Shown in pieces: positions 1 to 64,000 of a stretch of 64,000 nucleotides of DNA (the first letter of the stretch is position 1; every line of letters starts with the position of its first letter). The stretch is from an uncultured Gammaproteobacteria bacterium (GTDB taxonomy: Bacteria > Patescibacteriota > Microgenomatia > UBA8517), in contig CAZSXP010000002.1 of the NCBI GenBank assembly GCA_964610395.1, positions 10,192 to 74,191 of the forward strand. The letters run 5' to 3'. Made by a program: the position numbers and the translations under genes. The notes under the pieces were generated by a model. That model was not told the DNA's origin, searched no databases, and was given only the letters and a program-made list of their open reading frames with translations.

Positions 1-55
1 TGGCAGTTTCCATATGATTAGTATACCTCACTATCTGGTATAATTGCACTAATTT

Positions 56-142
56 GGTGGGGTCGCATAGTTGGCCCATTGCGGGGGATTGCTAATCCCC
101 TGAGTAGCAATACTCGCGCGAGTTCGAATCTCGCCCCCACCG
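56..142 (+). tRNA. tRNA-Ser (anticodon GCT), class II with long variable arm
   Basis: Cloverleaf read by eye: acceptor GGTGGGG/CCCCACC, anticodon stem GGGGA/TCCCC with loop TTGCTAA, long variable arm, T-loop TTCGAAT, discriminator G. CCA is not encoded. Confidence 0.8.
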
Positions 143-165
143 CAACTAAACATTAGGTACTATAG

Positions 166-253
166 GGTGAGGTCGCATAGAGGTCTAGTGCGGAAGTCTT
201 GAAAACTTCTGTAGTCAATTTGGCTACCGTGGGTTCGAATCCCACCCTCACCG
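166..253 (+). tRNA. tRNA-Ser (anticodon TGA), class II
   Basis: Acceptor GGTGAGG/CCTCACC, anticodon stem GAAGT/ACTTC with loop CTTGAAA, long variable arm, T-arm GTGGGTTCGAATCCCAC. Minus-strand track ORF 153..365 is its antisense translation. Confidence 0.8.
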
Positions 254-255
254 CA

Positions 256-291
256 AGAAGATAACAGGTTCGACCCCTGTATCTTCCGCCA
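256..291 (+). other. tRNA-like minihelix (acceptor stem plus T-arm plus encoded CCA); possible tRNA 3'-half remnant or att scar
   Basis: GAAGAT-AA-ACAGG-TTCGACC-CCTGT-ATCTTC-C-G-CCA: 6-bp acceptor-like stem joined directly to a 5-bp T-stem with a consensus 7-nt T-loop, ending in GCCA. Confidence 0.35.
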
Positions 292-341
292 GTTAGGAAA
301 TGCCTTTGTTGACTCCTATAAATATAATGGTATATTAAATT

Positions 342-899
342 GTGGACATAAAAAAAGATGATCAAAATCTAAATGAGAGTGAAGCTTTTGGCAACAAAAG
401 TTATCAGATGAATATTGCCTTTATGAGAGCCTACGACATTCAAGAAATTATTGAAAAACTAGAGCCCACTGAAGATGAGGTGTTTGGATATTTAACAGAA
501 CTCAATGCTTCCCTGTATAGTGAAACTACTGAATTGGGGAAAAAATTAGCTGGGGACAGTGTATTGGCTCTAGAAGGATTTGTTGAAATAACCGGTAACG
601 ATCCAAGACTAATCCAATTAGTTGGATTGTTTTTAGCGAGTGACGCATTAAAAGGAGCAGATGCCTCATTACTTGGAGAAAGTCGTCTTACTTTAGATCA
701 ACTTCATGGTGGTGGTTATTTGTTAGAAGATATTTGCCATGAAATCATAGTAGAAAATCCCTTCGGTCTTATTGGTAACCGGGAGCTTGGAAAACGGGAG
801 AGTAAATTTGATAAAGAACTTAAGGACAGAGTAGAATCGTATAGAGAACAAGGTATTTTACACGCAAGTAAAGACGCGGTTAAGGCGGCTATTAAATAA
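342..899 (+). CDS. hypothetical protein
   Basis: 185-aa ORF with no recognisable motifs. Confidence 0.4.
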   Translation: MDIKKDDQNLNESEAFGNKSYQMNIAFMRAYDIQEIIEKLEPTEDEVFGYLTELNASLYSETTELGKKLAGDSVLALEGFVEITGNDPRLIQLVGLFLASDALKGADASLLGESRLTLDQLHGGGYLLEDICHEIIVENPFGLIGNRELGKRESKFDKELKDRVESYREQGILHASKDAVKAAIK

Positions 900-926
900 T
901 AATTAATCTTACTCAGGAAAACTTGT

Positions 927-1526
927 TTATCTTGCAATAGTTAGGCTTTTGATATTTTTAAACCCTGCTTCTGTTAAAACATTTTTTGCTTCGTTTATGG
1001 TTGAACCTGTGGTATAAACATCATCGAAGAGCAGTACAGAGAAATTAGTACTTAGTACAAAGTTGGGATTAACGGCAAAAACTCCAGAAAGATTTGAACG
1101 ACGAACAGAACCTTTTAATCCAACTTGAGGGATTGTATTTTTATTTCGAACCAACAAGTTCGAAGCATATTTCCAATTCATTGCTTTTGCTAATTTCTCC
1201 CCTATTATCTCTGTTTGATTAAATCCTCTCCAATTTTCTCTGTGTTTATGTAATGGTATTGGAACTAAAACAGCATTTAGAAATTGGTGATTAGCCTTTA
1301 ATCTTTGAATACAGGCGTCAACTAATTCATCTGCTAAATCATATGCAAATTTATATTTTAATGAAATTATTGCTTTTCTAATTACCTCCTCATATTTAAA
1401 AATTGCATAGTTTGAATTATCACACCTCGCGGGTGATACTTTTTTAAAACACTCGTCACATATATATCTTCCCTCTTTCCCACACTCCAAACATTTTTTA
1501 GGAAAGAGCAAATCCAAGAGATTCAT
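927..1526 (-). CDS. comFC: ComFC-like competence protein (N-terminal zinc ribbon plus phosphoribosyltransferase domain)
   Basis: N-terminal CxxC...CxxC (KKCLECGK...CDEC) and C-terminal PRT motif VLLFDDVYTTGSTI, the typical ComF architecture. Confidence 0.7.
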   Translation of the reverse strand: MNLLDLLFPKKCLECGKEGRYICDECFKKVSPARCDNSNYAIFKYEEVIRKAIISLKYKFAYDLADELVDACIQRLKANHQFLNAVLVPIPLHKHRENWRGFNQTEIIGEKLAKAMNWKYASNLLVRNKNTIPQVGLKGSVRRSNLSGVFAVNPNFVLSTNFSVLLFDDVYTTGSTINEAKNVLTEAGFKNIKSLTIAR

Positions 1527-1527
1527 A

Positions 1528-1977
1528 TTGTATAATCATAACTATATGAAAGTTTTTAATAAGAAAGCAAGTTTTGAATATGAATTAACCAGTGAAAGGA
1601 TAGAGGCTGGCTTGGTTTTAAAAGGAATTGAAGCTAAAGCCTTTAGAGATGGCAGGATAAATCTCTCTTCCGCCCATGTCAGAGTATTAGACGGCGAGAT
1701 ATATTTAATTAATGCAAACATCGCTGTTAATGACGTAAGGGGATATGAACCAACAAGAATGAGGAAATTACTTTTACATAAAAATGAAATACTTTCCATT
1801 ATTACCAAAATGAAACAGAAAAAGTTGCAAATTGTGCCCACCGTGATGTATAATTCTAGGTCTCGAATCAAACTAGAACTAGTTTTAGGAAAACCAAAAA
1901 GAAAGTTTGACAAGAAAGAAAGTATTAAAGCAAAAGATATCCAAAGAGATTTGGGTAGAGAATTAAAATGGGGATGA
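1528..1977 (+). CDS. smpB: SsrA-binding protein SmpB
   Basis: SmpB-like conserved blocks (KGIEAKAFRDGRINL, RKLLLHKNEI, C-terminal K/R-rich tail). Located immediately upstream of the tmRNA. Confidence 0.85.
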   Translation: MYNHNYMKVFNKKASFEYELTSERIEAGLVLKGIEAKAFRDGRINLSSAHVRVLDGEIYLINANIAVNDVRGYEPTRMRKLLLHKNEILSIITKMKQKKLQIVPTVMYNSRSRIKLELVLGKPKRKFDKKESIKAKDIQRDLGRELKWG

Positions 1978-2338
1978 CCGGTTTCGACGGATAGCTCTTT
2001 AACAAAACAGCAAGCCAAGTTTGATAAACACTTGTCAAAAGATATCAAAAACTAAAAGCAAACTCAAAAAGTTTTGCTCCTAGTTACCAATATGCTTTAG
2101 CATATTCATAACAGGCGTCCTGAGGTTTGATTCTCGATCGAACTGACTGGGTGTAAACCAATTCGAGATGCTACTTATTTTCTTTTGATTTAGAGGAAAT
2201 TTGTAAAAGATAATTAAATCTTACCTATAAATTCCTGTCGATTGGATAAACTTATGGGGAAATATTATTAATCGAATAAGCTTGTAGAAGTTTTGTTTTT
2301 AAGTTTTTCGGATGTGGGTTCGATTCCCACCATCTCCA
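1970..2338 (+). ncRNA. ssrA: tmRNA (ssrA)
   Basis: 5' end GGGGATGACCGGTTTCGACGG matches the conserved tmRNA 5' block. 3' end GGATGTGGGTTCGATTCCCACCATCTCCA is a tRNA-like T-arm/acceptor pairing with the 5' GGGGATG. Putative tag ORF starts at GCA about 89 nt in (ANSKSFAPSYQYALAYS then TAA). It directly follows smpB and overlaps its stop. Confidence 0.8.
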
Positions 2339-3845
2339 CATAATTAGTTTTTGAAGCTGTCGGGCTAGTAATTAGCCCGATAACAGGGTCTAAATCAGCG
2401 GTTCCAAATCCTGAGAGTTTGTCATAAATCAGTTTTCTTCCAAAATACATATTAAAGATTGTTCTTTTATCCTCTCCGTTATCACTTTTCCACAATACCA
2501 TGGGGTTTTTCAATGTTTCTAATACCAAATCTTTTGCGGTTCCAAACTCTGAATCGGAGTATTCCGACACCTTAATTTTCTCTAAACCTTCCTTTTCTAT
2601 AATCAGCTTTTTTATCTCCCCCTCATATACTGACACCAAATCATCAGACGTTTTGACTAGTCTCATTTTTAGCTTTTCCAATGACTTGTCTATTTCAACC
2701 AGCTTACTAGTGTTTGATTCACTAATCTCATTGCTAGAGGCTCTACGTTGCGTCCAGACGTCATCTAAGATAGCCTTAGCTAAATCCACAGCACCAACCA
2801 TAGGTTTACTTGCCGATAGTAAGTTTTTAAAATTTGTTTCGACATCGTTTGCATGGATTGATTTATATCGATAAGGACACCCTTTAGTTTTACACGTATA
2901 GTTAGCATAGTATTTACTTCTACCTTTGTTTCTGCTCCCAGTAAGAGGTTTTTCACATTTCGAGCATAAAATTAATTGGCGTAGTGGGAAATCTGGGTCA
3001 TAGTCTTTTCTGATACCGTATTTTTTATTTCCTGAAAGTCGTTCTTGAACCTTATCATACGTTTCAATTGAGACAAAACCCTCGTGATGACCTTTTCTTC
3101 GAGATACTCCCCAAGATTTAAATTCTATATAACCAGCATAAAGTATCTGAGTCAAGGTCAATCTTGCACCATTAAAAGATATTATTCTTTTAATTCCCAT
3201 TGATTCAAATTCATGATTAATGAATTGTTTAACATCATTAATTGTTGATAACGACCCATCCGCAAATGATTCAATTGCTTGTTTATATACTCCAGCATAG
3301 GGCTCATTGGAAACTAATAACTTACCATGAATAGGATTCCTTTCTGTTACAAGTGCTAATGGATGACCAAAAGACCAATAACCTTGTTCAAGCCTAGCTT
3401 TTTGCTTTTGAATTACTTGTTTCCTATTTTGATTCCTTTCCAGTTCAGCTTGTGCCGCAAGAACTGTTTCTACAAACTTACCCTCTGGAGTATCTTCAAA
3501 TTTAAAATTAGGGCTTTCTACGCTTCCATTTCTGCCATAGATTTCCTTTTTTAATTGAAAGTGTACTTGTGTATCTCTAGCGAAGCGTTTTAAATCATCA
3601 AAAACAACAATCGTATTTGTCGGTTCGTGAATATATTTCTCAAGTTCAGACAAAAGCTCTTTCATGGCTGGTCTCTCAAACAAACCGCCACTTTTGCCTT
3701 CGTCCCTAAATATACCTACGACTTTATATCCTTGTCCAATAGCATAGTCTCGACACCTCTTTTCTTGACTGTCCAATCCATGTCCTTCATTAACTTGTCT
3801 CTCAGAACTTACACGAGAATATATTAAGCATTTACGATTTTCCAT
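2268..3845 (-). CDS. large serine recombinase (integrase)
   Basis: N-terminal resolvase-type catalytic motif (LIYSRVSSERQ...GHGLDSQ), recombinase domain, zinc ribbon (CSKCEK...CKTKGC) and coiled-coil. The track ORF begins with a TTG at 3869; the first ATG (MENRKC) is at 3845. Its 3' end reads antisense through the tmRNA 3' end (GIEPT translation). Confidence 0.8.
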   Translation of the reverse strand: MENRKCLIYSRVSSERQVNEGHGLDSQEKRCRDYAIGQGYKVVGIFRDEGKSGGLFERPAMKELLSELEKYIHEPTNTIVVFDDLKRFARDTQVHFQLKKEIYGRNGSVESPNFKFEDTPEGKFVETVLAAQAELERNQNRKQVIQKQKARLEQGYWSFGHPLALVTERNPIHGKLLVSNEPYAGVYKQAIESFADGSLSTINDVKQFINHEFESMGIKRIISFNGARLTLTQILYAGYIEFKSWGVSRRKGHHEGFVSIETYDKVQERLSGNKKYGIRKDYDPDFPLRQLILCSKCEKPLTGSRNKGRSKYYANYTCKTKGCPYRYKSIHANDVETNFKNLLSASKPMVGAVDLAKAILDDVWTQRRASSNEISESNTSKLVEIDKSLEKLKMRLVKTSDDLVSVYEGEIKKLIIEKEGLEKIKVSEYSDSEFGTAKDLVLETLKNPMVLWKSDNGEDKRTIFNMYFGRKLIYDKLSGFGTADLDPVIGLITSPTASKTNYVEMVGIEPTSEKLKNKTSTSLFD

Positions 3846-3987
3846 ATTTTTCTTCAATTGTTTTACCAACTACTCTCTCACACAACCCATAAAGCTTAAT
3901 CAATATACTTTCGACCTCTTGGTCGTTTAGGTTGTCGTTTTTAAGCACTTTTCTCGCCTCTGCAACAGTGATTTTTCTTTGTACCAT
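3832..3987 (-). CDS. small ORF (51 aa) upstream of and overlapping the integrase start; possible HTH/RDF-like protein
   Basis: ATG...MVQRKITVAEARKVLK... read manually. Below the track length cutoff; overlaps the integrase start in another frame. Confidence 0.25.
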   Translation of the reverse strand: MVQRKITVAEARKVLKNDNLNDQEVESILIKLYGLCERVVGKTIEEKYGKS

Positions 3988-4093
3988 AGCCACAATATGT
4001 GGCGCTTGGAAATTATGACTCTCACTGTTAAGCCTTGTTCACCTTACCTGTACAAGAAGCTAAACAACTTATACAGATGCGAAACAAGAAGCG

Positions 4094-4399
4094 CTACTTT
4101 TCTACTAAATTAAAATCTTCAAGATAAGTTATTAATGTCTTTCTATTAACAGTATCCTCATCTAGTTTCCACATATATTGTCCTTTTCCATCTCTACCAA
4201 CTTTTTTAATTAGATTTGCTCTCACAAGGGATGTAATCTTTCCACCCAAAGCTTGACTACCTTGTCTCATCCCACTAACACCAGAAAGCCTGGCTTGAGA
4301 AACAATGCTCTCTACAGCGAACTCTTGAAGAAGCTTTAACTGGTCTCTTTTCCAACCTCTTAATAAGTTGAGATTATACTTATCGTTATCATCTACCAT
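4094..4399 (-). CDS. hypothetical protein (possible winged-helix DNA-binding)
   Basis: 101-aa ORF adjacent to the integrase; weak wHTH-like pattern. Confidence 0.35.
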   Translation of the reverse strand: MVDDNDKYNLNLLRGWKRDQLKLLQEFAVESIVSQARLSGVSGMRQGSQALGGKITSLVRANLIKKVGRDGKGQYMWKLDEDTVNRKTLITYLEDFNLVEK

Positions 4400-4651
4400 A
4401 GATGACTATAATAGAGCATAAGTATTTAGTTTGTCAAGTGTTAATAAATTAAAATAATGACCCATAAAACGACCTCTTCTTGAATCAATTGTGCCTGAAA
4501 GAAACAAAAAAGTAAGGTTGTGTAAGGTAAAGATAGCATCTTATAGCTTCGCTAATCGATTAGCAGAAATAGAGAAAGTATGAAATAATTATTTTAATCT
4601 AAACAATAAATCCTGTGTATCTGCTATCAATGGAATACTAAAAGAAAGAAA

Positions 4652-4792
4652 ATGACAAAAAAACTTATCGGTTTATATAATGTTAAAAATTTGTTAAATA
4701 AAGACTACACAACAGAGCAGATAGGCAAAGCTATATACGAGGACATGATGAAGAAAATAAAAGAGATGAAGAAGGGAAAGAGTAAGAAGTAA
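4652..4792 (+). CDS. small basic hypothetical protein (46 aa)
   Basis: Manual ORF in the 440-bp intergenic region: MTKKLIGLYNVKNLLNKDYTTEQIGKAIYEDMMKKIKEMKKGKSKK. Confidence 0.2.
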   Translation: MTKKLIGLYNVKNLLNKDYTTEQIGKAIYEDMMKKIKEMKKGKSKK

Positions 4793-4841
4793 CTTAGATA
4801 TAAGACATAAAAACAGTTAAAGAAGAAAAAGACTAATATTA

Positions 4842-5408
4842 TTAATTATTTTCTTTTATTTTTTTCAGCCAAGTGTAATATTCTTCAGGAAGTTCATATT
4901 CATTGGTGGTAGTATTTTTTAATACATAATTTCCATTTTCATATCTCCACTCTTCAGATATACCAGATGTTGCATATAAACCTGTTTCATCCCAACTGTT
5001 GGTGTATGAAATAAATATACCACCACCTTTATCGTCCTCCATATTTCCATAACCTGGAACTTGAAATCCAACATTTGCTCCACCATTGTTTTTGAAAACA
5101 ACCTTCCCCTTATCAATTATCCATATCTCTCCAGCACCTCTATTCATAGTAGTAGGTACTTCGACTATGCTTTCGTACACTCCATCATTATCAGTATCGT
5201 ATGTACTATAAACAGGACATCTTCCTGTACATTCAGGAGCCAAGTTTAATGCTAATAATCTATTTTCCTCGGATAAAGCACTATTTTCTGAAATCAGAAG
5301 TTTATTCTTATTCCATACCTTAATATATAAAAGTAATACTAACAGGCAAATTAATGACAATATTGATACTATTGAAAGATGTTTTTTCATAAATTTTAAA
5401 TTAATCAT
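4842..5408 (-). CDS. secreted/membrane-anchored hypothetical protein
   Basis: N-terminal hydrophobic signal-anchor (LSIVSILSLICLLVLLLYI), then a soluble domain. Confidence 0.45.
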   Translation of the reverse strand: MINLKFMKKHLSIVSILSLICLLVLLLYIKVWNKNKLLISENSALSEENRLLALNLAPECTGRCPVYSTYDTDNDGVYESIVEVPTTMNRGAGEIWIIDKGKVVFKNNGGANVGFQVPGYGNMEDDKGGGIFISYTNSWDETGLYATSGISEEWRYENGNYVLKNTTTNEYELPEEYYTWLKKIKENN

Positions 5409-5440
5409 AATTTATTATACAACCATCCTGTAAAAACACT

Positions 5441-5674
5441 TTAGATATTGATGTTTATAAAATTCTTGGTATATTTGTATTTTTCAAACTTATCTATTTC
5501 TTCTTCTATATTTTTATAGACATCTTCGGTTATATCAACTAAAACTGGTTTATTATTCCAGTTTAGTTTTATATCCACATTTATATCATTGGTGGAAACA
5601 TTAATAATTTTATTTTTATTTATATTATCATGGTAAGAGCGGGAAACCCTCTTTTTAGTATACTTAGAAACCAA
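5441..5674 (-). CDS. hypothetical protein
   Basis: 77-aa ORF in the same minus-strand gene run. Confidence 0.3.
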   Translation of the reverse strand: MVSKYTKKRVSRSYHDNINKNKIINVSTNDINVDIKLNWNNKPVLVDITEDVYKNIEEEIDKFEKYKYTKNFININI

Positions 5675-5731
5675 CCCCTATAAGCCTCTTTTCCACAGTG
5701 GTAGGGTCGATATTTTCTATCAGGCAATATT

Positions 5732-6268
5732 TTATTTATTAACCTTATCTTTGATTACATTTTTTGTTTCTTTGTATGACTTGTAATAGAAATAGATAGG
5801 GAATGACCAAATCAATCCAGTAAAACCATTAAGTAGATTAAATATTGTAAACACTGTTGAAAAAATCAACATTCCCTTTGATATTTTTAGTGCATGGTTC
5901 AAATTTTCAATCCCCTGATGTTTAAGTTTCCACCCAAAATAATAATAGGGTGCGTTAAGTATGGCTGCAACGATTGCATCTGTTAAAACGTTTTCAATTT
6001 TAAAACCCACGACCATGGCAACAACAAACGCACCCACCGCTTTGAACATAGATAAATTTCCAGTCGTTAAATATGTTTTTTCCAACATAGATAATTGTTC
6101 TTTGTTCATGTTAGTTTTCGGCTCCTCAGTTAAAGGTGAGTGGCTCTTGTTGGATAAATTTTCTCTTTTTCTATCTAGAATTTCTTTGTTGACAGCAATT
6201 ACTTTGTCACAATTTTGACAAAATTTAGAGATTTCTATAACTTTTTTTCCACAATTTATACAATACAT
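5732..6268 (-). CDS. zinc-ribbon domain membrane protein
   Basis: N-terminal CINCGK...CQNCDK zinc ribbon followed by TM helices. Confidence 0.45.
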   Translation of the reverse strand: MYCINCGKKVIEISKFCQNCDKVIAVNKEILDRKRENLSNKSHSPLTEEPKTNMNKEQLSMLEKTYLTTGNLSMFKAVGAFVVAMVVGFKIENVLTDAIVAAILNAPYYYFGWKLKHQGIENLNHALKISKGMLIFSTVFTIFNLLNGFTGLIWSFPIYFYYKSYKETKNVIKDKVNK

Positions 6269-6274
6269 GTTGAA

Positions 6275-6610
6275 TTATTTTATATATTGGACATTACAAC
6301 TTTTAGAAATTTCTTGCATGGTTGTATTGTCGATGTTTTTATTATTATTTCCCATTTTTTCCAAATCATCTAATGTATAAACTTTTCTTATTTCGTTATA
6401 TATGCAATCACAAGAGTCTTGCGTGAATTTTTTTATACATTCTTCTGTGACCTGCTTTTTGAGTTGTTCGTCTATTCGGTCATTTCCTGCCATTTGTTCA
6501 ATGTAAGGACGAGAAAGACTAACGCTTAACTTAGCTAATAACCATCCTAAAATACCTAATAGGAATAATTTTCCCCAACTTATACCCTTTTTTTCTTTCT
6601 TTTCGTCCAT
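6275..6610 (-). CDS. hypothetical membrane protein
   Basis: TM segment plus Cys-containing soluble tail. The track start at 6685 overlaps the upstream gene; MDEKKEKK at 6610 is the more plausible start. Confidence 0.35.
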   Translation of the reverse strand: MDEKKEKKGISWGKLFLLGILGWLLAKLSVSLSRPYIEQMAGNDRIDEQLKKQVTEECIKKFTQDSCDCIYNEIRKVYTLDDLEKMGNNNKNIDNTTMQEISKSCNVQYIK

Positions 6611-6612
6611 AG

Positions 6613-6858
6613 CTATTTTTCTGAATACCGTTTGTCTTTCAAAACTGAACAAAGAAGGGTGCCAATTAAAAAAGCGAAAAACCAAGCCATACCAAATCCT
6701 CCCATAAAAAATCGTATTTCGTCGGTTAACTTATCTAAAAGTACCAACAAAACCGCAAGTACAAAAATAATGAGCAGAGGTCCGTAAAAAAAGATAAGTG
6801 ACCATCTTACAATTTCTTTCACATCCTTTGACTCGCCTGTCTTATATCTTTCCATCAT
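6613..6858 (-). CDS. small two-TM membrane protein
   Basis: 81-aa ORF with two hydrophobic helices. Confidence 0.35.
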   Translation of the reverse strand: MMERYKTGESKDVKEIVRWSLIFFYGPLLIIFVLAVLLVLLDKLTDEIRFFMGGFGMAWFFAFLIGTLLCSVLKDKRYSEK

Positions 6859-6943
6859 TGTCTTTGTAACTAGTAATAGTTTACCAAAATACTTATCTCT
6901 GCGCTAATGGTAGTTATGGGTCATTATCATCACTATATAGAAT

Positions 6944-7171
6944 ATGGGAAAACAAAGATTACTCACCAGGGAGGATAAGGGGCTCGCCAAGCGTATAAAA
7001 GAATTAAGAAAGGAAAAAGAAATATCCCAAGAAGAACTGTCAAATAGAATAGACGCAAATCTCTCCTATGTAGTTTATCTAGAAACAGGAAGAAGAGGAA
7101 CAAGTCTTCCAATGCTGTATAGAATTGCCAAAGCTCTTAATGTGAGGGTAAAAGACCTGTTTATTTTTTAG
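6944..7171 (+). CDS. XRE-family helix-turn-helix transcriptional regulator
   Basis: HTH pattern ISQEELSNRIDANLSYVVYLETGRR...LYRIAKALNV. Divergent from the minus-strand gene run, 86-bp spacer. Confidence 0.65.
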   Translation: MGKQRLLTREDKGLAKRIKELRKEKEISQEELSNRIDANLSYVVYLETGRRGTSLPMLYRIAKALNVRVKDLFIF

Positions 7172-7338
7172 GAAAATAATTCTATATGGTTCATATAACA
7201 GGATGTGTCTGATTATTGGGTAGAATTATTGTTAACTGTGGCTAAATTTAATGCCACTGAAGAACCTTTCAGTACAAAATACCATTTAAAAATATAGTCT
7301 TGTATTTGGTTCCAACTTTGAGTTACGATGTCCACAAA

Positions 7339-8691
7339 TTATTTGAGTTCTATGTACATGAGTTTTGGTCCGGTTAAAAGAATTATTTTGCCCTCTTCTT
7401 CTGAAACTACTATGTCTGTTGCATTTTTTATTTCATCGTTTAGATACTGAAGTTTAAATTCTCCACTTTTGTCTATAGCGACTACTCTTCCTTTTTCTTT
7501 TTCTAAAATATATACATTTTTTAATTTCTCATTTGTATAAATTGCGGTTGGATTTATAAATTGTTCACTTATTCCAGATAATGAAACAGTTTGTGGGTTT
7601 CCTAATGTAAACTTTGATACTTTTCCAGACGAAGAGAGAAGCCAAATTGATCCGTCAATTGAAACATCTTTAATTTTTGAAAAATCCACTTCAACTCCAG
7701 GAGCTAGCCATTCAGTTTTTTGGCCAAAAGTTTTGCCACTTCCTGACTGTCTAAATATTTGATTATTACTTTTATCAATTATGTAAATATTCCCAGCATA
7801 TACGTAAAACAGAGAATTTTCATCTATTTCATATACTCCATCAAGTTTATCTAAGAACAAAGTTCCTTCATATGAGGCTATTTTTTTTGTATCACCTATT
7901 TCTTCTTTGTTTGCTGCAATTTTTGCTCTTTTGGTTTTGATTCCTACATTTATAATATTTTTATTATCACTATCAAATATAAAAATATCTTCACCAGAAG
8001 AAACCATTTGACTTCCGTTAAAACCTGAAGTTTGTAATGTTAAATCCAAAAACTCTTTTACTTCCACTTTTACTTCTCCTACAATTTCTGCTTCTTTGTC
8101 TGATATATTTTTAGCAAGTTCATCTAGTTTTTCATTTTTAAATCCAGCTTTTTTTAATTCATCTGTTATATTTTTTGAACTTATAAATAATTCTCTTGCA
8201 CTGTTTTTGTCCACCACTCCTGTAATAGCTGATTCATAATTTGAAATGGCTTCATCTAGTTTAATTAAACTTTGTTTCTCAAAATCTCTATTATTTTTTT
8301 GTCTTACACCGAAGGTGACACTTACAATTAATAAAACTAAAAGAATTATTCCTACAGTAAGTGTTGTTTTTCTACTTTGTATGTTTGATTCATTTATTGG
8401 ATTATCTCTTACAAAAATTTCTTTTTGTTTATTTTCTCTTTCTTCTTCAATTGTCACTACTAATTTTTCTAAACCTTTTTCAATTGTATAAACATCTCCT
8501 ACTTGGGGAATTCCTGAAATTGAAGTTTTTTTATCTTGTGTTTCACAAAGTGTTACTGTTTTGTTATTTCGAAAAACAGTAGCTTTACAAAAAGGTTCTG
8601 TAGAAACAACTATTTTTTTAAAAAAGAAACGAATTGATCCCACACCTTCCAATTTTGGTTGACCTACATTTGATATTAATTTTAAGGACAT
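7339..8691 (-). CDS. hypothetical membrane-anchored protein with large extracytoplasmic domain
   Basis: Single TM (TVGIILLVLLIVSVTF) about 130 aa in, followed by about 320 aa of beta-rich sequence. The track start at 8712 overlaps the upstream gene; MSLKL at 8691 is likelier. Confidence 0.4.
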   Translation of the reverse strand: MSLKLISNVGQPKLEGVGSIRFFFKKIVVSTEPFCKATVFRNNKTVTLCETQDKKTSISGIPQVGDVYTIEKGLEKLVVTIEEERENKQKEIFVRDNPINESNIQSRKTTLTVGIILLVLLIVSVTFGVRQKNNRDFEKQSLIKLDEAISNYESAITGVVDKNSARELFISSKNITDELKKAGFKNEKLDELAKNISDKEAEIVGEVKVEVKEFLDLTLQTSGFNGSQMVSSGEDIFIFDSDNKNIINVGIKTKRAKIAANKEEIGDTKKIASYEGTLFLDKLDGVYEIDENSLFYVYAGNIYIIDKSNNQIFRQSGSGKTFGQKTEWLAPGVEVDFSKIKDVSIDGSIWLLSSSGKVSKFTLGNPQTVSLSGISEQFINPTAIYTNEKLKNVYILEKEKGRVVAIDKSGEFKLQYLNDEIKNATDIVVSEEEGKIILLTGPKLMYIELK

Positions 8692-8692
8692 T

Positions 8693-8905
8693 TTACAAAA
8701 TAATAATAGCAAAAACTAAGACTGCAATGGCAAACAGAAGATGTATGATTGATAATAATTTAAGTTGATTTTCAAAACCAACTTCTAATGTAGTTGTCAT
8801 TAATTGAACTTGACGAACAATAACAAAAGCAAAAATTATATATAAGACAAGTAGTATTAATATAAAAATTTTAATAACTGGCCAAATAGATAATGATAAA
8901 ATCAC
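8693..8905 (-). CDS. small membrane protein
   Basis: 70 aa, two hydrophobic helices. Confidence 0.3.
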   Translation of the reverse strand: MILSLSIWPVIKIFILILLVLYIIFAFVIVRQVQLMTTTLEVGFENQLKLLSIIHLLFAIAVLVFAIIIL

Positions 8906-9528
8906 CTTACTCTCCCCTCTATTGCTTCTTGTTGTTCTTCTGTTCGAAGGTCTTGTAAAACTTTTGCAACTTTGTCAGGATATGGAACTGCTAAAAAATC
9001 AAAATTGGGAACTTCGGAGGCTGTTTGGATCATTACATCACCATAATTGAAAAGTGTTCTTATTACCCCTCCCATTTTATAGGTAACATCTTGAATTTTA
9101 TCAATATTGGCGTCACTTACTTCTTTATAAATTAAATTATAAAAATCAATGTCAATTATTCTTTCGTCAGTAACTATATAAACATTAAAAAACCAAGTTA
9201 AAAAACTCTCTAATATGTAAGCTGTAGTTATTAAATACCAAATCATTATAAAGATAAATCTAAAATTAGAAGGTACTGATTCTAGAATTGACAAAGACAT
9301 CACAACAGTTGGAGTTAAAAGCATAATAAATCCTGTAAAAATCCAAGGGATGTTTGTAATAAAATGTTTTCTTAAAAAAAGAATTACTTTTTCTTCCTTT
9401 TCTCTTGTTTCAAAATTAATACCATGAGGAACCATTAAAAAAGAGGCAAGTGGATATCTTTCTTGCATCGGAAGATCTTTGTATAAAGCTTTCTTTCCTT
9501 TTTTAGAAGATACAAAAACATCTGGCAT
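8902..9528 (-). CDS. bacterial PH-domain (bPH_2/DUF304, YdbT-like) membrane protein
   Basis: Two TM helices followed by a YdbS/YdbT-like motif (IDKIQDVTYKMGGVIRTLFNYGDVMIQTA). Confidence 0.5.
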   Translation of the reverse strand: MPDVFVSSKKGKKALYKDLPMQERYPLASFLMVPHGINFETREKEEKVILFLRKHFITNIPWIFTGFIMLLTPTVVMSLSILESVPSNFRFIFIMIWYLITTAYILESFLTWFFNVYIVTDERIIDIDFYNLIYKEVSDANIDKIQDVTYKMGGVIRTLFNYGDVMIQTASEVPNFDFLAVPYPDKVAKVLQDLRTEEQQEAIEGRVR

Positions 9529-9545
9529 AGATCTATTATATCAGA

Positions 9546-11234
9546 TCAAATCTTTTCGATGTTAAATAATGACGATTTAATACCAATATATCCAGGTGCT
9601 CTTAAATTAAATGCTTTTTTAAATTCATCTCCTGTCATGTTGACACTTCCTTTATTTGTTCCAAAACTTACGGATTGTGTTGTGCCGTTATTATTATAAA
9701 TAACTGACACAGACGAGACTGAGGTAAAACCACCAATCTCTGAGAGATCATTCATTGAATACGGATTTCCACCCCAACAAGATGTATCAACAGGAGAAAT
9801 TCTACTTACATCCCCTCCTCCTGAGGTTAAAACTTTCCAAGCATTTAAAATGTCAGCCAGTTCTTCTGATTTTAACCATGGATTTGATTTGCCACAGGTT
9901 GATCCTCCTCTTGATTTATACCATGCTTTATAAAACCATGGTGATCCACCAACTTTTTCGTATGCAGTTGAGGGCCAATCTCCTGATGTATCTCTAATTC
10001 CATTCCATCCCCACTGAGAGATTGTAAAACCACCAGAAGAAGCTGCATAATAGGTTTTTGCAAGTGCACCATCTTTTTTAAGAACCCATCCACGTGTTAC
10101 ACGTACAGCTTCTGCCCATTTACCAGATTTGAGTTGAGATTTATAAACCTGACAAGATTCAGTCGTGCAGATATTTCCTGCGCCATTATTTGTATAATTT
10201 AAAGCGTAAGTACGAGCCGCGACAGCCTGGGCCTTGAGGGCCTCAAAACCCCCATTATCGCCCCAGCTTTCAGGGACTTCATAAATACCTAATAGGTAAT
10301 TTTCCTCGAACGCTACACGTCCAATCCCCGTAACTCCAATTGTCGCTGGTACTGGGTATGATTTTTCTAAAGTTGAACCTTGATAGTATGCAGATAAAAT
10401 AGCTTCAGCGTTTTGTCCTGATTTACTTCTTCCGTATGCCCCATATTGACTCATTCCAGTTCTGTGTGGTGCCCCAAAAGAAAAAGCTGCAAAAGCTGGA
10501 GAAAACCCAGGATTACAAAAATTTGATGAGTTTGGAGGACCAGAACACGGCTCTAAAGTTCCAGGAGTATCTCCAACAGAAGTTGAAAAACCACCGGCTT
10601 TCAAGGCCTGTAAATTTTGTTGTTTTGAACTAAGTGTACTTAAATACCCCTCGACTTTGCTTACTTCTCCTGCCAAAAATTTTTCATTCTCAGCTACTTT
10701 TGATTTTAAAACTGCTAACGTTGATTTTGATTTTTCCAAATTTTCTTTGTCAGTTTTTAACTTTCCTAAATCATCTGCATATTTTTCCATTTGTTTACGG
10801 TCGCTGTCTGCAGCTTTTTGCCTAAAATTAACTTCTCGAAACGCAGAAGTTGCGTCATTTGATGCTATAAACGGCATAATTGGGTCGTATAATCTTAAAA
10901 AGATATAGCTACTTTTTGTTTTTTCTTCAAAAAGTATTTTTGCATATCCTAAGTCATCTTCTCTATCTTTAATATTTATTTCGTTTTTCTTTAATTGAAT
11001 AGACAAACTATCAATTTTTTTGTTTAAAGATGTAATTTGGTTTCGTAAATTATTAAGCTCAGTTTTGTTTTTTTCTTGAGCAGGAGATAACGCATCAATT
11101 TCTCTTTGAATTCCATCTATTTGACACTGAAGGTCAGATCCGCAGTCTTGTGCCTCTGCAACTGAATTAATAATTAAAAAATAAGAAATAAGAATTATAA
11201 ACAAAACAACAAATAATTTAATAACCTTAGACAT
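9546..11234 (-). CDS. SpoIID/LytB-domain protein with N-terminal coiled-coil
   Basis: Signal-anchor, long coiled-coil, then a SpoIID-type domain (ALKAQAVAARTYAL...NICTTESCQVYKS). Confidence 0.6.
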   Translation of the reverse strand: MSKVIKLFVVLFIILISYFLIINSVAEAQDCGSDLQCQIDGIQREIDALSPAQEKNKTELNNLRNQITSLNKKIDSLSIQLKKNEINIKDREDDLGYAKILFEEKTKSSYIFLRLYDPIMPFIASNDATSAFREVNFRQKAADSDRKQMEKYADDLGKLKTDKENLEKSKSTLAVLKSKVAENEKFLAGEVSKVEGYLSTLSSKQQNLQALKAGGFSTSVGDTPGTLEPCSGPPNSSNFCNPGFSPAFAAFSFGAPHRTGMSQYGAYGRSKSGQNAEAILSAYYQGSTLEKSYPVPATIGVTGIGRVAFEENYLLGIYEVPESWGDNGGFEALKAQAVAARTYALNYTNNGAGNICTTESCQVYKSQLKSGKWAEAVRVTRGWVLKKDGALAKTYYAASSGGFTISQWGWNGIRDTSGDWPSTAYEKVGGSPWFYKAWYKSRGGSTCGKSNPWLKSEELADILNAWKVLTSGGGDVSRISPVDTSCWGGNPYSMNDLSEIGGFTSVSSVSVIYNNNGTTQSVSFGTNKGSVNMTGDEFKKAFNLRAPGYIGIKSSLFNIEKI

Positions 11235-11274
11235 CTATTTATTATAGCAGTTGATATGTGTTAAAATTTGGAAG

Positions 11275-11634
11275 ATGAAAAAAATAATTCTAAGTCTATT
11301 TCTATTTTTAGCTATATTCTCCACAAATGTGGTTAAAACTTCAGCACAACTTAGTGATTGTGGAATTGATACTGCCATTGGATGTATACCAGTTTCTGAT
11401 ACAAATGAATTTATGGGGTGGATATTGGGTTGGGCAGTTGGAGTTGGTGGTGGAATTGCATTTTTACTAATTGTTTATGCTAGTTTTATGGTAATGACAA
11501 GTCAAGGAGTTCCAGATAGATTAAAGGCGGGACAAGAATTACTAACATCAGCAATTTCAGGTTTGATTATGTTAATTTTCTCAGTCTTTATACTAAATTT
11601 TATAGGAATTGATATACTAGGTATATTTACATAA
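11275..11634 (+). CDS. pilin-like small two-TM protein, paralog 1 (VirB2/TrbC-like T4SS pilin candidate)
   Basis: Signal peptide, TM1, short loop, then TM2. Shares the family motif TM-(S/T)xG(D/A)-loop-A/K...IxxxIxG-TM...IVKLI with paralogs 2-8. Confidence 0.5.
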   Translation: MKKIILSLFLFLAIFSTNVVKTSAQLSDCGIDTAIGCIPVSDTNEFMGWILGWAVGVGGGIAFLLIVYASFMVMTSQGVPDRLKAGQELLTSAISGLIMLIFSVFILNFIGIDILGIFT

Positions 11635-11958
11635 ATGCAAGATTCACCATTTAAAGACATTGACATAGATACTGTTGGTAGTCCTGTCGTTGATATAAAC
11701 AGCGACAATTTAGATTTTGGATCAATAATTACTGGAGTTTTGCCCTACATTTTTGCTATAGCAGGTGTAGTTTTACTTTTTAATATTATCTCATCTGGAC
11801 TTAAAATGATGACGTCAGTTGGAGATCCAAAAGTAATGCAGGCAGCACAAGCAAAACTTACAACGTCAGTGATTGGAATTTTAATTTTATTTACATCATT
11901 TTGGATAGTAAAGCTTATAATGCAATTTATTGGTTTTAATGTGGTCTTATTTAATTAA
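11635..11958 (+). CDS. pilin-like small two-TM protein, paralog 2
   Basis: Conserved ...MMTSVGDPKVMQAAQAKLTTSVIGILILFTSFWIVKLIMQFIG; abuts paralog 1 (taaATG). Confidence 0.5.
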   Translation: MQDSPFKDIDIDTVGSPVVDINSDNLDFGSIITGVLPYIFAIAGVVLLFNIISSGLKMMTSVGDPKVMQAAQAKLTTSVIGILILFTSFWIVKLIMQFIGFNVVLFN

Positions 11959-11960
11959 TA

Positions 11961-12281
11961 ATGAAAAACTTAGCAATTAATATTGGTACAACTTTTTTAA
12001 ATGACACTCGTGGTGATTTATATAGAGTTGATAGTATAAGTAGATATGTTTCTGCAATCATTACAGGTGCAATTTCAATTGCAGGAATAATTTTATTATT
12101 TATTTTAATTGGTGGTGGTATTGGAATGATTTCAGGGGCTGGGAAATCAGATCCTCAAACTGTTGAAAAGGGTAAAAAAGCAGCAACTTCTGCCCTAATC
12201 GGCTTCATAGTTGTATTTTGCTCATATTGGATAGTAAAATTGATAGAGCAAATTACAGGACTATCTTTAATATCACTTTAA
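11961..12281 (+). CDS. pilin-like small two-TM protein, paralog 3
   Basis: Motif ISGAGKSDPQTVEKGKKAATSALIGFIVVFCSYWIVKLIEQITG. Confidence 0.5.
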   Translation: MKNLAINIGTTFLNDTRGDLYRVDSISRYVSAIITGAISIAGIILLFILIGGGIGMISGAGKSDPQTVEKGKKAATSALIGFIVVFCSYWIVKLIEQITGLSLISL

Positions 12282-12283
12282 CT

Positions 12284-12634
12284 ATGCAAAATTTAATAGC
12301 AGAAAATCCGTTTGGTGAAGTAACAATTCCAGCTGGTCTTTCTAGTTATGGTACGGAGCCAGGCCCTGCTTTTGGAAAATTAATCCAATTTGGGCTTAGG
12401 GCTTTAATAGTTGGTGCAGGTATCTATGCCCTATTTAATTTAGTTCTTGCAGGTTATGCTTTTATGTCTGCAGGAGATGATAGCAAAAAAGTTGCAGGTG
12501 CTTGGAGCCAAATTAGTCAGACATTAATCGGCCTTGCCTTTGCAGCTGGTGCATTTGTCTTAGCAGCCATAATAGGACAATTGATATTTAAAAACCCACT
12601 ATTTTTACTCAACCCAGTAATACCTGAACCATGA
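12284..12634 (+). CDS. pilin-like small two-TM protein, paralog 4
   Basis: Motif MSAGDDSKKVAGAW...LIGLAF..., more divergent. The ATG at 12284 (MQNLIAENPFG) is preferred over the overlapping track start. Confidence 0.45.
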   Translation: MQNLIAENPFGEVTIPAGLSSYGTEPGPAFGKLIQFGLRALIVGAGIYALFNLVLAGYAFMSAGDDSKKVAGAWSQISQTLIGLAFAAGAFVLAAIIGQLIFKNPLFLLNPVIPEP

Positions 12635-12993
12635 TGAATAAAATTGCACAAATAAAACTTTCACCCGACGGAGGATATAAAGGCTTTGGGCCCTTGGGGC
12701 TTGAACAAGGTCAAAATGGTATATCTGTTTTTGCAACATTTATTTCTTCTGCAGTTGGACTTATAACAATAATCGGTATTATCTGGGTAGTTTTTATAAT
12801 AGTAACTGGATCGGTTAGTATTATAACCTCAGGTGGAGATAAGCAAGCCCTTGAGGCTGCAAGAAAAAGGATTGCAAATGGCATAATTGGACTTGTAGTA
12901 TTAATTTCATCACTATTTATACTGTCGTTAATTGGAAAGTTAATTGGATTACCAAGCATATTAGACATTGCAACTATGATTGGATTACTATGA
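12631..12993 (+). CDS. pilin-like small two-TM protein, paralog 5
   Basis: Motif ITSGGDKQALEAARKRIANGIIGLVVLISSLFILSLIGKLIG. Confidence 0.5.
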   Translation: MMNKIAQIKLSPDGGYKGFGPLGLEQGQNGISVFATFISSAVGLITIIGIIWVVFIIVTGSVSIITSGGDKQALEAARKRIANGIIGLVVLISSLFILSLIGKLIGLPSILDIATMIGLL

Positions 12994-13367
12994 ACACTAA
13001 TTCACTATTAGCTGGGGCTGGCGTTACTGGAGATGGAAAAATCTCTAATCCCGCCATCGGAAACACACTTAATCAGATGTTGCTTAATTTACCTGAGTTT
13101 TATTTTGCTGATTTAATCAGTAGAACTATTGGTCTTTTATTTGTTTTTGGAGCACTTGCTTTTTTCTTTATGTTTCTTTGGGGGGCAATTACTTGGATAT
13201 TATCTGGTGGGGATAAAGCTCATGTTGAAAACGCTAGAGGTAGAATTACAAACGCTTTAATTGGTTTTGTATTAATGATTGCAACATTTGCAATAGTAAA
13301 ACTTATAGAAGCCTTTTTTGGAATTGATATTTTGTCTATTGACATAGGGCCTTTAGTCATTCAATAA
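12990..13367 (+). CDS. pilin-like small two-TM protein, paralog 6
   Basis: Motif LSGGDKAHVENARGRITNALIGFVLMIATFAIVKLIEAFFGIDIL. Confidence 0.5.
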   Translation: MNTNSLLAGAGVTGDGKISNPAIGNTLNQMLLNLPEFYFADLISRTIGLLFVFGALAFFFMFLWGAITWILSGGDKAHVENARGRITNALIGFVLMIATFAIVKLIEAFFGIDILSIDIGPLVIQ

Positions 13368-13380
13368 TACATATATAAAC

Positions 13381-13737
13381 ATGAATTTACTTGCAAGCGC
13401 AAATTATATAGCTCAAACAACAATTGATATTGGCAATAAAACAAAGTTGGGTGGTTTTGGTAATGCAACAGATTTAAGAATTGAGAATATGGTTTCAGGT
13501 TTTATTGGATTGATTTTAGTAATTGCAGGTTTAGCTTTCTTCTTTATTTTAGTTATTGGTGGAATTAAGTGGATTGTCTCAGGAGGAGACAAAGCTCACA
13601 CAGAAGGTGCTAGAAATCAAATTACAGCGGCTCTTGTCGGTTTAGTTATAGTTTTCTCTGCTTGGGCAATAGTTGCATTAATCAAATCATTCTTTGGAAT
13701 AGATCTTTTAAAGCTAACTATTCCATCTGGACAATAA
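13381..13737 (+). CDS. pilin-like small two-TM protein, paralog 7
   Basis: Motif VSGGDKAHTEGARNQITAALVGLVIVFSAWAIVALIKSFFGIDLL; closest to paralog 6. Confidence 0.5.
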   Translation: MNLLASANYIAQTTIDIGNKTKLGGFGNATDLRIENMVSGFIGLILVIAGLAFFFILVIGGIKWIVSGGDKAHTEGARNQITAALVGLVIVFSAWAIVALIKSFFGIDLLKLTIPSGQ

Positions 13738-13786
13738 ATAATCTTCTCTTGCTCAATTTTATTCTTTAGTCTAAACTTACTTTTAT

Positions 13787-14065
13787 ATGGCAAGTCCTGC
13801 ACCGTTATCAGCATTAGAAGACGTTTTTGGAAGTGTAGTTACTTCCCTTCTTGCGTTAGGTGGAATAGTTTTATTTTTAATGCTTCTGTCGGGTGGGTTT
13901 AAATATTTAACGTCTGGAGGTGACCCAAAGGCAGTAGAAGGGGCAAAAAACACATTAACTTATGCAATAGGTGGTTTAGTTCTTTTGGCCTTCTCATATT
14001 TGATTTTAGTCATTATCGGAACATTTACAGGAGCCGATGTCACTAATTTTGTGATTACTAAATGA
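13787..14065 (+). CDS. pilin-like small two-TM protein, paralog 8
   Basis: Motif LTSGGDPKAVEGAKNTLTYAIGGLVLLAFSYLILVIIGTFTG. Confidence 0.5.
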   Translation: MASPAPLSALEDVFGSVVTSLLALGGIVLFLMLLSGGFKYLTSGGDPKAVEGAKNTLTYAIGGLVLLAFSYLILVIIGTFTGADVTNFVITK

Positions 14066-16602
14066 AAACACTGCCTAAATTCTTTCTACCACGTAGTGGC
14101 AAGCTTTGCTTATTTTTATTCGTCGCAGTTTCACTCTTCACTATTCACTATTCACTATTCACTCAATCAGCAATAGCCGACATCGAGGCTTTTCCACAAA
14201 TTGGGTATCCATGCGACGGTCCTGGTCTTGATCCAGAATTTCATTCACTTCGTCCATATCAAGCTGCTGTCTGTGGTGATGCAAACAAGGCATTGTATTG
14301 TAGCAATGAATTAAAATTTATTGAATCATTTGATTTAACTCGTGAATGCGATATAAATGGTCATACTAGTGATTTTGATTGTAATCCTAATTTTAATGTT
14401 GATGAACATAATTTATATGTTGAACTAACAGATTCAATGTTTCCTATCATGGGAAATACAGAAGATACTTTTGATGATGCACAAAAAGTAAATGAATATG
14501 CAAGTTGGTATTTATCAGGTGTTAATAATCGAGCAGAATATGGAGAAAATACAGATGAACGAGTTGTTAATTTCTCAGGCCCAATCCAAAAACTTTTACC
14601 ATCAATGATTCAAGATGCTCAAAGAATTTCCACAATTGCCTCTGCTTCAGCATTAACAACCTATATAGATGAAGACACTCAACAAGAGGTTGAAAATGAA
14701 CCATTAAATCATAATCAAATAGTTGTTTGTGCAAAAGAAGAAGGTCTTGGATGGCTTGGAGATTTATTAGGTATTGGAGTGACAAATCCAAAACCTTGTT
14801 ATAGTAATGACAAATATAGACTTAAAGAATGGAATGATGATTTATCTATTTTTAATGGAATATTAAACAGAATTGGAACTGATATATGGAATAAAAGGAC
14901 TCCTCCACTTCCATGGGCAGATAAAAATGGAGACCCATTTGAAAGCCAACAGGCATATCAAAAAGCATATAACGAATGGCGAGGTGAATCTTGTGCAAAA
15001 ATTCCTTTTATTGACCTTCTGTTATGTATAGATAATCCATTTGTCCCAAACAAGTGGGCGGACTTATATCAATATATTCCCCTATCAAATACAACAGATA
15101 AAAAAGGTGCGGAGAGAATTTTAGATGTTATGTTTAAACCATCAAATGGAACAGAAATTGCAAATGAAAAATATGATGAGGCAAATAAAAAAAGTGCTCC
15201 ACTTTATTTTGCACATACGGAGGAAGTCAAAGAATCATCAAAATTATTAAATACAACATACCTTCCAAAAGATTACGAGAGTGAACCTTTACCTGAAACA
15301 ACAGAAAAAAATGTATGTAGTGCAGTTAATGTCAGAACAAACAAGGGCGATAATTTATTTCCGGGTGATAGGGCAGGGACAAAAGATGAAATTGTAATCC
15401 CTGGTGTTACGTATGACATAACCCAGGTTTTGTGTAAAGTTACTAAAACAACAGTTCCAATAATAGATCACGTAACTAAAAAGATAATAGGATACAAAGA
15501 TGTTTATACACACCATTGTAATGCAGAAGTTATACTGGTTGTCCCAACAGATATTAAAGTTCCAAATGCTGATGAAATTTATTCAACGACAGTTGCAGAT
15601 TCTGGTAGTACTTTTAGAAAAATATTTCCGAAAGTAGAGGACGGCGCACCAGTAACTTGTATTGCTGATATTCCAGCAGTTACTGGAGTTACTTATAATG
15701 CTGAGAGGAGCGAAACTCCAAACAAAGGGACTTTGGAATTTAAAGTTAAAAGTTATCCTGAAGATGGAGCAGGTAATAACCCAGAATTAACTTTCCCACA
15801 TATTGGTTCAGTTTATGAATATTTCTTAAAAGGAATTCAAACTGCCCTTAGGCCTAAAGGCTACGGCGAACCAATTGCTGATGGAACACTTTGTAAGCCA
15901 TCCTTGGCCTGTGGTGAATTGCCCGAACTTCCAAAAGCATCAGGGTCATGCAATTTGGGTGGAATAAGCTCAAGGGTTGGAGATATCCCCCAATCATTAA
16001 AAGACATCGTTTCAGCAGCAGCAGAAACATACAAAGTCCCACCAAATTTAATTTTGGGTATTATGTATGGAGAGGGACTTTTTAATCCGGGTAGGTTCGA
16101 TTGGACAGATGAAAATGTAAAAAATTGGGCAACTTGCACTCCAGTTCCAGGTTGTCAAACAAGTGGAGATGATCATTTTATGGGTTTCAATGGAAATACT
16201 TGGCAAAATGTTGCCAAAAAAATTAAACCTGATCTACAAAAACTCGATCCTGATCGCGGAGAACCAAATGTTTGTAATTTACTCGATGCTGTTTATGGTT
16301 TGGCGTGGAATCTTTATGACAGTGCCGACGGGGGAATGGCTTTTCAATGTTTCGGGAAAGATTTACAAGCTTCTATTCCATCTTCTTGTACATGGAATGA
16401 TAATCAATATATATCCGCAATAAAAATTGCTGAAAATGGTTATGAAAATGGGTGTTTTACTCTCAAAAATAGTTGTGCTACTGGTGGCGGTTATGCTGCA
16501 CTTTGTCCAGGTGGTGGAGATACTTGTGAGACAATAACTAATAGAGATCCATCTGCCCCATCACACATGGGTTGTGTTTTTGACGTTGCTAAAGGTAAGT
16601 AA
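14062..16602 (+). CDS. large Cys-rich secreted protein with C-terminal lytic-transglycosylase-like (SLT-like) region; VirB1-like candidate
   Basis: N-terminal signal peptide, more than 30 Cys, and C-terminal PPNLILGIMYGEGLFNP resembling the SLT motif (..ES.FNP). Co-operonic with the pilin array. Confidence 0.35.
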   Translation: MKTLPKFFLPRSGKLCLFLFVAVSLFTIHYSLFTQSAIADIEAFPQIGYPCDGPGLDPEFHSLRPYQAAVCGDANKALYCSNELKFIESFDLTRECDINGHTSDFDCNPNFNVDEHNLYVELTDSMFPIMGNTEDTFDDAQKVNEYASWYLSGVNNRAEYGENTDERVVNFSGPIQKLLPSMIQDAQRISTIASASALTTYIDEDTQQEVENEPLNHNQIVVCAKEEGLGWLGDLLGIGVTNPKPCYSNDKYRLKEWNDDLSIFNGILNRIGTDIWNKRTPPLPWADKNGDPFESQQAYQKAYNEWRGESCAKIPFIDLLLCIDNPFVPNKWADLYQYIPLSNTTDKKGAERILDVMFKPSNGTEIANEKYDEANKKSAPLYFAHTEEVKESSKLLNTTYLPKDYESEPLPETTEKNVCSAVNVRTNKGDNLFPGDRAGTKDEIVIPGVTYDITQVLCKVTKTTVPIIDHVTKKIIGYKDVYTHHCNAEVILVVPTDIKVPNADEIYSTTVADSGSTFRKIFPKVEDGAPVTCIADIPAVTGVTYNAERSETPNKGTLEFKVKSYPEDGAGNNPELTFPHIGSVYEYFLKGIQTALRPKGYGEPIADGTLCKPSLACGELPELPKASGSCNLGGISSRVGDIPQSLKDIVSAAAETYKVPPNLILGIMYGEGLFNPGRFDWTDENVKNWATCTPVPGCQTSGDDHFMGFNGNTWQNVAKKIKPDLQKLDPDRGEPNVCNLLDAVYGLAWNLYDSADGGMAFQCFGKDLQASIPSSCTWNDNQYISAIKIAENGYENGCFTLKNSCATGGGYAALCPGGGDTCETITNRDPSAPSHMGCVFDVAKGK

Positions 16603-17388
16603 TCAACTTAAAAAATATTTTCCTCCACTTTCAATAATCATCCCTTTAATCCCCATAATTGATAAGGTAGATCCAATTTCTACAACACTTGCTCCTAATT
16701 TCTGTGCAATCTCATCAATTTCCATTGGTTCTAGTTGTAAAATCTTATATATTTGTTCTTCTTGTTTGTTTTCAAAAATCATATCTAATATTTCTACTTT
16801 CTTCTTTTTTATTCTTAGTATATCTGCCGCACTTGTGGCCATTTGGGCGTCGCCTGATTTTATTAATTCATTACATCCAACAGAAACGGAAGAATTAATT
16901 GACCCAGGAACTGCCCAAACTTTTTTGCTCATTTTCTTAGCTATTTTTGCAGTGACTAAACTACCACTATTTTCTCCTGCCTCAATTACCAAAACACCCA
17001 AGCTTGCAAGCCCTGCAACTATTTTATTTCTTTGTGGAAATTTCCAGAGATGAGGTTTGGCATTGTCTTCATATTCGGAAACTACAGATCCACCTGTTTT
17101 TATAATTTCTTTATATAATTTTTCATTTTCAGCTGGGTAAATTACATCCAAACCACAACCAAAAACTGCAATTGTTTTTCCTCCATAATCAACAGTTTTT
17201 TGATGAACTTCAGTGTCCACCCCATACATAAAACCAGAAATTGTAGTTATTCCATTCATCACAAAATCACTAATAAATTTATCAACGACTTCTCTACCAT
17301 ATCTAGTCATTCTTCTAGAACCAACAATAGCTATTGAGTTTTTATTAATTGTAATAGGGTCTACTCCCCTAAAATGTAAGGTTTTCAT
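16603..17388 (-). CDS. dprA: DNA-processing protein DprA (Smf)
   Basis: Rossmann-like DprA core (IAIVGSRRMTRYG...VFGCGLDVIYPAEN...GENSGSLVTAKIA...AVPG). Confidence 0.8.
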   Translation of the reverse strand: MKTLHFRGVDPITINKNSIAIVGSRRMTRYGREVVDKFISDFVMNGITTISGFMYGVDTEVHQKTVDYGGKTIAVFGCGLDVIYPAENEKLYKEIIKTGGSVVSEYEDNAKPHLWKFPQRNKIVAGLASLGVLVIEAGENSGSLVTAKIAKKMSKKVWAVPGSINSSVSVGCNELIKSGDAQMATSAADILRIKKKKVEILDMIFENKQEEQIYKILQLEPMEIDEIAQKLGASVVEIGSTLSIMGIKGMIIESGGKYFLS

Positions 17389-17734
17389 AGTGTGTGATTC
17401 TGTCTGTTTCTTCTACAATACATACTGCATCTATTTGGTATCTGTCGAAACTTTTAGCAATGTCAGGATTTGTTAATAAATACATTTCTGCAGTTCTTCG
17501 AACTTGCATGAGTTTATTTTTTCCTATCATTTCTTCAGGAGTTCCATAATCTTCTGTACTTTTTAGTTTCACTTCTACAAAAACGAGTATCTCGTTTTTG
17601 GAAACAATTATGTCTAGTTCACCCCATTTAGTTGAATTATTTTTATCTAAAATCTTATATCCTCTATCTTCTAGCCATTTAGCCGCCATATCTTCCCCCT
17701 CTTTTCCTTTAAGTTTGTTAAATTGCTTAATCAT
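17369..17734 (-). CDS. yraN: YraN-family (UPF0102) endonuclease-like protein
   Basis: GEDMAAKWLEDRGYKILDKN...ELDIIV...VFVEVK pattern. Confidence 0.65.
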   Translation of the reverse strand: MIKQFNKLKGKEGEDMAAKWLEDRGYKILDKNNSTKWGELDIIVSKNEILVFVEVKLKSTEDYGTPEEMIGKNKLMQVRRTAEMYLLTNPDIAKSFDRYQIDAVCIVEETDRITHYENLTF

Positions 17735-19265
17735 TTGTTCTCACTCTATATTGAAGTGCTTCTGCTACATGATTTGGATGTATTTTTTTCGAATCGGCAA
17801 GATCCGCAATTGTTTGACTGACTTTTATAAGTCTAAAATAAGTTCTGGCTGATAAATTGTAAGTATTAACTGCCTGCTTAAGCAGCAGTAAAGCATCTGG
17901 CGTTATATCTACAAATTTTTTAATATGTTTATTTTTCATATTTGAATTTGTATAAATATTTAAACCCTTAAATCTTTTATTTTGAATTTCTCTTGCCTTT
18001 ATTACCTGTTCTCGTATCTGTTTTGAGTTGTTAACTCTTCTTTCTTCTTTATTATTTATTAATTTGTTAATGTCGACGGCTGGTACATTTATGTGTAAAT
18101 CAATTCTATCCATCAGTGGACCCGACAGTTTACTTTGGTATTTCATAATCATACGAGGTGTACATTTGCATTCCTTTTTTGGGTCACCCAAGTATCCACA
18201 AGGGCAAGGATTAGCGGCAGCAATTAACATAAAACTAGCAGGAAAATTAACAGATCCTGCTATTCTTGTAATAGAAACTTCCCCATCTTCCATGGGTTGC
18301 CTTAATGCTTCAAGTGTTGACCTTGGAAATTCTGGAAATTCATCTAAAAACAAAACACCATTATGGGCAAGTGAAATTTCCCCTGGGTGTGGGTTTGTTC
18401 CTCCCCCAATTAACCCAATTCTACTAGTTGTATGGTGTGCAGTTCTAAATGGTCTTACTCTCACAAGTCCTTCACCTGCAGGGATTAAACCAGCTAGTGA
18501 AAATATTTTAGTAACTTCCAGTGCTTCTTCCTCATTAAGTGGCGGTAAAATGCCAGCTGAGGCCCTTGCAAGCATTGTTTTGCCGGCACCAGGAGATCCC
18601 ATCATAAAAATGTTATGTCCACCGGCTGCGGCAATAGTCATTGCTCTTTTTGCTGATTCTTGACCTATTATTTCATTAAAATCAAATTCGATTTGAGGTT
18701 CCTCAAATCGTCCCTCCGAAGCCTTGGCGGAGGAGGACATTTTCTTAATCTCTTTAACTCCATTTAAATGAGCAATTAATTCTAATAAAGATTTAACAGG
18801 ATAAACATTTATTCCAGATAAAACAGCAGCTTCGTTGGCCGAATCAAATGGCACAAATAAATTTTTAATTTTTAGAGCTTTTGCGGCCAGACCTAATAAA
18901 AACACACCCTTGGTGTGGCGGAGTCCTCCATCAAGTGATAGTTCACCATAAAAAAATGACTTTTCGGAAGGTAACTTCACATTTCCAAGTGAAGCTAAGA
19001 TTCCAATTGCAATTGGTAAATCATAAAGCGATCCTTCTTTTGGAATATCAGCAGGAGCAAGATTAACTACAATTTTTGAATTTGGAATATCGATATCAGA
19101 ATTAATTAAAGCAGTTTTTACTCTTTCTTTTGCCTCTTCTATTGATTTATTAGGAAGTCCTATTATAGAAAATCCAGGAAAACCTTTTTTAAAGACATTA
19201 ACCTCAACCTCTATTAAATTTGCTTCTAATCCAAAATGACTAGCAGATAGAATTTTAGTTAACAC
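17727..19265 (-). CDS. comM: YifB/ComM family Mg-chelatase-like AAA+ ATPase
   Basis: N-terminal ChlI-like domain, Walker A MMGSPGAGKTMLA, Walker B VLFLDEFPEF, C-terminal Mg-chelatase domain. Confidence 0.8.
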   Translation of the reverse strand: MLTKILSASHFGLEANLIEVEVNVFKKGFPGFSIIGLPNKSIEEAKERVKTALINSDIDIPNSKIVVNLAPADIPKEGSLYDLPIAIGILASLGNVKLPSEKSFFYGELSLDGGLRHTKGVFLLGLAAKALKIKNLFVPFDSANEAAVLSGINVYPVKSLLELIAHLNGVKEIKKMSSSAKASEGRFEEPQIEFDFNEIIGQESAKRAMTIAAAGGHNIFMMGSPGAGKTMLARASAGILPPLNEEEALEVTKIFSLAGLIPAGEGLVRVRPFRTAHHTTSRIGLIGGGTNPHPGEISLAHNGVLFLDEFPEFPRSTLEALRQPMEDGEVSITRIAGSVNFPASFMLIAAANPCPCGYLGDPKKECKCTPRMIMKYQSKLSGPLMDRIDLHINVPAVDINKLINNKEERRVNNSKQIREQVIKAREIQNKRFKGLNIYTNSNMKNKHIKKFVDITPDALLLLKQAVNTYNLSARTYFRLIKVSQTIADLADSKKIHPNHVAEALQYRVRTND

Positions 19266-19326
19266 TTTGATTTTAGTATGCTACTAAAAAAGTTCCTAAT
19301 CAATATGCACTAGGAACTTGACATAG

Positions 19327-19357
19327 TATACAGTACACAGTAAACTGTATACTGTAT
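19327..19357 (+). promoter_or_regulatory. nested palindromic operator-like site abutting the start codon of the PRT-domain regulator gene
   Basis: TATACAGTACACAGTAAACTGTATACTGTATA with ACAGT-AA-ACTGT core and flanking TACAGTA/TACTGTA inverted repeats. Confidence 0.3.
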
Positions 19358-20338
19358 ATGGATACACGCACAAAAATATTCGAATTTATAAGAGCAAACG
19401 GCAAAGCTAGATCTGAAGACATTAGGCGTGAGTTTCACCTAAACAGATCAATTATTCACAGACATTTACTAAGATTGACTTTGGAAAATAAAGTTATCAA
19501 ATCAGGTAAACCACCACTTGTGTTTTACATACCTAACGAAAATGTTGAGGCCAAAGACAAAATGGTTAATAATAAAATTTCTGAGTTCCTTCAAAAAAAC
19601 TATTTGTACATCTCCCCGTCTGGTCAAATGTTATATGGCCAAGAAGGTTTTTTGAGTTGGGTAACCAATACAAATCAACAAGAACATTTAGAGAAGTTGA
19701 TTGTCGAATATTTTAAAATTAAAAAGGCTGTAAACAAGCATTTTAATAAAATTGGGCTAATTGAAGCAAAAAAAAAGATTAAAAAAACTTTTTCTAGGAA
19801 TTACCTTGATAATATATACTTTGCTGATTTTTATTCTTTACCTAAATTTGGAAAAACTATATTAGGACAAAAGGTCTTACACTCAAAACAAGCCCAACTT
19901 GAAGACATAATTAACGAGATCGCAAGTGAGATAAAAAACAGAGTGTTAGATCTGATCACAAAAGAAAAAATTGAAGCAATTGCTTTTATTCCACCAACAA
20001 TACCAAGAAAAATACAATTTTTGAAAGAAATTGAAAAAAACTTAAATTTAAAGTTACCAACGATCAAATTAGTAAAATCATATTCTGGCCAAATTCCAAT
20101 TGCACAAAAAACTCTTTCAAAACTTGAAGAGCGTATAAAAAACGCAAAACAATCAATATTTATTAAAGACATTAGTATAAATTACGAAAGAATATTAATT
20201 ATTGATGATGCAATAGGTTCTGGAGCGACATTAAATGAAGTTGCATCAAAAATTAAACAACTCAACCCAAAAGCAAAAGTTTTTGGGTTTGCAATTGTCG
20301 GCAGCTTCAAAGGTTTTGATGTAATCAGTGAAGTATAA
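19358..20338 (+). CDS. winged-helix plus phosphoribosyltransferase-domain protein (PurR-like or ComF-like regulator)
   Basis: N-terminal wHTH-like segment (RSEDIRREFHLNRSIIHRHLLRL) and C-terminal PRT motif ILIIDDAIGSGATL. Confidence 0.4.
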   Translation: MDTRTKIFEFIRANGKARSEDIRREFHLNRSIIHRHLLRLTLENKVIKSGKPPLVFYIPNENVEAKDKMVNNKISEFLQKNYLYISPSGQMLYGQEGFLSWVTNTNQQEHLEKLIVEYFKIKKAVNKHFNKIGLIEAKKKIKKTFSRNYLDNIYFADFYSLPKFGKTILGQKVLHSKQAQLEDIINEIASEIKNRVLDLITKEKIEAIAFIPPTIPRKIQFLKEIEKNLNLKLPTIKLVKSYSGQIPIAQKTLSKLEERIKNAKQSIFIKDISINYERILIIDDAIGSGATLNEVASKIKQLNPKAKVFGFAIVGSFKGFDVISEV

Positions 20339-20504
20339 TATGCGTTTTGTTAAGGTCAGACCTTAATAGAATTGCATTCGAAGGTCTGACCTTGCAAGAA
20401 GTTTAATAACTTTACTTAATTTTCTCCTCCCATTCGAACTTGGAAGGCCGTGGCTAACGCCAATTGTAGAATAATTATACCATTATTTCTGATATACTAA
20501 TTTC

Positions 20505-20951
20505 ATGCCTGCCAAAGTAAACAAAGTCCATGTTAAAGATTTCGATAAGTGGATTGAGAAGAAAAAGGAAATAAACAATAAAATTACGGCTCCACCCCAA
20601 TTTAACGAAAGAGATATTTGGTGGACATCAATTGGCGTAAATGTTGGTTTTGAGGAGGATGGCAAGAATGATATATTTATACGTCCTGTTTTGGTAATTA
20701 AAAAATTTAACAGAGAAATGTTTTTAGGCGTTCCGTTAAGCACCAAGTTAAAAGATAACAAATATTACGTTCAAATCTCAGTCAAAGACGAAATTGTATC
20801 TGCAATGACATCGCAAATCAGAGTTTTTAGTAGTAAACGCATTTGGTACAAATTAGCTGTAATTGATGACGGAGATTTTTTAAAAGTTAATGAGGAGATA
20901 TCAAAATTCTTTATTTTACCCTTCCTGCCTAAGCAAGAAGGTCGTGGCTAA
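20505..20951 (+). CDS. MazF/PemK-like toxin-family protein, copy 1
   Basis: DIWWTSIGVNVGFEEDGKND..RPVLVI...GVPLSTK...SQIRVFSSKRI resembles the MazF/PemK fold. Paralog of 24678..25130. Flanked by 23-bp direct repeats. Confidence 0.5.
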   Translation: MPAKVNKVHVKDFDKWIEKKKEINNKITAPPQFNERDIWWTSIGVNVGFEEDGKNDIFIRPVLVIKKFNREMFLGVPLSTKLKDNKYYVQISVKDEIVSAMTSQIRVFSSKRIWYKLAVIDDGDFLKVNEEISKFFILPFLPKQEGRG

Positions 20952-20981
20952 CGCCAATTTGTCTTATGTTACAATAATTAT

Positions 20982-22649
20982 ATGAAGTTGTCAAACTTAA
21001 CTAAAAAAATCAGTTTAATTCTTCTCTCTTCTTTATTAATTTTTAATTCAGTAATGGCTACGCCATTAGCTGCCCTCGCCGCCGATGAAGCCCCAAGCAC
21101 TTGGTACAACCAAGGTTTTACTGATTGGTATGCAAAAGTCTACGGTGACGAATCCCCCCCATCTGAAATTTTTGGAGAAAGATACACTGCGGCACAAGTC
21201 CAATGGATAATATATAGTCTTTTTGCTTTTCCTATAAATTTCCTTGGAAGCAAAGTTCAGGGCGCAGTTTCATGTCTATACGCATTTGGTCCAGGAAGTG
21301 TTTTTGATAAAGCTGAATGTATTACTCAAACAATGGAAGCTGTCAAAGATGCGTTTGAAGTATTAAAAATAAGTACCAGTATAGCTTATATTGATAATGG
21401 TCCACAGAATCTTGGTCAAGCAATCTTTTTTAACTATCAAAACAGACCGGTCTCAGGTGTAAGATATTTAAGTGATACATTATCAAGTCTAAACATAATA
21501 AAAACCGCAAATGCTCAAGGTTTTGGATACACGACTGCAATTGATGGCTTAAAAAATTACTGGCAAGGATTTAGAGATATTGCTTATGCCCTATCGGTAC
21601 TCGTAGTAATAGTTTTTGCTTTCATGATAATGTTCAGGGTCAAACTATCGCCACAATTAGTTATCTCAGTTCAATCTGCACTGCCTAAAATTGTTGTAGC
21701 ATTAATACTTGCAACTTTCTCATATGCGATAGCTGGTTTTGTAATAGATTTATCATATGTAGTTGGAGGTTTACTTGCTTCATTAATGAGCCTTGCTGGA
21801 TTTTCAACAGCAAACGCTAATGGAAGTGCCTTTCAGGAAGCATTTAAAGTAATTATGCCAATTGAAAATACTCAAGCGTTGGGTGGTTTTTATATATTAT
21901 TATGGATGTTTGCATACACAACTGTATTCTTTTTTGCATCAGTATGGGCTTTGATCAGCACAATTTCTGGTTTATCTGTCTATGGTTTTTTAGCAGGTAT
22001 TTTAATGGTCTTGATGTCAATTTGGGTATTAATATTAATGCTTTGGTACACAATTAAAGTGCCATGGATATTAATAAAAAACTTAATTAGTTTGTTCGTG
22101 TCAATTGTTGTAGGACCATTACAAATAGTTATTGGTGCATTGATTCCTACTATTGGATTTGGAGTCTGGTTTAAAAAGATCATAGCAGAAGCACTTGTTT
22201 TTCCATTAACTGGTTTGTTTATGTTTTTAGCTATCAAGACACTTATGGCTTCTTTCTCTGCTAGCACTGGGCAACTTTTCCATACAATGGATGGCACGTT
22301 ATGGTCACCTCCTATTTTAGGATCATCAGAAGATATGGCAGGTATACTTTGGTTGGCGGTTAGTTTTATGTTTATAACAATGATTCCAAAAGCAGTAGAT
22401 ATTATGAAAATGCTTGTTATGGGTGCTAAATTCGACTTCGGCAGTGCAATCGGTGAAGCAATGGCGCCACTTAAGATGGCTGGTGGAGCATATTCCTCTA
22501 CAAAACAGCAACAATATGAGTTAACTGCTAAACAAACAGGAACCACTCCATGGGAAGCAGCTAAATTAATGGAAGCAACTGGCGATAAAAAGGAAAAGGC
22601 TAAATATTGGTTTACTCAGGCACTACAACGATTTTCAAATTCACACTAA
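20982..22649 (+). CDS. polytopic membrane protein, VirB6/TrbL-like T4SS channel candidate
   Basis: Signal peptide plus periplasmic N-domain, then at least 7 TM helices and a hydrophilic C-tail. Confidence 0.35.
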   Translation: MKLSNLTKKISLILLSSLLIFNSVMATPLAALAADEAPSTWYNQGFTDWYAKVYGDESPPSEIFGERYTAAQVQWIIYSLFAFPINFLGSKVQGAVSCLYAFGPGSVFDKAECITQTMEAVKDAFEVLKISTSIAYIDNGPQNLGQAIFFNYQNRPVSGVRYLSDTLSSLNIIKTANAQGFGYTTAIDGLKNYWQGFRDIAYALSVLVVIVFAFMIMFRVKLSPQLVISVQSALPKIVVALILATFSYAIAGFVIDLSYVVGGLLASLMSLAGFSTANANGSAFQEAFKVIMPIENTQALGGFYILLWMFAYTTVFFFASVWALISTISGLSVYGFLAGILMVLMSIWVLILMLWYTIKVPWILIKNLISLFVSIVVGPLQIVIGALIPTIGFGVWFKKIIAEALVFPLTGLFMFLAIKTLMASFSASTGQLFHTMDGTLWSPPILGSSEDMAGILWLAVSFMFITMIPKAVDIMKMLVMGAKFDFGSAIGEAMAPLKMAGGAYSSTKQQQYELTAKQTGTTPWEAAKLMEATGDKKEKAKYWFTQALQRFSNSH

Positions 22650-22670
22650 ATTTATGTTCTGGTTTGAATT

Positions 22671-24080
22671 TTAATCGTACCATTTTCTTCTGTCCCAAGG
22701 AAATAATAATTTGTCATAATCAAGATAATTGTTTCTTTTGGGTCCTAAGGCAACTAGAACAGTTGCTCTCATGCTTGGATTGTTAAATTTAGGTTCTCTA
22801 CTTTTTGAATCTATCCCTATCGAGGCATACAACATCCATCTTTTTACTGAATCGGCCTCCCTTAATTCAAATTTTGCTAATGCACCCAATGTGTTTTGAA
22901 CCCAATCCCTAATTGCGTCTACATCTCCCCATTTTATAGGAAGCTTGCCTTGTAATGTGTCAGATAATACTCCTGCCTTACCAATCTTTAATGCGTAATC
23001 AATCCACATTGAATCTGAAACATTATTCCATGGAATTTCATTCCCTGCCCTAAGATAGTCTATTAATTTTATCTTTTCACCTCCTTCGTTGGCAGTTACT
23101 TCTTCCCAAACAGATTTAACCAAATCTCTTGGATAACATTCAGGAACTATTATATCTTTGCCACCATTACTAACTCTCCAGTAATCTTTTGGGTTTTTGT
23201 TTTCATCAGCCATAAAATGAACATTTTCCACTGAAAGTTTTTTCCCATTGTTAGACTCGACCGCCATGTTATATGCCCATTCTCCAAATTTTCCATATAA
23301 TAATACCTCTGACCCCTCTTTACTAAAAGTTCCAAGTAAAACATCCATAGGGTTCATTGCAAATTTAATAGGAATATTTACAAGATCATTCATACATTCA
23401 GAAGGTCGAATTCTACCCATGTCGTTGTATTTGCTATCTAAACTCTCAAAAGTATTACCAAGATATAATAAAGTAAAGGCTATTTGCTCTGCTTCACGAG
23501 CTTTTAAGTTAAGGGTTTCTTTGTTTTCTGTTAATTTACCTCGTTGTTTATATCCTTTTAAAACATCTTCCTTTATATCATTACGAATATTTTCTCTACA
23601 CTTTAGAACTTGTTCTCTACTTTTTGCTGTTCTTAAAGAAAAACTTTCTTCTTCGTTGGTTTTAGAATTTTTCCTAGTTCCCATAATTTCATCTGTGTCG
23701 TATATTTTTATATATCGTTCAAGTGCACTTCTAACTCCTGGAACCTCATAAAGTTTTTTAACCTCTGGTGTTTGTAATCCTCCCCAGCCTTCATATTTTG
23801 AAAGAACTTCAAGTGTTGGTGGGATTGCTCTGGTTTTTTTGAAATTAGCCGCATTTGTAAATTCGATTACAATATTGTGAATTTCTCTTTCATCCCTCGT
23901 CATTTCTACATAATATACTGGAGCGGTTTCTACATTAATTGGTTGTATTGGTTTATTAAACCATTCTTGATCCTTTAAAAAAGATTGGTACTTTTCATCT
24001 GTTGATAATCTGGGACCTTGAATAGCGTCCCTTAGTGTACTTACATCAATTATGCCTCTCTGCCCATTTGCTTCTGCCAT
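22671..24080 (-). CDS. hypothetical protein (469 aa), no recognisable family
   Basis: Soluble, no TM. Carries the shared leader GGTAAAATACAACC-ATG-GCA-GAA. Confidence 0.4.
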   Translation of the reverse strand: MAEANGQRGIIDVSTLRDAIQGPRLSTDEKYQSFLKDQEWFNKPIQPINVETAPVYYVEMTRDEREIHNIVIEFTNAANFKKTRAIPPTLEVLSKYEGWGGLQTPEVKKLYEVPGVRSALERYIKIYDTDEIMGTRKNSKTNEEESFSLRTAKSREQVLKCRENIRNDIKEDVLKGYKQRGKLTENKETLNLKAREAEQIAFTLLYLGNTFESLDSKYNDMGRIRPSECMNDLVNIPIKFAMNPMDVLLGTFSKEGSEVLLYGKFGEWAYNMAVESNNGKKLSVENVHFMADENKNPKDYWRVSNGGKDIIVPECYPRDLVKSVWEEVTANEGGEKIKLIDYLRAGNEIPWNNVSDSMWIDYALKIGKAGVLSDTLQGKLPIKWGDVDAIRDWVQNTLGALAKFELREADSVKRWMLYASIGIDSKSREPKFNNPSMRATVLVALGPKRNNYLDYDKLLFPWDRRKWYD

Positions 24081-24125
24081 GGTTGTATTTTACCATTTTT
24101 TAAATAAAATGTTTTAAAAAATAAA

Positions 24126-24160
24126 AAGACCACTCATTTTTAACTACTTTGAGTGGTCTT
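24126..24160 (-). terminator. rho-independent terminator downstream of the Zn-ribbon gene
   Basis: 10-bp stem AGACCACTCA/TGAGTGGTCT followed on the minus strand by a T-run. Confidence 0.5.
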
Positions 24161-24178
24161 TAGACTAACAGCAACTTA

Positions 24179-24517
24179 TTACATTTTCTCAGCACATCTT
24201 TGGCAAATTCCTTTATAGATATGTTCCGCACATGTCCAATTCCGACAATTGACACATTGGTAAAGATCTTTCGGTTTAGACCAATTGTCACCATCTTCAT
24301 GGTAAGTGTCTAAACCCATTCGAAGCTCAATAGACTCCCTCATAGGTTCTCGGGCGGGTTTGTCGCAGATGTGACACTTGAACTTTCTACCAAGTTCTTG
24401 GACTTTTACCACTCTTTCTCTACGAGCGGACTCAAGAAATTCTTTTTTGCTTTTTTCCACTTCAGCCTCTCGGGCTTTTTCTTCCTCATCAATCTTTTTC
24501 TTCCAATCTTTTGTCAT
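24179..24517 (-). CDS. small K/E-rich protein with C-terminal Cys-rich zinc-ribbon
   Basis: CHIC...CVNC...CAEH...CQRC. Own SD-type RBS (AAGGAGG). Confidence 0.45.
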   Translation of the reverse strand: MTKDWKKKIDEEEKAREAEVEKSKKEFLESARRERVVKVQELGRKFKCHICDKPAREPMRESIELRMGLDTYHEDGDNWSKPKDLYQCVNCRNWTCAEHIYKGICQRCAEKM

Positions 24518-24677
24518 GGCACACCTCCTTAGTGTGTATTACATAAATTTTTACCGAGAAATGTCAAGTTGCAAGTGAATACTAACACAAAAAGGCAATT
24601 ACTTCAAGACTATAGGTATTTGGGGTTGGGGATTGACTTTTAGGGCAAAATAGATATACTAATAAGTACAAATTGCC

Positions 24678-25130
24678 TTAATTGGCACCCGAGAGCCCCG
24701 CAAGGGGCTCGTTTTTTGTCTCTTCTGTTGATATTAATTTTAATATCATTTTTTCTACTTCTCCAAACTGCTCTTTATTAAGATTCCCCATTTTTCTAAT
24801 CAATCGTTTTGAACTTAATATTCTAAGTTGTGACAGTATAACTGTTGACTTTCTATCTTTAAAATCAAAGGTAAAATAAAATTTTCCTTCTTTTACTTTT
24901 GAAGTTAGTGGAACACCCCAGAACATTCCTTTGTTAAACTTTCTAAAAATTAAAATTGGTCTTTCAAAATTTGTATTTTTTCCATCTATTTCATATCCGA
25001 CATTCACACCAACTGAACACCACCAAATTTCCTGTTCATGAAAAAACTTTTCTACACCCACACTATCAATCTGTGATTTTAATTTGTGCCAATTTTTGTA
25101 ATCTTTGACATACTTTGAAGCTTCTGTCAT
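24678..25130 (-). CDS. MazF/PemK-like toxin-family protein, copy 2
   Basis: Paralog of 20505..20951 (EIWWCSVGVNVGYEIDGKN..RPILIF...GVPLTSK...SQLRILSSKRL). C-terminal 12 codons are encoded by a hairpin. Confidence 0.5.
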   Translation of the reverse strand: MTEASKYVKDYKNWHKLKSQIDSVGVEKFFHEQEIWWCSVGVNVGYEIDGKNTNFERPILIFRKFNKGMFWGVPLTSKVKEGKFYFTFDFKDRKSTVILSQLRILSSKRLIRKMGNLNKEQFGEVEKMILKLISTEETKNEPLAGLSGAN

Positions 25131-25218
25131 GGTTGTATTTTACCTTAAATTAGTACAGAGAGAATGCATCACTTCGTGGGCAAAGTACCTAGTACTTAGT
25201 ATTGGTGGGATCAAAAAA

Positions 25219-25602
25219 CTATTCAAAATCTTTGATTTTAGCAAGAAGACTTTTGACAAGTGGGGGGAAATCTTTAATATCTTTATAAATTGACCTTACT
25301 TCGTCCTCTTTGTATGTATGTGTTGAAATATTTCTATGTTCTAAAAATTTAAACCAAACAACTGGATCATCTATTATCCCTATCCTTGCGGCTTCTCTAA
25401 TTACAGTTCTAATACCATAGGCGTCAACAACTTTATCTCTCAAAATAGCTTGCATAGTTTTCCATGACAGCTCAAAAGTAAATTCAAAGCGTTGGATTGT
25501 TGCGTCTTGGTTTATAATTTCTGGTGGTAACAACAATGCTTCGCCCAACCTTTCTACTGCCCTAGCTAAGTCTTTTATCAATTCTTGTGTTTTTTCCATC
25601 AA
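25219..25602 (-). CDS. hepT: HepT-like HEPN toxin (HI0074 nucleotidyltransferase substrate-binding family)
   Basis: HI0074-family pattern (...ATIQRFEFTFELSWKTMQ...) immediately downstream of the MntA-type NTase, overlapping by 4 nt. Confidence 0.55.
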   Translation of the reverse strand: MMEKTQELIKDLARAVERLGEALLLPPEIINQDATIQRFEFTFELSWKTMQAILRDKVVDAYGIRTVIREAARIGIIDDPVVWFKFLEHRNISTHTYKEDEVRSIYKDIKDFPPLVKSLLAKIKDFE

Positions 25603-25889
25603 TTTAAATAATAAACCTTTTTCATTGCAATTTCTTGAAATCTTTTAGATACTTTTGAGAAATCAACGACGTCAACCTTAAATGGTAAGTCAGAATTCTC
25701 AAATTCATCCTCCAGGTCAATTTTTGACATAATTGGAAGTTCTGATTTTGGTTCTACCCCTAAATCAATATCACTAAATTTCAAGTTATTCCCAATCGCT
25801 CGTGAGCCAAAAATAAATACCCTTGCACTTTTTGGATCAATATGTTTAAAAACAATCTTTTTAAATTCATCCAAATTAAAATCTGCCAT
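25599..25889 (-). CDS. mntA: MntA-like minimal nucleotidyltransferase antitoxin
   Basis: GSxxxG...SDIDL minimal NTase motif (IFGSRAIGNNLKFSDIDLGV). Confidence 0.6.
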   Translation of the reverse strand: MADFNLDEFKKIVFKHIDPKSARVFIFGSRAIGNNLKFSDIDLGVEPKSELPIMSKIDLEDEFENSDLPFKVDVVDFSKVSKRFQEIAMKKVYYLN

Positions 25890-25942
25890 AGTTGTATATT
25901 ACCTTAAATTAGTGCAGAGTACAAAGTACCTAGTACTTAGTA

Positions 25943-26269
25943 TTAGGAATAAGACAAAAATCTGATATCCAATCTACTATCCAAAGCCTCTGCAAGTTTT
26001 TGAAGGAAATTTACAGTTGGACTGATATTCCCCTTTTCTAATCTCGAAATTGCAGATTGAGTTGTACCTAGTTTTTTGGCAAGTTCTTTTTGAGAAAGAT
26101 CCTTCTTTCTTCTAACATCAATCATTGCCTGAAGCATTGCAAACTCAGGCTGTTGTCGTTCAAACTCTCTTCGTAAAGAAGAATTGTTTTTTAACACCCT
26201 TTTCTCCCAAACCAAGAAATCTTCATGTTGTCTTTTCTCAGGGGGAATATTTAAAACTTTTTTATTCAT
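25943..26269 (-). CDS. higA: HigA-like XRE-family HTH antitoxin
   Basis: HTH LSQKELAKKLGTTQSAISRLEKG, downstream of a HigB-like ORF. Confidence 0.6.
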   Translation of the reverse strand: MNKKVLNIPPEKRQHEDFLVWEKRVLKNNSSLRREFERQQPEFAMLQAMIDVRRKKDLSQKELAKKLGTTQSAISRLEKGNISPTVNFLQKLAEALDSRLDIRFLSYS

Positions 26270-26284
26270 ATATCGTATATGCTA

Positions 26285-26551
26285 TATTATTTCTTTTGCT
26301 CTGTCAATTGCTATTTTTAATTCTTTTGATGGAGTTTTTTGAGTTTTCTTTTTAAATACATGAAGCAAATAATAGGAATCTTTTACTTTTGTATAAAATA
26401 TTCGCAATGGATCTCTTCCTGTTACTCGCAATTCATATAAATTTTTGAATAGTTTTTTTGATTGTGGAGGTTTAAGAAATGGACCATTATCGATTAGTAA
26501 ATGTACTAATTTGTCAAAAATTATTTTTGTGAAAAGGATCCAATAGTTGCA
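26285..26551 (-). pseudogene. higB: HigB/RelE-family (Gp49-like) toxin ORF lacking any ATG/GTG/TTG start
   Basis: Manual translation ...FDKLVHLLIDNGPFLKPPQSKKLFKNLYELRVTGRDPLRIFYTKVKDSYYLLHVFKKKTQKTPSKELKIAIDRAKEII*. The open frame begins immediately after the stop of the upstream AbiEii gene. Confidence 0.45.
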
Positions 26552-27163
26552 CTAACCTAGTTTTACATTCTTCATAAAATATGTTTTTAAATCACCCCAA
26601 TTAAAATCTACTAACATATTTGGGTCTACATCATTTTCAGCATCATCGAAATAAATTAAGGACTTCTTTATCATTATTTCTCTTTCTTCAAAATTACCAA
26701 ACTTTTGATCATAGAATTTATATAAATTATCTAAACCAAATTTTTGAGCCAAGAAATAAATATCAACCAAATCACGTTTAGTACCTCGAGAGATTACGGT
26801 GTCTAGTTTTATGGCAGCCAAATCTCCAAGCGAGGCTAATTTTATATTTTCAAACGGTATTAAATCTTTTATGAGTGGATATTTATAGTAAAAAAGAGAA
26901 AACTTTATATTATTTATATCACCAATTATTGTTTGCCAATCCTTACTGAAAAGTTCTAAATTATAACTTTTCTCTAATTTTTGAATCCATTGATTTTCAT
27001 TAAACTCATGTTTTGTAAAAAAATCTAAATCTATAGATTTTCTGTGTCCAATTTGTAAAGATATTGCTGTGCCACCAGCTAAATATGTATCCAATGGCAG
27101 ACTATCATTATTAAATGAATTTAATAATTTGTGAGTTTCCTCAAGAATTGTATTAGTATACAT
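26552..27163 (-). CDS. AbiEii/AbiGii-family nucleotidyltransferase toxin
   Basis: LAGGTAISLQIGHRKSIDLDFF motif typical of AbiEii/DUF1814. Confidence 0.6.
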   Translation of the reverse strand: MYTNTILEETHKLLNSFNNDSLPLDTYLAGGTAISLQIGHRKSIDLDFFTKHEFNENQWIQKLEKSYNLELFSKDWQTIIGDINNIKFSLFYYKYPLIKDLIPFENIKLASLGDLAAIKLDTVISRGTKRDLVDIYFLAQKFGLDNLYKFYDQKFGNFEEREIMIKKSLIYFDDAENDVDPNMLVDFNWGDLKTYFMKNVKLG

Positions 27164-27377
27164 TTTGCCAAAAATTTTTAGACTTTAGTGATAATTTAGT
27201 TGTTTTTATTGTGTCTAGTATTATTTTTCTATCAAAATTTTTATTGATCCAATTTATTGCTTTCATATTTCCCATTTCTAATATCCTATTAATAAAATAT
27301 TTACTTTTTTTATTTATATCAGCTTCTTTTGTGTCTATGTCCCAAAAATATTTATGGAGTGATTTTGGTAATATCAT
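27153..27377 (-). CDS. small protein upstream of AbiEii (putative cognate antitoxin/partner)
   Basis: 74 aa with KSLHKYFWDIDTKE...SLKSKNFW, a pattern recurrent in small ORFs preceding AbiEii-like NTases. Overlaps the AbiEii start. Confidence 0.35.
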   Translation of the reverse strand: MILPKSLHKYFWDIDTKEADINKKSKYFINRILEMGNMKAINWINKNFDRKIILDTIKTTKLSLKSKNFWQNVY

Positions 27378-27459
27378 ATTGTCTATATTATACCATTTTT
27401 AGGTTGTGAAAAGAACATTATAGTTGCACCAAAACGTTCACATAGTACTCTTAAAGTAG

Positions 27460-28494
27460 ATGGAACAACATCCAATACCACAACAAATAAGCTCATATCA
27501 ATTTAAATTGGTTGGGGATATGACATTAAAGCAATTTTTTCAAGTTGCAGGTGGTGTAATTGTTTCTTTAATTTTTTATTCCACCTCTTTGCATCCTTTG
27601 ATTAAATGGCCAATTATATTGTTTTCTGCAGGACTGGGCGCAGCTATGGCATTTTTACCTTTTGAAGAAAGACCTCTTGAAAAATGGATCATTGCCTTTT
27701 TTAGAAGTATTTATTCACCAACTTTATTTTCTTGGAAAAAAACAGACAAGCCACCTGTTTTTTACACAGAAAATGCACCAGCACCAGAAGTAAAGCTTGT
27801 TCAAACTGGTCCAACAGTTGAAAAAAATACAGAAAAATTAGAAGCGGCAGAAAAATCATTTTTACAAAAAATTGGGGGATTATTTAACAATAACCAACCA
27901 TCAACAATCAATAATCAAAGCGTAAACAAAACATCAACACCGATTGAACAACAAGTTATACCTACTACTTTTACGACGCATGTATCTTCTGTCCCAGTTA
28001 AAGATCAACAGCCAGCAATTAATAACAATTCTGCCCCTCTTTCTGTGCCTCAACAAATACCAACTGTAATTACTAAATCAGCACCACGTATAGTTGTTGA
28101 AGAATCTACCCCAATATCCCAACAACAGCCTCTAACTACCAAAATTGAGACCCAGAAAATTGAAGAGGAACCAATAACCACAAATTCTGTTGAATTTTCA
28201 GTTGATGCAGCACCACCATCTCCCCCTCTTGGACCAAACACTATTGTTGGTCAAGTAATGGATCAAGACAGAAAAATTATAGAAGGAGCTATACTTGAAA
28301 TTAAAGACTCGTCAAGTAGACCTGTTAGGGCTTTAAAAAGTAATAAAGCAGGACATTTTATAATAGTTACACCACTTTCTAATGGTAAATATGAAGTTAC
28401 TATTGAAAAAGATGGATTTGTGTTTGAACCTGTATCTTTTGAGGCAAAGGGAGAAATGATTCCACCAATAGCAATTAAAGGAACAAAAATATGA
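27460..28494 (+). CDS. PrgI/VirB3-like two-TM N-domain, Pro/Gln/Thr-rich linker, C-terminal carboxypeptidase-regulatory-like beta domain
   Basis: Two N-terminal TM helices (MTLKQFFQVAGGVIVSLIFY...IILFSAGLGAAMAFLPF), low-complexity linker, C-terminal GQVMDQDRKIIEGAILEIKD...GKYEVTIEKDGF. Directly upstream of the VirB4-like genes. Confidence 0.4.
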   Translation: MEQHPIPQQISSYQFKLVGDMTLKQFFQVAGGVIVSLIFYSTSLHPLIKWPIILFSAGLGAAMAFLPFEERPLEKWIIAFFRSIYSPTLFSWKKTDKPPVFYTENAPAPEVKLVQTGPTVEKNTEKLEAAEKSFLQKIGGLFNNNQPSTINNQSVNKTSTPIEQQVIPTTFTTHVSSVPVKDQQPAINNNSAPLSVPQQIPTVITKSAPRIVVEESTPISQQQPLTTKIETQKIEEEPITTNSVEFSVDAAPPSPPLGPNTIVGQVMDQDRKIIEGAILEIKDSSSRPVRALKSNKAGHFIIVTPLSNGKYEVTIEKDGFVFEPVSFEAKGEMIPPIAIKGTKI

Positions 28495-29195
28495 ATGATT
28501 ATAAATTGAAATTCAGCTCCGCTATAAAAATTAAAAATTTTGTATCAAAAATTCCTTACTTTGGTACACCTGATGTTCCTTTAACCTCTACAACACAAAA
28601 CGCTCTTCCAATTGCAGATATTGTTGACGATGTTGTTTTATACAAGGATGGGGGAGCAGCAATTGTCCTTGAAACTTCATCATTAAACTTTGGTCTTCTC
28701 TCTGAAAAAGAACAGGGTGCTGTTGTTGCAGCATATGCTGCGCTTATTAATTCTTTGTCTTTTTCAATTCAAATTATGGTTAAAACACAAAGAAAAGATA
28801 TTACTGGTTATATTAAATTCTTTGACGAAGCAAGCAAAAAAATAACTAATCCAAAACTAGCTGCAATTACTGATGATTACAGACATTTTATAACTGAATC
28901 AATCAAGAAAAAGACTGTTTTAGGGAAAAGATTTTTCATAGTTATTCCTTTTAATCAACTTGAACTTGGCGTAGCAAAGTCAGCCCAATCTATAATTAAA
29001 AGGGGGCCTCTTCCTTTTCCTAAAGATTATGTTGTTAAAAAAGCAAAGGTTACTCTTTTCCCCAAAAGGGATCATCTAATAAGACAGGCGGGTCGACTTG
29101 GTTTAAAATTAAAACAATTAAGTACACAACAATTAATTAATCTCTATTACGAAGTAAATAATCCTGAGCCACCAGCAGTAAAGAAAGACATATGA
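28491..29195 (+). CDS. hypothetical T4SS-associated protein, possibly the split-off N-terminal domain of VirB4
   Basis: Soluble 234 aa overlapping the VirB4-like ATPase start by 4 nt (ATGA). The ATPase ORF is shorter than typical VirB4. Confidence 0.3.
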   Translation: MNDYKLKFSSAIKIKNFVSKIPYFGTPDVPLTSTTQNALPIADIVDDVVLYKDGGAAIVLETSSLNFGLLSEKEQGAVVAAYAALINSLSFSIQIMVKTQRKDITGYIKFFDEASKKITNPKLAAITDDYRHFITESIKKKTVLGKRFFIVIPFNQLELGVAKSAQSIIKRGPLPFPKDYVVKKAKVTLFPKRDHLIRQAGRLGLKLKQLSTQQLINLYYEVNNPEPPAVKKDI

Positions 29196-30976
29196 CAAAC
29201 AATAAACCAATAATTACCAATCCAAACTTGTCTATCTCAAGTGGAGAAATGCTATTACATGATGCTATTGCGTCAGATAACATTGAAATTGATTTTGATT
29301 TTATCAAAGTAAATAATGTTTATTTTAGAACTATCTTTGTAGCAGGATATCCAAGGTTTGTTGCACCTGGATGGTTAGAATCCGTTGTTAATTTCAATTC
29401 ATCTCTTGATATGAGTTTTTATATATATCCAGTTGCAGGAAAATCTGTTCTTGATGATCTCAGACGTAAAATCGCAGAAATGGAGGCAGAACTTTCAACT
29501 GATATTCAAAGGGGTAAGATTGTTGATCCTGTAACCACTGCCAAACTTGAAGACGCGAGATCTCTACAAGAACAACTTGTTAAAGGAATTGAAAGATATT
29601 ATGAATTTTCATTCTACATTACAATCCCAGCCAATTCTTTAGATGAATTAAATAACATCACAAGACAAATACAGTCAACACTTGGCTCACTTTTAATCGT
29701 TGCAAAAAATGCATCGCTTGATCAAAAGGAAGGATTTTTGTCAACTGCTCCATATGGTAGAGACAGCCTTTCAATTACAAGAAACATGGACACAACCTCA
29801 GTGGCTACAACTTTTCCATTTACATCAGCAGAACTTTCTTCAGATACTGGTGTCTTGTATGGAATAAATTCACAAAACGAATCTTTTATTATTTTTGACA
29901 GATTCTCTTTGGAAAATGCAAACTTCACTATATTCGCCACTTCTGGAGCTGGTAAAAGTTACTTTGTTAAAACTGAAGCGGTTAGATCTTTGATGATCGG
30001 CACAGAAGTTATCATCCTAGACCCTGAAGCAGAATATAAAGCCCTTTGTGACGCTGTTGGCGGTCAGTATATATCTTTCTCGTATAATAGCCCTGCAAAA
30101 ATCAATCCATTTGATTTAGCCCAAATTAGAGAAGAAGGGGAGAACCAATTAGGTCTTAAGATTTTATCGCTTCATGCATTAATGAAAGTCATCATGGGAC
30201 AAATTAGCCCAACACAAGAAGCCATGCTTGATAGGGCACTTATCTTAACTTACAAAGCAAAGGGAATTACAAACGACCCAACAACCCAAACAAAAGAACC
30301 ACCTTTAATGGAAGATCTTTATAAAACATTGATTGGAATGGAAGTTCCTGAAGCACTTGATCTTGCGGCTCGTATTGAAAAATTTATCAGAGGTTCTTTC
30401 CAAGGAATATTTGACAAACAAACAAATGTTGACCTTAATAATCCATTTACAGTTTTTTCTGTTAAAGATATTCAGGATGCAATCCGTCCTATTGTCATGT
30501 TTATGATTCTTGACTACATTTGGACAAGGGTTAAAAGAGATATTAAAAGAAGAATATTAATTGTTGAGGAAGCATGGCAAATGATGAAATATCCAGACAC
30601 TGCTCAGTTTTTATGGTCTGTCGTTAAGAGAGCAAGGAAATACTATCTAGGACTTACTACAATCACTCAGGACGTTGAAGACTTCCTAAGTCAAGACATC
30701 GGGAAGGCAATTGTTACAAACTCTGCTTTACGGTTGCTTTTGAAACAATCTCCAACCGCCATAGATAAATTAGGAGAGATATTTTATTTATCGCAAGGGG
30801 AGAAGCAACTTCTAATGGCTGCAAATGTAGGAGAGGGAATTTTCTTTGCAGGACCACACCATGCACCAATTAGGATTGTTGCCTCAGAAAAAGAACATGC
30901 TTTGATTAATACCAAACCACAAGACAATCCAGCACCAACAATGCCAAACACTAAGGCGTGGAATAGACAGGATTAA
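29192..30976 (+). CDS. virB4: VirB4/TrbE/CagE-family type IV secretion ATPase
   Basis: Walker A FATSGAGKSYFVKTEAV, Walker B RILIVEEAWQMM, downstream GLTTITQDVEDF; overall VirB4 C-terminal ATPase-domain layout. Confidence 0.7.
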   Translation: MTNNKPIITNPNLSISSGEMLLHDAIASDNIEIDFDFIKVNNVYFRTIFVAGYPRFVAPGWLESVVNFNSSLDMSFYIYPVAGKSVLDDLRRKIAEMEAELSTDIQRGKIVDPVTTAKLEDARSLQEQLVKGIERYYEFSFYITIPANSLDELNNITRQIQSTLGSLLIVAKNASLDQKEGFLSTAPYGRDSLSITRNMDTTSVATTFPFTSAELSSDTGVLYGINSQNESFIIFDRFSLENANFTIFATSGAGKSYFVKTEAVRSLMIGTEVIILDPEAEYKALCDAVGGQYISFSYNSPAKINPFDLAQIREEGENQLGLKILSLHALMKVIMGQISPTQEAMLDRALILTYKAKGITNDPTTQTKEPPLMEDLYKTLIGMEVPEALDLAARIEKFIRGSFQGIFDKQTNVDLNNPFTVFSVKDIQDAIRPIVMFMILDYIWTRVKRDIKRRILIVEEAWQMMKYPDTAQFLWSVVKRARKYYLGLTTITQDVEDFLSQDIGKAIVTNSALRLLLKQSPTAIDKLGEIFYLSQGEKQLLMAANVGEGIFFAGPHHAPIRIVASEKEHALINTKPQDNPAPTMPNTKAWNRQD

Positions 30977-30978
30977 TT

Positions 30979-33615
30979 ATGAATCTCGATATAATCGTCT
31001 CACTTCAAACGGATTTTGGAAAAATATATGATGAAAATTTCAAGTTAAAAGACAAAACAAGATTAGCTGATTTTAATAAAGAGCTAGAAGAAGTTGGAAT
31101 TTCTTCAAAATTAACACCAAAAGAAATTGAATTAAAACTTCAACAAATCCATGAGTTATTAGAAAAAAAACAAGAACCTCTCACAAAAACAACATTAAAC
31201 AAAGATGAATCTGAACAATTTATAAAAGAAGCAGAACAAAGAGAAGCAAATATAAAAGAAACAAGGGAGGGTCAAACAAAAGCAGTAGAGGATTTTATAA
31301 AAAGAAATCAGGAACAAGTTTCAAAAGCCCAAGCGGTTCAAGAAAAACTAAAAGATAAAGTTGTTTATGCAAAAGTAATTATTCCAGATATACCTCCTTT
31401 AAACGAAACAGAGCAAAAAGATTTAGAAATTTTAAAAGAATTTGCACAAGGAGACGAAGTTACTAGAACAAAATTAATTGATGATTTGGCTACAAAAATA
31501 GAATCCAAATTAGAAAATGTTCCTGAAGAACAAAAAACATTAATCTCAAGAACTGCAGCCGTTGAAATAGTAGAAAAATTGGCAAAACCAGAAGTTGTAA
31601 TTGAAACTCAAGTCCAAACTGCAATTTTAAGAGCTGTTTCAGAAGATAAAACAGGCGTACTTCCGAAAGTTTTAAATCAAGATGATAATTTATTACTTAC
31701 TGCAAAAAGAGGGTCAACCCTTCTTGAATTAGAAAATAGAAATTCTGAATATTTAAGTAAAAATATAGCAAAAAATATTTTTGGGTCTAAACTTACCGCT
31801 TCAATATATGGCACTGAACAAATTCAAATCATTTTAAGTGAAACAAAAATTGAAGGGCAGACTACTCATCAAATTAATTTAGGAGACTTAAACCAAAATC
31901 AAATTCAAGTTTTAAATCATCAAAATGAATTATTAAATTCTGCACAACAATTTGGGGTTAATAAAATTGAAGGATTTTTTACGAATCAATCAAGAGTGTA
32001 TCTTGCAGAAAAAATTGCAAAGTTGCCTGCAGGTAGTGTAGTCAAAAAAACATATTCATCACCAATTACTCAAACAATTTTAGCAAGATATGGATTAGCT
32101 CAGCCGGTGGTCTGGGAAACGGTGGGGCAAACAGGTTTTGTCAAATTAGCAATGCAAATTGCTCCAGATACTGCTGGGCCAATGTTAAGTCTAGCTGGAA
32201 AAGCATTAGGAAAAGAATTTGTAAAACCAGTTGTTGGAAAAGTCGCAACACAAATTGCAGTAAAAACAGGTTTTGGTGCGACAATAACAACAGCACTTTC
32301 AAGTTTAGGTGCGGCGGCTGGACCAGTAGGTCTTGCCATAACAACAGCTATTGTGGCCGCAATTACGGCAGTGGGGAAGATGATTAACTGGCCAAAGATT
32401 AAGCAGTGGTTTATTGATAATAAAGAAGTATTTGTTGGACTAGGAGCTGGTGCAGGTTTATTAATCGGTGGACCAGTTGCAGGTTTAGTTACAGGGGGTT
32501 TACTTATGGCAGCAACAGGAACGCTTGGAGCTTTTGCGATGGGAGCTTTTGGAGTTTTTGGTTTTATAGGTAGATCAATAGGGATTGCAATTGCAACACC
32601 TGTAATTATTACCCTTTTAGTTCTCCCCCCACTTGTTGCTTTTATAATGCTTGTAATAAATAACAGTGCATATGTTGTTCCACCTTTTTCATCATCTTCA
32701 TTGACAGGGGCAGACAATCCTTATTTGTTAGTTACCAAAACGGCAGAGCCTAATAAAATTAGTAACCCAACTTCAAAAACAACAGTGACATACACTGTTT
32801 CAATTAAAGCTCTTAAGGCAGCACTAACAAATATTAAGCTTGTTTCCACAGAATGCACTGTTACTTCAAAAACTAAAACTGCTGTCTGTCCTCCTGAAAA
32901 CATTCCTGAATTACCTGCTGATTTATCAATTTCACCAACTAATCCATACGCTTTTACTTTTACGGTTAATTATAGTTCGTTTTATGCGGATTCATTGGTT
33001 TATGATTCAATTGAGATTAGTGCGGATTCAACAGAAAAAACCGGAATTACAACATCAGGATCAGCAACTCTTTGTATAGGTGATTGTCCTACAGATTGTG
33101 CAAAAGTATCAGATAACGCACAAAAATGGCCAAGTAATTTAAAATCAAATTCTGAAAACGCACTCGGTAAACTTTCTTCAAAATATCAAGGTTTTATGGC
33201 AAAAGTTTGTGCAAAAAATGAAGAGATAAATCTTTGTTATAACCCTCCACAAATTTCTCCTGGCTACTTTGCTTGGCATATCCATAATGCACAGGGTAAT
33301 AAATGTGATATTTATTTTAATGAGAAGGGTTTAAAGAGTGACAAGGATGCATTATTTTTAATAACACATGAATTAACACACCATATACAAAATATTAATA
33401 GTGGAAGCGTTGAACAATATGATAACACAGGTGCTTGGTCTGAAATATCATCAAGAGGTTTTTGTACATATTCCGATACAAAAGGAAGCATAACCGAATC
33501 TATGGCTGAAGCAAACGGTTTATATGCATCAGTTCCTTCTTGGGGTTCGTGTGCGTCAAATTATAAAAATTTATATCCTAAAAACTATATGTTTGCTAAG
33601 AAATTTATGGAATAA
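30979..33615 (+). CDS. large tripartite membrane protein: coiled-coil N-domain, Gly-zipper polytopic core, C-terminal Cys-rich extracellular HExxH (zincin-like) domain
   Basis: Residues 1-420 charged/coiled-coil; about 420-640 GxxxG-rich TM helices; C-terminal FLITHELTHHIQN with downstream E/D. Translationally coupled to virB4. Confidence 0.45.
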   Translation: MNLDIIVSLQTDFGKIYDENFKLKDKTRLADFNKELEEVGISSKLTPKEIELKLQQIHELLEKKQEPLTKTTLNKDESEQFIKEAEQREANIKETREGQTKAVEDFIKRNQEQVSKAQAVQEKLKDKVVYAKVIIPDIPPLNETEQKDLEILKEFAQGDEVTRTKLIDDLATKIESKLENVPEEQKTLISRTAAVEIVEKLAKPEVVIETQVQTAILRAVSEDKTGVLPKVLNQDDNLLLTAKRGSTLLELENRNSEYLSKNIAKNIFGSKLTASIYGTEQIQIILSETKIEGQTTHQINLGDLNQNQIQVLNHQNELLNSAQQFGVNKIEGFFTNQSRVYLAEKIAKLPAGSVVKKTYSSPITQTILARYGLAQPVVWETVGQTGFVKLAMQIAPDTAGPMLSLAGKALGKEFVKPVVGKVATQIAVKTGFGATITTALSSLGAAAGPVGLAITTAIVAAITAVGKMINWPKIKQWFIDNKEVFVGLGAGAGLLIGGPVAGLVTGGLLMAATGTLGAFAMGAFGVFGFIGRSIGIAIATPVIITLLVLPPLVAFIMLVINNSAYVVPPFSSSSLTGADNPYLLVTKTAEPNKISNPTSKTTVTYTVSIKALKAALTNIKLVSTECTVTSKTKTAVCPPENIPELPADLSISPTNPYAFTFTVNYSSFYADSLVYDSIEISADSTEKTGITTSGSATLCIGDCPTDCAKVSDNAQKWPSNLKSNSENALGKLSSKYQGFMAKVCAKNEEINLCYNPPQISPGYFAWHIHNAQGNKCDIYFNEKGLKSDKDALFLITHELTHHIQNINSGSVEQYDNTGAWSEISSRGFCTYSDTKGSITESMAEANGLYASVPSWGSCASNYKNLYPKNYMFAKKFME

Positions 33616-33622
33616 TATAAAA

Positions 33623-34216
33623 ATGAATAAAATAATTGAAATAATTAAAAGTAAAAAAATTACAATTTTAACTATTATTTCTTTATCTTTCTTAATATTT
33701 ATTGTGATAAAAATTAATAACAATAAACAAAATCCGATTGTTCAAGAAATTCCAACATCTACTCCAGTAAATAAAATTGCAGATTTTAATGAAATAATTC
33801 CTGGAAAAACAAGTTTGGAAAGAATTAATGAATTACTAGGTAAACCTTTAAACTCAACTGTTAGTGGTGAATTAAATGTTTCGAGCTATAAATCTACAAA
33901 TCAATATAGAAACCATAAAGTATATTCAAAAGACGGATTAGCTGAGCTTGTGGTAGAAGAAATAATTAATGGAAGTAAAACAGCTAATGATATTACAAAA
34001 ATTTATGGGATTGCTCCTGAAATGTTATACGAAAAAACGTTAAGTAGTGTGTTTAATTTATATATTTACCCCTCTAATGGAATTGCCTACTTAGGACACG
34101 AAGACGGGGGAATACTTGAAATTTGGTATTTTGTGCCAACAAACATTAATGACTTTATTATAAAATGGGGAAGAGATTACTCCAAAGTACCTTCAAAAGA
34201 AATTCCAAAATACTAA
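33623..34216 (+). CDS. hypothetical single-TM protein
   Basis: MNKIIEIIKSKKITILTIISLSFLIFIVI signal-anchor. The track start at 33524 overlaps the upstream gene. Confidence 0.4.
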   Translation: MNKIIEIIKSKKITILTIISLSFLIFIVIKINNNKQNPIVQEIPTSTPVNKIADFNEIIPGKTSLERINELLGKPLNSTVSGELNVSSYKSTNQYRNHKVYSKDGLAELVVEEIINGSKTANDITKIYGIAPEMLYEKTLSSVFNLYIYPSNGIAYLGHEDGGILEIWYFVPTNINDFIIKWGRDYSKVPSKEIPKY

Positions 34217-35334
34217 TTCTGTGTTTTGATTGGCATGATGATGTGAAGGAAATTAGGGGTTTTTGGATCTAGAAATTTTGAAGCTTTATTATTATCTGAA
34301 ATTTGTATTTGGATTTCATCATCTTCCACTGTTTTTAAAAATTCTTCTATAAATCTATAATTAAACATTATGTTTACCGGCGAAGCCGGCCAAGCTTCTC
34401 TTATTTCATTTCTTATTTCTAAACTAGTTTCTTGATTTCCAGAGTTTACACTCTCCGCCTTAACTGTTAATCTGTCACCTATAACCTGTAACTTAATTAT
34501 GTTCCCTGAATCTCTAGCAAAAACTGAGGCAAGTTTAATAGTTTTTTCAAATTCGTTTTTATCTATGTTTATAGTACAAATAGATGATGAAGGTATAATT
34601 TTTTCATAATCTGGGAATTCCCCTTCAATTACTCTAGAAGAAAAAATAGTATCTCCTATACCAAAAATAATTTGATTGTTTTCTTTTTCGTAAAAAAAAG
34701 AAATGTCCTCAGAACTTTCCCCTAATCTAACAATTTCATTTAGAACTGCTCTTGGTATAATAATTTTTAAATCAGGAAGTTTTGTTTCATTTTTTATTTT
34801 TATTTCTGAAAGCCTAAATCCGTCAGTTGCAACAAGATTTAGTGTTGAACCCTTAGAAACAAACAAAACACCAGTTAGAATAGGTCTGGTTTCGTCTGTT
34901 GACACTGAAAACAAGACTTTTGAAAGAGAACTAATAAATTCATTAGTTTTTAAAGTAAAAGACTTTTTATCTATGCTGTTGGGTAATTTTGGAAAGTCTG
35001 ATGAGTTTGCTCCTAATATTTTAGATTTAAAACTACCCGAAGATATTTTTATTTGTTCCTTTACAACTTCTATTTCAAGATTTCCGGAAGAAAGGTTTGA
35101 AATAACATCATTTAGTATTTTCCCATTAACTGTTATTTCTCCATCTATTTCAACTTTAGCCCCAATTGAAGTAGAGACAGATGTTTCAAGATTAGTAGAA
35201 GAAAGTATTAGTTTTGATTTTTTCGCTTGTATTAATATGTTACTTAATATTGGAAGTTGTGCTTTTTGTGAAACAAAGTGAGAAGAAAGGGCTACGGCTT
35301 TTTGTAGATTTTCTTGTAGAACGGTCAATTTCAT
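34213..35334 (-). CDS. dnaN: DNA polymerase III beta sliding clamp DnaN
   Basis: MKLTVLQENLQKAV...PILSNILI... typical DnaN N-terminus and length; adjacent to dnaA. Confidence 0.85.
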   Translation of the reverse strand: MKLTVLQENLQKAVALSSHFVSQKAQLPILSNILIQAKKSKLILSSTNLETSVSTSIGAKVEIDGEITVNGKILNDVISNLSSGNLEIEVVKEQIKISSGSFKSKILGANSSDFPKLPNSIDKKSFTLKTNEFISSLSKVLFSVSTDETRPILTGVLFVSKGSTLNLVATDGFRLSEIKIKNETKLPDLKIIIPRAVLNEIVRLGESSEDISFFYEKENNQIIFGIGDTIFSSRVIEGEFPDYEKIIPSSSICTINIDKNEFEKTIKLASVFARDSGNIIKLQVIGDRLTVKAESVNSGNQETSLEIRNEIREAWPASPVNIMFNYRFIEEFLKTVEDDEIQIQISDNNKASKFLDPKTPNFLHIIMPIKTQN

Positions 35335-35490
35335 AATGTATTAATATCATATTTTAAATAGTAGTACTAGTAGTAGGTGATGAGGATAAGAGGGTAACAG
35401 ATATGGATCAGGCAGGGGATAAACTGTGTATAAATATGTGGATAAACAATAACAAATTGGGGATAAGTTGACAACTTTAAATAATTATCA
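35335..35490. promoter_or_regulatory. oriC candidate: DnaA-box cluster in the dnaA-dnaN intergenic region
   Basis: TGTGGATAA (35436-35444, perfect). Variants GGGGATAAA (35414), GGGGATAAG (35458), GAGGATAAG (35382). AT-rich unwinding-like stretch 35341-35375. Confidence 0.6.
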
Positions 35491-36861
35491 TCAAAGAGAT
35501 TTTTTTATCCCCATAATATCCTCTTGAATGTCCACATTAGTTGAGAGTAAGTTTGTTATTTTTTCCACAGCACTCATTACAGTAGAATGATCTCTCCCTA
35601 CTACTCTACCAACTTCTTGGAGAGGTAAACCAACTTGTTTTCTAAGAAGATACATTAAAATTTGTCTTGGTCTTACTACAGGCAAGGCTCTTGAATCTCC
35701 CAAAAGTTGTCTTTTCCCTAATGAATAGTATTTAGCAATCTTGTTTATTAAATCTTCTGGGTTTATTTTAATTTTTTCATAATCTGCTTCGTTTGTTTTA
35801 CCTAAAAGAAATTCTACCAGCTCGTTTGTTACCTCTTTTTTATTAAAATTTACTTCAGTAAACAATTTTACTAAATATCCTTGTATTCCTCTGGCTGAGT
35901 CAATATTCCCTGCAATCATCGAAACCATTTCGTTGGTAAGAGTTATTCCCCTTTCCTCTGACTTAATTTGTACTATGGCAGATCTAAGTTCAAAGTCGGG
36001 TGGAGAAACATCAACAATTAATCCTGCTTGAAATCTAGTTTTTAATCTATCTTCTAATTTTGAAATTTCAGTTGGTTTTTTATCAGAAGTTAATATGACT
36101 TGCCCTCCTGCAGAAGTAACAGCATTAAAGGTGTGAAAAAATTCTTCTTGGGCAGTGTCTTTACCTGCAATAAACTGAATATCATCAACAAACAGCGCAT
36201 CAAGTTTTCTATATTTTTTTCTAACCTCTGCTGTTGACTTGTTTCTTATTCCATCAACAATGTCATTTGTAAAATCTTCTGCAGTACAAGCCAAAATTTT
36301 TGAACCAGTTTTTTTAACAATCATGTCGTGCCCCACTGCATGCATTAAGTGTGTTTTTCCAACTCCAACCCCACCCCAAATAAACAATGGGTTATATGAA
36401 GATCCTGGGTTTTCTGCGACTGCTTGAGCGGCGGCGTAGGCCATTTGGTTAGATCCAGAAACTGCAAATTTATCAAAAGTAAAAGGAAGTCTAAGATGAG
36501 CTTTTTTAATTGCTTCATTTATTTCGTCTTGATTTACTTTTGGTTTATCAAACAAAGGTGTGGGTTTGTCTGTTGCAGAGGATAAAACACGAGTCGTTGC
36601 TTTAACTATAAAAACAACATCAACAATTTTTTCAAACTGTTTTGTTAAGGTATCTTGGAGTATTCCTGAATATCTTTGTTCAACTTGTTGTTTAATAAAA
36701 ACAGATTCACAACCAATTTGTGCTATAACTCTTTCTCCTATTTCTTTGATATCTACTAAATGTGTATGAGACAAATATGTTTTAAAAGCAGCATCAGAAA
36801 CAGATATTTTTAATGTTTCTAAAACATCTCTCCAAGTTTTGTCGTAATTTTGTTTTTCCAT
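35491..36861 (-). CDS. dnaA: chromosomal replication initiator DnaA
   Basis: AAA+ Walker A GGVGVGKTHLMHAVG, Walker B LFVDDIQF, C-terminal DnaA-box binding HTH (VGRDHSTV). The MEKQNYDK start at 36861 is preferred over the track's extended N-terminus. Confidence 0.9.
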   Translation of the reverse strand: MEKQNYDKTWRDVLETLKISVSDAAFKTYLSHTHLVDIKEIGERVIAQIGCESVFIKQQVEQRYSGILQDTLTKQFEKIVDVVFIVKATTRVLSSATDKPTPLFDKPKVNQDEINEAIKKAHLRLPFTFDKFAVSGSNQMAYAAAQAVAENPGSSYNPLFIWGGVGVGKTHLMHAVGHDMIVKKTGSKILACTAEDFTNDIVDGIRNKSTAEVRKKYRKLDALFVDDIQFIAGKDTAQEEFFHTFNAVTSAGGQVILTSDKKPTEISKLEDRLKTRFQAGLIVDVSPPDFELRSAIVQIKSEERGITLTNEMVSMIAGNIDSARGIQGYLVKLFTEVNFNKKEVTNELVEFLLGKTNEADYEKIKINPEDLINKIAKYYSLGKRQLLGDSRALPVVRPRQILMYLLRKQVGLPLQEVGRVVGRDHSTVMSAVEKITNLLSTNVDIQEDIMGIKKSL

Positions 36862-36902
36862 GAGTAGTATTCTAGGGCAGAAGAGTTTCCATGTTATGAA
36901 AG

Positions 36903-36911
36903 TTATCCACA
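36903..36911 (+). promoter_or_regulatory. perfect DnaA box TTATCCACA in the dnaA-rpmH intergenic region
   Basis: Exact 9-mer consensus upstream of dnaA (divergent from rpmH). Confidence 0.5.
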
Positions 36912-36947
36912 ATATGCAATAGTCAAAAAGTATGTTAAAATAATTGC

Positions 36948-37091
36948 ATGGCGACAAAAAGAACATATCAACCACATAAACTAAAAAGAATTAAAAAATT
37001 TGGATTCATGTCTAGAAATTCCTCTATTGATGGAAGGAAAGTTTTAAATAGAAGAAGACTAAAAGGAAGAAAAAATATAGTAAATGCTTAA
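36948..37091 (+). CDS. rpmH: 50S ribosomal protein L34
   Basis: Manual translation [47 protein letters not shown]. Canonical rpmH-rnpA-yidC-jag order. Confidence 0.85.
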
Positions 37092-37099
37092 GACCTGTC

Positions 37100-37459
37100 A
37101 TGCTTAACTCCAAATATAGATTAAAGAAAAAAATAAATTTTGCCAGAATTGAAATAGATGGTGTTATGCATCAATCAAAATCTTTTGGAATGGGAATATA
37201 TGACAGAAAAGATGGTGAAGAAACGCGTTTTGGTTTTATAATCTCAACCAAAATTTCAAAAAAGGCAGTTGTTAGAAACAGAATCAAGCGAATAATGTCA
37301 GAAGTTATTAGAATTAATTTAAATAAACTTAAAAATGGTTACGATGTATTATTTTTAATTAAACACCAAGCTGTTAAAATGAATAAAATCGAGTTAGAGA
37401 AAGAAACATATGAGACTATTATTAAAAATATACAAATTGACACTGTCACCCATTCTTAA
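37100..37459 (+). CDS. rnpA: ribonuclease P protein component
   Basis: RnpA-like RNR motif region (KAVVRNRIKRIMSE); follows rpmH. Confidence 0.75.
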   Translation: MLNSKYRLKKKINFARIEIDGVMHQSKSFGMGIYDRKDGEETRFGFIISTKISKKAVVRNRIKRIMSEVIRINLNKLKNGYDVLFLIKHQAVKMNKIELEKETYETIIKNIQIDTVTHS

Positions 37460-37585
37460 ATACATGTTTGGTGGTGGAGGCTGTAAATACTCGCCTACTT
37501 GTTCTGAATACACAGTAGATGTAATTGAAAAATATGGTATTATAAAAGGCGTGCCAATGGCCGTTAGAAGAATAATGAGCTGCAA

Positions 37586-38401
37586 GTGAATATTTTTACA
37601 ACATTACTAATTCAACCTTTAACCAACGGGCTTATATTTTTTTATAATATGTTGTGGCAAAATATGGGTCTTGCCATAATTGGCTTCAGTTTATTTTTAA
37701 GATTTGCTACAAACCCCTTAACAAAACCATATATGGCTTCAATGAAGAAAATAAAAGAAGTAGAACCACAAATTAAAAAACTTAAATTAAAATATAAAGG
37801 CGATCAAAAAGGAATGATGGCTGCTCAAACAGAATTGTATAAACAAAGAGGTATTAATCCTTCTGCAGGATGCCTTCCTTATATTTTAAACATCGTTATA
37901 ATGATTGCTTTGTTTAATGTCTTTACTCACGTTCTTTCTCAAAATGGAGACGCGATGCTTAAGCTTAATGAAATTTTATACACCCCATTAAAGTTTTCTG
38001 AAAACGCAAGTCTTAATACTGGGTTTTTATATTTGGACATAAGAAAACCTGATATTTTTAATTTTAACGGAATTCCTTTTCCAATTCCCGGACCATTTAT
38101 CTTACTAGCTGGAATATTGCAATTTTTGTCAGCTAAAATGATGGCACCTTTTGTTAAAGAAGAAGAAAAAATGGCCAAGAAAACAAAAGGAGAAGCAGAT
38201 GATATGGCCGTTGCCATGCAATCATCAATGATTTATACATTTCCTTTAATGACTATCTTTTTTGGAATTAAATTTCCATCAGGACTTGCTCTATATTGGT
38301 TGCTTTTCTCAATCTTCCAGATGTATCAGCAATACAAATCCACAGGTTGGGGAGGTCTTACCCCTTTAATTAACAAGCTTGGTCTGGTAAAATCGGTTTA
38401 A
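37586..38401 (+). CDS. yidC: membrane protein insertase YidC (short form)
   Basis: YidC/Oxa1 core (MAAQTELYKQRGINPSAGCLPYILNIVIMIALF ... FPSGLALYWLLFSIFQ). Confidence 0.8.
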   Translation: MNIFTTLLIQPLTNGLIFFYNMLWQNMGLAIIGFSLFLRFATNPLTKPYMASMKKIKEVEPQIKKLKLKYKGDQKGMMAAQTELYKQRGINPSAGCLPYILNIVIMIALFNVFTHVLSQNGDAMLKLNEILYTPLKFSENASLNTGFLYLDIRKPDIFNFNGIPFPIPGPFILLAGILQFLSAKMMAPFVKEEEKMAKKTKGEADDMAVAMQSSMIYTFPLMTIFFGIKFPSGLALYWLLFSIFQMYQQYKSTGWGGLTPLINKLGLVKSV

Positions 38402-38847
38402 TGAATAAAACTATCCAAGAGCTCACAGAAAAGCTTTTATCTCTTACGGGTGTATCGGCTGAAATTGAAGTAGTTGATTTAGGTGAGTCTACCTACGAAG
38501 TCAATCTTTCCACGGAAGACGAAACAGGACTTTTAATTGGATTTAGGGGAGAAAACATAAATGCCATCCAAACAGTATTAGGAATAATGCTTAAAGGTCA
38601 AACAGGAGAGTGGTATCGGTTAGTTGTTAATGTTGGTGATTACAGAGAAAAACAGGAAGAAAAATTAAAAGAATTAGCAACACAATCTGCAGATAGAGCT
38701 ATTGAAACAAAAGAACCCCAACCAATTTACAACTTATCAGCAGGCCAAAGGCGTGCTGTTCATATGCATCTCGCAAACCGAAACGACGTAACGACAGAGT
38801 CTAGTGGTATTGAACCTGAAAGATATTTAGTAATCAAACCTAAGTAA
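38401..38847 (+). CDS. jag: Jag/KhpB RNA-binding protein (KH plus R3H)
   Basis: R3H motif GQRRAVHMHLAN; follows yidC. Confidence 0.7.
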   Translation: MNKTIQELTEKLLSLTGVSAEIEVVDLGESTYEVNLSTEDETGLLIGFRGENINAIQTVLGIMLKGQTGEWYRLVVNVGDYREKQEEKLKELATQSADRAIETKEPQPIYNLSAGQRRAVHMHLANRNDVTTESSGIEPERYLVIKPK

Positions 38848-38848
38848 T

Positions 38849-39937
38849 GTGCTGACATTATCAATGAAATTGTCTCTTATATCATTATTATCCTTTTTAC
38901 TCCCCACACAACTAGCCTTTCATTTTAATAATTTTCAAAACTCAGTTTATGGATTTAACATTGATTATTTAATACCCACCTTATATTTAACCGACATAAT
39001 TGCTTTGTTAATAATATTACTTGGTATTAGTAAGATTAAATTTAATTACAAATATATTTTATATATAATTTTCGTTGTAATTAACATCCTAATATCTAGC
39101 TATCTAGTGTCTAGTGTCTACAAGTGTTTAAAAGTTACAGAGATGATTCTTTTAGGAACAATAATTTTTAATACTAAAAAATTTGATGTATTTAAGCATT
39201 TTGTAAAACCATTATCATATTCTACTGTAATTGTATGTGTGTTAGGAATACTTCAACATATAAATAGAGGTTCGATAGGAGGTTTTTTTTACGCGCTTGG
39301 AGAGCGCACATACTTGTATGATTATCCAAACATAGCACCTTATCCATATTCGACTTTTTCCCATCCAAATTCTTTTGCAGGATTTTTATTAGTTTTTGGA
39401 ATCTTCGCAATTCAATTGCGAAGTAAATTTAATCCAAAATATTTCTGGAGTTTAATTATTCTGACTGTTATTAATTTAGTTTTAACAAATTCACTGAATG
39501 TATATTTTACAATTGTTTTTTTAATAATATTGAAATTTAAGAATAATATTAGCAATTTATTGTTTATAGATTTAAGTCAACGGTTTGTAACCCACAGAAT
39601 AGAGTTAATCAAAGCGTCTCTTCAAATGATCAAAGAAAACTTTTGGTTTGGAGTAGGGCTTAATAATTTTATTCCCAATTTAGTTAAAGTTAGTAATACT
39701 TATCTTAATTCTTGGGAACTTCAACCAGTTCATAATATTTTTTTATTAGTTTTCTCAGAGACTGGAATTTTTGGTCTAGTTGCACTGATCAGTATTTTTG
39801 TAAATATTAATTTTAGCTTGTTAGCAATTTTACTAACTGGCTTAAGTGATCACTACTGGATAACTCTCCAACAAAACATTTTATTGTTTGTTTTCACTCT
39901 GGTGATAGCAAGAAAAAACCAAAAAAATCATATATAA
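38849..39937 (+). CDS. O-antigen ligase-like (Wzy_C family) polytopic membrane protein
   Basis: About 10 TM helices and a periplasmic loop (PVHNIFLLVFSETGIFGL) resembling the Wzy_C signature. Confidence 0.4.
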   Translation: MLTLSMKLSLISLLSFLLPTQLAFHFNNFQNSVYGFNIDYLIPTLYLTDIIALLIILLGISKIKFNYKYILYIIFVVINILISSYLVSSVYKCLKVTEMILLGTIIFNTKKFDVFKHFVKPLSYSTVIVCVLGILQHINRGSIGGFFYALGERTYLYDYPNIAPYPYSTFSHPNSFAGFLLVFGIFAIQLRSKFNPKYFWSLIILTVINLVLTNSLNVYFTIVFLIILKFKNNISNLLFIDLSQRFVTHRIELIKASLQMIKENFWFGVGLNNFIPNLVKVSNTYLNSWELQPVHNIFLLVFSETGIFGLVALISIFVNINFSLLAILLTGLSDHYWITLQQNILLFVFTLVIARKNQKNHI

Positions 39938-39944
39938 TCAAGCG

Positions 39945-40337
39945 ATGATTATATATTGTGATGGTGGTTCAAGAGGCAATCCAGGACCTGCGGCATCAGC
40001 TTTTGTTGTAACAGAAGATGGAAAAACAATCTTCAAGGACAGTAAATTTTTAGGAGTTGAAACAAACAATGTTGCAGAATATACAGCTGTTTTGTTAGCG
40101 ATAGAATGGTTGAGTGATAAAAAAGCAAAAGGAGAAATTATTATAAATCTCGATTCGCAACTAGTAGAAAGACAACTAAACGGGTTTTGGAAAATTAAAA
40201 GTCCAAAATTAAAATTACTTGCCGATGAAATTAAATCGAAAGCTGTGAAGGTTAAATTTGTATGGAACTATCGAATAAAAAATATTCTAGCGGATGATTT
40301 GGTAAATGAAGAGCTTGACCTCAACGGGAAAACATAA
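39945..40337 (+). CDS. rnhA: ribonuclease HI
   Basis: MIIYCDGGSRGNPGPAASAFVV...NNVAEYTAVLLAIEW. Confidence 0.8.
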   Translation: MIIYCDGGSRGNPGPAASAFVVTEDGKTIFKDSKFLGVETNNVAEYTAVLLAIEWLSDKKAKGEIIINLDSQLVERQLNGFWKIKSPKLKLLADEIKSKAVKVKFVWNYRIKNILADDLVNEELDLNGKT

Positions 40338-40417
40338 AACAATTTTTGATAACAGTTTTTAGTTGTTGCGGTAAAAAAATTGCATGACTTTCTCATCTGA
40401 ACTACAATGAATACAAT

Positions 40418-42952
40418 ATGAAAGATTACGATGGGATAGTTGGAATATATTCTCAAAAAAATTATCTTTCCACAAGACTGGAAGAAAAATTTAGAGAGAA
40501 ATATTTAGATGTTAAAATTTTTAATGATTTTAAAAATGTTAATACTTCGAGTTTTAGTTATTTGATTGTTAATCTAATTGATTTTGATGATAAATTATCA
40601 AGTATTTCCCAAAACATAGAAAATCTAGAATGTAAGATATTAGTTTTACATTCTCTTTATGTTATAAAAGATAAAAAATTTGTTTCTGATTCTGAAATTT
40701 TAAAACTAATTGAAACAAACCAAAACCTCGGAGTTCTTCTTGCCCCAGACATTTTAGGTAGTAATGTAAAAAATAATCCAGACTGTCTATCTCATGATTT
40801 AATCATGCAATCTGTTTTAAGTGAAAGAGTTAAAGTAAAAAAGGATAGTAACTTAGTAAATACCATTTCGATCAACAAACTTGCAGATAGAATTGTAAGA
40901 GATACTTTTTCATTTGGAGTGTCAGGTCAGATAATTGCACTTAATGGACCAAAGAAATCAAAAAGAATTTTTGTCACCAAATATTTAAGGATAGAAAATT
41001 CAAACATAATTGAAACACCAGAAGAATCAAACTTAGTGGAATTATATTACTCTGCTTCAATTGATATTGATTATTCACTAAGACTGGCTGTTAAAAATAC
41101 AAAAATATCTTTTGCTACTATTACCGACACTACTGTTAAAAAGAGCCTGGTGATTCCTGAAATTGAATCGACTAATAAACCAGTTAAAAAAGTTTTATTA
41201 ATAAAATATAAAAAAATGTTAAAAATAGTAACTCTTTTGTTATCTCTTTGCTTAATACCAATTATCTTAATTGCTATTTCATCACTTCTGTTTTTTGTTT
41301 CGGCTAAAACAGTGTTTAATAACAATGAATTATCAAAATCATTATTCAAAAAAAGCTCAGAAATAGCAGACGTGGCTCGAAACTTAAGTTTTGGAAATAA
41401 TTTTATATATGACAGTTCAAACCTTGTTTACAAATTATCCTTATTGGGAAGTGAGGCAGAAACATTGATTAGTACGAGTGATGATTTTGTAAATAAAATA
41501 ATGGGAGATGAAATCTATGATTTGTCATATTACTCAAATAACATCTCAGCAAGTTTAGATAAAATTCATACAGAAATAAGTTTTCTTCAAAGTGATGTAA
41601 TAGAACTCAATGGATTTTTTGGGAATCTTTTAAGAAATAAACTATCAAATAAAAATATAGACATAGGAGAATATAAAAGTAAAATATATTCTCTTAAAAA
41701 CTTCTTTTCAAGAATTTCAATTTTGTTAGGTAACGAAAAACCACAAAAATATTTAGTGCTTTTCCAAAACAATATGGAACTGCGTCCCACCGGAGGCTTT
41801 ATTGGTTCATATGCAATAATGACCTTTGATAAAGGAAGATTAGCAGAAATTGTAGTAAACGACGTCTACACTGCAGATGGTCAGTTAAAAGGCCATGTAG
41901 ACCCACCTGAGCCAATTAGAAAGTACTTAGGAGAAGGAGGGTGGTTCCTGCGTGATTCCAATTGGGATCCAGATTTTTCCGTTTCAGCTGTTAAAGCAGA
42001 ATGGTTTTTAGATAAAGAATTAAATGAAAAAGTTGATGGGGTAATAGCCATAGATTTAAATTTTGTAAAAAATTTACTTGAAGTAACAGGACCAATAAAT
42101 TTGCCTGATTTTAGTTTGACAATTGATTCAAACAACTTGTATCAAACAGTTCAATCAGAAGTAGAAGACGAATTTTTTCCTGGTTCAATCAAAAAAGCAA
42201 GTATTTTAACTTCGCTTTCAAGAAATCTTATTTCTGAAATAGAAAACTTAAAAAGTGATAAACACCTAAATCTTTTTAGAAAAATATATCAAAGCTTAGA
42301 CAGAAAACATTTGCAAATTTATTTACATGATGCTAACGCTCAAGAGGCAGTTTCAAATTTAGGCTATTCAGGTGAAGTAAATTTAGATGCTAATTGTGGC
42401 CAACGATGTTTAAAAGATGGTTATTCTTTGATAGATGCAAATTTAGGGGTAAACAAGTCAAACTTTTTCATAAAGAGATCTCAGGAATTAAATCTTTCTG
42501 TTTCAAAGGACATTATAAGTCATGAATTATTTGTTACTTATGAAAACAGCGCCAGTCCTGCTGTTGGGAAATCTGGTGTTTACAAAAACTACGCTAGAAT
42601 ATTATTACCCTTAAATGCTAAATTAGCTGGAATTAGGATATATGAAACTAATGGGACTTATAAAGAACTTGAATATGATATTAATAATACAGAATCAAGA
42701 GTTGAAGCAGGATTTTTATTTGAGATCTTACCTGGTACTCAAAAAAGAATCCAAATTGTTTGGAGTATCATCGATAATAAATTTTCCCAAGGGGGAGAAT
42801 ATAATTTAAATATAATAAAACAAGCAGGTACAGAGAATGACAATTTAACAATAAATATAAAGACAGCAGATCTTGTATTGACGGGAAGGAACCTTTCGGT
42901 CTATAATACAACACTAGCCAGAGATTTTAGGGCTAGATTATTTTTTAGATGA
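40418..42952 (+). CDS. DUF4012-domain large membrane-anchored protein
   Basis: Single TM then a conserved block LVLFQNNMELRPTGGFIGSYAIM typical of DUF4012. Confidence 0.5.
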   Translation: MKDYDGIVGIYSQKNYLSTRLEEKFREKYLDVKIFNDFKNVNTSSFSYLIVNLIDFDDKLSSISQNIENLECKILVLHSLYVIKDKKFVSDSEILKLIETNQNLGVLLAPDILGSNVKNNPDCLSHDLIMQSVLSERVKVKKDSNLVNTISINKLADRIVRDTFSFGVSGQIIALNGPKKSKRIFVTKYLRIENSNIIETPEESNLVELYYSASIDIDYSLRLAVKNTKISFATITDTTVKKSLVIPEIESTNKPVKKVLLIKYKKMLKIVTLLLSLCLIPIILIAISSLLFFVSAKTVFNNNELSKSLFKKSSEIADVARNLSFGNNFIYDSSNLVYKLSLLGSEAETLISTSDDFVNKIMGDEIYDLSYYSNNISASLDKIHTEISFLQSDVIELNGFFGNLLRNKLSNKNIDIGEYKSKIYSLKNFFSRISILLGNEKPQKYLVLFQNNMELRPTGGFIGSYAIMTFDKGRLAEIVVNDVYTADGQLKGHVDPPEPIRKYLGEGGWFLRDSNWDPDFSVSAVKAEWFLDKELNEKVDGVIAIDLNFVKNLLEVTGPINLPDFSLTIDSNNLYQTVQSEVEDEFFPGSIKKASILTSLSRNLISEIENLKSDKHLNLFRKIYQSLDRKHLQIYLHDANAQEAVSNLGYSGEVNLDANCGQRCLKDGYSLIDANLGVNKSNFFIKRSQELNLSVSKDIISHELFVTYENSASPAVGKSGVYKNYARILLPLNAKLAGIRIYETNGTYKELEYDINNTESRVEAGFLFEILPGTQKRIQIVWSIIDNKFSQGGEYNLNIIKQAGTENDNLTINIKTADLVLTGRNLSVYNTTLARDFRARLFFR

Positions 42953-43611
42953 AAATTACACTTAAATCAGAAAAAAGAGAATTATTTGGAAGAAAAGTCA
43001 AAAGACTTAGAAAAGCAGGTAAGATACCTGCAAACATTTTTGGAAAAAAAATTAAGTCTGAAGCCGTTAGCATTGATAATAAAGAATTTATTGAAGTTTT
43101 TGAAAAAGCAGGTGAAACCCAAATTATAGATTTAACAGGTAAACCAGTTTTAGTTAGTAATACTCAAGTTGATCCAATATCTGGTGAATATCTTCATATT
43201 GATTTTAGACAAGTTGATTTAACAGAAAAAATAGAAGCGATGGTTCCTGTTGAAATAGAAGGTGAATCACCTGCAGAGAAACAAAGTTTAGGTACTGTTG
43301 TACAACAGATACATGAGATAGAAGTTGAAGCCCTACCAACAGATTTACCTGAAAAAATTATAGTAGATGCAAGTATCTTAGTAGAAGTTGATCAAGCTAT
43401 TTATGTTAAAGATTTAAAGGTAGATAAAAAGGTAGAGATTAAAACTGATCTAGAATCAATTGTTGTTAAAGTGGAACCACCAACCAAAGAAGAAGTTGTA
43501 GAAGTGGTTGCAGAAGTACCGGCTGAAGGTGAAGTCCCTGTCGAGGGTGGAAAACCTGCTGAAGGTGAAGTAGCTAAGGAAGCTGAGAGTAATTCGGATC
43601 AATCTGCTTAA
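42949..43611 (+). CDS. rplY: 50S ribosomal protein L25/general stress protein Ctc
   Basis: L25 N-domain (RKVKRLRKAGKIPANIFGK...) plus acidic C-terminal extension. Confidence 0.75.
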   Translation: MKITLKSEKRELFGRKVKRLRKAGKIPANIFGKKIKSEAVSIDNKEFIEVFEKAGETQIIDLTGKPVLVSNTQVDPISGEYLHIDFRQVDLTEKIEAMVPVEIEGESPAEKQSLGTVVQQIHEIEVEALPTDLPEKIIVDASILVEVDQAIYVKDLKVDKKVEIKTDLESIVVKVEPPTKEEVVEVVAEVPAEGEVPVEGGKPAEGEVAKEAESNSDQSA

Positions 43612-43834
43612 CTATATCCATTCTTCCAAGTTCAACCCAAGCATCTCTATAAGTTGGATGTTTTATGACCATTTCCTCCCAATAGGAATTATCTATTGTT
43701 GCTCCTAGAACTTTAATTTCATTTTTTTTGAGTGATTGTAGATTAAAAATAGAAAGTAATAAAACAATGATTATTATATTTATAAAAAACAAATATTCTA
43801 AATCTTTAGAAAAGTCTTTTTTCTTTGCCATCAC
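43574..43834 (-). CDS. small membrane protein (hypothetical)
   Basis: 86 aa with one hydrophobic helix; overlaps both neighbours' 3' ends, so uncertain. Confidence 0.2.
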   Translation of the reverse strand: MMAKKKDFSKDLEYLFFINIIIIVLLLSIFNLQSLKKNEIKVLGATIDNSYWEEMVIKHPTYRDAWVELGRMDIVKQIDPNYSQLP

Positions 43835-45878
43835 TATTAATAGTAGGCCAAGATGATGACACTAGTAAACCCTCATTTCCAAGTTCTTTCCAAACAGCTT
43901 CAGTGACAAAAGGCATAAAAGGATGAAGAAGCTTAAGTATTATCAATAATGCAGACTTTAGTTGTTTTGAACTTACTTCTCCCTTTTTTGCTCTTTCTAT
44001 TTCAATATCGCAAAATTTGTGCCAAAAAGTATTATAAAGTTCTTCAGCAGCTAAACCAATTTTATATTTTTCTAAAAGTAAAGTTATTTTCTTTGGAAAT
44101 TCCTTTTGGTAATAATCATTAAATTCCTTGTTGTCATCTACTTTGTTATTAAAATCTTTTATAAATCGGCAAGCATTCCATATTTTATTAGAAAAGTTTC
44201 TCATTCCTTTAAAACTGTTTTCTCCTACGTTTTTATCTTGTGCGGGAGTAGAGCTCATAACTAAAGCAAAACGGAGAGCATCGGTTCCATATTTTTCTAC
44301 AATTTCTAGTGGATTTATTACATTTCCAACAGATTTAGCCATTTTTTTACCTTTTTCATCTCGTACTAAACCATGTAAATATACAGTTTTAAATGGTGAC
44401 TTACCTGTGACATAGATTCCCAAAAGCATCATTCTCATCACCCAAAAAGGTAATATATCATAGCCAGTTTCCATGACTGATGTTGGATAATACTTATTAA
44501 ACATTTCTTCACCATTTGTTTTAAGTGTTACAACTGGCCATTGGCCCGACGAAAACCATGTGTCAAAAGTATCTGTTTCTTGTTTCCAGTTACCTTTTGG
44601 TTTTTCTATACTAATTACATACTTACCATCGGCAGAGTACCAAGCGGGAATTTGGATACCCCAAACAATATTTCTGGAGATATTCCAATCTTTTAAATTA
44701 TTTAACCAGTGTCGAAGTATTTTTTCTTGACCAGCACCAAGTACAATAGTTTCTTTGTTGTCGAGAGCCTTTAAGGCTTTATCAGCTAAAGGTTTAACTT
44801 TAATAAAAAACTGTTCAAGTGGAATTGGCTCTAAAGTGCTGTGACATCTGTAACATGTTCCAACGTTGTTTGTGTATTCGTTATCAATTTTTTCTATGTG
44901 TCCTGATTCTGCCAAAATTTTAACAACTTCTTCTCTGGCAGTAAAAACTCTTTTATCAGCCGATGGTCCAGCAATCATTTTCCCTTGTATGTTTATGGCT
45001 TTTATAATTGGTAACCCCAATTTTTGGGCAACATCAAAATCTGCTTGGTCGTGGGCAGGAGTAAGTTTTACTATTCCAGTGCCAAATTTTGGATCAACAA
45101 ACAAGTCTTCAACTATTTCCATAACAGCTCCTGTTAATGGGTTTAATAATCTTTGGTTTTTTAGGTGTTTAGTCTTTTTATTTTTTGGATTAATAGCAAG
45201 GTGAGTATCGACATATATTGGTTCAGGCCTTGTCGTTGCTACTGTTACAAACTTAGTTGGATCATCTGCAAAATAATATTTTACATAATAAAGAGGGCTT
45301 GTTTTTTGTTCATGAATAACTTCAAGGTCTGAATAACCAGTTCCACATTTAGTACAGTAGTTAATTAATTTTTCACCTCGATATATTAATCCATCTTCAT
45401 TTAATTTTATAAAAGTTTCTTTAACTAACTTTACAATATCAGGGTCAAGTGTAAATTTATATTTACTCCAATCGGCGGAAGCACCCAATTTTTTCATTTG
45501 GTTAACAACAACTTTTGAATTTTCTTGAACATAATCCCAAATCATTTGATAAAGAGTATCTCTATCAAAATCAAAGCGACTTTTACCTTTTCCTCTTAAT
45601 TTTTTTTCGAAAACAAATTGAGTTTCAATTCCAGCATGGTCAGTTCCCGGAAGCCATAAAGTAGATTCACCTGTCATTCTGTGGAATCTAATTAATATAT
45701 CTTCAATGGTGATAAACATAGCGTGCCCTATGTGAAGGGGATCATTGGCATTTGGAGGAGGCATAATTATGGTGAATGGTTTTTTCTTTTTGTCTATTAC
45801 AGGGCTAAAAGCACCAGATTCTTCCCATTCTTCATAAATCTTATCCTCATATAATTTGTGATCATACTTTGTATCCAT
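43806..45878 (-). CDS. valS: class I aminoacyl-tRNA synthetase, ValRS-like but only 690 aa
   Basis: HIGH region PPPNANDPLHIGHA (PPPN typical of ValRS), CP1 editing motif ATTRPEPI, KMSKS variant KMAKSVGN. The C-terminal coiled-coil extension seems absent. Confidence 0.6.
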   Translation of the reverse strand: MDTKYDHKLYEDKIYEEWEESGAFSPVIDKKKKPFTIIMPPPNANDPLHIGHAMFITIEDILIRFHRMTGESTLWLPGTDHAGIETQFVFEKKLRGKGKSRFDFDRDTLYQMIWDYVQENSKVVVNQMKKLGASADWSKYKFTLDPDIVKLVKETFIKLNEDGLIYRGEKLINYCTKCGTGYSDLEVIHEQKTSPLYYVKYYFADDPTKFVTVATTRPEPIYVDTHLAINPKNKKTKHLKNQRLLNPLTGAVMEIVEDLFVDPKFGTGIVKLTPAHDQADFDVAQKLGLPIIKAINIQGKMIAGPSADKRVFTAREEVVKILAESGHIEKIDNEYTNNVGTCYRCHSTLEPIPLEQFFIKVKPLADKALKALDNKETIVLGAGQEKILRHWLNNLKDWNISRNIVWGIQIPAWYSADGKYVISIEKPKGNWKQETDTFDTWFSSGQWPVVTLKTNGEEMFNKYYPTSVMETGYDILPFWVMRMMLLGIYVTGKSPFKTVYLHGLVRDEKGKKMAKSVGNVINPLEIVEKYGTDALRFALVMSSTPAQDKNVGENSFKGMRNFSNKIWNACRFIKDFNNKVDDNKEFNDYYQKEFPKKITLLLEKYKIGLAAEELYNTFWHKFCDIEIERAKKGEVSSKQLKSALLIILKLLHPFMPFVTEAVWKELGNEGLLVSSSWPTINSDGKEKRLF

Positions 45879-45899
45879 GCCTATTATTGTATCACGAAG

Positions 45900-46931
45900 T
45901 TAAATTTTTAGTTTTGGATTTCTGTCCACTAAATCATAGTTATAATAATTCTTCATTCTTAATTTTTCACTCTTAATTTTGAGATAGGCGGTGACGCCTA
46001 TCATTACAGCATTATCTCCATTTAATTTTTTAGTGTAGGGAACATGAAGTTTAATATTATATTTTTTACATAGTTTTCGAAGTCTTTTTTTAAGTTCAAC
46101 ATTGTTTGCAACACCTCCTCCGAAAAGTAACGAAGTTACTTTTAGCGAGCAGTGATACTCCAAAACTTTAAGAATATGGTCAAAAGCTCTTGATTGAAAA
46201 CTAGCTGCAAGGTCTGCAATATCTTGTTTATTTGGTTTATCAATATCGTCAAAAAGCCTTACAAAAGCAGTTTTTAAACCTGAATAACTAAATCTGTTTT
46301 TAATTACATCATTTTGCAAGAGTAGGGGAAGCCTATATTTTTTTGGATCACCAATTTTTGCGAATTTTTCTAAAATTGCTCCCCCAGGGTAGCCTAGGCC
46401 TAAGAGTCTGGCTGCTTTATCAAGAGCTTCACCTAAAGCATCATCCGCTGTTTCAGCTAGTATTTCATAATCTCCAATGCCTTTTACTAAACACAAAACA
46501 GTCGTCCCACCCGAAAGAACTAAACCTAAGCTAGGGAATTTAATTTTTGTTTTTAAATTAACTAAAGGTGATAATAAATGTCCTTCAACATGATTAACAG
46601 GAATTAGTGGTTTTTTGTATTTAATTGCTAATTCTTTAGCTTTGTTTATGCCTACTTCTAAAGCAATTGCCAAGCCTGGACCGACAGTAACAGCAATGGC
46701 ATCAATATTTTTAAAATCTTTATATTTTGTGCCTAGAGCTTTTTGTATAACAAAATCAATTCGAGCCTGATGTTGTCTTTGCGCGAGGCTGGGTAAGACC
46801 CCTCCGAAGCTAGCATGGAGAGCGGACTGAGACCAAATACTGGACGAAACTACTTGGATATTCTCTACTACTGCTACAGCGGTCTCGTCACATGATGTAT
46901 CTATGGCTAAAATTATCATATGACCCCCCAA
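45900..46931 (-). CDS. tsaD: tRNA N6-adenosine threonylcarbamoyltransferase TsaD (Kae1/Gcp family)
   Basis: MIILAIDTSCDETAVAVV...NHVEGHL... metal-binding HxxxH. Confidence 0.8.
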   Translation of the reverse strand: MGGHMIILAIDTSCDETAVAVVENIQVVSSSIWSQSALHASFGGVLPSLAQRQHQARIDFVIQKALGTKYKDFKNIDAIAVTVGPGLAIALEVGINKAKELAIKYKKPLIPVNHVEGHLLSPLVNLKTKIKFPSLGLVLSGGTTVLCLVKGIGDYEILAETADDALGEALDKAARLLGLGYPGGAILEKFAKIGDPKKYRLPLLLQNDVIKNRFSYSGLKTAFVRLFDDIDKPNKQDIADLAASFQSRAFDHILKVLEYHCSLKVTSLLFGGGVANNVELKKRLRKLCKKYNIKLHVPYTKKLNGDNAVMIGVTAYLKIKSEKLRMKNYYNYDLVDRNPKLKI

Positions 46932-47965
46932 CTAATTAAACGATCATTGAAATTTTTACCATATTCTATTTTTATCCAAATAATTATTGCTTCCTCTGAA
47001 TATTTTTTAATTTCATCAAGTGTACGATCAGCCCATTCAATTGCAAGAACAGATTTGTCATGAATTAACTTTTTTGTTCCTAAATCTTTAAGTTCCTTGT
47101 TTGGGTTTAACATTCTCCATGTATCAATATGTGTTAATAAATCATATGAATTTAGTAAGTCATATGAGGGAGATGATATTTCTTCTTTAATCCCCATCGC
47201 TTTTGCTAAACCTTTTACAAATTGAGTTTTTCCAGTACCCATTTTCCCTTCTAACGCAAAGATTATCGCCCGTTTACCTACAAAACTATCATATTTTTGC
47301 CAGAGTTCTTTAGCTATATTTTGTGTATTTTCTTCATTTCTTGAAAGTACCTCATTTTTCTTTCTAAGTTTTATTTCACCTTGTCTTAAAATTATTAGTT
47401 GGTCATCATAAGTAGTATCAATTACAGTTGATGGTTCGTTGTGTGGAAGTTCTCCTGCATCAATCATTAAATCAATTAATTTTTTTTGTTTTTCTGAGAT
47501 GTTGTCCAAGATGTCTGACAGCTTATATGGTCTTTTTTGATAACTGGTATTTGCAGAAGTTGCAGTTATAGGTTTATTTAATTTTTTACATACTTCTTGA
47601 AAAAAAGGATAATCAGGAATTCTAATACCTAAAGTTCCATTTTCAGCCTCAACTCCTTTTGCTAAATTATGTTTTCCGGTTGAAATAACAGTTACTGGAC
47701 CAGGAAGAAATCTTTTATACAAATTTCTTGCAGTTTCATTCAAAACTACATATTTTTCTGCCATTTTAATGTCGGTTACTCCAACAGAAAAAGGTTTTCC
47801 AAAAGGGCGATTTTTAAATGTTACAAGTTTCTTAACTGCTTTTTCGTTTGTTGCGTCAACAGCAGCGATATACACAGTTTCAGTGGACATAAAAACAAGC
47901 TGGCCAGTTTCTAAGGCCTGTACAGCAACTTTTACGGCTTCATGATTTTCTGGAATTATTTGCAT
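46916..47965 (-). CDS. fusion protein: TsaC/Sua5 (YrdC domain) N-terminal plus TsaE (YjeE P-loop) C-terminal
   Basis: N-terminal YrdC fold pattern (VFMSTETVYIAAVDATNEKAVKKLVTFKNRPFGKPF); C-terminal P-loop ALEGKMGTGKTQFVKGLAKAMG typical of TsaE. Confidence 0.6.
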   Translation of the reverse strand: MQIIPENHEAVKVAVQALETGQLVFMSTETVYIAAVDATNEKAVKKLVTFKNRPFGKPFSVGVTDIKMAEKYVVLNETARNLYKRFLPGPVTVISTGKHNLAKGVEAENGTLGIRIPDYPFFQEVCKKLNKPITATSANTSYQKRPYKLSDILDNISEKQKKLIDLMIDAGELPHNEPSTVIDTTYDDQLIILRQGEIKLRKKNEVLSRNEENTQNIAKELWQKYDSFVGKRAIIFALEGKMGTGKTQFVKGLAKAMGIKEEISSPSYDLLNSYDLLTHIDTWRMLNPNKELKDLGTKKLIHDKSVLAIEWADRTLDEIKKYSEEAIIIWIKIEYGKNFNDRLISWGVI

Positions 47966-47967
47966 AA

Positions 47968-48603
47968 CTAAACTTTTTCTATATGTGGTTCGTCTTCTTT
48001 AAAATGTTTATATTCATGTTTAATTGATTTATATATAACAATACCTGCAATTATTAAAAATATCCAGGCAAGTATTCCTAGGCTACTCATGATATTTCTT
48101 AAATTTTCTTTTTCAAAACCTGCAAAATAACCCAGCATAACCATTAATGAAACCCAGCTTAATGATGCAATAAAGGCATAAAGATTGAATTTTAGTAAGT
48201 TGTATTTTTCAACACCTGCAATATAACTTATCCAGAACCGCGTCAGGTTCGCCATCATTGAGGTTGTTAAAATTGCTGCACCATTATTTTTAAGAATTCT
48301 TTTTGCAAAACTTGCATTTTTTTGTTGGTGCAATTTATTAACGAGCCACATGCCAGTCTTGTTTCCTAATAAATATGCTAAAAGAAAAGCTATCCATGTA
48401 CCAACAGTTCCCCATAAAATAATTGGTATAAGTGGTAAGTTTGAATTTCCATTTGATAGATATCCAGCAATAACTAAAATAGCTCCTCCTGGAACAGCCC
48501 ACCCAAGCGGGGTAATTTCAATTAGACTTCCTAAAAAAATTATTGGGTAACCAAACTTTTCAAAAAGTGTTCCTAAAATATCTAGTATTTGAACTATATT
48601 CAT
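47968..48603 (-). CDS. DedA/VTT-family membrane protein
   Basis: LGSLIEITPLGWAVPGGAILVIAGYL DedA signature, 4-5 TM. Confidence 0.6.
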   Translation of the reverse strand: MNIVQILDILGTLFEKFGYPIIFLGSLIEITPLGWAVPGGAILVIAGYLSNGNSNLPLIPIILWGTVGTWIAFLLAYLLGNKTGMWLVNKLHQQKNASFAKRILKNNGAAILTTSMMANLTRFWISYIAGVEKYNLLKFNLYAFIASLSWVSLMVMLGYFAGFEKENLRNIMSSLGILAWIFLIIAGIVIYKSIKHEYKHFKEDEPHIEKV

Positions 48604-48770
48604 TGGTATAGTATATAGTATGGAAGTTTTATCTGCACGCGTACTAGAGCTTTATCGAATGCTCAGTATTGAGCCATCAGTTATGACAAAAGATATGGGC
48701 AATGTATGTCTTGATGTAGAAGATTATCATACAGACGAGCAATTGATTGATTTTTTAAACGGGAAAGAAA

Positions 48771-50480
48771 TTACAAACCCGTCCCCCGGAGATAAACCGC
48801 CTGCCATGGACGGTAGTTAGAAACAAATTTTTGATCAATTAATGTTTCTTCACCTCTTGTTACTTTATAATCAAATACAACCTTTGCCCCGTAAGCTCTG
48901 TGCTCAATTTGCTTTACCTGCCCGGCAGGAAGGGTTGGATCATCTTGGTATAAATCTTCAGCTGGTGCAGACGATGATGTGATAGTTGGTTTTGATGTTG
49001 TTGCAATACGTCCATCATTTGTTCCATATATTTCAAAGATAAGTGAATAATTATTCTTATTGATTGTGGGTTGGATGAGTATATAGTTTGCTGTGTCATT
49101 TTTGAATTTAAAATCAGTAGTTGGGTAGTAAACTGTTGCATCTAAACCTACAGATGAACCTTGTTCATAATAACCGACTCTATACGCATGAGCTCTTCTC
49201 TCTACAATTGGTAACCCTGCAGAAAGAACTGCCCTAAAAAGAGTTGTTGATACTTGGCAAACCCCTCCACCATCTCCAAGGACTGTTTTACCATCCATTA
49301 TGACATAAGCTGCTTTATAACCAGTGTAGGAAGATACATCTCCCAAAATTTCATTAAAAGAAAAAACCTCATTTGGTGGGACTAAAACACCTTTAAATTT
49401 TGATTGAGCTAAATTAATATTGTAGATTCTGTTTACTATTGATCCTTTAAAATAGGAAACTCCTTTTCCAAGAAGTGTGTTAATACCTAAATCATTTACA
49501 TCTTCATTTCTGATTTTTGCAGATGATTTGATAACTGGAATATTAAAAGCAAATGTGTTTTGATCTTCATTTGAAAGTTTAATAACATAATTTTTTATTT
49601 CTTCTACTAATTTATCTTCATCAACAGTTATACCATCTTGAGACGGAGTAAATTCAGTAACATTACCATTTTCTATAATAAAAACTGAATTTTGGGGATT
49701 TCTATTAATTTTTCTTGAAACGTCTGCAATCTTTGATTTTATTTGAGTTTCATTAAAATCGTTTCTTGGGTCAAGGAAAAGTGCTAATTCTTTATCGTTT
49801 ATTTCTATTGTGTCAAAATCTAGTTTAAGTTCTAGTTTTTTATTAACAATTTTTTCAACTTTGTCTTTATAAATTTTAGCCTCATCTATGTTTAATTCAT
49901 CTTTTGTCTCAATTAAATTAACATCAATTTTATTGTTGTTAAGGAAGATGATTGAGGATTTGATTTTACTGGAAAGATCATCAATATCTATTTCAACACC
50001 GTTTTTCCCTGAATCAACTATCACTTCTCCATTTATAATTTTTACAGACGGACTTATTGGGGTTGAACCCTCCTTTGAAGATAAAATAAGTAATAATTCT
50101 TTAAGTTTTGCTTGATCAAATTCTACTTCTAGACCCATTCTTTCAGGCTTAAAAATAAGTTTTATCTTTGTGTAAAAATCTAAAATAAAATTTCCTGTGT
50201 GGGTGTATATATAGGCTCTGTTTACGCTTTTTTCATAATCTATTTTTTTAACTATTTCTGACGATAATATTTCTTTTTCAGCACCATTTATATTCAAAGT
50301 TATTTTTGAGGGGATTGGGGTACTTGAAATTAAATTAACGGCAGAAGTTTTATCCTTGTCTCCAACATAAAGATTGGCAATATATATATTTGGATAAATT
50401 TTTCCTATAAATGGAATATTTATTATTCCAATAAAAAACAAGATTACGACAATTAATAACAAAATTCGTTTCTTGACCAT
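48771..50480 (-). CDS. VanW-family protein
   Basis: N-terminal TM plus C-terminal VanW domain (GVLVPPNEVFSFNEILG...GGGVCQVSTTLFRA). Confidence 0.65.
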   Translation of the reverse strand: MVKKRILLLIVVILFFIGIINIPFIGKIYPNIYIANLYVGDKDKTSAVNLISSTPIPSKITLNINGAEKEILSSEIVKKIDYEKSVNRAYIYTHTGNFILDFYTKIKLIFKPERMGLEVEFDQAKLKELLLILSSKEGSTPISPSVKIINGEVIVDSGKNGVEIDIDDLSSKIKSSIIFLNNNKIDVNLIETKDELNIDEAKIYKDKVEKIVNKKLELKLDFDTIEINDKELALFLDPRNDFNETQIKSKIADVSRKINRNPQNSVFIIENGNVTEFTPSQDGITVDEDKLVEEIKNYVIKLSNEDQNTFAFNIPVIKSSAKIRNEDVNDLGINTLLGKGVSYFKGSIVNRIYNINLAQSKFKGVLVPPNEVFSFNEILGDVSSYTGYKAAYVIMDGKTVLGDGGGVCQVSTTLFRAVLSAGLPIVERRAHAYRVGYYEQGSSVGLDATVYYPTTDFKFKNDTANYILIQPTINKNNYSLIFEIYGTNDGRIATTSKPTITSSSAPAEDLYQDDPTLPAGQVKQIEHRAYGAKVVFDYKVTRGEETLIDQKFVSNYRPWQAVYLRGTGL

Positions 50481-51819
50481 TTGTTATATGATATCATTAT
50501 ATTATATGGGATCCAAAAAAATAATTTTGATTGCAGCAGGTGTGATTATTTTGCTTGTAACTATTTTTTTTGTTGTTAGAGCCGTAATATCAAATAAAAA
50601 TAAATTTACATCTAATGTTGATGAAATTGTTTGGTGGGGTCTGTGGGAAGATGAAAATATTGTTTTATCTGTAATCTCAGATTATGAAGCAAGTAATCCT
50701 AAAGTAAAAATAAAATATGTTAGACAGTCAAAAGAGGATTATAGGGAAAGATTAACAAGTGCTTTAGCCAAAGGGACAGGACCTGATATTTTTAGATTTC
50801 ATAATACATGGGTTCCAATGTTTAAGTCTGAACTGGATAAAGTTCCTGCAAATATATTTACTGTTTCAGATTTTTCAACCATATTTTATCCTGTAGCGGT
50901 ATCTGATTTAACAGTTGGTGCAAATTTGGTGGGGATACCTCTTGAATATGATGGTTTATCTTTATACATAAATGAAGAAATTTTTGAGAAGGCCGGTAAG
51001 GACTTCCCAGCAACTTGGAACGAGTTAAGGCAAATTGCTAGAGAACTAACAATAACTGATGAAACGGGGGCAATTACTCAGGCTGGTGTAGCTCTTGGTG
51101 TTACTTCCAATGTTGATCATTGGCCAGAGATATTAGGGCTTATGATGCTTCAAAATGGAGTTGATTTAACAAAACCCACAGGAAAATTAGCAGAGGATGC
51201 ACTAGATTTTTATACAATATTTTCAAATAGTGATGGAGTTTGGGATGCAACACTTCCTTCCTCAACAGTTGCCTTTGCTGGGGGAAAATTGGCAATGTAT
51301 TTTGGACCCAGCTGGCGTGCTTTTGAGATAAGATTACAAAATCCAAATTTAAGATTTAAAACAATACCAGTACCGCAACTTCCAAAGACAGAAGCAAACG
51401 AGAGAGATATGACCTATGCTTCTTATTGGGCTGAGGGTGTTTGGACAAGATCTAAAAATAAAGAAGATGCTTGGAATTTTTTGAAGTATGTGTCAAGTAA
51501 AGAAGTTTTAGAAAAATTATATAATCAATCATCAAAATCAAGAATGTTTGGCGAGCCATATCCAAGGCAAGAAATGGAAATTTTATTAAAAGACCATCCA
51601 ATTATAGGTACAACTATAGAGGCTGCAAAAACTGCACAAACTTGGTTTTTGCAAAGCAGAACTTGGGATGGACCAACAGGAATTAATTCCCAAATAAACA
51701 AATATTTTGAAGATGCCATTAATTTAGTTAATACTGGAAAAGAGGCTAAAGTTGCTTTAGAGCCTGTTGCAGCGGGAGTAATTCAGGTATTATCTCAGTA
51801 TGGAATTAAAATCCAATAA
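50473..51819 (+). CDS. extracellular solute-binding protein (ABC transporter SBP family 1), orphan
   Basis: Signal-anchor plus MalE-like SBP pattern. The start is more likely at MGSKKIIL (50506). No permease or ATPase genes adjacent. Confidence 0.5.
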   Translation: MTICYMISLYYMGSKKIILIAAGVIILLVTIFFVVRAVISNKNKFTSNVDEIVWWGLWEDENIVLSVISDYEASNPKVKIKYVRQSKEDYRERLTSALAKGTGPDIFRFHNTWVPMFKSELDKVPANIFTVSDFSTIFYPVAVSDLTVGANLVGIPLEYDGLSLYINEEIFEKAGKDFPATWNELRQIARELTITDETGAITQAGVALGVTSNVDHWPEILGLMMLQNGVDLTKPTGKLAEDALDFYTIFSNSDGVWDATLPSSTVAFAGGKLAMYFGPSWRAFEIRLQNPNLRFKTIPVPQLPKTEANERDMTYASYWAEGVWTRSKNKEDAWNFLKYVSSKEVLEKLYNQSSKSRMFGEPYPRQEMEILLKDHPIIGTTIEAAKTAQTWFLQSRTWDGPTGINSQINKYFEDAINLVNTGKEAKVALEPVAAGVIQVLSQYGIKIQ

Positions 51820-52573
51820 CGGAATATCAATACGCTACCATGATATTTTTGATTACAAGCTAACAAAACCAGAGGCCATTAAATGGCAGTATATAAATCA
51901 AAAAGTTACTGTTAGTGGGATTAAGAATAAGGGTAGACTTCAAAGAGAAAAATATTCTCAAGCAAAGCTTCTTTTGGCAACAAAAGCAGCAGAAATTATT
52001 TCAAAAATTCCTACAGTAAAATTTGTTGGTATTACAGGAGCGCTTGCTATGAATAACGCAAGTAGAGATTCCGATATAGATTTAATGATTATTACAAAAA
52101 GTGGTTTTTTATGGACAACGCGTTTATTTGTCTATTTGCTTATTTGTTTATTTGGAATTCAGACACGGAAACCAAAGTATAATTTACAAAAAGATATGTT
52201 GTGTCTAAACATGTGGATGGATGAACACTTGCTAGAGTGGAATAAAAAAGATAGAAATATTTATACGGCCCATGAAATCGCCCAAATCGTGCCATTGGTT
52301 AACAAAAACAATGTATATGAAAAATTTCTTTGGCAAAACAAGTGGATTTTAACCTACTGGCCAAATGCTGTCGCAGTACAAAGTACAAAGAGACTGCATC
52401 ACTTCGTGGGCACAGTACAGAGTAAAAAAACAAATTTTTTTGAAATTATTGCTTTTAAACTTCAATATTTATATATGAAGCCAAAAATTACAAGAGAAAT
52501 TGTTACTCCCACTCGTGCAATTTTCCACCCAAATGATTGGGGAAAGGTTGTAATTAAAAAACTTTCCTCTTGA
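51800..52573 (+). CDS. nucleotidyltransferase-domain protein (hypothetical)
   Basis: GxxxxxSRDSDIDLMIIT minimal NTase motif. Contains a copy of the dispersed 18-nt repeat at 52395-52412. Confidence 0.4.
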   Translation: MELKSNNGISIRYHDIFDYKLTKPEAIKWQYINQKVTVSGIKNKGRLQREKYSQAKLLLATKAAEIISKIPTVKFVGITGALAMNNASRDSDIDLMIITKSGFLWTTRLFVYLLICLFGIQTRKPKYNLQKDMLCLNMWMDEHLLEWNKKDRNIYTAHEIAQIVPLVNKNNVYEKFLWQNKWILTYWPNAVAVQSTKRLHHFVGTVQSKKTNFFEIIAFKLQYLYMKPKITREIVTPTRAIFHPNDWGKVVIKKLSS

Positions 52574-52616
52574 CAGGTGATTGTCTCATGCGTAAAATAG
52601 CACTCATACTAATTAA

Positions 52617-55683
<3,067 letters not shown>

Positions 55684-55750
55684 TAATTAATTATTATCCG
55701 AAGTAAGTACGAAGTCAAGAGTATTCTAGATAATATGATATTATCAATAT

Positions 55751-56437
55751 ATGTACCCAAAACTTAAAGTAGGTATCAATAAAGAGTTTGATAAGATTAT
55801 GTGTCTGAAATTCTTGAACAAACAAAAGGCTGGTATAGATTTTGGTGCAGGAATTATAAAAGTTCACACTGGTCTACAAGGTATTGAGAATAAACCATTG
55901 GATGATCAAGAAAAACAAATAAGTAATTATTTTGAAGAGTTTTATCAATCAAATATAATAGAACTTGAAAAAACCAGGGATAAGTTTACTGACGATTGGA
56001 ACAAAATAGAAAGTGATTTTTTTAAGCTATGTAATAAATATTTTGGCAATCTATCTTGGCCTGAAGGTAGATATATTGGATTTTTATCAATAATCAGTTG
56101 CAATCCTCGCTTTTTAGATGAGAAAACATTTCAAGTATACTGGAAAAACAAAAAAGGATTTGTTCCTGTGGCTGTGCATGAAATGTTACATTTTCTTTTT
56201 TACCACATCTTATTAGTAAATTTTCCCTCAGTTGATGTTAATAATGAAGAAGTATGGAAACTTTCAGAAATATTTAACATTTTAATTCTAAAACAACCTG
56301 ATTTTGTTGAAGTAACAAATGATCCAAACCCTAGTCAATATCCCGACCTTTTAGGTTTACAGAATAAGCTAGATCCTGTTTGGCAAGAGACGAAGAATGC
56401 CAACTCTTTTTTACAAAAATCACTAAATTTTAGGTAG
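55751..56437 (+). CDS. hypothetical HExxH-motif protein (putative zinc metallopeptidase)
   Basis: AVHEMLHFLFYH motif. Confidence 0.3.
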   Translation: MYPKLKVGINKEFDKIMCLKFLNKQKAGIDFGAGIIKVHTGLQGIENKPLDDQEKQISNYFEEFYQSNIIELEKTRDKFTDDWNKIESDFFKLCNKYFGNLSWPEGRYIGFLSIISCNPRFLDEKTFQVYWKNKKGFVPVAVHEMLHFLFYHILLVNFPSVDVNNEEVWKLSEIFNILILKQPDFVEVTNDPNPSQYPDLLGLQNKLDPVWQETKNANSFLQKSLNFR

Positions 56438-56449
56438 TATATTATTTGA

Positions 56450-57037
56450 ATGTGGCAAGAAGCTGAGAAAGAACTTCAAAAAGATAAATATATTGGACCA
56501 CTAATCAAAAAGTGGGGACATTGCACAATAGGAGACGCATTCGCGATAAAACCACTTAAAAAGAACCAGTATTTTGAAGATTTAGTTAATGCAATATGTT
56601 CTCAACAATTATCAGGAAAAGCTGCAGAAACTATATTTGGTAGAGTTAAAAGTTTACTTTCTAAAATTACTCCCAAAAATATACTTTCTAAAACCGATCA
56701 AGAATTAAGAGGTTGTGGTTTATCTTGGCAAAAAGTATCTTATATTAAAGATTTGGCTGAACATGTAATAAGTAATAAGTTGAAAGTAGAAAGCTTAAAT
56801 ACACTTTCTGATGAGGAAGTAATTAAAGAACTAGTTGCAGTAAAAGGAATTGGCAGATGGACTGCAGAAATGTTTTTAATGTTTAGTTTAGCCCGTCCTG
56901 ATATTTTACCTAAAGATGATTTAGGAATAAACAAAGCTTTAAAAAATTTAAAAATTAAATCAATATATACTAAAAAATGGAAGCCTTATAGAACAGTTGC
57001 TTCATGGTATCTCTGGCGCTCACTTGAAAATAGATAG
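56450..57037 (+). CDS. HhH-GPD superfamily DNA glycosylase (AlkA/3-methyladenine glycosylase II-like)
   Basis: HhH-GPD motif VAVKGIGRWTAEMFLMFSLARPDILPKDDLGI with catalytic Asp. Confidence 0.65.
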   Translation: MWQEAEKELQKDKYIGPLIKKWGHCTIGDAFAIKPLKKNQYFEDLVNAICSQQLSGKAAETIFGRVKSLLSKITPKNILSKTDQELRGCGLSWQKVSYIKDLAEHVISNKLKVESLNTLSDEEVIKELVAVKGIGRWTAEMFLMFSLARPDILPKDDLGINKALKNLKIKSIYTKKWKPYRTVASWYLWRSLENR

Positions 57038-57058
57038 ATATTATGAGAATATTGCGAC

Positions 57059-57481
57059 ATGGTTGAACGTGGAGAACAAATTGAAAAACATGGAGTTATT
57101 TTTGCTTTATGGGATGGAGAGAAAATCCAACTTGAAGAACGGAAAAAAATTGGAGGAAAATTCTTTGGATATATATTAGTTCCGGGAGGAGCAGTTGAGG
57201 AAGGTGAAACCTTAAAAGAAGCATTATTTAGAGAGGTAGGAGAGGAATATGGAGTTAAAGCCCTTTCATATAGAAAGATTGGAATATATCCAAACATTGA
57301 AGATAATGGAATTTTAAATGTAAGACATTTATATTTAGTAACAAAATGGAAAGGTAATTTATCAAACCCTGAAAATACGAACGGTCATATTGAAACTACA
57401 ATTAAAGAAGCGTTTGAAGTTTGTAAACATCCACTATCTCAAATATTTTTAAAACGAATTCAAAAAGAATTATCTAGGTAA
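57059..57481 (+). CDS. NUDIX hydrolase
   Basis: Nudix box GGAVEEGETLKEALFREVGEEYGV. Confidence 0.7.
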   Translation: MVERGEQIEKHGVIFALWDGEKIQLEERKKIGGKFFGYILVPGGAVEEGETLKEALFREVGEEYGVKALSYRKIGIYPNIEDNGILNVRHLYLVTKWKGNLSNPENTNGHIETTIKEAFEVCKHPLSQIFLKRIQKELSR

Positions 57482-58213
57482 GATTGATAGAGGGTTGATT
57501 GGAATACCATGATCCCTGACTTCTAAATGTAAATGATCACCAGTTGAACGTCCAGTATCTCCCATTTCACCTAAAACAGTATCAGTTGTGACTTCATCAC
57601 CTTCTTTTACTTTAATTTTTGATAAATGGGCGTAGAGAGATTTTAAATTATTACCATGATTTACAATCACGTTTTTTCCATAGCCTATTTTAGATATTTC
57701 CACAGACTCAATTTTACCCTTTTTAATAGGTTTAATTGGATCTCCAGTTATACCATCTATGTCTAATCCAGGATGGAAAAGTTTATACCCCTGAGTAATT
57801 ATCAAGTCATGAACTGGGTTTTGGATAGCTATATTAGTATGAATTGGGGTTTCTGCACCACCAATACTAATTATTTCACTAACATTAGTACTGCCGAGTG
57901 TATTATTTGGAACAAAAGATGAAGCAATTAACATTAGTGCAATGTTTGTACCTAATAGTTTTTTTGCAGCCTTGTGTTCAAAAATATATCTAAAAAATTT
58001 ACGAGTTAAACCACCTACACGATATTTGAGATTTAATCTCTTTTTGGTAGGGATAATAGGTTCTTCCAAAGGTGATTTTCGCCTCTTGATCAATCTATAT
58101 TGAAATGAGAGACGATACTTTGGTAAATGTAGAGTTAGTTTTTGCATATTCTCCCCTCGATCAGGGCGAAACAAAAATCCCGCAATTACTTGCGAGATGT
58201 GTGATTCTACCAT
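57470..58213 (-). CDS. M23-family peptidase (LytM-like)
   Basis: HPGLDI...YAHL...GDTGRSTGDHLHLEV M23 motifs; N-terminal signal-anchor. The start may be MQKLTL at 58147. Confidence 0.7.
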   Translation of the reverse strand: MVESHISQVIAGFLFRPDRGENMQKLTLHLPKYRLSFQYRLIKRRKSPLEEPIIPTKKRLNLKYRVGGLTRKFFRYIFEHKAAKKLLGTNIALMLIASSFVPNNTLGSTNVSEIISIGGAETPIHTNIAIQNPVHDLIITQGYKLFHPGLDIDGITGDPIKPIKKGKIESVEISKIGYGKNVIVNHGNNLKSLYAHLSKIKVKEGDEVTTDTVLGEMGDTGRSTGDHLHLEVRDHGIPINPLSILPR

Positions 58214-58267
58214 ATGAAATACCTAAAAGTCAAATTATGGGGTGTTTTTTCAAGTTAAGATTTATTG

Positions 58268-58339
58268 AGGCCGGAGCGGGAATCGAACCCGCGCATAGAA
58301 GTTTTGCAGACTCCAGTGTTTCCACTTCACCATCCGGCC
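58268..58339 (-). tRNA. tRNA-Cys (anticodon GCA)
   Basis: Sense GGCCGGATGGTGAAGTGGAAACACTGGAGTCTGCAAAACTTCTATGCGCGGGTTCGATTCCCGCTCCGGCCT: 7-bp acceptor, anticodon loop CTGCAAA, T-loop TTCGATT, discriminator U. Confidence 0.8.
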
Positions 58340-58406
58340 AATAGCCATATTGTAACATCTGATAAGCAAGCTTGTCACTTACTTTGTTCGTGATAAACTT
58401 ACACAT

Positions 58407-59252
58407 ATGAAAAAGAAAGTTATCAAAATGATTCTTGTCATAACTGGAATTATTGCCATAGGTTTATTGATTTTATTTTTACTTGGTTTTTTTGATCTAC
58501 AAGAAGCAGGAGTTTTAATAGAAGCAGACCCAGTTTCAACTGTTTATATAGATGGGCAAGAAGTTGGTAAAACTCCATATGAGGTAAATAGAAAACCTGG
58601 TGAAATATCTTTAAGAATTAAACCAGACAATGTTAATGATGTTGTCTTAGACGATTATGAGACTAAGATAAATTTAGTTTCAGGAATTAGAACAATTGTT
58701 AAAAGAGTTTTTAGAGAAACAGAAGAAGCTTCAAGTGGAGTAGTCGTATCTTTTGAAAAACTAGGTGGCAAAGAATCGTATGTAACCGCAGTATCGGTTC
58801 CTGATAATGCACAAGTCTTAATTGATAATAAAATATATGGTTATACACCCCTTCGCGTAAAAGTTCCGGCCGGAGATCATAATTTAGTTGTTTCTGCTGA
58901 TAAATATCTAGAAAAGTCACTTCCAATTAGAGTTTATGCAGGTTATAAACTAACAGTTTCAGTTAAATTAGCAAAAATAGATGCACCAGCAGTTGAGCAA
59001 GAAAAGCCAGTTGAAGAAATTAAGATGAAAGTGAAAATTGACAAAACAGATATAGGTTTTTTAAGAGTTAGACAAGGAGCAGGTATAGATTTTCCTGAAG
59101 TAGCACAAGTTAAACCAGATGAAGAATATGAAATAATTGAGGAAAATGAAGATGCTAGCTGGTTTAAAATTAAATCTGGTGAGGTGGAAGGTTGGGTTTC
59201 TGGGGAGTTTGTAACAAAGATCTATATTCCACTAACAGATACTCCAGAATAA
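58407..59252 (+). CDS. PEGA-domain protein with C-terminal SH3b-like domain
   Basis: Signal-anchor, two PEGA-like repeats (VYIDGQEVGKTPY, VLIDNKIYGYTPL), C-terminal SWFKIKSGEVEGWVSGEFV. Confidence 0.5.
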   Translation: MKKKVIKMILVITGIIAIGLLILFLLGFFDLQEAGVLIEADPVSTVYIDGQEVGKTPYEVNRKPGEISLRIKPDNVNDVVLDDYETKINLVSGIRTIVKRVFRETEEASSGVVVSFEKLGGKESYVTAVSVPDNAQVLIDNKIYGYTPLRVKVPAGDHNLVVSADKYLEKSLPIRVYAGYKLTVSVKLAKIDAPAVEQEKPVEEIKMKVKIDKTDIGFLRVRQGAGIDFPEVAQVKPDEEYEIIEENEDASWFKIKSGEVEGWVSGEFVTKIYIPLTDTPE

Positions 59253-60160
59253 ATAATCCAGTAAACAATTGATACCCAGAGAATAACGGCTGTTAAGAGT
59301 GCTTTATCTGTTAACAAAAGTTTTTCAGGAGCTTCTGATTTACCTTCAAAAATTAAAGCTTCATATCGCATAATTCCAAAAATGACGACAGGGATGGTTA
59401 ACATCATTAGTTTATTAATGGTTGTAGCTCTTGAAACTTCGGCCAAGACTAACCAGAAGTTTAGTGATGCCTTTGGAGATTCAAAAAAAGTATAAAGGCT
59501 CCAACTCATCCAAGTGGCATTACCAAACATTGTGACATAGCTATTTAGAAGCTCTTTTGAATATTTAGTAAGACTTTTTCTTGTTCCTCCATCAACAGCT
59601 TCTAATAAGTTTATTTCAGCCCTTCTTTTTCCAGCAGCAAGAAATAGAGAGGCAGAAACTACACAAAGTAAAAACCAGACTGAAAGATGAGCATTAATTA
59701 CAAATGCTCCAGCGTAGACTCTTAAAATAAAGCCTGTAGCAATAATTAAAATATCAACAACATGTATGTTTTTAAGACCTAAACTATATAAAATTTGTAA
59801 TCCTAAATATATTAAAATTAAAGTAGTAAATATTTGATTTAATGGTGTTGCCAAAACTAGCGACATAAATATAAAACCTAATAATTCAAATACGGCAATA
59901 GAAAGAGGCAACTTGCCTGAAGCAATTGGCCTGTTTTTTTTGACAGGATGAAGTTTATCCGATTTTGCATCTAATATATCATTAAAGATATAAGTTGCAG
60001 AGGTGGCAAAAGAAAAAGAGAAAAAAGCCAAAAGAACATCTTTAAAAAGTCCTGTTTCGTAAAGAGTGCCTGTTAAAAGTAATGCCCCAAAAAGAGCAAA
60101 ATTTTTGACCCAATGAATAGGTCTTGCTATACGAATTATTTGGATCGGTAAGTCAACCAT
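59222..60160 (-). CDS. UbiA-family prenyltransferase (decaprenyl-phosphate phosphoribosyltransferase-like)
   Basis: NDILDAKSDKLHPVKKNRP Asp-rich motif and about 8 TM helices. Confidence 0.55.
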   Translation of the reverse strand: MVDLPIQIIRIARPIHWVKNFALFGALLLTGTLYETGLFKDVLLAFFSFSFATSATYIFNDILDAKSDKLHPVKKNRPIASGKLPLSIAVFELLGFIFMSLVLATPLNQIFTTLILIYLGLQILYSLGLKNIHVVDILIIATGFILRVYAGAFVINAHLSVWFLLCVVSASLFLAAGKRRAEINLLEAVDGGTRKSLTKYSKELLNSYVTMFGNATWMSWSLYTFFESPKASLNFWLVLAEVSRATTINKLMMLTIPVVIFGIMRYEALIFEGKSEAPEKLLLTDKALLTAVILWVSIVYWIIYSGVSVSGI

Positions 60161-61161
60161 AGTATTAAACCTCCTAAAACTAATGATACTCCTATGATTG
60201 TATATAACTTATAAGTACTATTCAAATTGAGAGCTAAAATCCCGAGTATTGCAGTCAGCGACCAATAAACTTGGGATACTTGTTTTTTTGAAAGACCAGA
60301 GTCAAGTAACTTATGATGTAGATGTCCTCTGTCACCCCAGACAGGGGATTTGCCTGACAGAACTCTTCTAATGATGGTATACCCTGTATCTATTAAAGGG
60401 ATACCTAAAACCACAATCAAAGTCCCAACCTTAGTAGTTGAAAGTATTGAAGCAATGGCAAGCATATAACCTGCTAGTGTTGCACCCCCATACCCCGGCA
60501 TAATTTTTTGAGGATATTTATGCCATGGAAGAAAACCTAAAAATGCACCAGCAGTTATTCCTGTTATTAATATAACTGGCCATTGTGTAATATCTGTAGA
60601 ATAATAAAAAGAAAGAGCCGTAATTGTGATGGCTGAAATTATTGTAACCCCCGAAAGCTGGCCATCAATTCCTTTTGCCCCCATGTTTAGCATGTTCATC
60701 ATAAAGACAATCCAAACTAGAGCAAAAATATCAGAAACAATTGGATTTGAAAGGTCAAATATGCCACCAAAAGGGTTAGTTAAAAAAGCTATCCCAATGC
60801 CTGAAGCAATAGGAATGATAGCTGCTAAAAAACCAAGACCTATTCTTAAATAAGGATTTAGATTATATCTATCATCTAAAAATCCCATTATAAAGATTAC
60901 AAATGCACCTAATAAAATTGATATCAAATGTTTATCAATTGGTATAAAAATTAGTGAAGCTACTAGAATTGCAAGAAAAATAGGTATTCCACCGCCTCTT
61001 GGTATTGGTGTTGTGTGTATTACTTTTGGATGCTTATTCTTTTTTGGATCATCCATGATTTTTAACAATTTTGCATATTTAATAACAATGGGAGTAATAA
61101 AATATGAGACTAAAAATGCTACAGATAGAGGAATAAATAAAAGTGTTGTTATTTTTAGCAT
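60136..61161 (-). CDS. polyprenyl-phosphate sugar-1-phosphate transferase (MraY/WecA family, GT4)
   Basis: FLDDRYNL and MLNMGAKGIDGQLSG motifs, 10-11 TM helices. Confidence 0.6.
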   Translation of the reverse strand: MLKITTLLFIPLSVAFLVSYFITPIVIKYAKLLKIMDDPKKNKHPKVIHTTPIPRGGGIPIFLAILVASLIFIPIDKHLISILLGAFVIFIMGFLDDRYNLNPYLRIGLGFLAAIIPIASGIGIAFLTNPFGGIFDLSNPIVSDIFALVWIVFMMNMLNMGAKGIDGQLSGVTIISAITITALSFYYSTDITQWPVILITGITAGAFLGFLPWHKYPQKIMPGYGGATLAGYMLAIASILSTTKVGTLIVVLGIPLIDTGYTIIRRVLSGKSPVWGDRGHLHHKLLDSGLSKKQVSQVYWSLTAILGILALNLNSTYKLYTIIGVSLVLGGLILWLTYRSK

Positions 61162-61165
61162 TTTA

Positions 61166-61552
61166 TTAAAATGAACCGACTAAAAATATTATTTTATAAG
61201 TTGCAACAATACTTAAAATTGCTACTGAAATAGAAGCAAAAGCGAGAGTTTTTTTAAGGTAAACACTGTTTGAAACAACTGATAAAACTGCATTAATAAT
61301 TGTAACTAAAATAGATATTAATGCTGGTAAAATAATATAAATTGATTTAGCAAGTTGATCTTCATTTTTAGGAAGCCCGTAATATAAAGGTATCTCTGGG
61401 GGTAGGACAAACTTGGCGAAAAGTCCTGACAAAACTAAAACACAATTTACTATTAGAGAAATTATAAAAAGATGTCTTAATGGTAATTTTTCAAAACGTG
61501 GGTCAATTTTGATTAAAGGAACTTTTTGTAATTTAATATGAAATTTATTCAC
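61166..61552 (-). CDS. small polytopic membrane protein (hypothetical)
   Basis: 128 aa, 3-4 TM; overlaps neighbours in an operon-like arrangement. Confidence 0.35.
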   Translation of the reverse strand: MNKFHIKLQKVPLIKIDPRFEKLPLRHLFIISLIVNCVLVLSGLFAKFVLPPEIPLYYGLPKNEDQLAKSIYIILPALISILVTIINAVLSVVSNSVYLKKTLAFASISVAILSIVATYKIIFLVGSF

Positions 61553-63032
61553 CTTGATTTATATAAAGCCATATTTGACCTGTGCCAATTTCAGAGATTA
61601 TATAATAATTTTCGTTTACAAAAGTATTAAGCTCAGGGAAGGGAAAAGAATTTGAGGTGATAACTATAAATTTTGGCATTGTTTTAGTTAGCGCATCAAT
61701 TGTATCTTTCTTATTTGAGAAGTCTACAAAGTGGTAGTCAGCAACATACTTTATAGGTGGAAGCCTTCTTGATAAAGAGTAAATTGCAGATGAATCATTG
61801 CTCCAAACAAACACTCTGTCATTTTTTGTAGAGGATTTAGCAAGAAAATCAGCAATTTCATAATTTGATGTAATATAGGGGGAAAAACTATTAAAATATT
61901 CTTGTTTTGTTATTTGTTTAGTGGCAAATTTAATAAATCTTGTATAATAGGAGGCTGTTGGGTAATACCAAAATTTGTAATAGAAAGGAACAAAAAACGC
62001 GATTGTTAATGGAATTACAGTCAAACTTTGTTCTACTGTTTTTAAACTAAACAACATCCCCAAAAGTATTGATAAAGGAGCTAGAGACTGAACAAAATAA
62101 TGAGGGTAAGGACGTTCGGATAAGGTGACAGCGAAAAGCGTAGCTAGTAGCCAAGCTGAAACAAAAACAAATTCTTTTGAAAGTTTTTTTCTTGATAGAA
62201 ATAATCCAATAAACCCTAGAAACATAACAGCAGCCCTAATTAGTAAAGGACTATTTTTTTGCACAAATGATAATTCTACAGTACTTGGTCTCCAACTACT
62301 AACATAGCCAAAGTTTTGTAAGAAAGCTGCAACTAAATATTCTTTAAAACTGCCTGCAAAATAATACCAAACAAAGGTTATTCCAATTGGGATAATAAAC
62401 CCTAATGATAATAGAAATGATTTTTTAATAAATTTAACAATAGTTATACGCTTTAAATAAATCATCCAGAAGGCAATTATTCCTAAAATATCAAACGCTG
62501 CTGGAATTTTGAAAAGGGCTGCAATTGAAATCAAACAACCAGAAATTAACAGATTTTTAAAATTCCTCTTTTTTGATAATAAAATTAGAAAAGCTAAAAT
62601 CACAGGGCCAATCATAAACAACTCAGCATTTACTGTATTGCCTTCAAAAAGTGGAATTGTGGTTAATATTCCAAAAATAATAGTAGATATGTTTTGAAGC
62701 TTTATTTGTTTTGGAAAGAGATGCTTAACTAATTTCCAAAAAATATAAACTGTAGCTAAACTCCAAAAAGCCAAAATTACCTTAAATACAAACAAATTAT
62801 CAGAAATAGCAGCGGTTAAATAAAGTAGGGGTGGTTTATTATCATGTAATCCTAAATAAAGAGGAATTCCTTGTCTTACACCTTGGCCAAGAGCTAAGTA
62901 AATCATTTCATCACCATAATAATATGGCTCAAAAAATGAAGGAATTCTTAATATTAGAAGTATTGCAAAGAAAATCTCAAGCCAAAGGGGAGTATCAATG
63001 ATAGTTATTAATTTGTTATATAATTTTTTCAT
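61545..63032 (-). CDS. GT-C family glycosyltransferase (ArnT/PMT-like, GT39/GT83)
   Basis: N-terminal loop YYGDEMIY (DE motif typical of PMT_2/ArnT) and at least 10 TM. Confidence 0.5.
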   Translation of the reverse strand: MKKLYNKLITIIDTPLWLEIFFAILLILRIPSFFEPYYYGDEMIYLALGQGVRQGIPLYLGLHDNKPPLLYLTAAISDNLFVFKVILAFWSLATVYIFWKLVKHLFPKQIKLQNISTIIFGILTTIPLFEGNTVNAELFMIGPVILAFLILLSKKRNFKNLLISGCLISIAALFKIPAAFDILGIIAFWMIYLKRITIVKFIKKSFLLSLGFIIPIGITFVWYYFAGSFKEYLVAAFLQNFGYVSSWRPSTVELSFVQKNSPLLIRAAVMFLGFIGLFLSRKKLSKEFVFVSAWLLATLFAVTLSERPYPHYFVQSLAPLSILLGMLFSLKTVEQSLTVIPLTIAFFVPFYYKFWYYPTASYYTRFIKFATKQITKQEYFNSFSPYITSNYEIADFLAKSSTKNDRVFVWSNDSSAIYSLSRRLPPIKYVADYHFVDFSNKKDTIDALTKTMPKFIVITSNSFPFPELNTFVNENYYIISEIGTGQIWLYINQGE

Positions 63033-63055
63033 TCCATATTAATAATAACACAAAG

Positions 63056-64000
63056 TTATATCTTTTCAGTTACTTTATACTCAATATATTTCCCAAGCAT
63101 AAGTCTTGTGTGGGCATCAAGACCGGGGAGAGCTGAAAAGAAAAATCCTGCAACAGGCATTAAAATAAATTCAAAAGGCATTAATATTGATCTCCACACT
63201 GAAAGTCCAACAGGCCTTTTTGGTTTGTACACATTATCTATAAAAAACAAAACGAAAAAGAAACCAAGAGAAATAGTTAAAATAATAGATGATAATTTTG
63301 GAACCATAAAACCAAGTGCTGTTCTGCCAAAAGCAGGATTAATAAGTGTTGGTAAGGTCAATCCAATTGTAATAATAAACCAATTAACCGGCCACATAAA
63401 ATGTGCCCAAATAACATGCATTAGCCTTGTTGTTTTATCCCAAAAAGGAATATCTCTATCAATTAAATAATTTCTAATTATCCATGAATCATCAGATGTT
63501 CCCCATGCCCATCTTTTATATTGTTCATATTGGTTTTTCATTGTTTTCCAATGTGTTGTCGATTGCGCAGCATCAGCATGAAGAGGTAAGTATATTGGTT
63601 CAACCTCAAGCCCTCCTTTGACTTTATAATAGGCTTTAAAAAATATACCCCAATCCTCTGGAATTTTGTCTGCATCCCAGTAACCAACTTCGTCTAATAA
63701 TTTGAAAGAAAGAGAATAATTCTGAGCATTAATAAGTCTATCCTTACGCGGTAATTGAGATAAATTCCAGATAGATCCAAAAGTGTTTGGAACTCTTGTT
63801 ATTGCGGGCAGTTTCCAAATATTGTTGTAAAACATTACTGCAGGTTGCCAAAAATGTCTATATCTTGTTGGGCAGTCTAAAAATTTAAAAGAAAGACAAG
63901 CAAAATGGTTTGGGTGATATTTATGATCTGCATCACAACTTGTAACTGTCAGATAATTTATGTCTAACTTCCCTTTGCCTACATAATTTTTTTTAAACCA
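63056..64000 (-). CDS. processive GT2 synthase (QxxRW motif), N-terminus beyond window
   Basis: YEQYKRWAWG (QxxRW), upstream CDADH (DxD-type). The ORF stays open to the window edge on manual translation. Confidence 0.55.
   Translation of the reverse strand, partial: WFKKNYVGKGKLDINYLTVTSCDADHKYHPNHFACLSFKFLDCPTRYRHFWQPAVMFYNNIWKLPAITRVPNTFGSIWNLSQLPRKDRLINAQNYSLSFKLLDEVGYWDADKIPEDWGIFFKAYYKVKGGLEVEPIYLPLHADAAQSTTHWKTMKNQYEQYKRWAWGTSDDSWIIRNYLIDRDIPFWDKTTRLMHVIWAHFMWPVNWFIITIGLTLPTLINPAFGRTALGFMVPKLSSIILTISLGFFFVLFFIDNVYKPKRPVGLSVWRSILMPFEFILMPVAGFFFSALPGLDAHTRLMLGKYIEYKVTEKI

Follow-up and report, generated by a model that had tools for sequence, protein, structure and literature searches.

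The ultra-small Patescibacteria possess a chromosomal type IV secretion system (T4SS) that has been described previously, including as SEML1_0006-0019 of S. epibionticum (Wang, 2023, Cell; Quinonero-Coronel, 2025, Microb Genom). The published system comprises arrays of 2-11 pilin genes whose products are ~25% identical, a TrsD gene adjoining virB4, and PrgI, is located near to dnaA and dnaN, and is accompanied by a relaxase in few genomes, the relaxase being missing from most (PMC12102498). The VirB6 and VirB1 components are hard to detect in Microgenomatia (PMC12102498). The T4SS and pilin genes of S. epibionticum are essential for epibiotic growth; comEC, comF and dprA are dispensable, and transformation requires comEC (PMC10633639; PMC12857230).

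The prototype of the MPF_FATA group is the Enterococcus faecalis pCF10 system, in which the genes are ordered prgH-I-J-K-L, VirB4 is the product of a single gene, and a T4CP (PcfC), a relaxase (PcfG) and adhesins are present, but pilins are not. The pGO1-type Trs system of Staphylococcus (TrsD/TrsE) is plasmid-borne and conjugative. The chromosomally encoded ComB system of Helicobacter pylori, of diderm type, comprises a subset of T4SS components, with VirB2-, VirB3-, VirB4- and VirB6-like parts together with VirB8 and a VirB7/9/10 core, and lacks a relaxase and a T4CP. A locus within a stretch of 64,000 nucleotides, hereafter the window, is compared here with these systems. The first-pass annotation of this DNA had reported T4SS-like genes dispersed among competence genes, and had suggested either ComB-like DNA uptake or contact with an epibiotic host.

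Results

The T4SS gene set

The T4SS genes and their flanking neighbors are as follows.

9546-11234, minus strand: SpoIID/LytB-domain protein, anchored N-terminally, with a coiled coil
11275-14065, plus strand: eight arrayed genes for VirB2-like T4SS pilins of 92-125 aa (PF18895, pilin HMM)
11275-11634, 11635-11958, 11961-12281 and 12284-12634, plus strand: tandem pilin genes 1-4
12631-12993, 12990-13367, 13381-13737 and 13787-14065, plus strand: tandem pilin genes 5-8
14062-16602, plus strand: 846-aa signal-anchored protein, C-terminus with a lysozyme-like fold
20982-22649, plus strand: 555-aa polytopic membrane protein, candidate divergent VirB6/PrgH-type channel subunit
27460-28494, plus strand: extended PrgI/VirB3-like protein (Pfam PrgI)
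28491-29195, plus strand: TrsD-like protein, equivalent of the VirB4 N-terminal domain (NCBIfam VirB4_plasma, TrsD)
29192-30976, plus strand: VirB4-type ATPase, C-terminal two-thirds, MPF_FATA/CD1110 type (conju_CD1110)
30979-33615, plus strand: 878-aa membrane protein (TM prediction, orthologue domains)
33623-34216, plus strand: 197-aa protein with one TM helix, downstream of the 878-aa gene
34213-36975, minus strand: dnaN and dnaA, replication-origin region (Pfam DNA_pol3_beta x3, Bac_DnaA, Bac_DnaA_C)

Conservation was assessed across 80 related loci; 50 of these, representing 50 species-level relatives, had complete flanks of ±10 kb and are termed full loci. The pilin-like subunits noted in the first pass proved to be eight tandem genes, seven of which matched PF18895 (Pfam T4SS_pilin), while the eighth (12284-12634) was recognized by an HMM of the other seven at E=3e-10. 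The same HMM detected no further pilins at E<=10 in a six-frame translation of the window. Pairwise identity between the pilins averages 25.5% with a maximum of 44%, and each has two hydrophobic helices flanking a conserved SGGD..K/A loop. The array occurs in all 50 full loci, commonly with eight genes. The divergent SpoIID/LytB gene is upstream of the array in 39 of these loci, and its product, which scored 112 bits against NCBIfam SpoIID_LytB (cut-off 83 bits), is possibly an additional wall-remodelling enzyme.

The 846-aa gene begins with an ATGA overlap at the end of the last pilin gene, and is present in 49 of the 50 full loci. The C-terminal ~230 aa of the protein resemble a lysozyme-like or lytic-transglycosylase (SLT-like) domain, and the N-terminal ~600 aa are without assigned function. 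The modelled fold makes this protein a candidate for the VirB1-like wall hydrolase, a type of protein listed in the first pass. For the polytopic 555-aa protein, named previously as VirB6-like, the structure model gave DotA and TrwI/VirB6 as the best fold matches, both weak; sequence-level tests gave no support for VirB6. On the basis of these matches and gene position it is a candidate VirB6-like subunit, and secretion genes co-occur around the gene in 49 of 50 related species within the ±10 kb flank.

The assignment of a PrgI/VirB3-like protein at position 27460 was borne out by a Pfam PrgI score of 28.3 bits, above the cut-off of 27 bits. Two TM helices lie in the N-terminal PrgI domain, beyond which the protein continues as a long linker of low complexity and ends in a beta-sandwich that resembles CarboxypepD_reg (E=3e-7). 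The gene is present in 49 of the 50 loci, and the length of the protein is 320-406 aa in 60 of 61 loci, L077 being the exception at 259 aa. The neighboring TrsD-like gene shares an ATGA overlap with each adjoining gene and matched VirB4_plasma at positions 103-233 (E=1e-6) and TrsD (E=5e-5), both weakly, the latter at 23 bits where the cut-off is 200 bits. The TrsD-like and VirB4 genes each occur in 49 of the 50 full loci and are fused in frame in three of 61 related loci (L034, L056 and L077; 822-914 aa), which upholds their earlier description as a split VirB4 (28491-30976).

The VirB4 protein exceeded the NCBIfam conju_CD1110 cut-off of 325 bits with a score of 371 bits, in profile positions 184-734 only, and matched the Pfam TraG P-loop domain (E=9e-35) and PDB 4AG5 (E=3e-46). 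Scores were 118 bits against VirB4_CagE (cut-off 643), a subfamily that we take to include ComB4, and 44 bits against the archaeal importer CedB. Homologues fell into more than 8000 clusters; the best 120 of these are 79-95% identical to the window protein and bear source names that are nearly all Patescibacteria, Microgenomates or Woesebacteria. The closest plasmid relatives of VirB4 are 28-38% identical and derive from monoderms without exception. These sequence comparisons place VirB4 with the conjugative proteins of Gram-positive bacteria and apart from ComB4 and CedB. At family level this assignment to the conjugative CD1110 group argues against the first-pass reading, for which grouping of VirB4 with conjugative Gram-positive proteins had been named as a refutation. 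The ancestry of the T4SS lies in the conjugation apparatus of Gram-positive bacteria (MPF_FATA).

The 878-aa protein, which had been noted as a large membrane protein, is predicted to have about 5-6 TM helices and a ~440-aa cytoplasmic coiled-coil region, with an extracellular C-terminal region that ends in an HExxH module. Its family has 27 members, namely 26 orthologues and the window protein. The HExxH module is found in ten members, the window protein included, and a C-terminal Pfam wall-hydrolase domain occurs in 14 of the 26 orthologues, with M23 in ten, CHAP in two, and Amidase_2 and NlpC/P60 in one each as swapped domains. Thus, the protein is likely a wall-hydrolase subunit with an exchangeable module and is PrgK-like by position, although it has no sequence similarity to PrgK. 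The 197-aa protein had no Pfam match, and a homologue follows the 878-aa gene in nine of 80 loci, sometimes on the opposite strand. By its position this protein may be a counterpart of the VirB8-like PrgL of pCF10.

In most related species the T4SS genes form one cluster of roughly 20 kb adjoining dnaN-dnaA. The placement near the replication origin is corroborated in the window by dnaN and dnaA and by a cumulative GC skew minimum at ~28-30 kb, and dnaN is downstream of the cluster in 15 of the 50 full loci, where the flank extends that far. Synteny that is kept within one class can mirror shared ancestry instead of function. As annotated originally, no domain of a relaxase, a VirD4-type coupling protein (T4CP) or VirB11 was detected in the scanned window ORFs, which included every ORF of at least 400 aa, and neither a T4CP nor a relaxase was found in 1.42 Mb of flanking DNA of the 80 related loci. 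No VirB8-like or VirB5-like subunit was identified in the window, and the VirB7/VirB9/VirB10 core is not present.

Competence genes and inserted segments

The competence genes and other genes that interrupt the cluster are as follows.

927-1526, minus strand: comFC, double zinc ribbon and PRT domain, outside the T4SS cluster
16603-19265, minus strand: dprA-yraN-comM operon
19358-20338, plus strand: wHTH and PRT (ComF-like) protein (Pfam Pribosyltran, PRTase-CE; NCBIfam ComF E=1.5e-6)
20505-20951, plus strand: MazF-like toxin (Pfam PemK)
22671-27163, minus strand: variable segment that separates PrgI from the VirB6-like gene (Pfam)

The competence genes and the PRT-domain regulator were identified correctly at the outset: comFC matched NCBIfam ComF over the full profile (1-190 of 190; E=2.7e-28) as well as Pfam DZR_2 and Pribosyltran, and the operon products matched DNA_processg_A (205 bits), UPF0102 (86 bits) and Mg_chelatase (309 bits). 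However, the operon lies, as a lineage-specific insertion, between the 846-aa and VirB6-like genes in only five of the 50 full loci, in all of which VirB4 is at least 84% identical to that of the window; these two genes are separated by 146 bp in L004 and by 47 bp in L076. The wHTH-PRT gene (4/50 full loci) and mazF (1/50) share the inserted segment with dprA-yraN-comM. The variable segment contains genes for a 469-aa protein without assignment that is present in two of 50 full loci only, a 112-aa Cys-rich protein, MazF, a HEPN/MNT-type pair, an HTH protein and an AbiEii-like toxin. The corresponding gap in relatives is about 1.8-6 kb and is occupied by fast-evolving genes. The cluster is split in the window genome and a few close relatives by two segments, one of competence genes and the other of toxin-antitoxin/defence genes. 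Dispersal of T4SS genes among competence genes holds for the window genome but not for most relatives. As all five loci with the internal operon are close relatives, the competence link is derived and local, and the adjacency is probably incidental: DNA-uptake genes adjoin the T4SS because of rearrangement in a few close relatives, not through a conserved partnership.

Discussion

The published description of the Patescibacteria T4SS agrees point by point with the window cluster: VirB4 falls within MPF_FATA and virB4 is accompanied by a distinct TrsD-like gene, PrgI/VirB3 is present, the VirB2-like pilins are tandem and divergent at ~25% identity, wall hydrolases lie downstream of virB4, dnaA/dnaN adjoin, and neither a relaxase nor a T4CP is nearby. 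This agreement supports the view that the cluster very probably is the chromosomal, vertically inherited T4SS already described for Patescibacteria, in a Woesebacteria/Microgenomatia-like genome. The window differs in that the cluster is broken by dprA-yraN-comM and the toxin-antitoxin segment, and PrgI has the long linker and C-terminal beta-sandwich. The order of genes for a polytopic protein, PrgI, VirB4, a ~870-aa wall-hydrolase protein and a small single-TM protein is collinear with prgH-I-J-K-L of pCF10; PrgJ and VirB4 are 25% identical (E=7e-35), and PrgK (871 aa) corresponds by position to the 878-aa protein. In contrast, PrgH, PrgK and PrgL have no detectable sequence similarity in the window, VirB4 is encoded by two genes instead of one, and the window has eight pilins but not the T4CP, relaxase or adhesins. 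The separate TrsD gene, a VirB4 N-terminus homologue that precedes the VirB4-like ATPase gene, is shared with pGO1, although the window match is weak (23 vs. 200 bits). The cluster resembles ComB as a chromosomal subset without relaxase or T4CP alongside ComEC, DprA, ComF and ComM, but the VirB7/9/10 core and VirB8 were not found in the window and its VirB4 is of the Gram-positive CD1110 family.

The gene set is the pilus-biogenesis subset of a T4SS, without DNA-processing and coupling functions. The most likely role, as judged from the genes, is that of a host-contact pilus or conduit machine. A mechanism is proposed tentatively, at somewhat less than even odds, in which the VirB4/TrsD ATPase, docked at the membrane via PrgI, would pull pilins out of the membrane for polymerization upon the VirB6-like platform; the hydrolase domains would open the cell's own wall, and the product would be a pilus or short conduit touching the host bacterium that carries the cell. 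The first-pass suggestion of epibiotic host contact accords with Saccharibacterium genetics, in which the T4SS and pilins are essential (PMC10633639). Taken as a whole, a Patescibacteria T4SS with incidental competence adjacency that acts as a pilus or host-contact machine is the best explanation, with a probability of ~0.6.

Essentiality for epibiotic growth also would suit a contact-dependent translocator that delivers proteins, whether toxins or host-manipulating factors, into the host in the manner of bacteria-killing or Streptococcus suis T4SSs, and effector delivery has been speculated (PMC10633639; PMC11665869). Certain T4SSs, among them Ptl and Brucella VirB, export proteins without a T4CP (PMC12102498), and many relatives have within the cluster a large, fast-evolving, TM-less protein, whose place the 469-aa ORF fills and which could be cargo. 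However, homology of this variable gene between the window and most loci is not detectable, and neither a recognizable effector nor a secretion signal or coupling protein was detected, which leaves a translocator unlikely. Import of host or environmental DNA or nucleotides that pass to ComFC, DprA and ComM encoded alongside is less probable still. Patescibacteria are unable to make nucleotides, ComEC is dispensable for growth and the T4SS is essential, from which a ComB-like importer was put forward in print in 2024 (PMC11665869), and T4SS loci of the ABY1 class adjoin comF, recG and radA, such that the link with uptake/recombination genes recurs in a second lineage (PMC12102498). In the window comFC, dprA-yraN-comM and the ComF-like PRT gene lie within ~20 kb of T4SS genes, and a relaxase and T4CP are absent. 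The chance of at least two competence loci this close is about 2% in a rough, post hoc estimate that assumes about 0.8 Mb for the genome, 33 kb for the span and about six competence loci placed independently. Nevertheless, the linkage is found in five of 50 related species, dprA and comM are on the opposite strand as in an insertion, VirB4 is of CD1110 type (371 bits) instead of VirB4_CagE (118 bits) or CedB (44 bits), the VirB7, VirB9 and VirB10 core is absent, these bacteria are monoderm and have both type IV pili and ComEC, and deletion of comEC alone abolishes transformation in S. epibionticum (PMC10633639). Thus, the ComB analogy gains nothing from the window.

That the cluster serves an integrated conjugative element as its mating-pair-formation module, with relaxase and T4CP elsewhere or unrecognized, is the least credible account; the first-pass annotation likewise favored other roles over conjugation. 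The VirB4, PrgI and TrsD families stem from conjugative plasmids and ICEs, T4CP-like genes occur elsewhere in most patescibacterial genomes (PMC12102498), and some 7 kb upstream a serine recombinase is situated at the gene for tmRNA. However, conserved chromosomal neighbors part the recombinase from the cluster, the window has no repeat of the tmRNA 3' end, GC content is even across the region, and the SpoIID ... dnaN-dnaA context is retained in 49 of 50 species (SpoIID/LytB, 39/50; dnaN, 15/50 where the flank reaches). Only 103 of 3035 patescibacterial genomes encode a relaxase (PMC12102498), and homologues of the pCF10 relaxase and T4CP were not detected in the window or the 80 loci. Overall, the observation that underlay the first-pass annotation is confirmed and its interpretation is partly supported: a relaxase-less chromosomal T4SS set that is unlikely to serve conjugation is borne out, as is epibiotic contact as an alternative, whereas the inference drawn from interleaved competence genes is not supported.

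The new element is the 50-species comparison, in which dprA-yraN-comM is inside the cluster in five close relatives only. The Woesebacteria are uncultivated. Against a survey in which VirB6 and VirB1 were scarce in Microgenomatia, the structure-based candidates, namely the 555-aa protein, the 846-aa SLT-domain protein and the 878-aa protein with its hydrolase module, represent a modest annotation gain for this class as putative VirB6, VirB1 and PrgK-like hydrolase subunits.

Gene organization of the locus

A gene map was assembled from the ORF list and domain scans, the scanned set including all ORFs of at least 400 aa. The scans recovered the T4SS and competence genes that the first-pass annotation had listed from the sequence alone.

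Gene map of the window (coordinates, strand, feature)
Window start, ahead of comFC: two tRNA-Ser genes
927-1526 (-): comFC
1970-2339 (+): tmRNA
2268-3869 (-): serine recombinase, 533 aa; the ORF overlaps the tmRNA 3' end
4000-7300: several small unknown genes in a stretch of lower GC
7339-8712 and 8902-9528 (-): two conserved unknown genes
9546-11234 (-): SpoIID/LytB protein
11275-14065 (+): eight tandem pilin genes
14062-16602 (+): 846-aa protein
16603-19265 (-): dprA-yraN-comM
19358-20951 (+): wHTH-PRT protein and MazF
20982-22649 (+): 555-aa polytopic protein
22671-27163 (-): block of unknown and toxin-antitoxin genes
27460-28494 (+): PrgI
28491-29195 (+): TrsD-like ORF
29192-30976 (+): VirB4
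30979-33615 (+): 878-aa membrane protein
33623-34216 (+): small TM protein
34213-36975 (-): dnaN and dnaA, from the domain scan
Downstream of dnaN-dnaA: housekeeping genes (rnpA, yidC, leuS, tsaD, groES/EL, others)

The PrgI/TrsD and TrsD/VirB4 junctions are ATGA overlaps and the 878-aa gene begins 3 bp after VirB4. GC content across the window is 29-36%, and cumulative GC skew reaches its minimum at ~28-30 kb, which is compatible with an origin close to dnaA. Domains of relaxases, of VirB11 or of coupling proteins of the VirD4/TcpA type were absent from the scanned ORFs, including all those of at least 400 aa, so that the lack of these components noted in the first pass holds within the window. 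Homologues of the relaxase and coupling protein of the Enterococcus faecalis conjugative plasmid pCF10 were found neither in the window nor in 80 related loci.

Several other elements were observed. The final 72 nt of the tmRNA gene also belong to the recombinase ORF, and the small genes next to this ORF have a GC content of ~0.30; together these genes look like an island integrated in ssrA. Direct repeats of 51 nt (20415-20465 and 20909-20959; 75% identical) flank mazF (20505-20951) and share an identical final 17 nt, CGTGGCTAACGCCAATT, which suggests that mazF arrived as a small cassette or via recombination. A 38-nt sequence occurs three times (24073-24110, 25123-25160 and 25882-25919; 71-89% identity to the 25123-25160 copy), covering the start codon and leader of the minus-strand 469-aa ORF, MazF and nucleotidyltransferase genes, and may be a shared promoter/leader cassette of this variable segment. 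Directly after groEL, a 389-aa ORF (54514-55683, -) that combines several HTH matches with a LAGLIDADG domain may be a free-standing homing endonuclease.

The T4SS cluster is conserved and the competence genes are a recent insertion

Synteny was mapped across 80 loci that a single search of species-representative genomes, with the 555-aa family as query, retrieved together with flanks of at most 10 kb per side. Gene presence was determined by tblastn of the window proteins and counted over the 50 full-length loci.

Occurrence of window genes in the 50 full-length loci
Pilin array: 50/50
846-aa gene: 49/50
PrgI, TrsD, VirB4: 49/50 each
878-aa gene: 37/50; in most others the flank may stop too early to tell
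SpoIID: 39/50
dprA, yraN, comM: 5/50 each
wHTH-PRT: 4/50

The common order is SpoIID (-), then eight pilins, the 846-aa and 555-aa genes, a gap of ~2-6 kb, PrgI, TrsD, VirB4 and the 878-aa gene, and finally dnaN (-) and dnaA (-). In 49 of the 50 species, the chromosomal surroundings of the cluster are the same. The five loci with dprA-yraN-comM, in which VirB4 is at least 84% identical, all rank among the ten closest relatives. Three other close relatives, L004, L076 and L064, do not possess the insertion; the genes that would flank it are separated by 146 bp in L004 and by 47 bp in L076. The low occurrence and the nearly contiguous flanks indicate that the competence genes are a recent opposite-strand insertion in an otherwise contiguous cluster. 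The core T4SS genes co-occur in 49-50 of the 50 loci, the adjacency of dprA-comM is lineage-specific, and the competence genes are not a conserved partner. The interleaving that the first-pass annotation had read as functional evidence consequently loses that role.

The stretch between the 555-aa gene and PrgI differs in every relative. In many Woesebacteria this stretch contains a large, fast-evolving minus-strand ORF (e.g., 11624-14134, -, in L004), with homologues detectable in 16 of the 80 loci at ~21-39% identity and no TM helix by eye. At the same place and in the same orientation, the window instead encodes an unrelated protein of 469 aa (22671-24080, -). The variable ORF could be a cargo, effector or immunity gene. 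Many of the metagenome-assembled genome records with this cluster (L002, L006, L007, L009, L011 and others) are titled 'uncultured Gammaproteobacteria bacterium', and one 'Alphaproteobacteria'; these titles probably are taxonomic mislabels.

Pilins, PrgI and a divided VirB4

Seven of the pilin genes match Pfam T4SS_pilin (PF18895), and the eighth was recognized by an HMM built on the other seven (E=3e-10); the pilin HMM detected no further pilins in a six-frame translation of the window. The proteins are 92-125 aa in length with two hydrophobic helices each, and their pairwise identity averages 25.5% with a maximum of 44%. These values agree with those published for patescibacterial T4SS, in which VirB2 arrays of 2-11 genes with a mean identity of 25% and a maximum of 54% occur especially in Microgenomatia and Saccharimonadia (Quinonero-Coronel et al., 2025; PMC12102498).

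PrgI scored 28.3 bits with the Pfam PrgI model (cut-off 27) and adjoins the TrsD/VirB4 genes. The protein is ~3 times the usual length, the PrgI domain being extended by a long linker rich in Q, P and T and, at the C-terminus, by a beta-sandwich resembling CarboxypepD_reg; a length of 320-406 aa was observed in 60 of 61 relatives.

The 594-aa VirB4 ORF matched the NCBIfam CD1110 model, a Gram-positive family, with 371 bits (cut-off 325), but the alignment was confined to positions 184-734 of the 752 in the profile. Immediately upstream, the 234-aa TrsD-like ORF gave weak matches to positions 103-233 of the mycoplasma VirB4 model VirB4_plasma (E=1e-6) and to NCBIfam TrsD (E=5e-5); a PDB search with the TrsD family profile returned no matches and did not find a VirB4 N-terminal domain. 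TrsD and VirB4 are fused as a single protein of 822-914 aa in three of 61 related loci (L034, 16840-19449; L056, 16259-19003; L077, 17160-19628) and are separate in the 58 others. These fusions, with the partial CD1110 alignment and the upstream ORF, confirm that the split VirB4 proposed initially is real and reveal that it is the usual state in the lineage.

The closest solved structure to VirB4 is that of Thermoanaerobacter VirB4 (4AG5). More than 8000 clusters of VirB4 homologues were retrieved, the best 120 of which are 79-95% identical to the window protein and derive, by source name, nearly all from Patescibacteria, Microgenomates or Woesebacteria; these names suggest that the window comes from a patescibacterium of the Woesebacteria/Microgenomates type. 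The best plasmid relatives, all from Bacillota or Actinomycetota, share 28-38% identity. Judged by VirB4 kinship, the locus would belong to the MPF_FATA-derived Patescibacteria clade of T4SS. Moreover, TrsD beside virB4, PrgI/VirB3 next to virB4 and the PF18895 pilin array all are features of that clade, as are the lack of a relaxase and the proximity to dnaA/dnaN (34.2-37.0 kb), both evident within the window.

Candidate VirB6-, VirB1- and PrgK-like subunits

The 555-aa protein and 30 homologues had no VirB6, TrbL or PrgH match in Pfam or NCBIfam even at E<=1, hhalign with pCF10 PrgH gave a probability of 0.1%, and a PDB profile search with the family did not find TrwI. These sequence-level tests all failed, and fold searches supply the sole lead to a VirB6/TrbL/PrgH type, by which the polytopic protein is a candidate VirB6-like channel subunit of Microgenomatia. 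In L015, the closest relative, VirB4, TrsD, PrgI and the 846-aa protein are 95, 93, 78 and 72% identical to their window counterparts, but the 555-aa protein only 41%. Such discordant divergence points to a membrane/surface subunit that is under diversifying selection or has undergone allelic replacement.

The 846-aa protein possesses a lysozyme-like/lytic-transglycosylase domain and is encoded within the T4SS cluster, as is expected of a VirB1-like hydrolase. This SLT-domain protein is a structure-based candidate for a VirB1 analogue in Microgenomatia. PDB searches with the single 846-aa and 878-aa sequences found nothing.

In the 878-aa protein, ~5-6 TM helices are predicted to connect an extended coiled-coil region in the cytoplasm with a tail outside the cell. 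Its family comprises 27 members, namely 26 orthologues and the window protein. A wall-hydrolase domain forms the C-terminus in 14 of the 26 orthologues (M23 in 10, CHAP in two, Amidase_2 and NlpC/P60 in one each), and an HExxH module terminates 10 of the 27 members, including the window protein. The C-terminal module (33100-33615 in the window) is swapped among the orthologues in loci L002-L076; the sole Pfam match of the HExxH module is weak and resembles eCIS_core/DUF4157 (E=0.067). The protein matches pCF10 PrgK in gene position and size, but hhalign of the family with PrgK revealed no similarity in sequence (probability 2.7%). The analogy therefore draws on gene position, protein size and the presence of hydrolase modules in the orthologues, and makes the protein a candidate PrgK-like subunit with swappable hydrolase modules.

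Function of the system

In model systems, the T4SS pilus is built by pilins, VirB3, VirB4, VirB6 and wall hydrolases, and substrates are recruited by the coupling protein and relaxase. As the former subset is present and the latter components are missing from the window, a pilus-type or short-conduit machine for host-cell contact is the favored interpretation by analogy with those systems. TrsD/VirB4 would supply energy, PrgI would act as a membrane dock and the 555-aa protein as an assembly platform, and the cell wall would be opened by the SLT domain and the exchangeable peptidase/amidase modules. The high pilin divergence, the fast evolution of the 555-aa protein and the swapping of hydrolase modules are compatible with a surface structure that adapts to hosts.

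Other assignments accord less well with the data. The Helicobacter ComB T4SS possesses a VirB7/9/10 envelope core plus VirB8, and ComB4 presumably belongs to the diderm VirB4/CagE subfamily. The window VirB4 scored only 118 bits with the TIGR00929 VirB4_CagE model (cut-off 643), compared to 371 bits with CD1110, and VirB8, VirB9 and VirB10 domains were absent from all scanned window ORFs, which argues against ComB-type membership. Similarly, a score of 44 bits with NCBIfam CedB (cut-off 700) is inconsistent with the archaeal Ced importer. An integrative conjugative element would be expected to carry a relaxase, a coupling protein and an integrase with flanking att repeats, and to vary in chromosomal location. 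In the window, a recombinase is encoded only at 2268-3869, apart from the conserved T4SS cluster; a search for an att-like second copy of the tmRNA 3' end, as would mark an island that includes the T4SS, found none in the 64 kb; and neither relaxase nor coupling protein was detected. This reading was rejected because the synteny is conserved, the context being constant in 49 of 50 species.

The system might instead operate in reverse as a pilus-tipped conduit that imports host DNA, nucleotides or other macromolecules and has recruited DNA-processing genes in some lineages. T4SS genes would then have been drawn beside dprA/comM in a Woesebacteria subclade, and beside the comF, recG and radA genes that flank the T4SS in class ABY1 (PMC12102498), because they are functionally paired. 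The Helicobacter ComB precedent has been raised for nucleotide or DNA uptake (2024 perspective; PMC11665869). In S. epibionticum, a saccharibacterium, growth does not require comEC, comF or dprA, and deletion of comEC alone abolishes transformation (Wang et al., 2023; PMC10633639). Overall, import appears improbable. Host-cell contact by a pilus or short conduit agrees with the part of the first-pass interpretation that stands, that the system is non-conjugative and probably host-directed; the support drawn from competence-gene adjacency does not stand.

Relation to published systems

S. epibionticum cannot grow on its host without a T4SS cluster that includes a series of pilins, is closest to Gram-positive conjugative systems and is devoid of a recognizable coupling protein or relaxase (Wang et al., 2023). 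A survey of 3035 genomes placed patescibacterial VirB4 as a monophyletic clade nested in MPF_FATA and described TrsD adjoining virB4, the presence of PrgI/VirB3, a location close to dnaA/dnaN, relaxases in only 103 genomes, and VirB6 and VirB1 as seldom detectable in Microgenomatia (Quinonero-Coronel et al., 2025). The systems are listed as a new T4SS type in a 2025 review (PMC12857230). With the 2024 perspective, these studies place both the observation and the ComB-like interpretation already in the literature. As the patescibacterial T4SS and its odd features are known, novelty is low and the window does not alter the general picture. The added value is at the level of annotation: the VirB6, VirB1 and PrgK-like candidates in Microgenomatia and the lineage-specific dprA-comM adjacency, which here should not be taken as functional evidence. 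Among the machines of this very large group of mostly uncultivated bacteria, the patescibacterial T4SS is one of a few with a known essential role in epibiosis, and the VirB6-like, SLT-domain VirB1 and PrgK-like candidates may represent subunits that sequence searches have missed in Microgenomatia.

Follow-up and report, generated by a model that had tools for sequence, protein, structure and literature searches.

A probable 5-kb integrative element at the end of a patescibacterial tmRNA gene, with attP apparently inside its own serine integrase gene

A candidate-phyla-radiation bacterium most probably carries a mobile element of about 5 kb at the very end of its tmRNA gene; attP is located inside the 3′ end of the element's own integrase gene (int). 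Since attP is within int, integration would trade the conserved last 40 residues of the integrase for 23 codons read from the tmRNA gene in antisense.

The tmRNA locus and the limits of the element

Within the window, the whole stretch of 64,000 nucleotides herewith analyzed, we assign with good confidence positions 2335-7336 to an integrative element, 4,996 bp core-to-core, inserted by a large serine recombinase (LSR) right at the 3′ terminus of the tmRNA gene. The element and its host flanks carry the following features.

1546..1977, + strand: host smpB, 143 aa in public assemblies; PF01668 (SmpB) on the exact product; ORF opens at 1528
1970..2339, + strand: host tmRNA gene, intact (ARAGORN); tag ANSKSFAPSYQYALAYS, then stop
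2268..3845, - strand: integrated isoform of the large serine integrase, 525 aa with the ATG at 3845 as start; identical to database protein P0001
2335..2340: attL core TCCACA, made up of the final 3 nt of the acceptor stem, the discriminator A and a following CA
3832..3993, - strand: conserved protein of about 50 aa coupled to int (orf53), 53 aa from GTG or 51 aa from ATG
4094..4399, - strand: winged-helix-like DNA-binding protein, 101 aa (orf101); cluster in 10 elements
4408..4437, - strand: promoter-like site TTGACA-18-TATTAT upstream of orf101, 11/12 matches, by consensus scan only
4842..6858, - strand: variable cargo region (ORFs and public gene calls)
4842-5408, - strand: cargo, N-terminally anchored or secreted protein, 188 aa
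5441-5674, - strand: cargo, 77 aa
5732-6268, - strand: cargo, Zn-ribbon membrane protein, 178 aa
6275-6610/6685, - strand: cargo, 111/136 aa
6613-6858, - strand: cargo, 81 aa
6944..7171, + strand: XRE-family HTH regulator (PF01381, E 2e-11), divergent from the cargo, near the attR end
7213..7335, - strand: orphan integrase tail, 40 codons, VDIVTQSWNQIQDYIFKWYFVLKGSSVALNLATVNNNSTQ, then stop (tail HMM, E 3.5e-18)
7331..7336: attR core TCCACA, the sole left/right junction identity, 4,996 bp core-to-core
7339..8712, - strand: gene in the host flank, encoding a protein of 415-457 aa (gene calls; homologous to the flank of the nearest relative, L004)

The original prediction of smpB, tmRNA and a convergent large serine recombinase agrees well with the ARAGORN, Rfam, Pfam and ORF analyses, and the gene order is reproduced in an independent ENA assembly (L090). 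In the covariance scan, proposed together with that prediction, the tmRNA gave a full-length match to Rfam RF00023 (1970-2341, 139.6 bits, E 1.3e-54), and a G3:U70 pair in its acceptor was recognized by reading the sequence. The tag, thought to end with YS, does end in AYS after ARAGORN prediction; this ending, also kept in L004, belongs to the host tmRNA and not to the element. The full extent of the int ORF is 2268-3869 on the minus strand (533 aa from TTG), the previously proposed 526-aa product being in effect the 525-aa form, with matches to PF00239 (E 2.8e-24), PF13408 (E 4e-7) and PHROG 95 'integrase' (E 5e-60). ORF coordinates confirmed that its end, 23 codons plus stop with the sequence ...VEMVGIEPTSEKLKNKTSTSLFD, reads antisense through the tmRNA acceptor and T-arm: the stop codon (2268-2270) is situated 72 nt within the tmRNA gene, and the codons from 2268-2339 are host tmRNA DNA. 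Every column invariant among 39 homologues is retained, indicating that the integrase is not a pseudogene.

The identity between attL and attR is limited to the 6 nt TCCACA, and the final 23 nt of the tmRNA gene did not recur elsewhere in the 64-kb window with up to 3 mismatches allowed. The T-arm and acceptor are therefore host DNA; they form the B arm of attB/attL, while the B′ arm is the flank gene at 7339..8712 (minus strand), of which the stop codon is 3 nt off the attR core. Thus, the expectation of an integrated LSR element at the tmRNA stands, but not that of an element rebuilding the tmRNA 3′ end. The rebuilding, as judged from the junctions, runs in the opposite way, host tmRNA DNA providing the last 23 codons of the integrase. 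The element also goes on beyond 7171, its formerly proposed right limit, as far as the core at 7331-7336; a short core had been anticipated near 2339 and at the right end, and TCCACA was indeed identified at 2335-2340 and 7331-7336.

A GTGGA core was found at both junctions in 27 related loci, the attL/attR identity around it being 5-11 nt in 26 of them and 15 nt in one (L011), and codon analysis of related loci indicated that the junction GTG GAC is invariant as DNA. The predicted attP junction is ...AAAAACTAATTA-TGTGGA-CATCGTAACTCAAAGTTGG..., and the predicted attB junction is ...CCACCATC-TCCACA-AATTATTTGAGTTC.... The site of the nearest relative (integrase 87% identical) is occupied, and other patescibacterial smpB-tmRNA loci with the identical last 26 nt of tmRNA are empty. 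For this element or species, neither an empty site nor a circular form was found; contigs break before the junctions, and a single metagenome scan matched other taxa.

The attP site within int and the exchanged tail

The ORF at attR (7213-7335) encodes the natural C-terminus of the integrase, VDIVTQSWNQIQDYIFKWY..., which places attP within int and implies that the tail is exchanged upon integration; this ORF also holds the P-arm motif TTGGAAC. Seven homologues without the tmRNA-antisense ending have C-termini that match the orphan tail, and nearly all others among the best 120 homologues end with VEMxGxEPxS, the tmRNA antisense. In the free form, the int ORF crosses attP to end in a tail of about 40 residues, V-D-x4-SWNQIxxYIFxWYxxL; in the integrated form, it continues into tmRNA sequence, reading the acceptor and T-arm in antisense (VEMVGIEPTSEK...), and the true tail is stranded at attR. 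Excision would bring the tail back to the int ORF by re-forming attP.

The pattern of codon usage supports selection on the tail at protein level. Along tail codons 11-22 the synonymous sites vary but the amino acids are kept, the diversity of Leu codons is 0.73 at the third position against 0.05 at the second, and Tyr is encoded by TAT (26) and TAC (9). The reconstructed tail frames are open for 24-58 codons in all 28 cases, against a chance expectation of about 0.17 each. For Asn, AAC is used in 32 of 33 codons, indicating that the SWNQ part is constrained as DNA, and thus part of the apparent 'protein' conservation is really conservation of the att site.

The AF2 model of the free-form integrase (mean pLDDT 91) gave as best PDB matches the full-length serine integrases 9dxh, Bxb1 (9iu2), PhiC31 (9tep) and LI (4kis). 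The crossover linker is below pLDDT 50, and the tail is modeled as a single helix (residues 509-538, pLDDT 72-82); in the integrated-form model, the last 29 residues are below 50. We infer that the tail would be an amphipathic helix working only in the free form, in which case selection must act via integration or control of the free state. The tail-less isoform encoded in the chromosome would be the one responsible for excision, with the coupled 53-aa protein as its probable directionality factor.

The integrase appears, after motif analysis, to read the tmRNA T-loop as the zinc-ribbon-domain (ZD) motif of attB. The B arm carries TTGAAC from about +17 of the core, in the T-loop, and the P arm carries TTGGAAC from about +21, while in the consensus of 27 loci GAAC is at +24 in the P arm and +19 in the B arm. 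This position, 5 bp farther out in attP than in attB, agrees with the spacing rule of LSR sites, as exemplified by LI integrase, for which the ZD motif is shifted 5 bp between attP and attB (PMC3783163). The same consensus contains no mirrored GAAC motif in the P′ and B′ arms, indicating a stronger asymmetry than is usual in textbook LSR sites.

Backbone, relatives and alternative explanations

The conserved backbone consists of int, orf53 (29/39 elements), the XRE gene (16 related elements) and the winged-helix (wHTH) gene (10). The gene orf53, overlapping the int start by 14 nt, had been suggested as a possible 51-aa integrase partner, and in agreement with this its cluster is conserved and translationally coupled, always overlapping or immediately upstream of int. 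Its product gave no Pfam or PDB match, and is a candidate recombination directionality factor or regulator. The orf101 cluster profile matched the C-terminal wHTH domain of Csa3 (E 3.5e-4), and orf101, orf53 and int form a putative operon with orf101 as the first gene. The Zn-ribbon membrane protein, small TM proteins and XRE gene noticed before were all found by ORF and Pfam analyses. The cargo (4842..6858), described as unrecognizable, indeed matched no Pfam, PHROG or PADLOC family, and is not similar to the cargo of L004 either. The wHTH and XRE proteins would regulate the element, and the middle part would be exchangeable cargo. No replication or transfer genes were recognized in the element by Pfam and PHROG searches.

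The integrase family includes more than 1,500 proteins, with 350 loci, mostly of Patescibacteria, among 185,579 species-representative genomes. Of the seven tail-bearing homologues, the six that were looked up were on six distinct contigs. Terminal overlaps on four distinct contigs (L001, 127 nt; L002/L003, 30 nt; L126, 26 nt; L127, 127 nt) indicate circles of 4.2-10.8 kb, as far as assembly overlaps can tell circles from tandem copies, which could give an equal signal. L002 and L003 represent one sequence, rotated, from two separate runs. These contigs carry no tRNA or tmRNA gene, and the free forms have just 5-9 nt of tmRNA-like sequence at attP. In addition, 37 integrated relatives are delimited by a same-strand orphan tail 2.9-10.3 kb upstream of the int junction. 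In L004, with the tmRNA site likewise occupied, the nucleotide identity is about 81% for int, orf53 and the tail and 73-79% for the flanks, and the cargo is wholly different. Divergence of the L004 int module to about the same extent as the flanks also fits long vertical residence.

Four other explanations were considered. The recombinase module might be a long-resident, effectively fixed or domesticated neighbor of ssrA, no longer an active mobile element, with cargo differing by local gene turnover. The occupied site and the 81% versus 73-79% identities in L004 fit such residence, as do the failure to recover an empty site or circle for this species and the lack of recognized replication or transfer genes. 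We consider it unlikely, however, because int keeps all invariant residues and the orphan tail, although apart from int, is an open 40-codon frame with the conserved motif, a conservation not to be expected unless the attP-spanning ORF were still in use. Moreover, related elements are on terminal-overlap contigs, one from two separate runs, other patescibacterial tmRNA genes sharing these last 26 nt carry no insertion, and the family occupies just 350 loci among the 185,579 species genomes. A degraded prophage or phage satellite, instead of a plasmid-like integrative element, is suggested by the PHROG integrase match, the XRE repressor-like gene and the typical presence of serine integrases in temperate phages. 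This is very improbable: neither the window element nor its four terminal-overlap relatives carry structural, packaging or lysis genes, only one distant IMG/VR relative was found (32% identity), and identity to known phage LSRs does not exceed 28%.

In another reading, the tail is not a functional peptide: its conservation would be at DNA level only, as the P arm of attP or a promoter/operator near attR, and the integrase would end with whatever follows the crossover. GTG GAC and AGT TGG AAC CAA are kept as nucleotides with synonymous codons almost unused, TTGGAAC is placed where the zinc-ribbon domain of an LSR would bind attP, and McMurdie et al. held a non-functional variable C-terminus of DsiB, the integrase of the Dehalococcoides islands, a trivial possibility (PMC3146451). 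We regard this as unlikely, since I-x-x-Y-I-F-K-W-Y-P-x-L is kept with free third positions at distances from the core above about 30 bp, whereas an attP half-site typically spans about 25 bp, the frame is open for 24-58 codons in 28/28, and the 30-residue AF2 helix (pLDDT 72-82) is set against values below 50 for the tmRNA-antisense tail. An element bringing its own tmRNA 3′ end to replace that of the host, in the manner of the tDNA islands of tyrosine integrases and the ssrA islands of Dehalococcoides, would account for the 72-nt overlap of int with tmRNA, and has a parallel in the 20-bp ssrA repeat at the far end of the comparable Dehalococcoides serine-recombinase islands (PMC3146451). This model is hardly tenable, being already contradicted by the missing duplicate (23 nt, up to 3 mismatches, 64 kb) and by junctions with TCCACA alone in common, together with the 5-11-nt identity in 26/27 related loci and the free forms, in which tmRNA-like sequence is limited to 5-9 nt and tRNA and tmRNA genes are absent.

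Comparison with known integration systems

For an LSR element at the tmRNA end, the precedent is the DsiB ssrA islands of Dehalococcoides, in which, by description, a serine-recombinase integrase of about 540 aa likewise adjoins ssrA on the opposite strand (McMurdie et al. 2011, PMC3146451). The 3′ end of the DsiB gene always overlaps attL/ssrA without a stop codon within the island, and the authors speculated that the gene is perhaps complete only on a circular element (PMC3146451). In Dehalococcoides, insertion is in the T-loop and a 20-bp ssrA direct repeat marks attR (PMC3146451), whereas here a core of 5-6 nt is at the acceptor end without repeat. Those islands carry a six-gene module (including DsiA small recombinase, RecF-like, ParB, Mom and an embedded tRNA-like gene) and cargo such as reductive dehalogenase operons (PMC3146451), while the elements of this family measure 3-10 kb and have another backbone (orf53, wHTH, XRE). 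DsiB C-termini were reported to be divergent (PMC3146451); in contrast, the attP-spanning tail is conserved here, apparently by protein-level selection.

Canonical phage LSRs (LI/A118, Bxb1, PhiC31, SPbeta) share with this integrase the domain architecture and fold, short att sites without long repeats, a ZD-type motif 5 bp nearer the center in attB than in attP, and a small adjacent gene that could act as directionality factor. They differ in identity (28% or less) and in target, which here is an RNA gene end and not a protein-coding gene or intergenic site; here, in addition, attP is inside int, the outer arms are strongly asymmetric, and the models predict an extra C-terminal region and a tail helix existing only in the free form. 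Tyrosine-integrase tRNA/tmRNA islands, with the Islander signature (PMC4383910), also target the ssrA 3′ end and leave the host gene intact, but the present element has neither a tyrosine integrase nor a displaced tDNA fragment; according to the Islander paper, no serine recombinase was known to use tDNAs as targets (PMC4383910).

The location of attP within a gene has parallels among tyrosine-recombinase systems. In mycobacteriophage BPs and relatives with integration-dependent immunity, attP is in the 3′ end of the repressor gene, so that the prophage and virus forms of the protein have different C-termini and behave differently; the tail lost there is an ssrA-like degradation tag, and integration is by a tyrosine recombinase (PMC4557955). 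Here, it is the serine integrase gene itself that is altered, and the integrase tail is without obvious degron. In the SSV-type archaeal 'suicidal' integrases, attP is likewise in the integrase ORF, and the integrase gene is itself changed when the element inserts into a tRNA-type gene; those enzymes belong to an unrelated family, the tyrosine recombinases, and the SSV gene is split in two and inactivated (PMC7253208). Here, in contrast, the exchange affects just the final 40 of about 540 residues, and all catalytic and DNA-binding domains stay intact.

The integrase gene and the ends of the element

The arrangement laid out in the original prediction, smpB followed by tmRNA and a convergent serine recombinase gene whose last about 23 codons read antisense to the tmRNA, was borne out by ARAGORN, Rfam and the ORF listing. 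The ORF listing and Pfam likewise showed the small ORF overlapping the integrase start, the XRE gene and the cargo ORFs for membrane and secreted proteins. The features of the two junctions are as follows.

1546-1977: smpB, product on record, directly 5' of the tmRNA gene
1970-2339, plus strand: intact tmRNA gene (ARAGORN, Rfam; 139.6 bits, full length)
2268-3869, strand opposite to tmRNA: large serine recombinase (LSR) ORF, int, 525 aa counted from the ATG at 3845
2335-2340, plus strand: TCCACA, core at attL
7213-7335, minus strand: orphan ORF reading VDIVTQSWNQIQDYIFKWYFVLKGSS...
7331-7336, plus strand: TCCACA, core at attR

The 525-aa integrase is identical to a database protein (P0001) and matches Resolvase (PF00239, E 2.8e-24 over residues 15-164), PHROG 95 'integrase' (E 5e-60), Zn_ribbon_recom (PF13408, E 4e-7) and, weakly, PF07508 (0.043). 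The residues of a resolvase-type catalytic domain (R19, S21, S22, Q25, R66, D91, R95 and R98) are present and invariant across 39 homologues, and so are C302, C305, C326 and C331 of a four-Cys zinc ribbon. The AlphaFold2 (AF2) model of the window protein includes long paired helices (358-406 and 409-430), as expected of an embedded coiled coil, and the AF2 models match the full-length LSR structures 9dxh, 9iu2, 9tep and 4kis with probability 1.0. With its catalytic domain, zinc ribbon plus coiled coil and short-core att sites devoid of long repeats, the integrase fits the large serine recombinase class by sequence.

The 3' end of int overlaps the tmRNA gene by 72 nt; the final 23 codons, VEMVGIEPTSEKLKNKTSTSLFD, read the tmRNA acceptor and T-arm in reverse complement. 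Of the 525 residues, 502 are encoded by the element itself. Generic direct-repeat finding gave no repeat bounding the element, and base composition did not delimit it. Read on the strand of int, the left junction is ...ACTAATTA-TGTGGA-GATGGTGGGAATCGAACCC and the right one ...CTCAAATAATT-TGTGGA-CATCGTAACTCAAAGTTGG, and TGTGGA, the complement of the final three acceptor-stem bases, the discriminator A and CA, is the sole sequence common to both, indicating that the element measures 4,996 bp, that the T-arm and acceptor are host DNA and that attP lies inside int. The predicted re-formed attP junction reads ...GCTTCAAAAACTAATTATGTGGACATCGTAACTCAAAGTTGGAACC... and the predicted attB junction ...GGTTCGATTCCCACCATCTCCACAAATTATTTGAGTTCTATG...; the reconstructed attP ORF matches free-form homologues from contigs with terminal overlaps, and the orphan ORF at attR encodes the tail peptide of the tail-bearing homologues. 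Integration thus swapped the integrase's own 40-residue tail for 23 antisense-tmRNA codons. The element is real and clearly delimited, and it has an unusually tidy, testable feature.

The prediction that the element had rebuilt the tmRNA 3' end has to be reversed, with the T-arm and acceptor derived from the host and no second tmRNA 3' end in the 64-kb window, where a search with 23 nt (up to 3 mismatches) and with a T-loop pattern returned only genuine tRNAs. An exact look-up of smpB and a 208-aa neighbour, made in search of an empty site or another context, gave contigs with the same gene order or ending before the junctions, and a metagenome scan with the last 24 nt of the tmRNA gave 28 loci from other taxa, none from the same species, which serve as unoccupied examples. 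Because neither a circle nor an empty site was found for this exact element, the closest relative (L004) is also occupied, and the int module of the latter is as diverged as its flanks, the element may have resided in the lineage vertically for a long time.

Several further features were noticed at the tmRNA and elsewhere in the window and its relatives. The predicted tmRNA tag ANSKSFAPSYQYALAYS (2058-2111) ends in ...AYS, and most related patescibacterial tags end in ...A[FYL]A, ...VAA or similar; the tag of L004 (7795-8163) has the same ending with one F-to-Y change, and the ...AYS ending is a host feature unrelated to the element. In nearly all elements a T-run lies 8-14 nt 3' of the tmRNA end (2348-2353 in the window; about 25 related loci), inside Lys codons of int, and in three relatives (L011, L013, L033) a GC hairpin and then a T-run follow the tmRNA immediately; a substitute terminator or 3' trailer for the tmRNA may thus come from the element, the tmRNA's own terminator being displaced to attR. 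Elsewhere, a 38-nt sequence (TCTGYCATRGTTGTATWTTACC...) occurs in three intergenic copies (24073-24110, 25123-25160, 25882-25919) and an adjacent 43-nt sequence recurs 27 kb apart with 88% identity (25152-25194 and 52382-52424), both of which may be shared regulatory or RNA motifs. A row of small T4SS-pilin-like membrane protein genes followed by an 846-aa gene occupies 11251-14065 (PF18895 is on record for the identical genes of L085); such rows are typical of candidate-phyla-radiation genomes.

The tail peptide and the free form

Nearly all of the 120 best integrase homologues end in VEMxGxEPxS, the tmRNA antisense, and seven end instead in ...V[D/E]xxxxSWNQIxxYIFxWYxxL.... For six of these seven, the tail-bearing integrase was traced to its contig; the six contigs are distinct and free of tRNA and tmRNA genes. 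Two of the contigs are linear and incomplete, and the others have overlapping ends.

Contigs with terminal overlaps encoding tail-bearing integrases (database protein, contig, overlap)
P0059: 4,330-bp contig, 127 nt
P0091: 4,669-bp contigs from two sequencing runs, mutual rotations, 30 nt
P0057: 7,539-bp contig, 26 nt
P0116: 10,950-bp contig, 127 nt

The tail-bearing form is thus probably the free element, the terminal overlaps indicating circular contigs; this evidence is strong but short of absolute, because tandem chromosomal copies could mimic such overlaps. Defence-like cargo was found in two of the free forms, a trypsin-like protease and a TIR_2 protein in one (L126, 2924-4672) and two DNA methyltransferases with Vsr and an HNH nuclease in the other (L127, 2203-5943).

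Codon analysis of 39 tails revealed two layers of constraint. The GTG GAC of the core and the AGT TGG AAC CAA encoding SWNQ are kept at the nucleotide level, and for codons 11-22 (I-x-x-Y-I-F-K-W-Y-P-x-L) the amino acid is kept and third positions vary (Tyr, TAT 26 and TAC 9; Phe, TTT 13 and TTC 11; Leu, at least four codons). The tail frame was open over 24-58 codons in all 28 of 28 reconstructions. The AlphaFold2 model of the free-form protein (mean pLDDT 91) has a disordered crossover linker and shows the tail as a single 30-residue helix (pLDDT 72-82), and the tmRNA-antisense tail of the window protein falls below pLDDT 50, a comparison that is only indicative because the two alignments differ in depth.

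Family spread, targets and proposed site recognition

A scan of one genome per species gave 350 loci of this integrase family. Among the best 80 of the 350, most belong to Patescibacteria, the taxa including Levy-, Gottesman-, Roizman- and Amesbacteria, WWE3, Paceibacterota, Saccharibacteria and Gracili-, Peregrini- and Doudnabacteria, and at most of these loci the int 3' end overlaps the tmRNA gene. In deeper branches of the same best 80, Alphaproteobacteria included, it overlaps tRNA-Ala or tRNA-Met.

Members targeting tRNA genes, with antisense int 3' ends
L053, L055, L064, L066, L068, L070, L072, L073, L076-L078, L080, L083, L084

The tRNA-Ala members are several Alphaproteobacteria, one Paceibacterota, one Gracilibacteria and one Zambryskibacteria, and the tRNA-Met members are Alphaproteobacteria; the acceptor end ...CTCCA is common to tmRNA and tRNA-Ala. 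For the alphaproteobacterial members at tRNA-Ala and tRNA-Met, a search of the 10 kb upstream of int revealed no orphan tail motif.

A tail HMM located, upstream of int and on its strand, orphan tails that delimit 37 integrated elements of 2.9-10.3 kb (median 6.3 kb). Identity between attL and attR around GTGGA extends over 5-11 nt in 26 of the 27 loci with GTGGA at both junctions, and over 15 nt in the remaining one (L011). Some loci are more complex. Two orphan tails were observed at each of L020 (4507, 5082), L029 (6444, 7447), L039 (5375, 6153) and L049 (1043, 4710), and at L011 (7413), L012 (6070), L031 (292) and L033 (753) an integrase C-terminal remnant lies in frame ahead of the tail (e.g. 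...TKNPAVKRDS-VDIDEISWN), the two together making an attP-like junction within the chromosome; such double tails and attP-like junctions suggest that elements inserted in tandem at one tmRNA gene, or that older ones decayed there. At an unoccupied patescibacterial locus (L115) the last 19 nt of the tmRNA are repeated about 200 nt downstream (5923-5941), and just 3' of the tmRNA both L115 and L106 have a terminator hairpin and, after it, GTGGAGATGAGC, which complements the acceptor end; earlier insertions may have left these sequences as scars, or they may be extended hairpins.

The consensus of 27 loci gave the P arm as GTGGACAt..t.g.aaaaa.TTGGAACcaaaT and the B arm, which is tmRNA antisense, as GTGGAGATG.cGgGaattGAaCcCg.GTCC. 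In this consensus GAAC starts at +24 in the P arm and at +19 in the B arm, a shift confined to one arm of each site, and a mirrored motif sought in the outer arms (P', and B' in the host flank) was not found. According to Rutherford et al., the motif of the LSR zinc-ribbon domain lies 5 bp nearer the centre in attB than in attP (PMC3783163), and an attB/attP shift of about 5 bp in the putative zinc-ribbon-domain motif is what we see here. The most plausible reading of the nucleotide conservation at SWNQ is therefore a T-loop look-alike, putatively bound by the same zinc-ribbon domain.

Besides the integrase, a protein of about 50 aa (orf53) is translationally coupled to int in 29 of 39 elements. 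No homologue was detected in Pfam, PHROG or PADLOC, and a PDB profile search gave noise only; by its position this protein is a natural candidate for the recombination directionality factor. A 101-aa protein resembling the Csa3 winged-helix domain (E 3.5e-4) is encoded in 10 elements, with a good promoter-like site upstream of its gene at 4437-4408 in the window, and an XRE regulator in 16. The cargo between these backbone genes is variable: L004, with int 87% identical, aligns over the flanks, tmRNA, int, orf53 and tail, and window 4097-7266 does not align at all. The cargo proteins had no match in Pfam, PHROG or PADLOC, no replication, transfer or virion gene was recognised in the element (Pfam, PHROG), and ARAGORN found no tRNA inside it.

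Proposed mechanism and relation to known systems

The anatomy of attL, attR, attP and attB, the switch of isoform and conservation across the family are shown by the data, and the steps beyond these are proposed. From what is known of LSRs, Int dimers would bind attP and attB and swap strands at a dinucleotide within TCCACA. Because translation of the tail would require an intact attP, any selection on the tail must act via integration or the behaviour of the free form, and the chromosomal isoform would be the one available for excision. The tail may serve as a directionality switch, as a stability signal or just as structural completion. It is possible, but in our judgement rather doubtful, that the integration state sets the integrase isoform as a built-in directionality or regulatory switch, the selected amphipathic helix of the free form being needed for, or licensing, attP x attB integration and the helix-less chromosomal enzyme, which ends in junk from antisense tmRNA, acting in excision only, together with the coupled 53-aa factor. 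The switch would then serve a very large and so far undescribed family of elements, 3-10 kb in size and spread across Patescibacteria, with an integrase that recognises the universally conserved T-loop and the alanine-type acceptor end of either tmRNA or tRNA-Ala.

Mobile elements of candidate-phyla-radiation genomes are poorly known, and we found no paper describing this patescibacterial family. One family accounts for 350 loci in species-representative genomes, targeting ssrA and, in deeper branches, tRNA-Ala and tRNA-Met. The lack of a long direct repeat, with many elements close to the 5-kb size limit of one TIGER survey or smaller, may be why it went largely unreported in these genomes. 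Given the TIR, protease and restriction-modification genes of free-form relatives, ultra-small bacteria may exchange defence or surface functions by way of these elements. An LSR with attB at the near-universal tmRNA 3' end could also be a DNA-insertion tool for bacteria without engineered landing pads.

Identity as a temperate phage or prophage is unlikely: no PHROG or Pfam match to capsid, terminase, tail or lysis genes was obtained in the element or in its relatives on contigs with terminal overlaps, and IMG/VR holds only one relative, a distant one. The element also differs from the tyrosine-integrase islands in tDNA with the Islander signature, its integrase being a serine recombinase and no displaced tDNA fragment being present. 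The Islander paper regarded serine recombinases as not known to target tDNAs (PMC4383910), and the family runs against the assumption that serine integrases spare tRNA and tmRNA genes.

The nearest precedent is that of the ssrA islands of Dehalococcoides, with which the element shares a serine recombinase gene whose 3' end overlaps attL/ssrA. Those islands have a 20-bp repeat, insertion at the T-loop and a six-gene module of DsiB, DsiA, RecF-like, ParB-like and Mom-like proteins and an embedded tRNA-like gene (PMC3146451). The window element, in contrast, has no repeat (up to 3 mismatches) and its core lies at the acceptor end, which sets it apart from the published description, and the DsiA, RecF-like, ParB-like and Mom-like domains and the tRNA are absent from it. 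The gene dsiB always overlaps attL/ssrA, and its authors floated the idea that it is complete only on the circle (PMC3146451); with attP inside int giving two natural integrase isoforms, McMurdie's speculation of 2011 becomes a testable question of directionality. Archaeal integrases of the SSV type (PMC7253208) share the location of attP inside the int ORF, but there a tyrosine recombinase is split into non-functional parts, whereas the window enzyme is a serine recombinase exchanging only its last 40 residues. The SSV-type integrases and the integration-dependent immunity of mycobacteriophage BPs (PMC4557955) are conceptual parallels based on tyrosine recombinases.

Follow-up and report, generated by a model that had tools for sequence, protein, structure and literature searches.

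We show that a single, tightly packed operon encodes eight distinct membrane proteins of the VirB2-like, helix-turn-helix type (PF18895), and that the number and order of these genes are conserved across the lineage. The region, part of a 64,000-nucleotide stretch of DNA (the window), is probably the extracellular/pilin module of a type IV secretion system (T4SS) that a Woesebacteria-like patescibacterium encodes on its chromosome, close to the origin. The arrangement is not a product of chance, as all eight genes match PF18895 and the whole layout is found again in over 50 further genomes. We infer that the eight proteins may form a filament and that the large protein encoded after them may be an active enzyme.

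Tandem arrays of VirB2-like pilin genes have already been published for Patescibacteria (Wang 2023, PMC10633639; Quinonero-Coronel 2025, PMC12102498). New beyond the literature searched are that the eight pilin genes constitute a fixed, ordered and anciently conserved set; that the large protein combines a conserved core with a C-terminal module swapped among lysozyme-like types; and that an upstream SpoIID operon and a downstream polytopic membrane protein are syntenic.

The pilin genes and their family

ORF calls place eight consecutive genes, encoding two-helix membrane proteins of 92–125 aa, on the plus strand at 11275–14065, which bears out the eight tandem two-TM genes of an earlier note on this DNA. 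Its assignment of the small proteins to the T4SS_pilin family (PF18895; gathering threshold 26.6 bits) also holds: all eight match, five of them above threshold, namely Pilin 3 (11961–12281; 106 aa; 39.3 bits), Pilin 5 (12631–12993; 120 aa; 35.6 bits), Pilin 6 (12990–13367; 125 aa; 28.1 bits), Pilin 7 (13381–13737; 118 aa; 33.7 bits) and Pilin 8 (13787–14065; 92 aa, with the shortest N-region; 42.5 bits). Pilin 1 (11275–11634; 119 aa; 23.2 bits), Pilin 2 (11635–11958; 107 aa, with an acidic N-region; 20.0 bits) and Pilin 4 (12284–12634; 116 aa; 15.9 bits) score below it. Pilin 4, the most divergent paralog, reaches 126 bits against an HMM from all eight window paralogs, Pilin 4 itself included. 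The pilins also match weakly the mycoplasma ICE pilin-like family NF045849 (Mbov_0395 pilin-like; E = 2.3e-5 for Pilin 3, below the cut-off); none of the eight matches TrbC/VirB2 PF04956 in a Pfam search or the sequences of solved pilins, and the type IV prepilin motif is absent, as had been claimed.

Each of the eight proteins carries two hydrophobic segments of ~20 residues with a short K/R-bearing loop between them; in the AF2 model of Pilin 8, two helices (residues 7–42 and 47–81) are joined at SGGD. Pilin 1 has three hydrophobic segments and, alone of the eight, an N-terminal signal peptide (MKKIILSLFLFLAIFSTNVVKTSA/Q), followed by a mature N-region with a conserved IDTAIGCIP motif; an alternative TTG start at 11251 yields the 127 aa reported earlier. 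The other seven lack a signal peptide, in which they differ from classical VirB2, TraA and TrbC. The junctions are those previously described (taaATG at 11632–11637; ATGA overlaps at 12631, 12990 and 14062), and the remaining gaps between genes measure 2, 2, 13 and 49 nt. Pairwise identity among the paralogs averages 26% (range 15–46%). The motifs described as shared are only partly general, SGGD(K/P) being exact only in genes 5–8 and “IVKLIE” occurring only in genes 2, 3 and 6; the description “variable N-region, conserved core” is right, because N-regions evolve faster than cores, also among orthologs.

Conservation of gene number and order

Exactly eight pilin ORFs are present in 53 non-redundant related loci or genomes, and 411 of the 424 pilin genes in these loci find their best match in the window paralog at the same position; the set is thus fixed and ordered, not variable or phase-variable. 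Gene order is held even in arrays of 9–10 genes, and the position-2 and position-4 genes match Pilin 2 and Pilin 4, respectively, in 53/53 loci. Of the eight, Pilin 1 has the best-conserved core (identity to orthologs 0.75), and its orthologs elsewhere bear N-terminal extensions of 200–490 aa. Pilin 7 also has a highly conserved core (0.71), position 7 mostly gives the highest array-HMM scores across loci, and a promoter-like 11/12 match lies just 5′ of the gene (13339–13368); we regard Pilin 7 as a candidate major subunit.

We propose that the eight proteins would be inserted in the membrane with the loop inside and both termini outside, and that a VirB4 machine would pull them out and polymerize them, giving a pilus-like tube or a conduit that spans the wall. 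The N-regions, which evolve faster, would face outward, as would the large N-terminal domains that Pilin 1 carries in other genomes. All eight being ancient orthologs specific to their positions, they would have different structural roles, resembling sets of major plus minor pilins and unlike interchangeable antigenic variants. The pilin sets of type IV pili and type II secretion (GspG plus GspH-K) offer a functional analogy for keeping eight copies: they too comprise ancient, non-interchangeable paralogs of one small fold, in conserved order in one operon. Their fold and assembly machinery are unrelated, however; the window pilins lack the prepilin peptidase motif, and the assembly ATPase would be VirB4.

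It is possible, but rather unlikely, that the eight proteins never form an extended pilus and are instead membrane-resident subunits of a channel or wall-spanning stub, the fixed set of eight then being a defined hetero-oligomeric membrane complex. A stoichiometric complex would account for the fixed number and order no less well than a filament; signal peptides are missing from seven of the eight proteins, and none of the eight has a sequence link to solved pilins; and pili are normally absent from Gram-positive-type T4SSs (PMC12102498). Against this, PF18895 is annotated as a pilin family, the array-HMM and NCBIfam matches are pilin-like conjugal proteins, and the large extracellular domains of Pilin 1 orthologs fit surface display. 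We consider it very improbable that the array provides a reservoir of antigenic, phase or host-range variants, the paralogs being interchangeable forms of a single pilin and different ones being deployed on different hosts, a use speculated on in PMC12102498, where the VirB2 paralogs of Bartonella and Anaplasma are offered as an analogy. The faster divergence of N-regions and the low paralog identity would suit such a reservoir, and the earlier note had likewise suggested a phase- or antigen-variable set. Its interpretation stands as to the T4SS pilin family and is not supported as to variability: positional orthology is strict, copy number is constant, N-motifs are conserved paralog by paralog, translation of the genes is coupled within a single operon, and neither recombinogenic DNA repeats nor invertible segments nor simple repeats occur in the pilin genes.

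The large secreted protein

The 846-aa ORF that follows (14062–16602, plus strand) is real and has a signal peptide (14062–14178; aa 1–39, predicted cleavage after AIA; hydrophobic segment 15–33; Ala39 at least 90% conserved), a cysteine-rich conserved N-terminal core (14179–15897; aa 40–612) and a C-terminal lysozyme-like (GH23/SLT-like) module (15898–16602; aa 613–846 plus stop). It contains 27 cysteines, not the “more than 30” counted before, 22 of which show conservation of 90% or more across 77 homologs. In the AF2 model (pLDDT 86.7, below 50 at residues 34–42) the core is mostly beta, with a long hairpin at 444–501, and the last ~230 residues of this secreted, disulfide-rich protein are predicted to adopt a lysozyme/SLT-like fold with an invariant glutamate. 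This putative catalytic residue, Glu671 (codon 16072–16074), lies in the motif LILGIMYGEGLFNP (residues 663–676) and is invariant in 77 sequences. The earlier note, which described an SLT-like C-terminus, could not have recognized it as a swappable module. The protein has no Pfam or NCBIfam match, a Foldseek search with it found nothing, and its sequence match to MltC (E = 0.82) is not significant alone; its structural matches include phage lysins and the T6SS muramidase effector Tse3.

Across the family the N-terminal core of ~570 aa is conserved and the C-terminal module is swapped at a sharp junction after residue 612, following the conserved motif …RPKGYGEPIADGTLCK. The tail modules comprise at least six lysozyme-like sequence types, patchily distributed among close relatives, and each keeps a catalytic-type glutamate that is at least 95% conserved, mostly inside a motif like (V/N)P..hh.hh..E[GSNT]; one ortholog tail type scores above threshold for PF18896 SLT_3 (32–34 bits). 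Polymorphic effectors and Tse3 share this plan of a conserved N-terminal body, a sharp junction, a swappable C-terminal enzymatic module and tail types patchy among close relatives. Here, in contrast to polymorphic effectors, the tail types examined all appear lysozyme-like rather than diverse toxins, the gene has no adjacent immunity gene, and T4SS delivery is hypothetical.

PrgK (pCF10; ~870 aa) and TraG (pIP501), from Gram-positive T4SSs, are large peptidoglycan hydrolases with several domains and a membrane anchor. Like these and Agrobacterium VirB1, the 846-aa protein, similar in size to PrgK, is T4SS-linked, with an SLT/lysozyme-type domain, an N-terminal signal or anchor and a proposed role in opening peptidoglycan for the apparatus. 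It differs from them in lacking detectable sequence homology and matches to Pfam SLT, CHAP or LytM, in the exchange of its module among at least six sequence types, and in being encoded with the pilins, not beside virB4. We propose that, exported by Sec, it would cut the glycan strands of peptidoglycan and so let the apparatus cross a wall, the wall-opening role of PrgK, TraG and VirB1 in other T4SSs. Exchange of the catalytic module between lineages at a fixed junction suggests that the wall to be cut may include that of the host.

The module could instead be catalytically dead, serving only as a peptidoglycan-binding or structural anchor; its motif reads E-G rather than the usual, canonical E-S, SLT motifs II and III are not recognizable, and a Pfam SLT match is absent. 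We judge this improbable, given that Glu671 is invariant, that the glutamate persists in each of the six tail types, which look unrelated to one another, and that one of these types is a bona fide SLT_3 domain. Most remote is a lysis or bacteriocin-type cassette, possibly prophage-derived, of two-TM holin-like or immunity proteins plus a secreted muramidase. Small two-TM proteins beside a lysozyme-like enzyme are the classic holin-endolysin layout, and the structural matches to Tse3 and phage lysins would fit it; but none of the nine proteins matches PHROGs, the small proteins match no holin or other phage family and all match T4SS_pilin, the enzyme carries a Sec signal peptide plus a conserved additional domain of 570 aa and is not followed by a variable immunity gene, and more than 50 genomes preserve the synteny of the locus with chromosomal housekeeping and T4SS genes.

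Syntenic neighbors and the T4SS core

The 40-bp gap (11235–11274) to a divergent SpoIID/bPH_2 operon was correctly described before. On the minus strand, this operon encodes a SpoIID-domain protein with a signal anchor and coiled coil (9546–11234; PF08486, 56.6 bits), syntenic in 55 of 74 related loci; its remainder (7339–9528) comprises genes for a bPH_2 membrane protein (8902–9528) and DUF5657 (8693–8905), both Pfam matches, and a 457-aa single-pass protein (7339–8712), these genes being syntenic in 47–54 of 74 loci. Downstream, a 555-aa protein with a signal peptide and ~7 TM segments (20982–22649, plus strand), which has no Pfam or PDB sequence match, is a candidate VirB6-like channel subunit. 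Its gene is present in 65/74 loci, usually 20–60 bp 3′ of the large gene, which it directly follows in most relatives.

The T4SS core (27460–30976, plus strand; PF12666, PF19044) comprises a PrgI/VirB3-like gene (27460–28494), a TrsD-like/VirB4 N-terminal ORF (28491–29195; NF041427 TrsD) and a VirB4 ATPase (29192–30976; NF045971, VirB4-like CD1110 family, 371.5 bits), so the link of the pilins to a VirB4-type system is found within the same window. The conserved gene order is SpoIID operon, eight pilins, large protein, 555-aa membrane protein, PrgI-VirB4. The core lies 4–8 kb downstream of the large gene in ~50 loci; in the window it lies 11 kb downstream, with competence and toxin-antitoxin genes between it and the pilin module. 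No coupling protein or relaxase was found among the window ORFs scanned.

A survey recorded 441 arrays of 2–11 genes and found no VirB1 homolog in most VirB2-containing genomes (Quinonero-Coronel et al. 2025, PMC12102498); Southlakia epibionticum ML1 has a six-pilin array (Wang et al. 2023, PMC10633639), which is essential (PMC10633639; PMC12857230). Our array differs from those published in that its eight genes are positional orthologs, fixed in number and order across a lineage, where published work invokes host-range variation; in that it lies 4–11 kb from virB4; and in that the gene after it always encodes a large protein ending in a lysozyme-like module. It shares with Patescibacteria arrays, reported to be abundant in Microgenomatia, PF18895 membership, tandem layout, paralog identity of ~25%, no relaxase or coupling protein seen, and linkage to a FATA-type VirB4, PrgI and TrsD core near dnaA; in the window the core adjoins dnaN/dnaA, an arrangement published for Patescibacteria (PMC12102498).

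An array of eight pilin genes

Nine tightly packed ORFs on the + strand occupy 11275-16602: eight small genes (gene 1, 11275-11634; gene 2, 11635-11958; gene 3, 11961-12281; gene 4, 12284-12634; gene 5, 12631-12993; gene 6, 12990-13367; gene 7, 13381-13737; and gene 8, 13787-14065) followed by the gene for a large protein. At one junction the stop and start codons abut (taaATG), at three the genes overlap (ATGA), and the others have gaps of 2, 2, 13 and 49 nt. The small genes encode proteins of 92-125 aa with a common hairpin architecture: each carries two hydrophobic segments of about 20 residues with a short Lys/Arg-bearing loop between them, preceded by a polar or acidic N-region of variable length; and in the AlphaFold model of the gene 8 product (pLDDT 78), helices 7-42 and 47-81 form a helix-turn-helix hairpin that turns at SGGD. 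An N-terminal signal peptide (hydrophobic segment) occurs in gene 1 only; the polar or acidic N-regions of genes 2-8 measure 13-44 aa. Pairwise identity among the eight paralogs averages 26% (range 15-46%). The earlier note had described the array and the large gene accurately, except for its count of cysteines in the large protein and for the motifs that it ascribed to all paralogs, which are not general to the eight.

All eight proteins match the T4SS_pilin family PF18895 (gathering score 26.6 bits): genes 3, 5, 6, 7 and 8 score above it, at 28.1-42.5 bits, and genes 1, 2 and 4 below it, at 23.2, 20.0 and 15.9 bits (E = 7e-5 to 0.014). An HMM of the array recovers all eight paralogs at 104-138 bits, which is no independent test because the HMM was built from the same eight sequences. 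Two of the eight also give sub-threshold matches to NF045849, the mycoplasma ICE “pilin-like conjugal transfer protein” family. PF04956 (TrbC/VirB2) gave no match at E <= 1 for any of them, and a profile of the eight found no pilin among PDB sequences, where TraA and VirB2 are among the solved pilins. As for the traits of TrbC/VirB2 pilins, the eight proteins share the hairpin of two hydrophobic helices with a short basic loop, and are encoded together with a VirB4-type T4SS; a long cleaved N-terminal leader is absent, the only signal segment being that of gene 1. On profile evidence, we assign the small proteins to the T4SS_pilin family. The earlier reading of the array as T4SS-type pilins was thus right, with PF18895 matched throughout and a VirB4 system linked; of the two pilin models that the note had proposed to search, PF18895 bore it out (five proteins above threshold) and PF04956 did not.

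Two other identities can be set aside. The G|F(M)xxxE prepilin peptidase site of the class III signal peptide that marks type IV (T4P) pilins is absent from all eight sequences, as the earlier note had observed. That note had named holins as a find that would refute it; none of the nine proteins matched a PHROGs family at E <= 0.1 and the context is one of chromosomal housekeeping genes, which speaks against a holin or lysis cassette.

The best promoter-like match in the region (13339-13368; TTGACA, 18-nt spacer, AATAAT; 11/12) lies within the 3' end of gene 6, just upstream of gene 7, and may be an internal promoter. Promoter-like matches in the scan were not above shuffled expectation (19 found vs. 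26 expected), and we therefore claim no operon boundary from the promoter and terminator scans.

Number and order of the pilin genes in related genomes

We gathered 82 related loci (78 from genome contigs and 4 by exact-protein look-up) and scanned their ORFs with the HMM built from the eight window paralogs. Exactly eight pilin ORFs lie directly upstream of the large gene in 53 non-redundant loci; most of those with fewer are truncated at the end of a contig, and nine loci carry 9-10. Across the 53 eight-gene loci, the window paralog at the same position is the best match for 411 of 424 pilins, and invariably so (53/53) at positions 1, 2, 4, 5, 7 and 8. The positional match persists even where the large protein shares no more than 23-30% identity with that of the window, and arrays of 9-10 genes retain the order 1 to 8, the extra genes being duplicates of position 1 or 7. 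Positional orthology and retained order therefore mark the eight genes, whose number and order are fixed, as an ancient, ordered set of distinct orthologs rather than recent amplifications, as judged by sequence comparison.

The earlier note had proposed a phase- or antigen-variable filament, and the divergence on which this proposal drew is real: identity of orthologs to the window is 0.15-0.47 in the N-regions vs. 0.47-0.75 in the cores. The N-regions, though less conserved, nevertheless hold paralog-specific conserved motifs, and position-1 orthologs elsewhere carry N-terminal extensions of 200-490 aa before a C-terminal pilin domain. Neither long DNA repeats nor inverted repeats, invertible segments or simple repeats occur in the pilin genes, which speaks against variation by recombination or inversion; and a comparison of copy number, which the note had suggested as a check, gave eight in 53 loci and 9-10 in nine. 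Together, the positional orthology, the N-terminal motifs, the extensions and the lack of repeats argue against phase or antigen variation. The evidence favours a multi-component structure with outward-facing N-regions; as a working model, this set of eight fixed, position-specific subunits replaces that of variable pilins, each suited to a different host.

The extended position-1 orthologs, found in divergent Woesebacteria, reach 280-560 aa (loci L081, 2632-4305; L062, 2121-3587; L079, 3017-4384; and others), and their large N-terminal domain has no family match apart from one weak match to BACON. Accessory genes interrupt the array in several relatives with the pilin order intact (L013, 7027-8092; L014, 5894-6439 and 8530-9503; L019, 8435-9679; L025 and L027, about 2318-3680; L041; and L073, 6089-7605). 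Judged by eye from their N-terminal sequences, the inserted genes include those for P-loop/AAA-type ATPases and four-helix-bundle (23S rRNA IVP-like) proteins, as well as HEPN-like, AbiEii-like and Fic-like proteins.

A large, probably secreted protein with an exchangeable end

The ORF at 14062-16602 encodes a protein of 846 aa with a predicted signal peptide; Ala39, which stands at position -1 of the predicted cleavage site, has a conservation of at least 90%. The same level is reached by 22 of the protein's 27 cysteines, of which the earlier note had counted more than 30. The protein has no match in Pfam, NCBIfam or PHROGs and no significant sequence match in the PDB; none of its 413 homologs is functionally named, the few with a name being “hypothetical protein”. 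A 77-sequence alignment gave a confident AlphaFold model (pLDDT 86.7), in which the N-terminal body is mostly beta and includes a long hairpin (444-501), and the C-terminal part (approximately 644-843) is helical; a Foldseek search of the PDB with this model found nothing.

The earlier note had likened the C-terminus to SLT lytic transglycosylases. A search of PDB sequences with the single 846-aa query and with the 77-sequence profile returned solely a match to MltC (E = 0.82, not significant alone), in which the family profile “LILGvMYGEGlFN” is aligned with MltC “LILAIMQTESSFNP”. Glu671, which is invariant in the 77 sequences and stands just after the helix 661-670, aligns in this match with the E of MltC “IMQTESSFNP”, which we take to be the catalytic Glu217 of that enzyme. 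The predicted lysozyme-like alpha fold is a trait of the GH23/SLT superfamily; SLT and lysozyme Pfam models gave no match for the window protein. The proposed SLT-like C-terminus is supported at the level of the predicted fold.

Many homologs align with the window protein only to about residue 610-630. Identity to the closest relative, P0005, amounts to 86% across residues 42-612, up to “…RPKGYGEPIADGTLCK”, beyond which there is no similarity. We clustered and aligned the tails of the homologs and assessed the putative catalytic motif within them: the tails of 184 homologs, all but one of 134-227 aa, fall into groups of 111 (the window type), 33, 18, 9, 8 and 3 members and two singletons. A Glu is at least 95% conserved within each of the six groups, and in most of them it lies in a similar context, (V/N)P..hh.hh..E[G/S/N/T]; one group is above threshold for PF18896 SLT_3 (32-34 bits) and another has a weak SLT_2 match (E = 0.002). 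When homologs are ranked by similarity of the N-terminal core, tail types interleave, and none of the five homologs nearest to the window protein shares its tail type. The sharp junction, the clusters and the interleaving thus describe, by comparison of sequences, a family with a conserved body and a lysozyme-like module exchanged at a fixed junction. The module has a predicted lysozyme-like fold with a conserved Glu, from which we infer catalysis. Its kinship to the T4SS hydrolases VirB1, TrsG and CD419 is supported as a functional analogy only, that of a T4SS-linked lysozyme-like enzyme. In the related loci, no variable immunity-like gene follows the large gene.

A homolog in locus L066 (about 12179-13009) bears a 277-aa tail unlike the lysozyme-like types, with ITETG and PNEP motifs, which recall clan GH-A glycosidases, and no Pfam match. 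The signal-peptide coding region of the window gene holds approximately five copies of a tandem heptanucleotide (TTCACTN; 14130-14163), the top-scoring tandem repeat of the whole window. As its unit is 7 nt, slippage would shift the reading frame. Relatives do not conserve this repeat, the sole comparable case being L061, where a different 7-mer stands in 3 copies close to the start, and we therefore build no reading on it.

Type IV secretion linkage and a proposed role

The window is chromosomal DNA of low GC (about 33%) from a patescibacterium, and the homologs come almost all from Woesebacteria/Microgenomates assemblies. The pilin array is linked to a VirB4 system: a PrgI/VirB3-like ORF, a TrsD-like/VirB4 N-terminal ORF and a VirB4 ATPase (371.5 bits to NF045971, the CD1110 family) lie at 27460-30976, followed by an 878-aa membrane protein and then dnaN and dnaA; and in about 50 related loci, PrgI, TrsD and VirB4 lie 4-8 kb downstream of the large gene. 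The operon upstream of the array, transcribed divergently, encodes a SpoIID-domain protein, a bPH_2 membrane protein, DUF5657 and a single-pass protein of 457 aa, and recurs in 47-55 of 74 loci. Downstream of the large gene, usually within 20-60 bp, 65 of 74 loci encode a 555-aa membrane protein that has about seven TM segments in addition to a signal peptide; in the window, an insertion of dprA, yraN and comM has moved it to 20982-22649. By topology and position this protein is a candidate VirB6-like channel subunit, a homolog of which is reported to be scarce in Microgenomatia; searched as VirB6/PrgH/TrbL, it had no Pfam match (single sequence and 31 orthologs) and no PDB-profile match.

Arrays of this kind are already known from Patescibacteria: 441 VirB2-like arrays of 2-11 genes, abundant in Microgenomatia, have been reported with about 25% identity between members, and the arrangement of the T4SS core is likewise the published one (PMC12102498). 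A VirB2-like array is essential in Southlakia epibionticum (PMC10633639; review PMC12857230), and the T4SS with its pilin array is essential for the epibiotic life of the sole genetically tractable patescibacterium, its role being called completely unknown (PMC11665869). The observation of the earlier note is real and its main interpretation right, for a type of array already in the literature. Within the literature searched, three things appear to be new: that orthology by position holds strictly for eight members, that a protein with polymorphic lysozyme-like ends is linked to the array, and that conserved synteny extends more widely around it; no paper there joined Woesebacteria, pilin and type IV secretion, and PMC12102498 makes no mention of SpoIID or a Cys-rich protein.

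In the mechanism that we propose, the eight proteins would insert with the loop inside and the termini outside; the VirB4 machine would assemble them into a pilus-like conduit, in which they would take distinct roles analogous to those of major and minor pilins. The major subunit would most likely be gene 7 or gene 1, because these have the most conserved cores and the 11/12 promoter-like match precedes gene 7. The large protein would be exported by Sec and cut glycan strands so that the apparatus can cross a wall, as proposed by analogy with PrgK, TraG and VirB1, T4SS wall-cutting enzymes (literature cited in PMC12102498); it is a candidate for the VirB1-type function, which is absent from most VirB2-containing genomes in the published survey. 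Module exchange hints that the host wall is a target, which is the least secure step, and module swapping offers a concrete, testable lead to host interaction. The full scenario, in which the eight ordered pilins form a heteromeric T4SS pilus or feeding tube and the large protein is a wall-breaching head on or with the pilus, its exchangeable module matched to host peptidoglycan, seems to us rather unlikely. If it were true, module swaps would track host shifts in Woesebacteria, and this uncultured lineage would have, in that protein, its first candidate determinant of host specificity and its first T4SS-associated enzyme directed at a host.

Several further features of the neighbourhood were observed. 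VirB4 is split into two ORFs with a 4-nt overlap (TrsD-like/VirB4 N-terminal, 28491-29195; ATPase, 29192-30976), and as related genomes carry the same split, it is not a sequencing frameshift. The 878-aa protein directly after VirB4 (30979-33615) combines a coiled-coil-like region at its N-terminus with a glycine-rich TM bundle and, in a Cys-rich C-terminal part, a HELTHH (HExxH) metallopeptidase-type motif; it has no family match. Genes of competence type flank the locus: dprA, yraN (UPF0102) and comM (16603-19265, - strand), between the large gene and that for the 555-aa protein, are inserted likewise in 5-6 related loci, and a ComFC-like gene (double zinc ribbon and PRTase) lies at 927-1526 on the - strand. 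Between the pilin module and the T4SS core, a toxin-antitoxin/defence-type cluster (20505-27163) includes two PemK/MazF-like toxins, HTH_3, NTase_sub_bind (HEPN-like) and an AbiEii nucleotidyltransferase. Possible traces of mobile elements are a large serine recombinase (Resolvase and Zn_ribbon_recom; 2268-3869, - strand) and an HTH and LAGLIDADG endonuclease ORF (54514-55683, - strand) that abuts the 3' end of a chaperonin gene.
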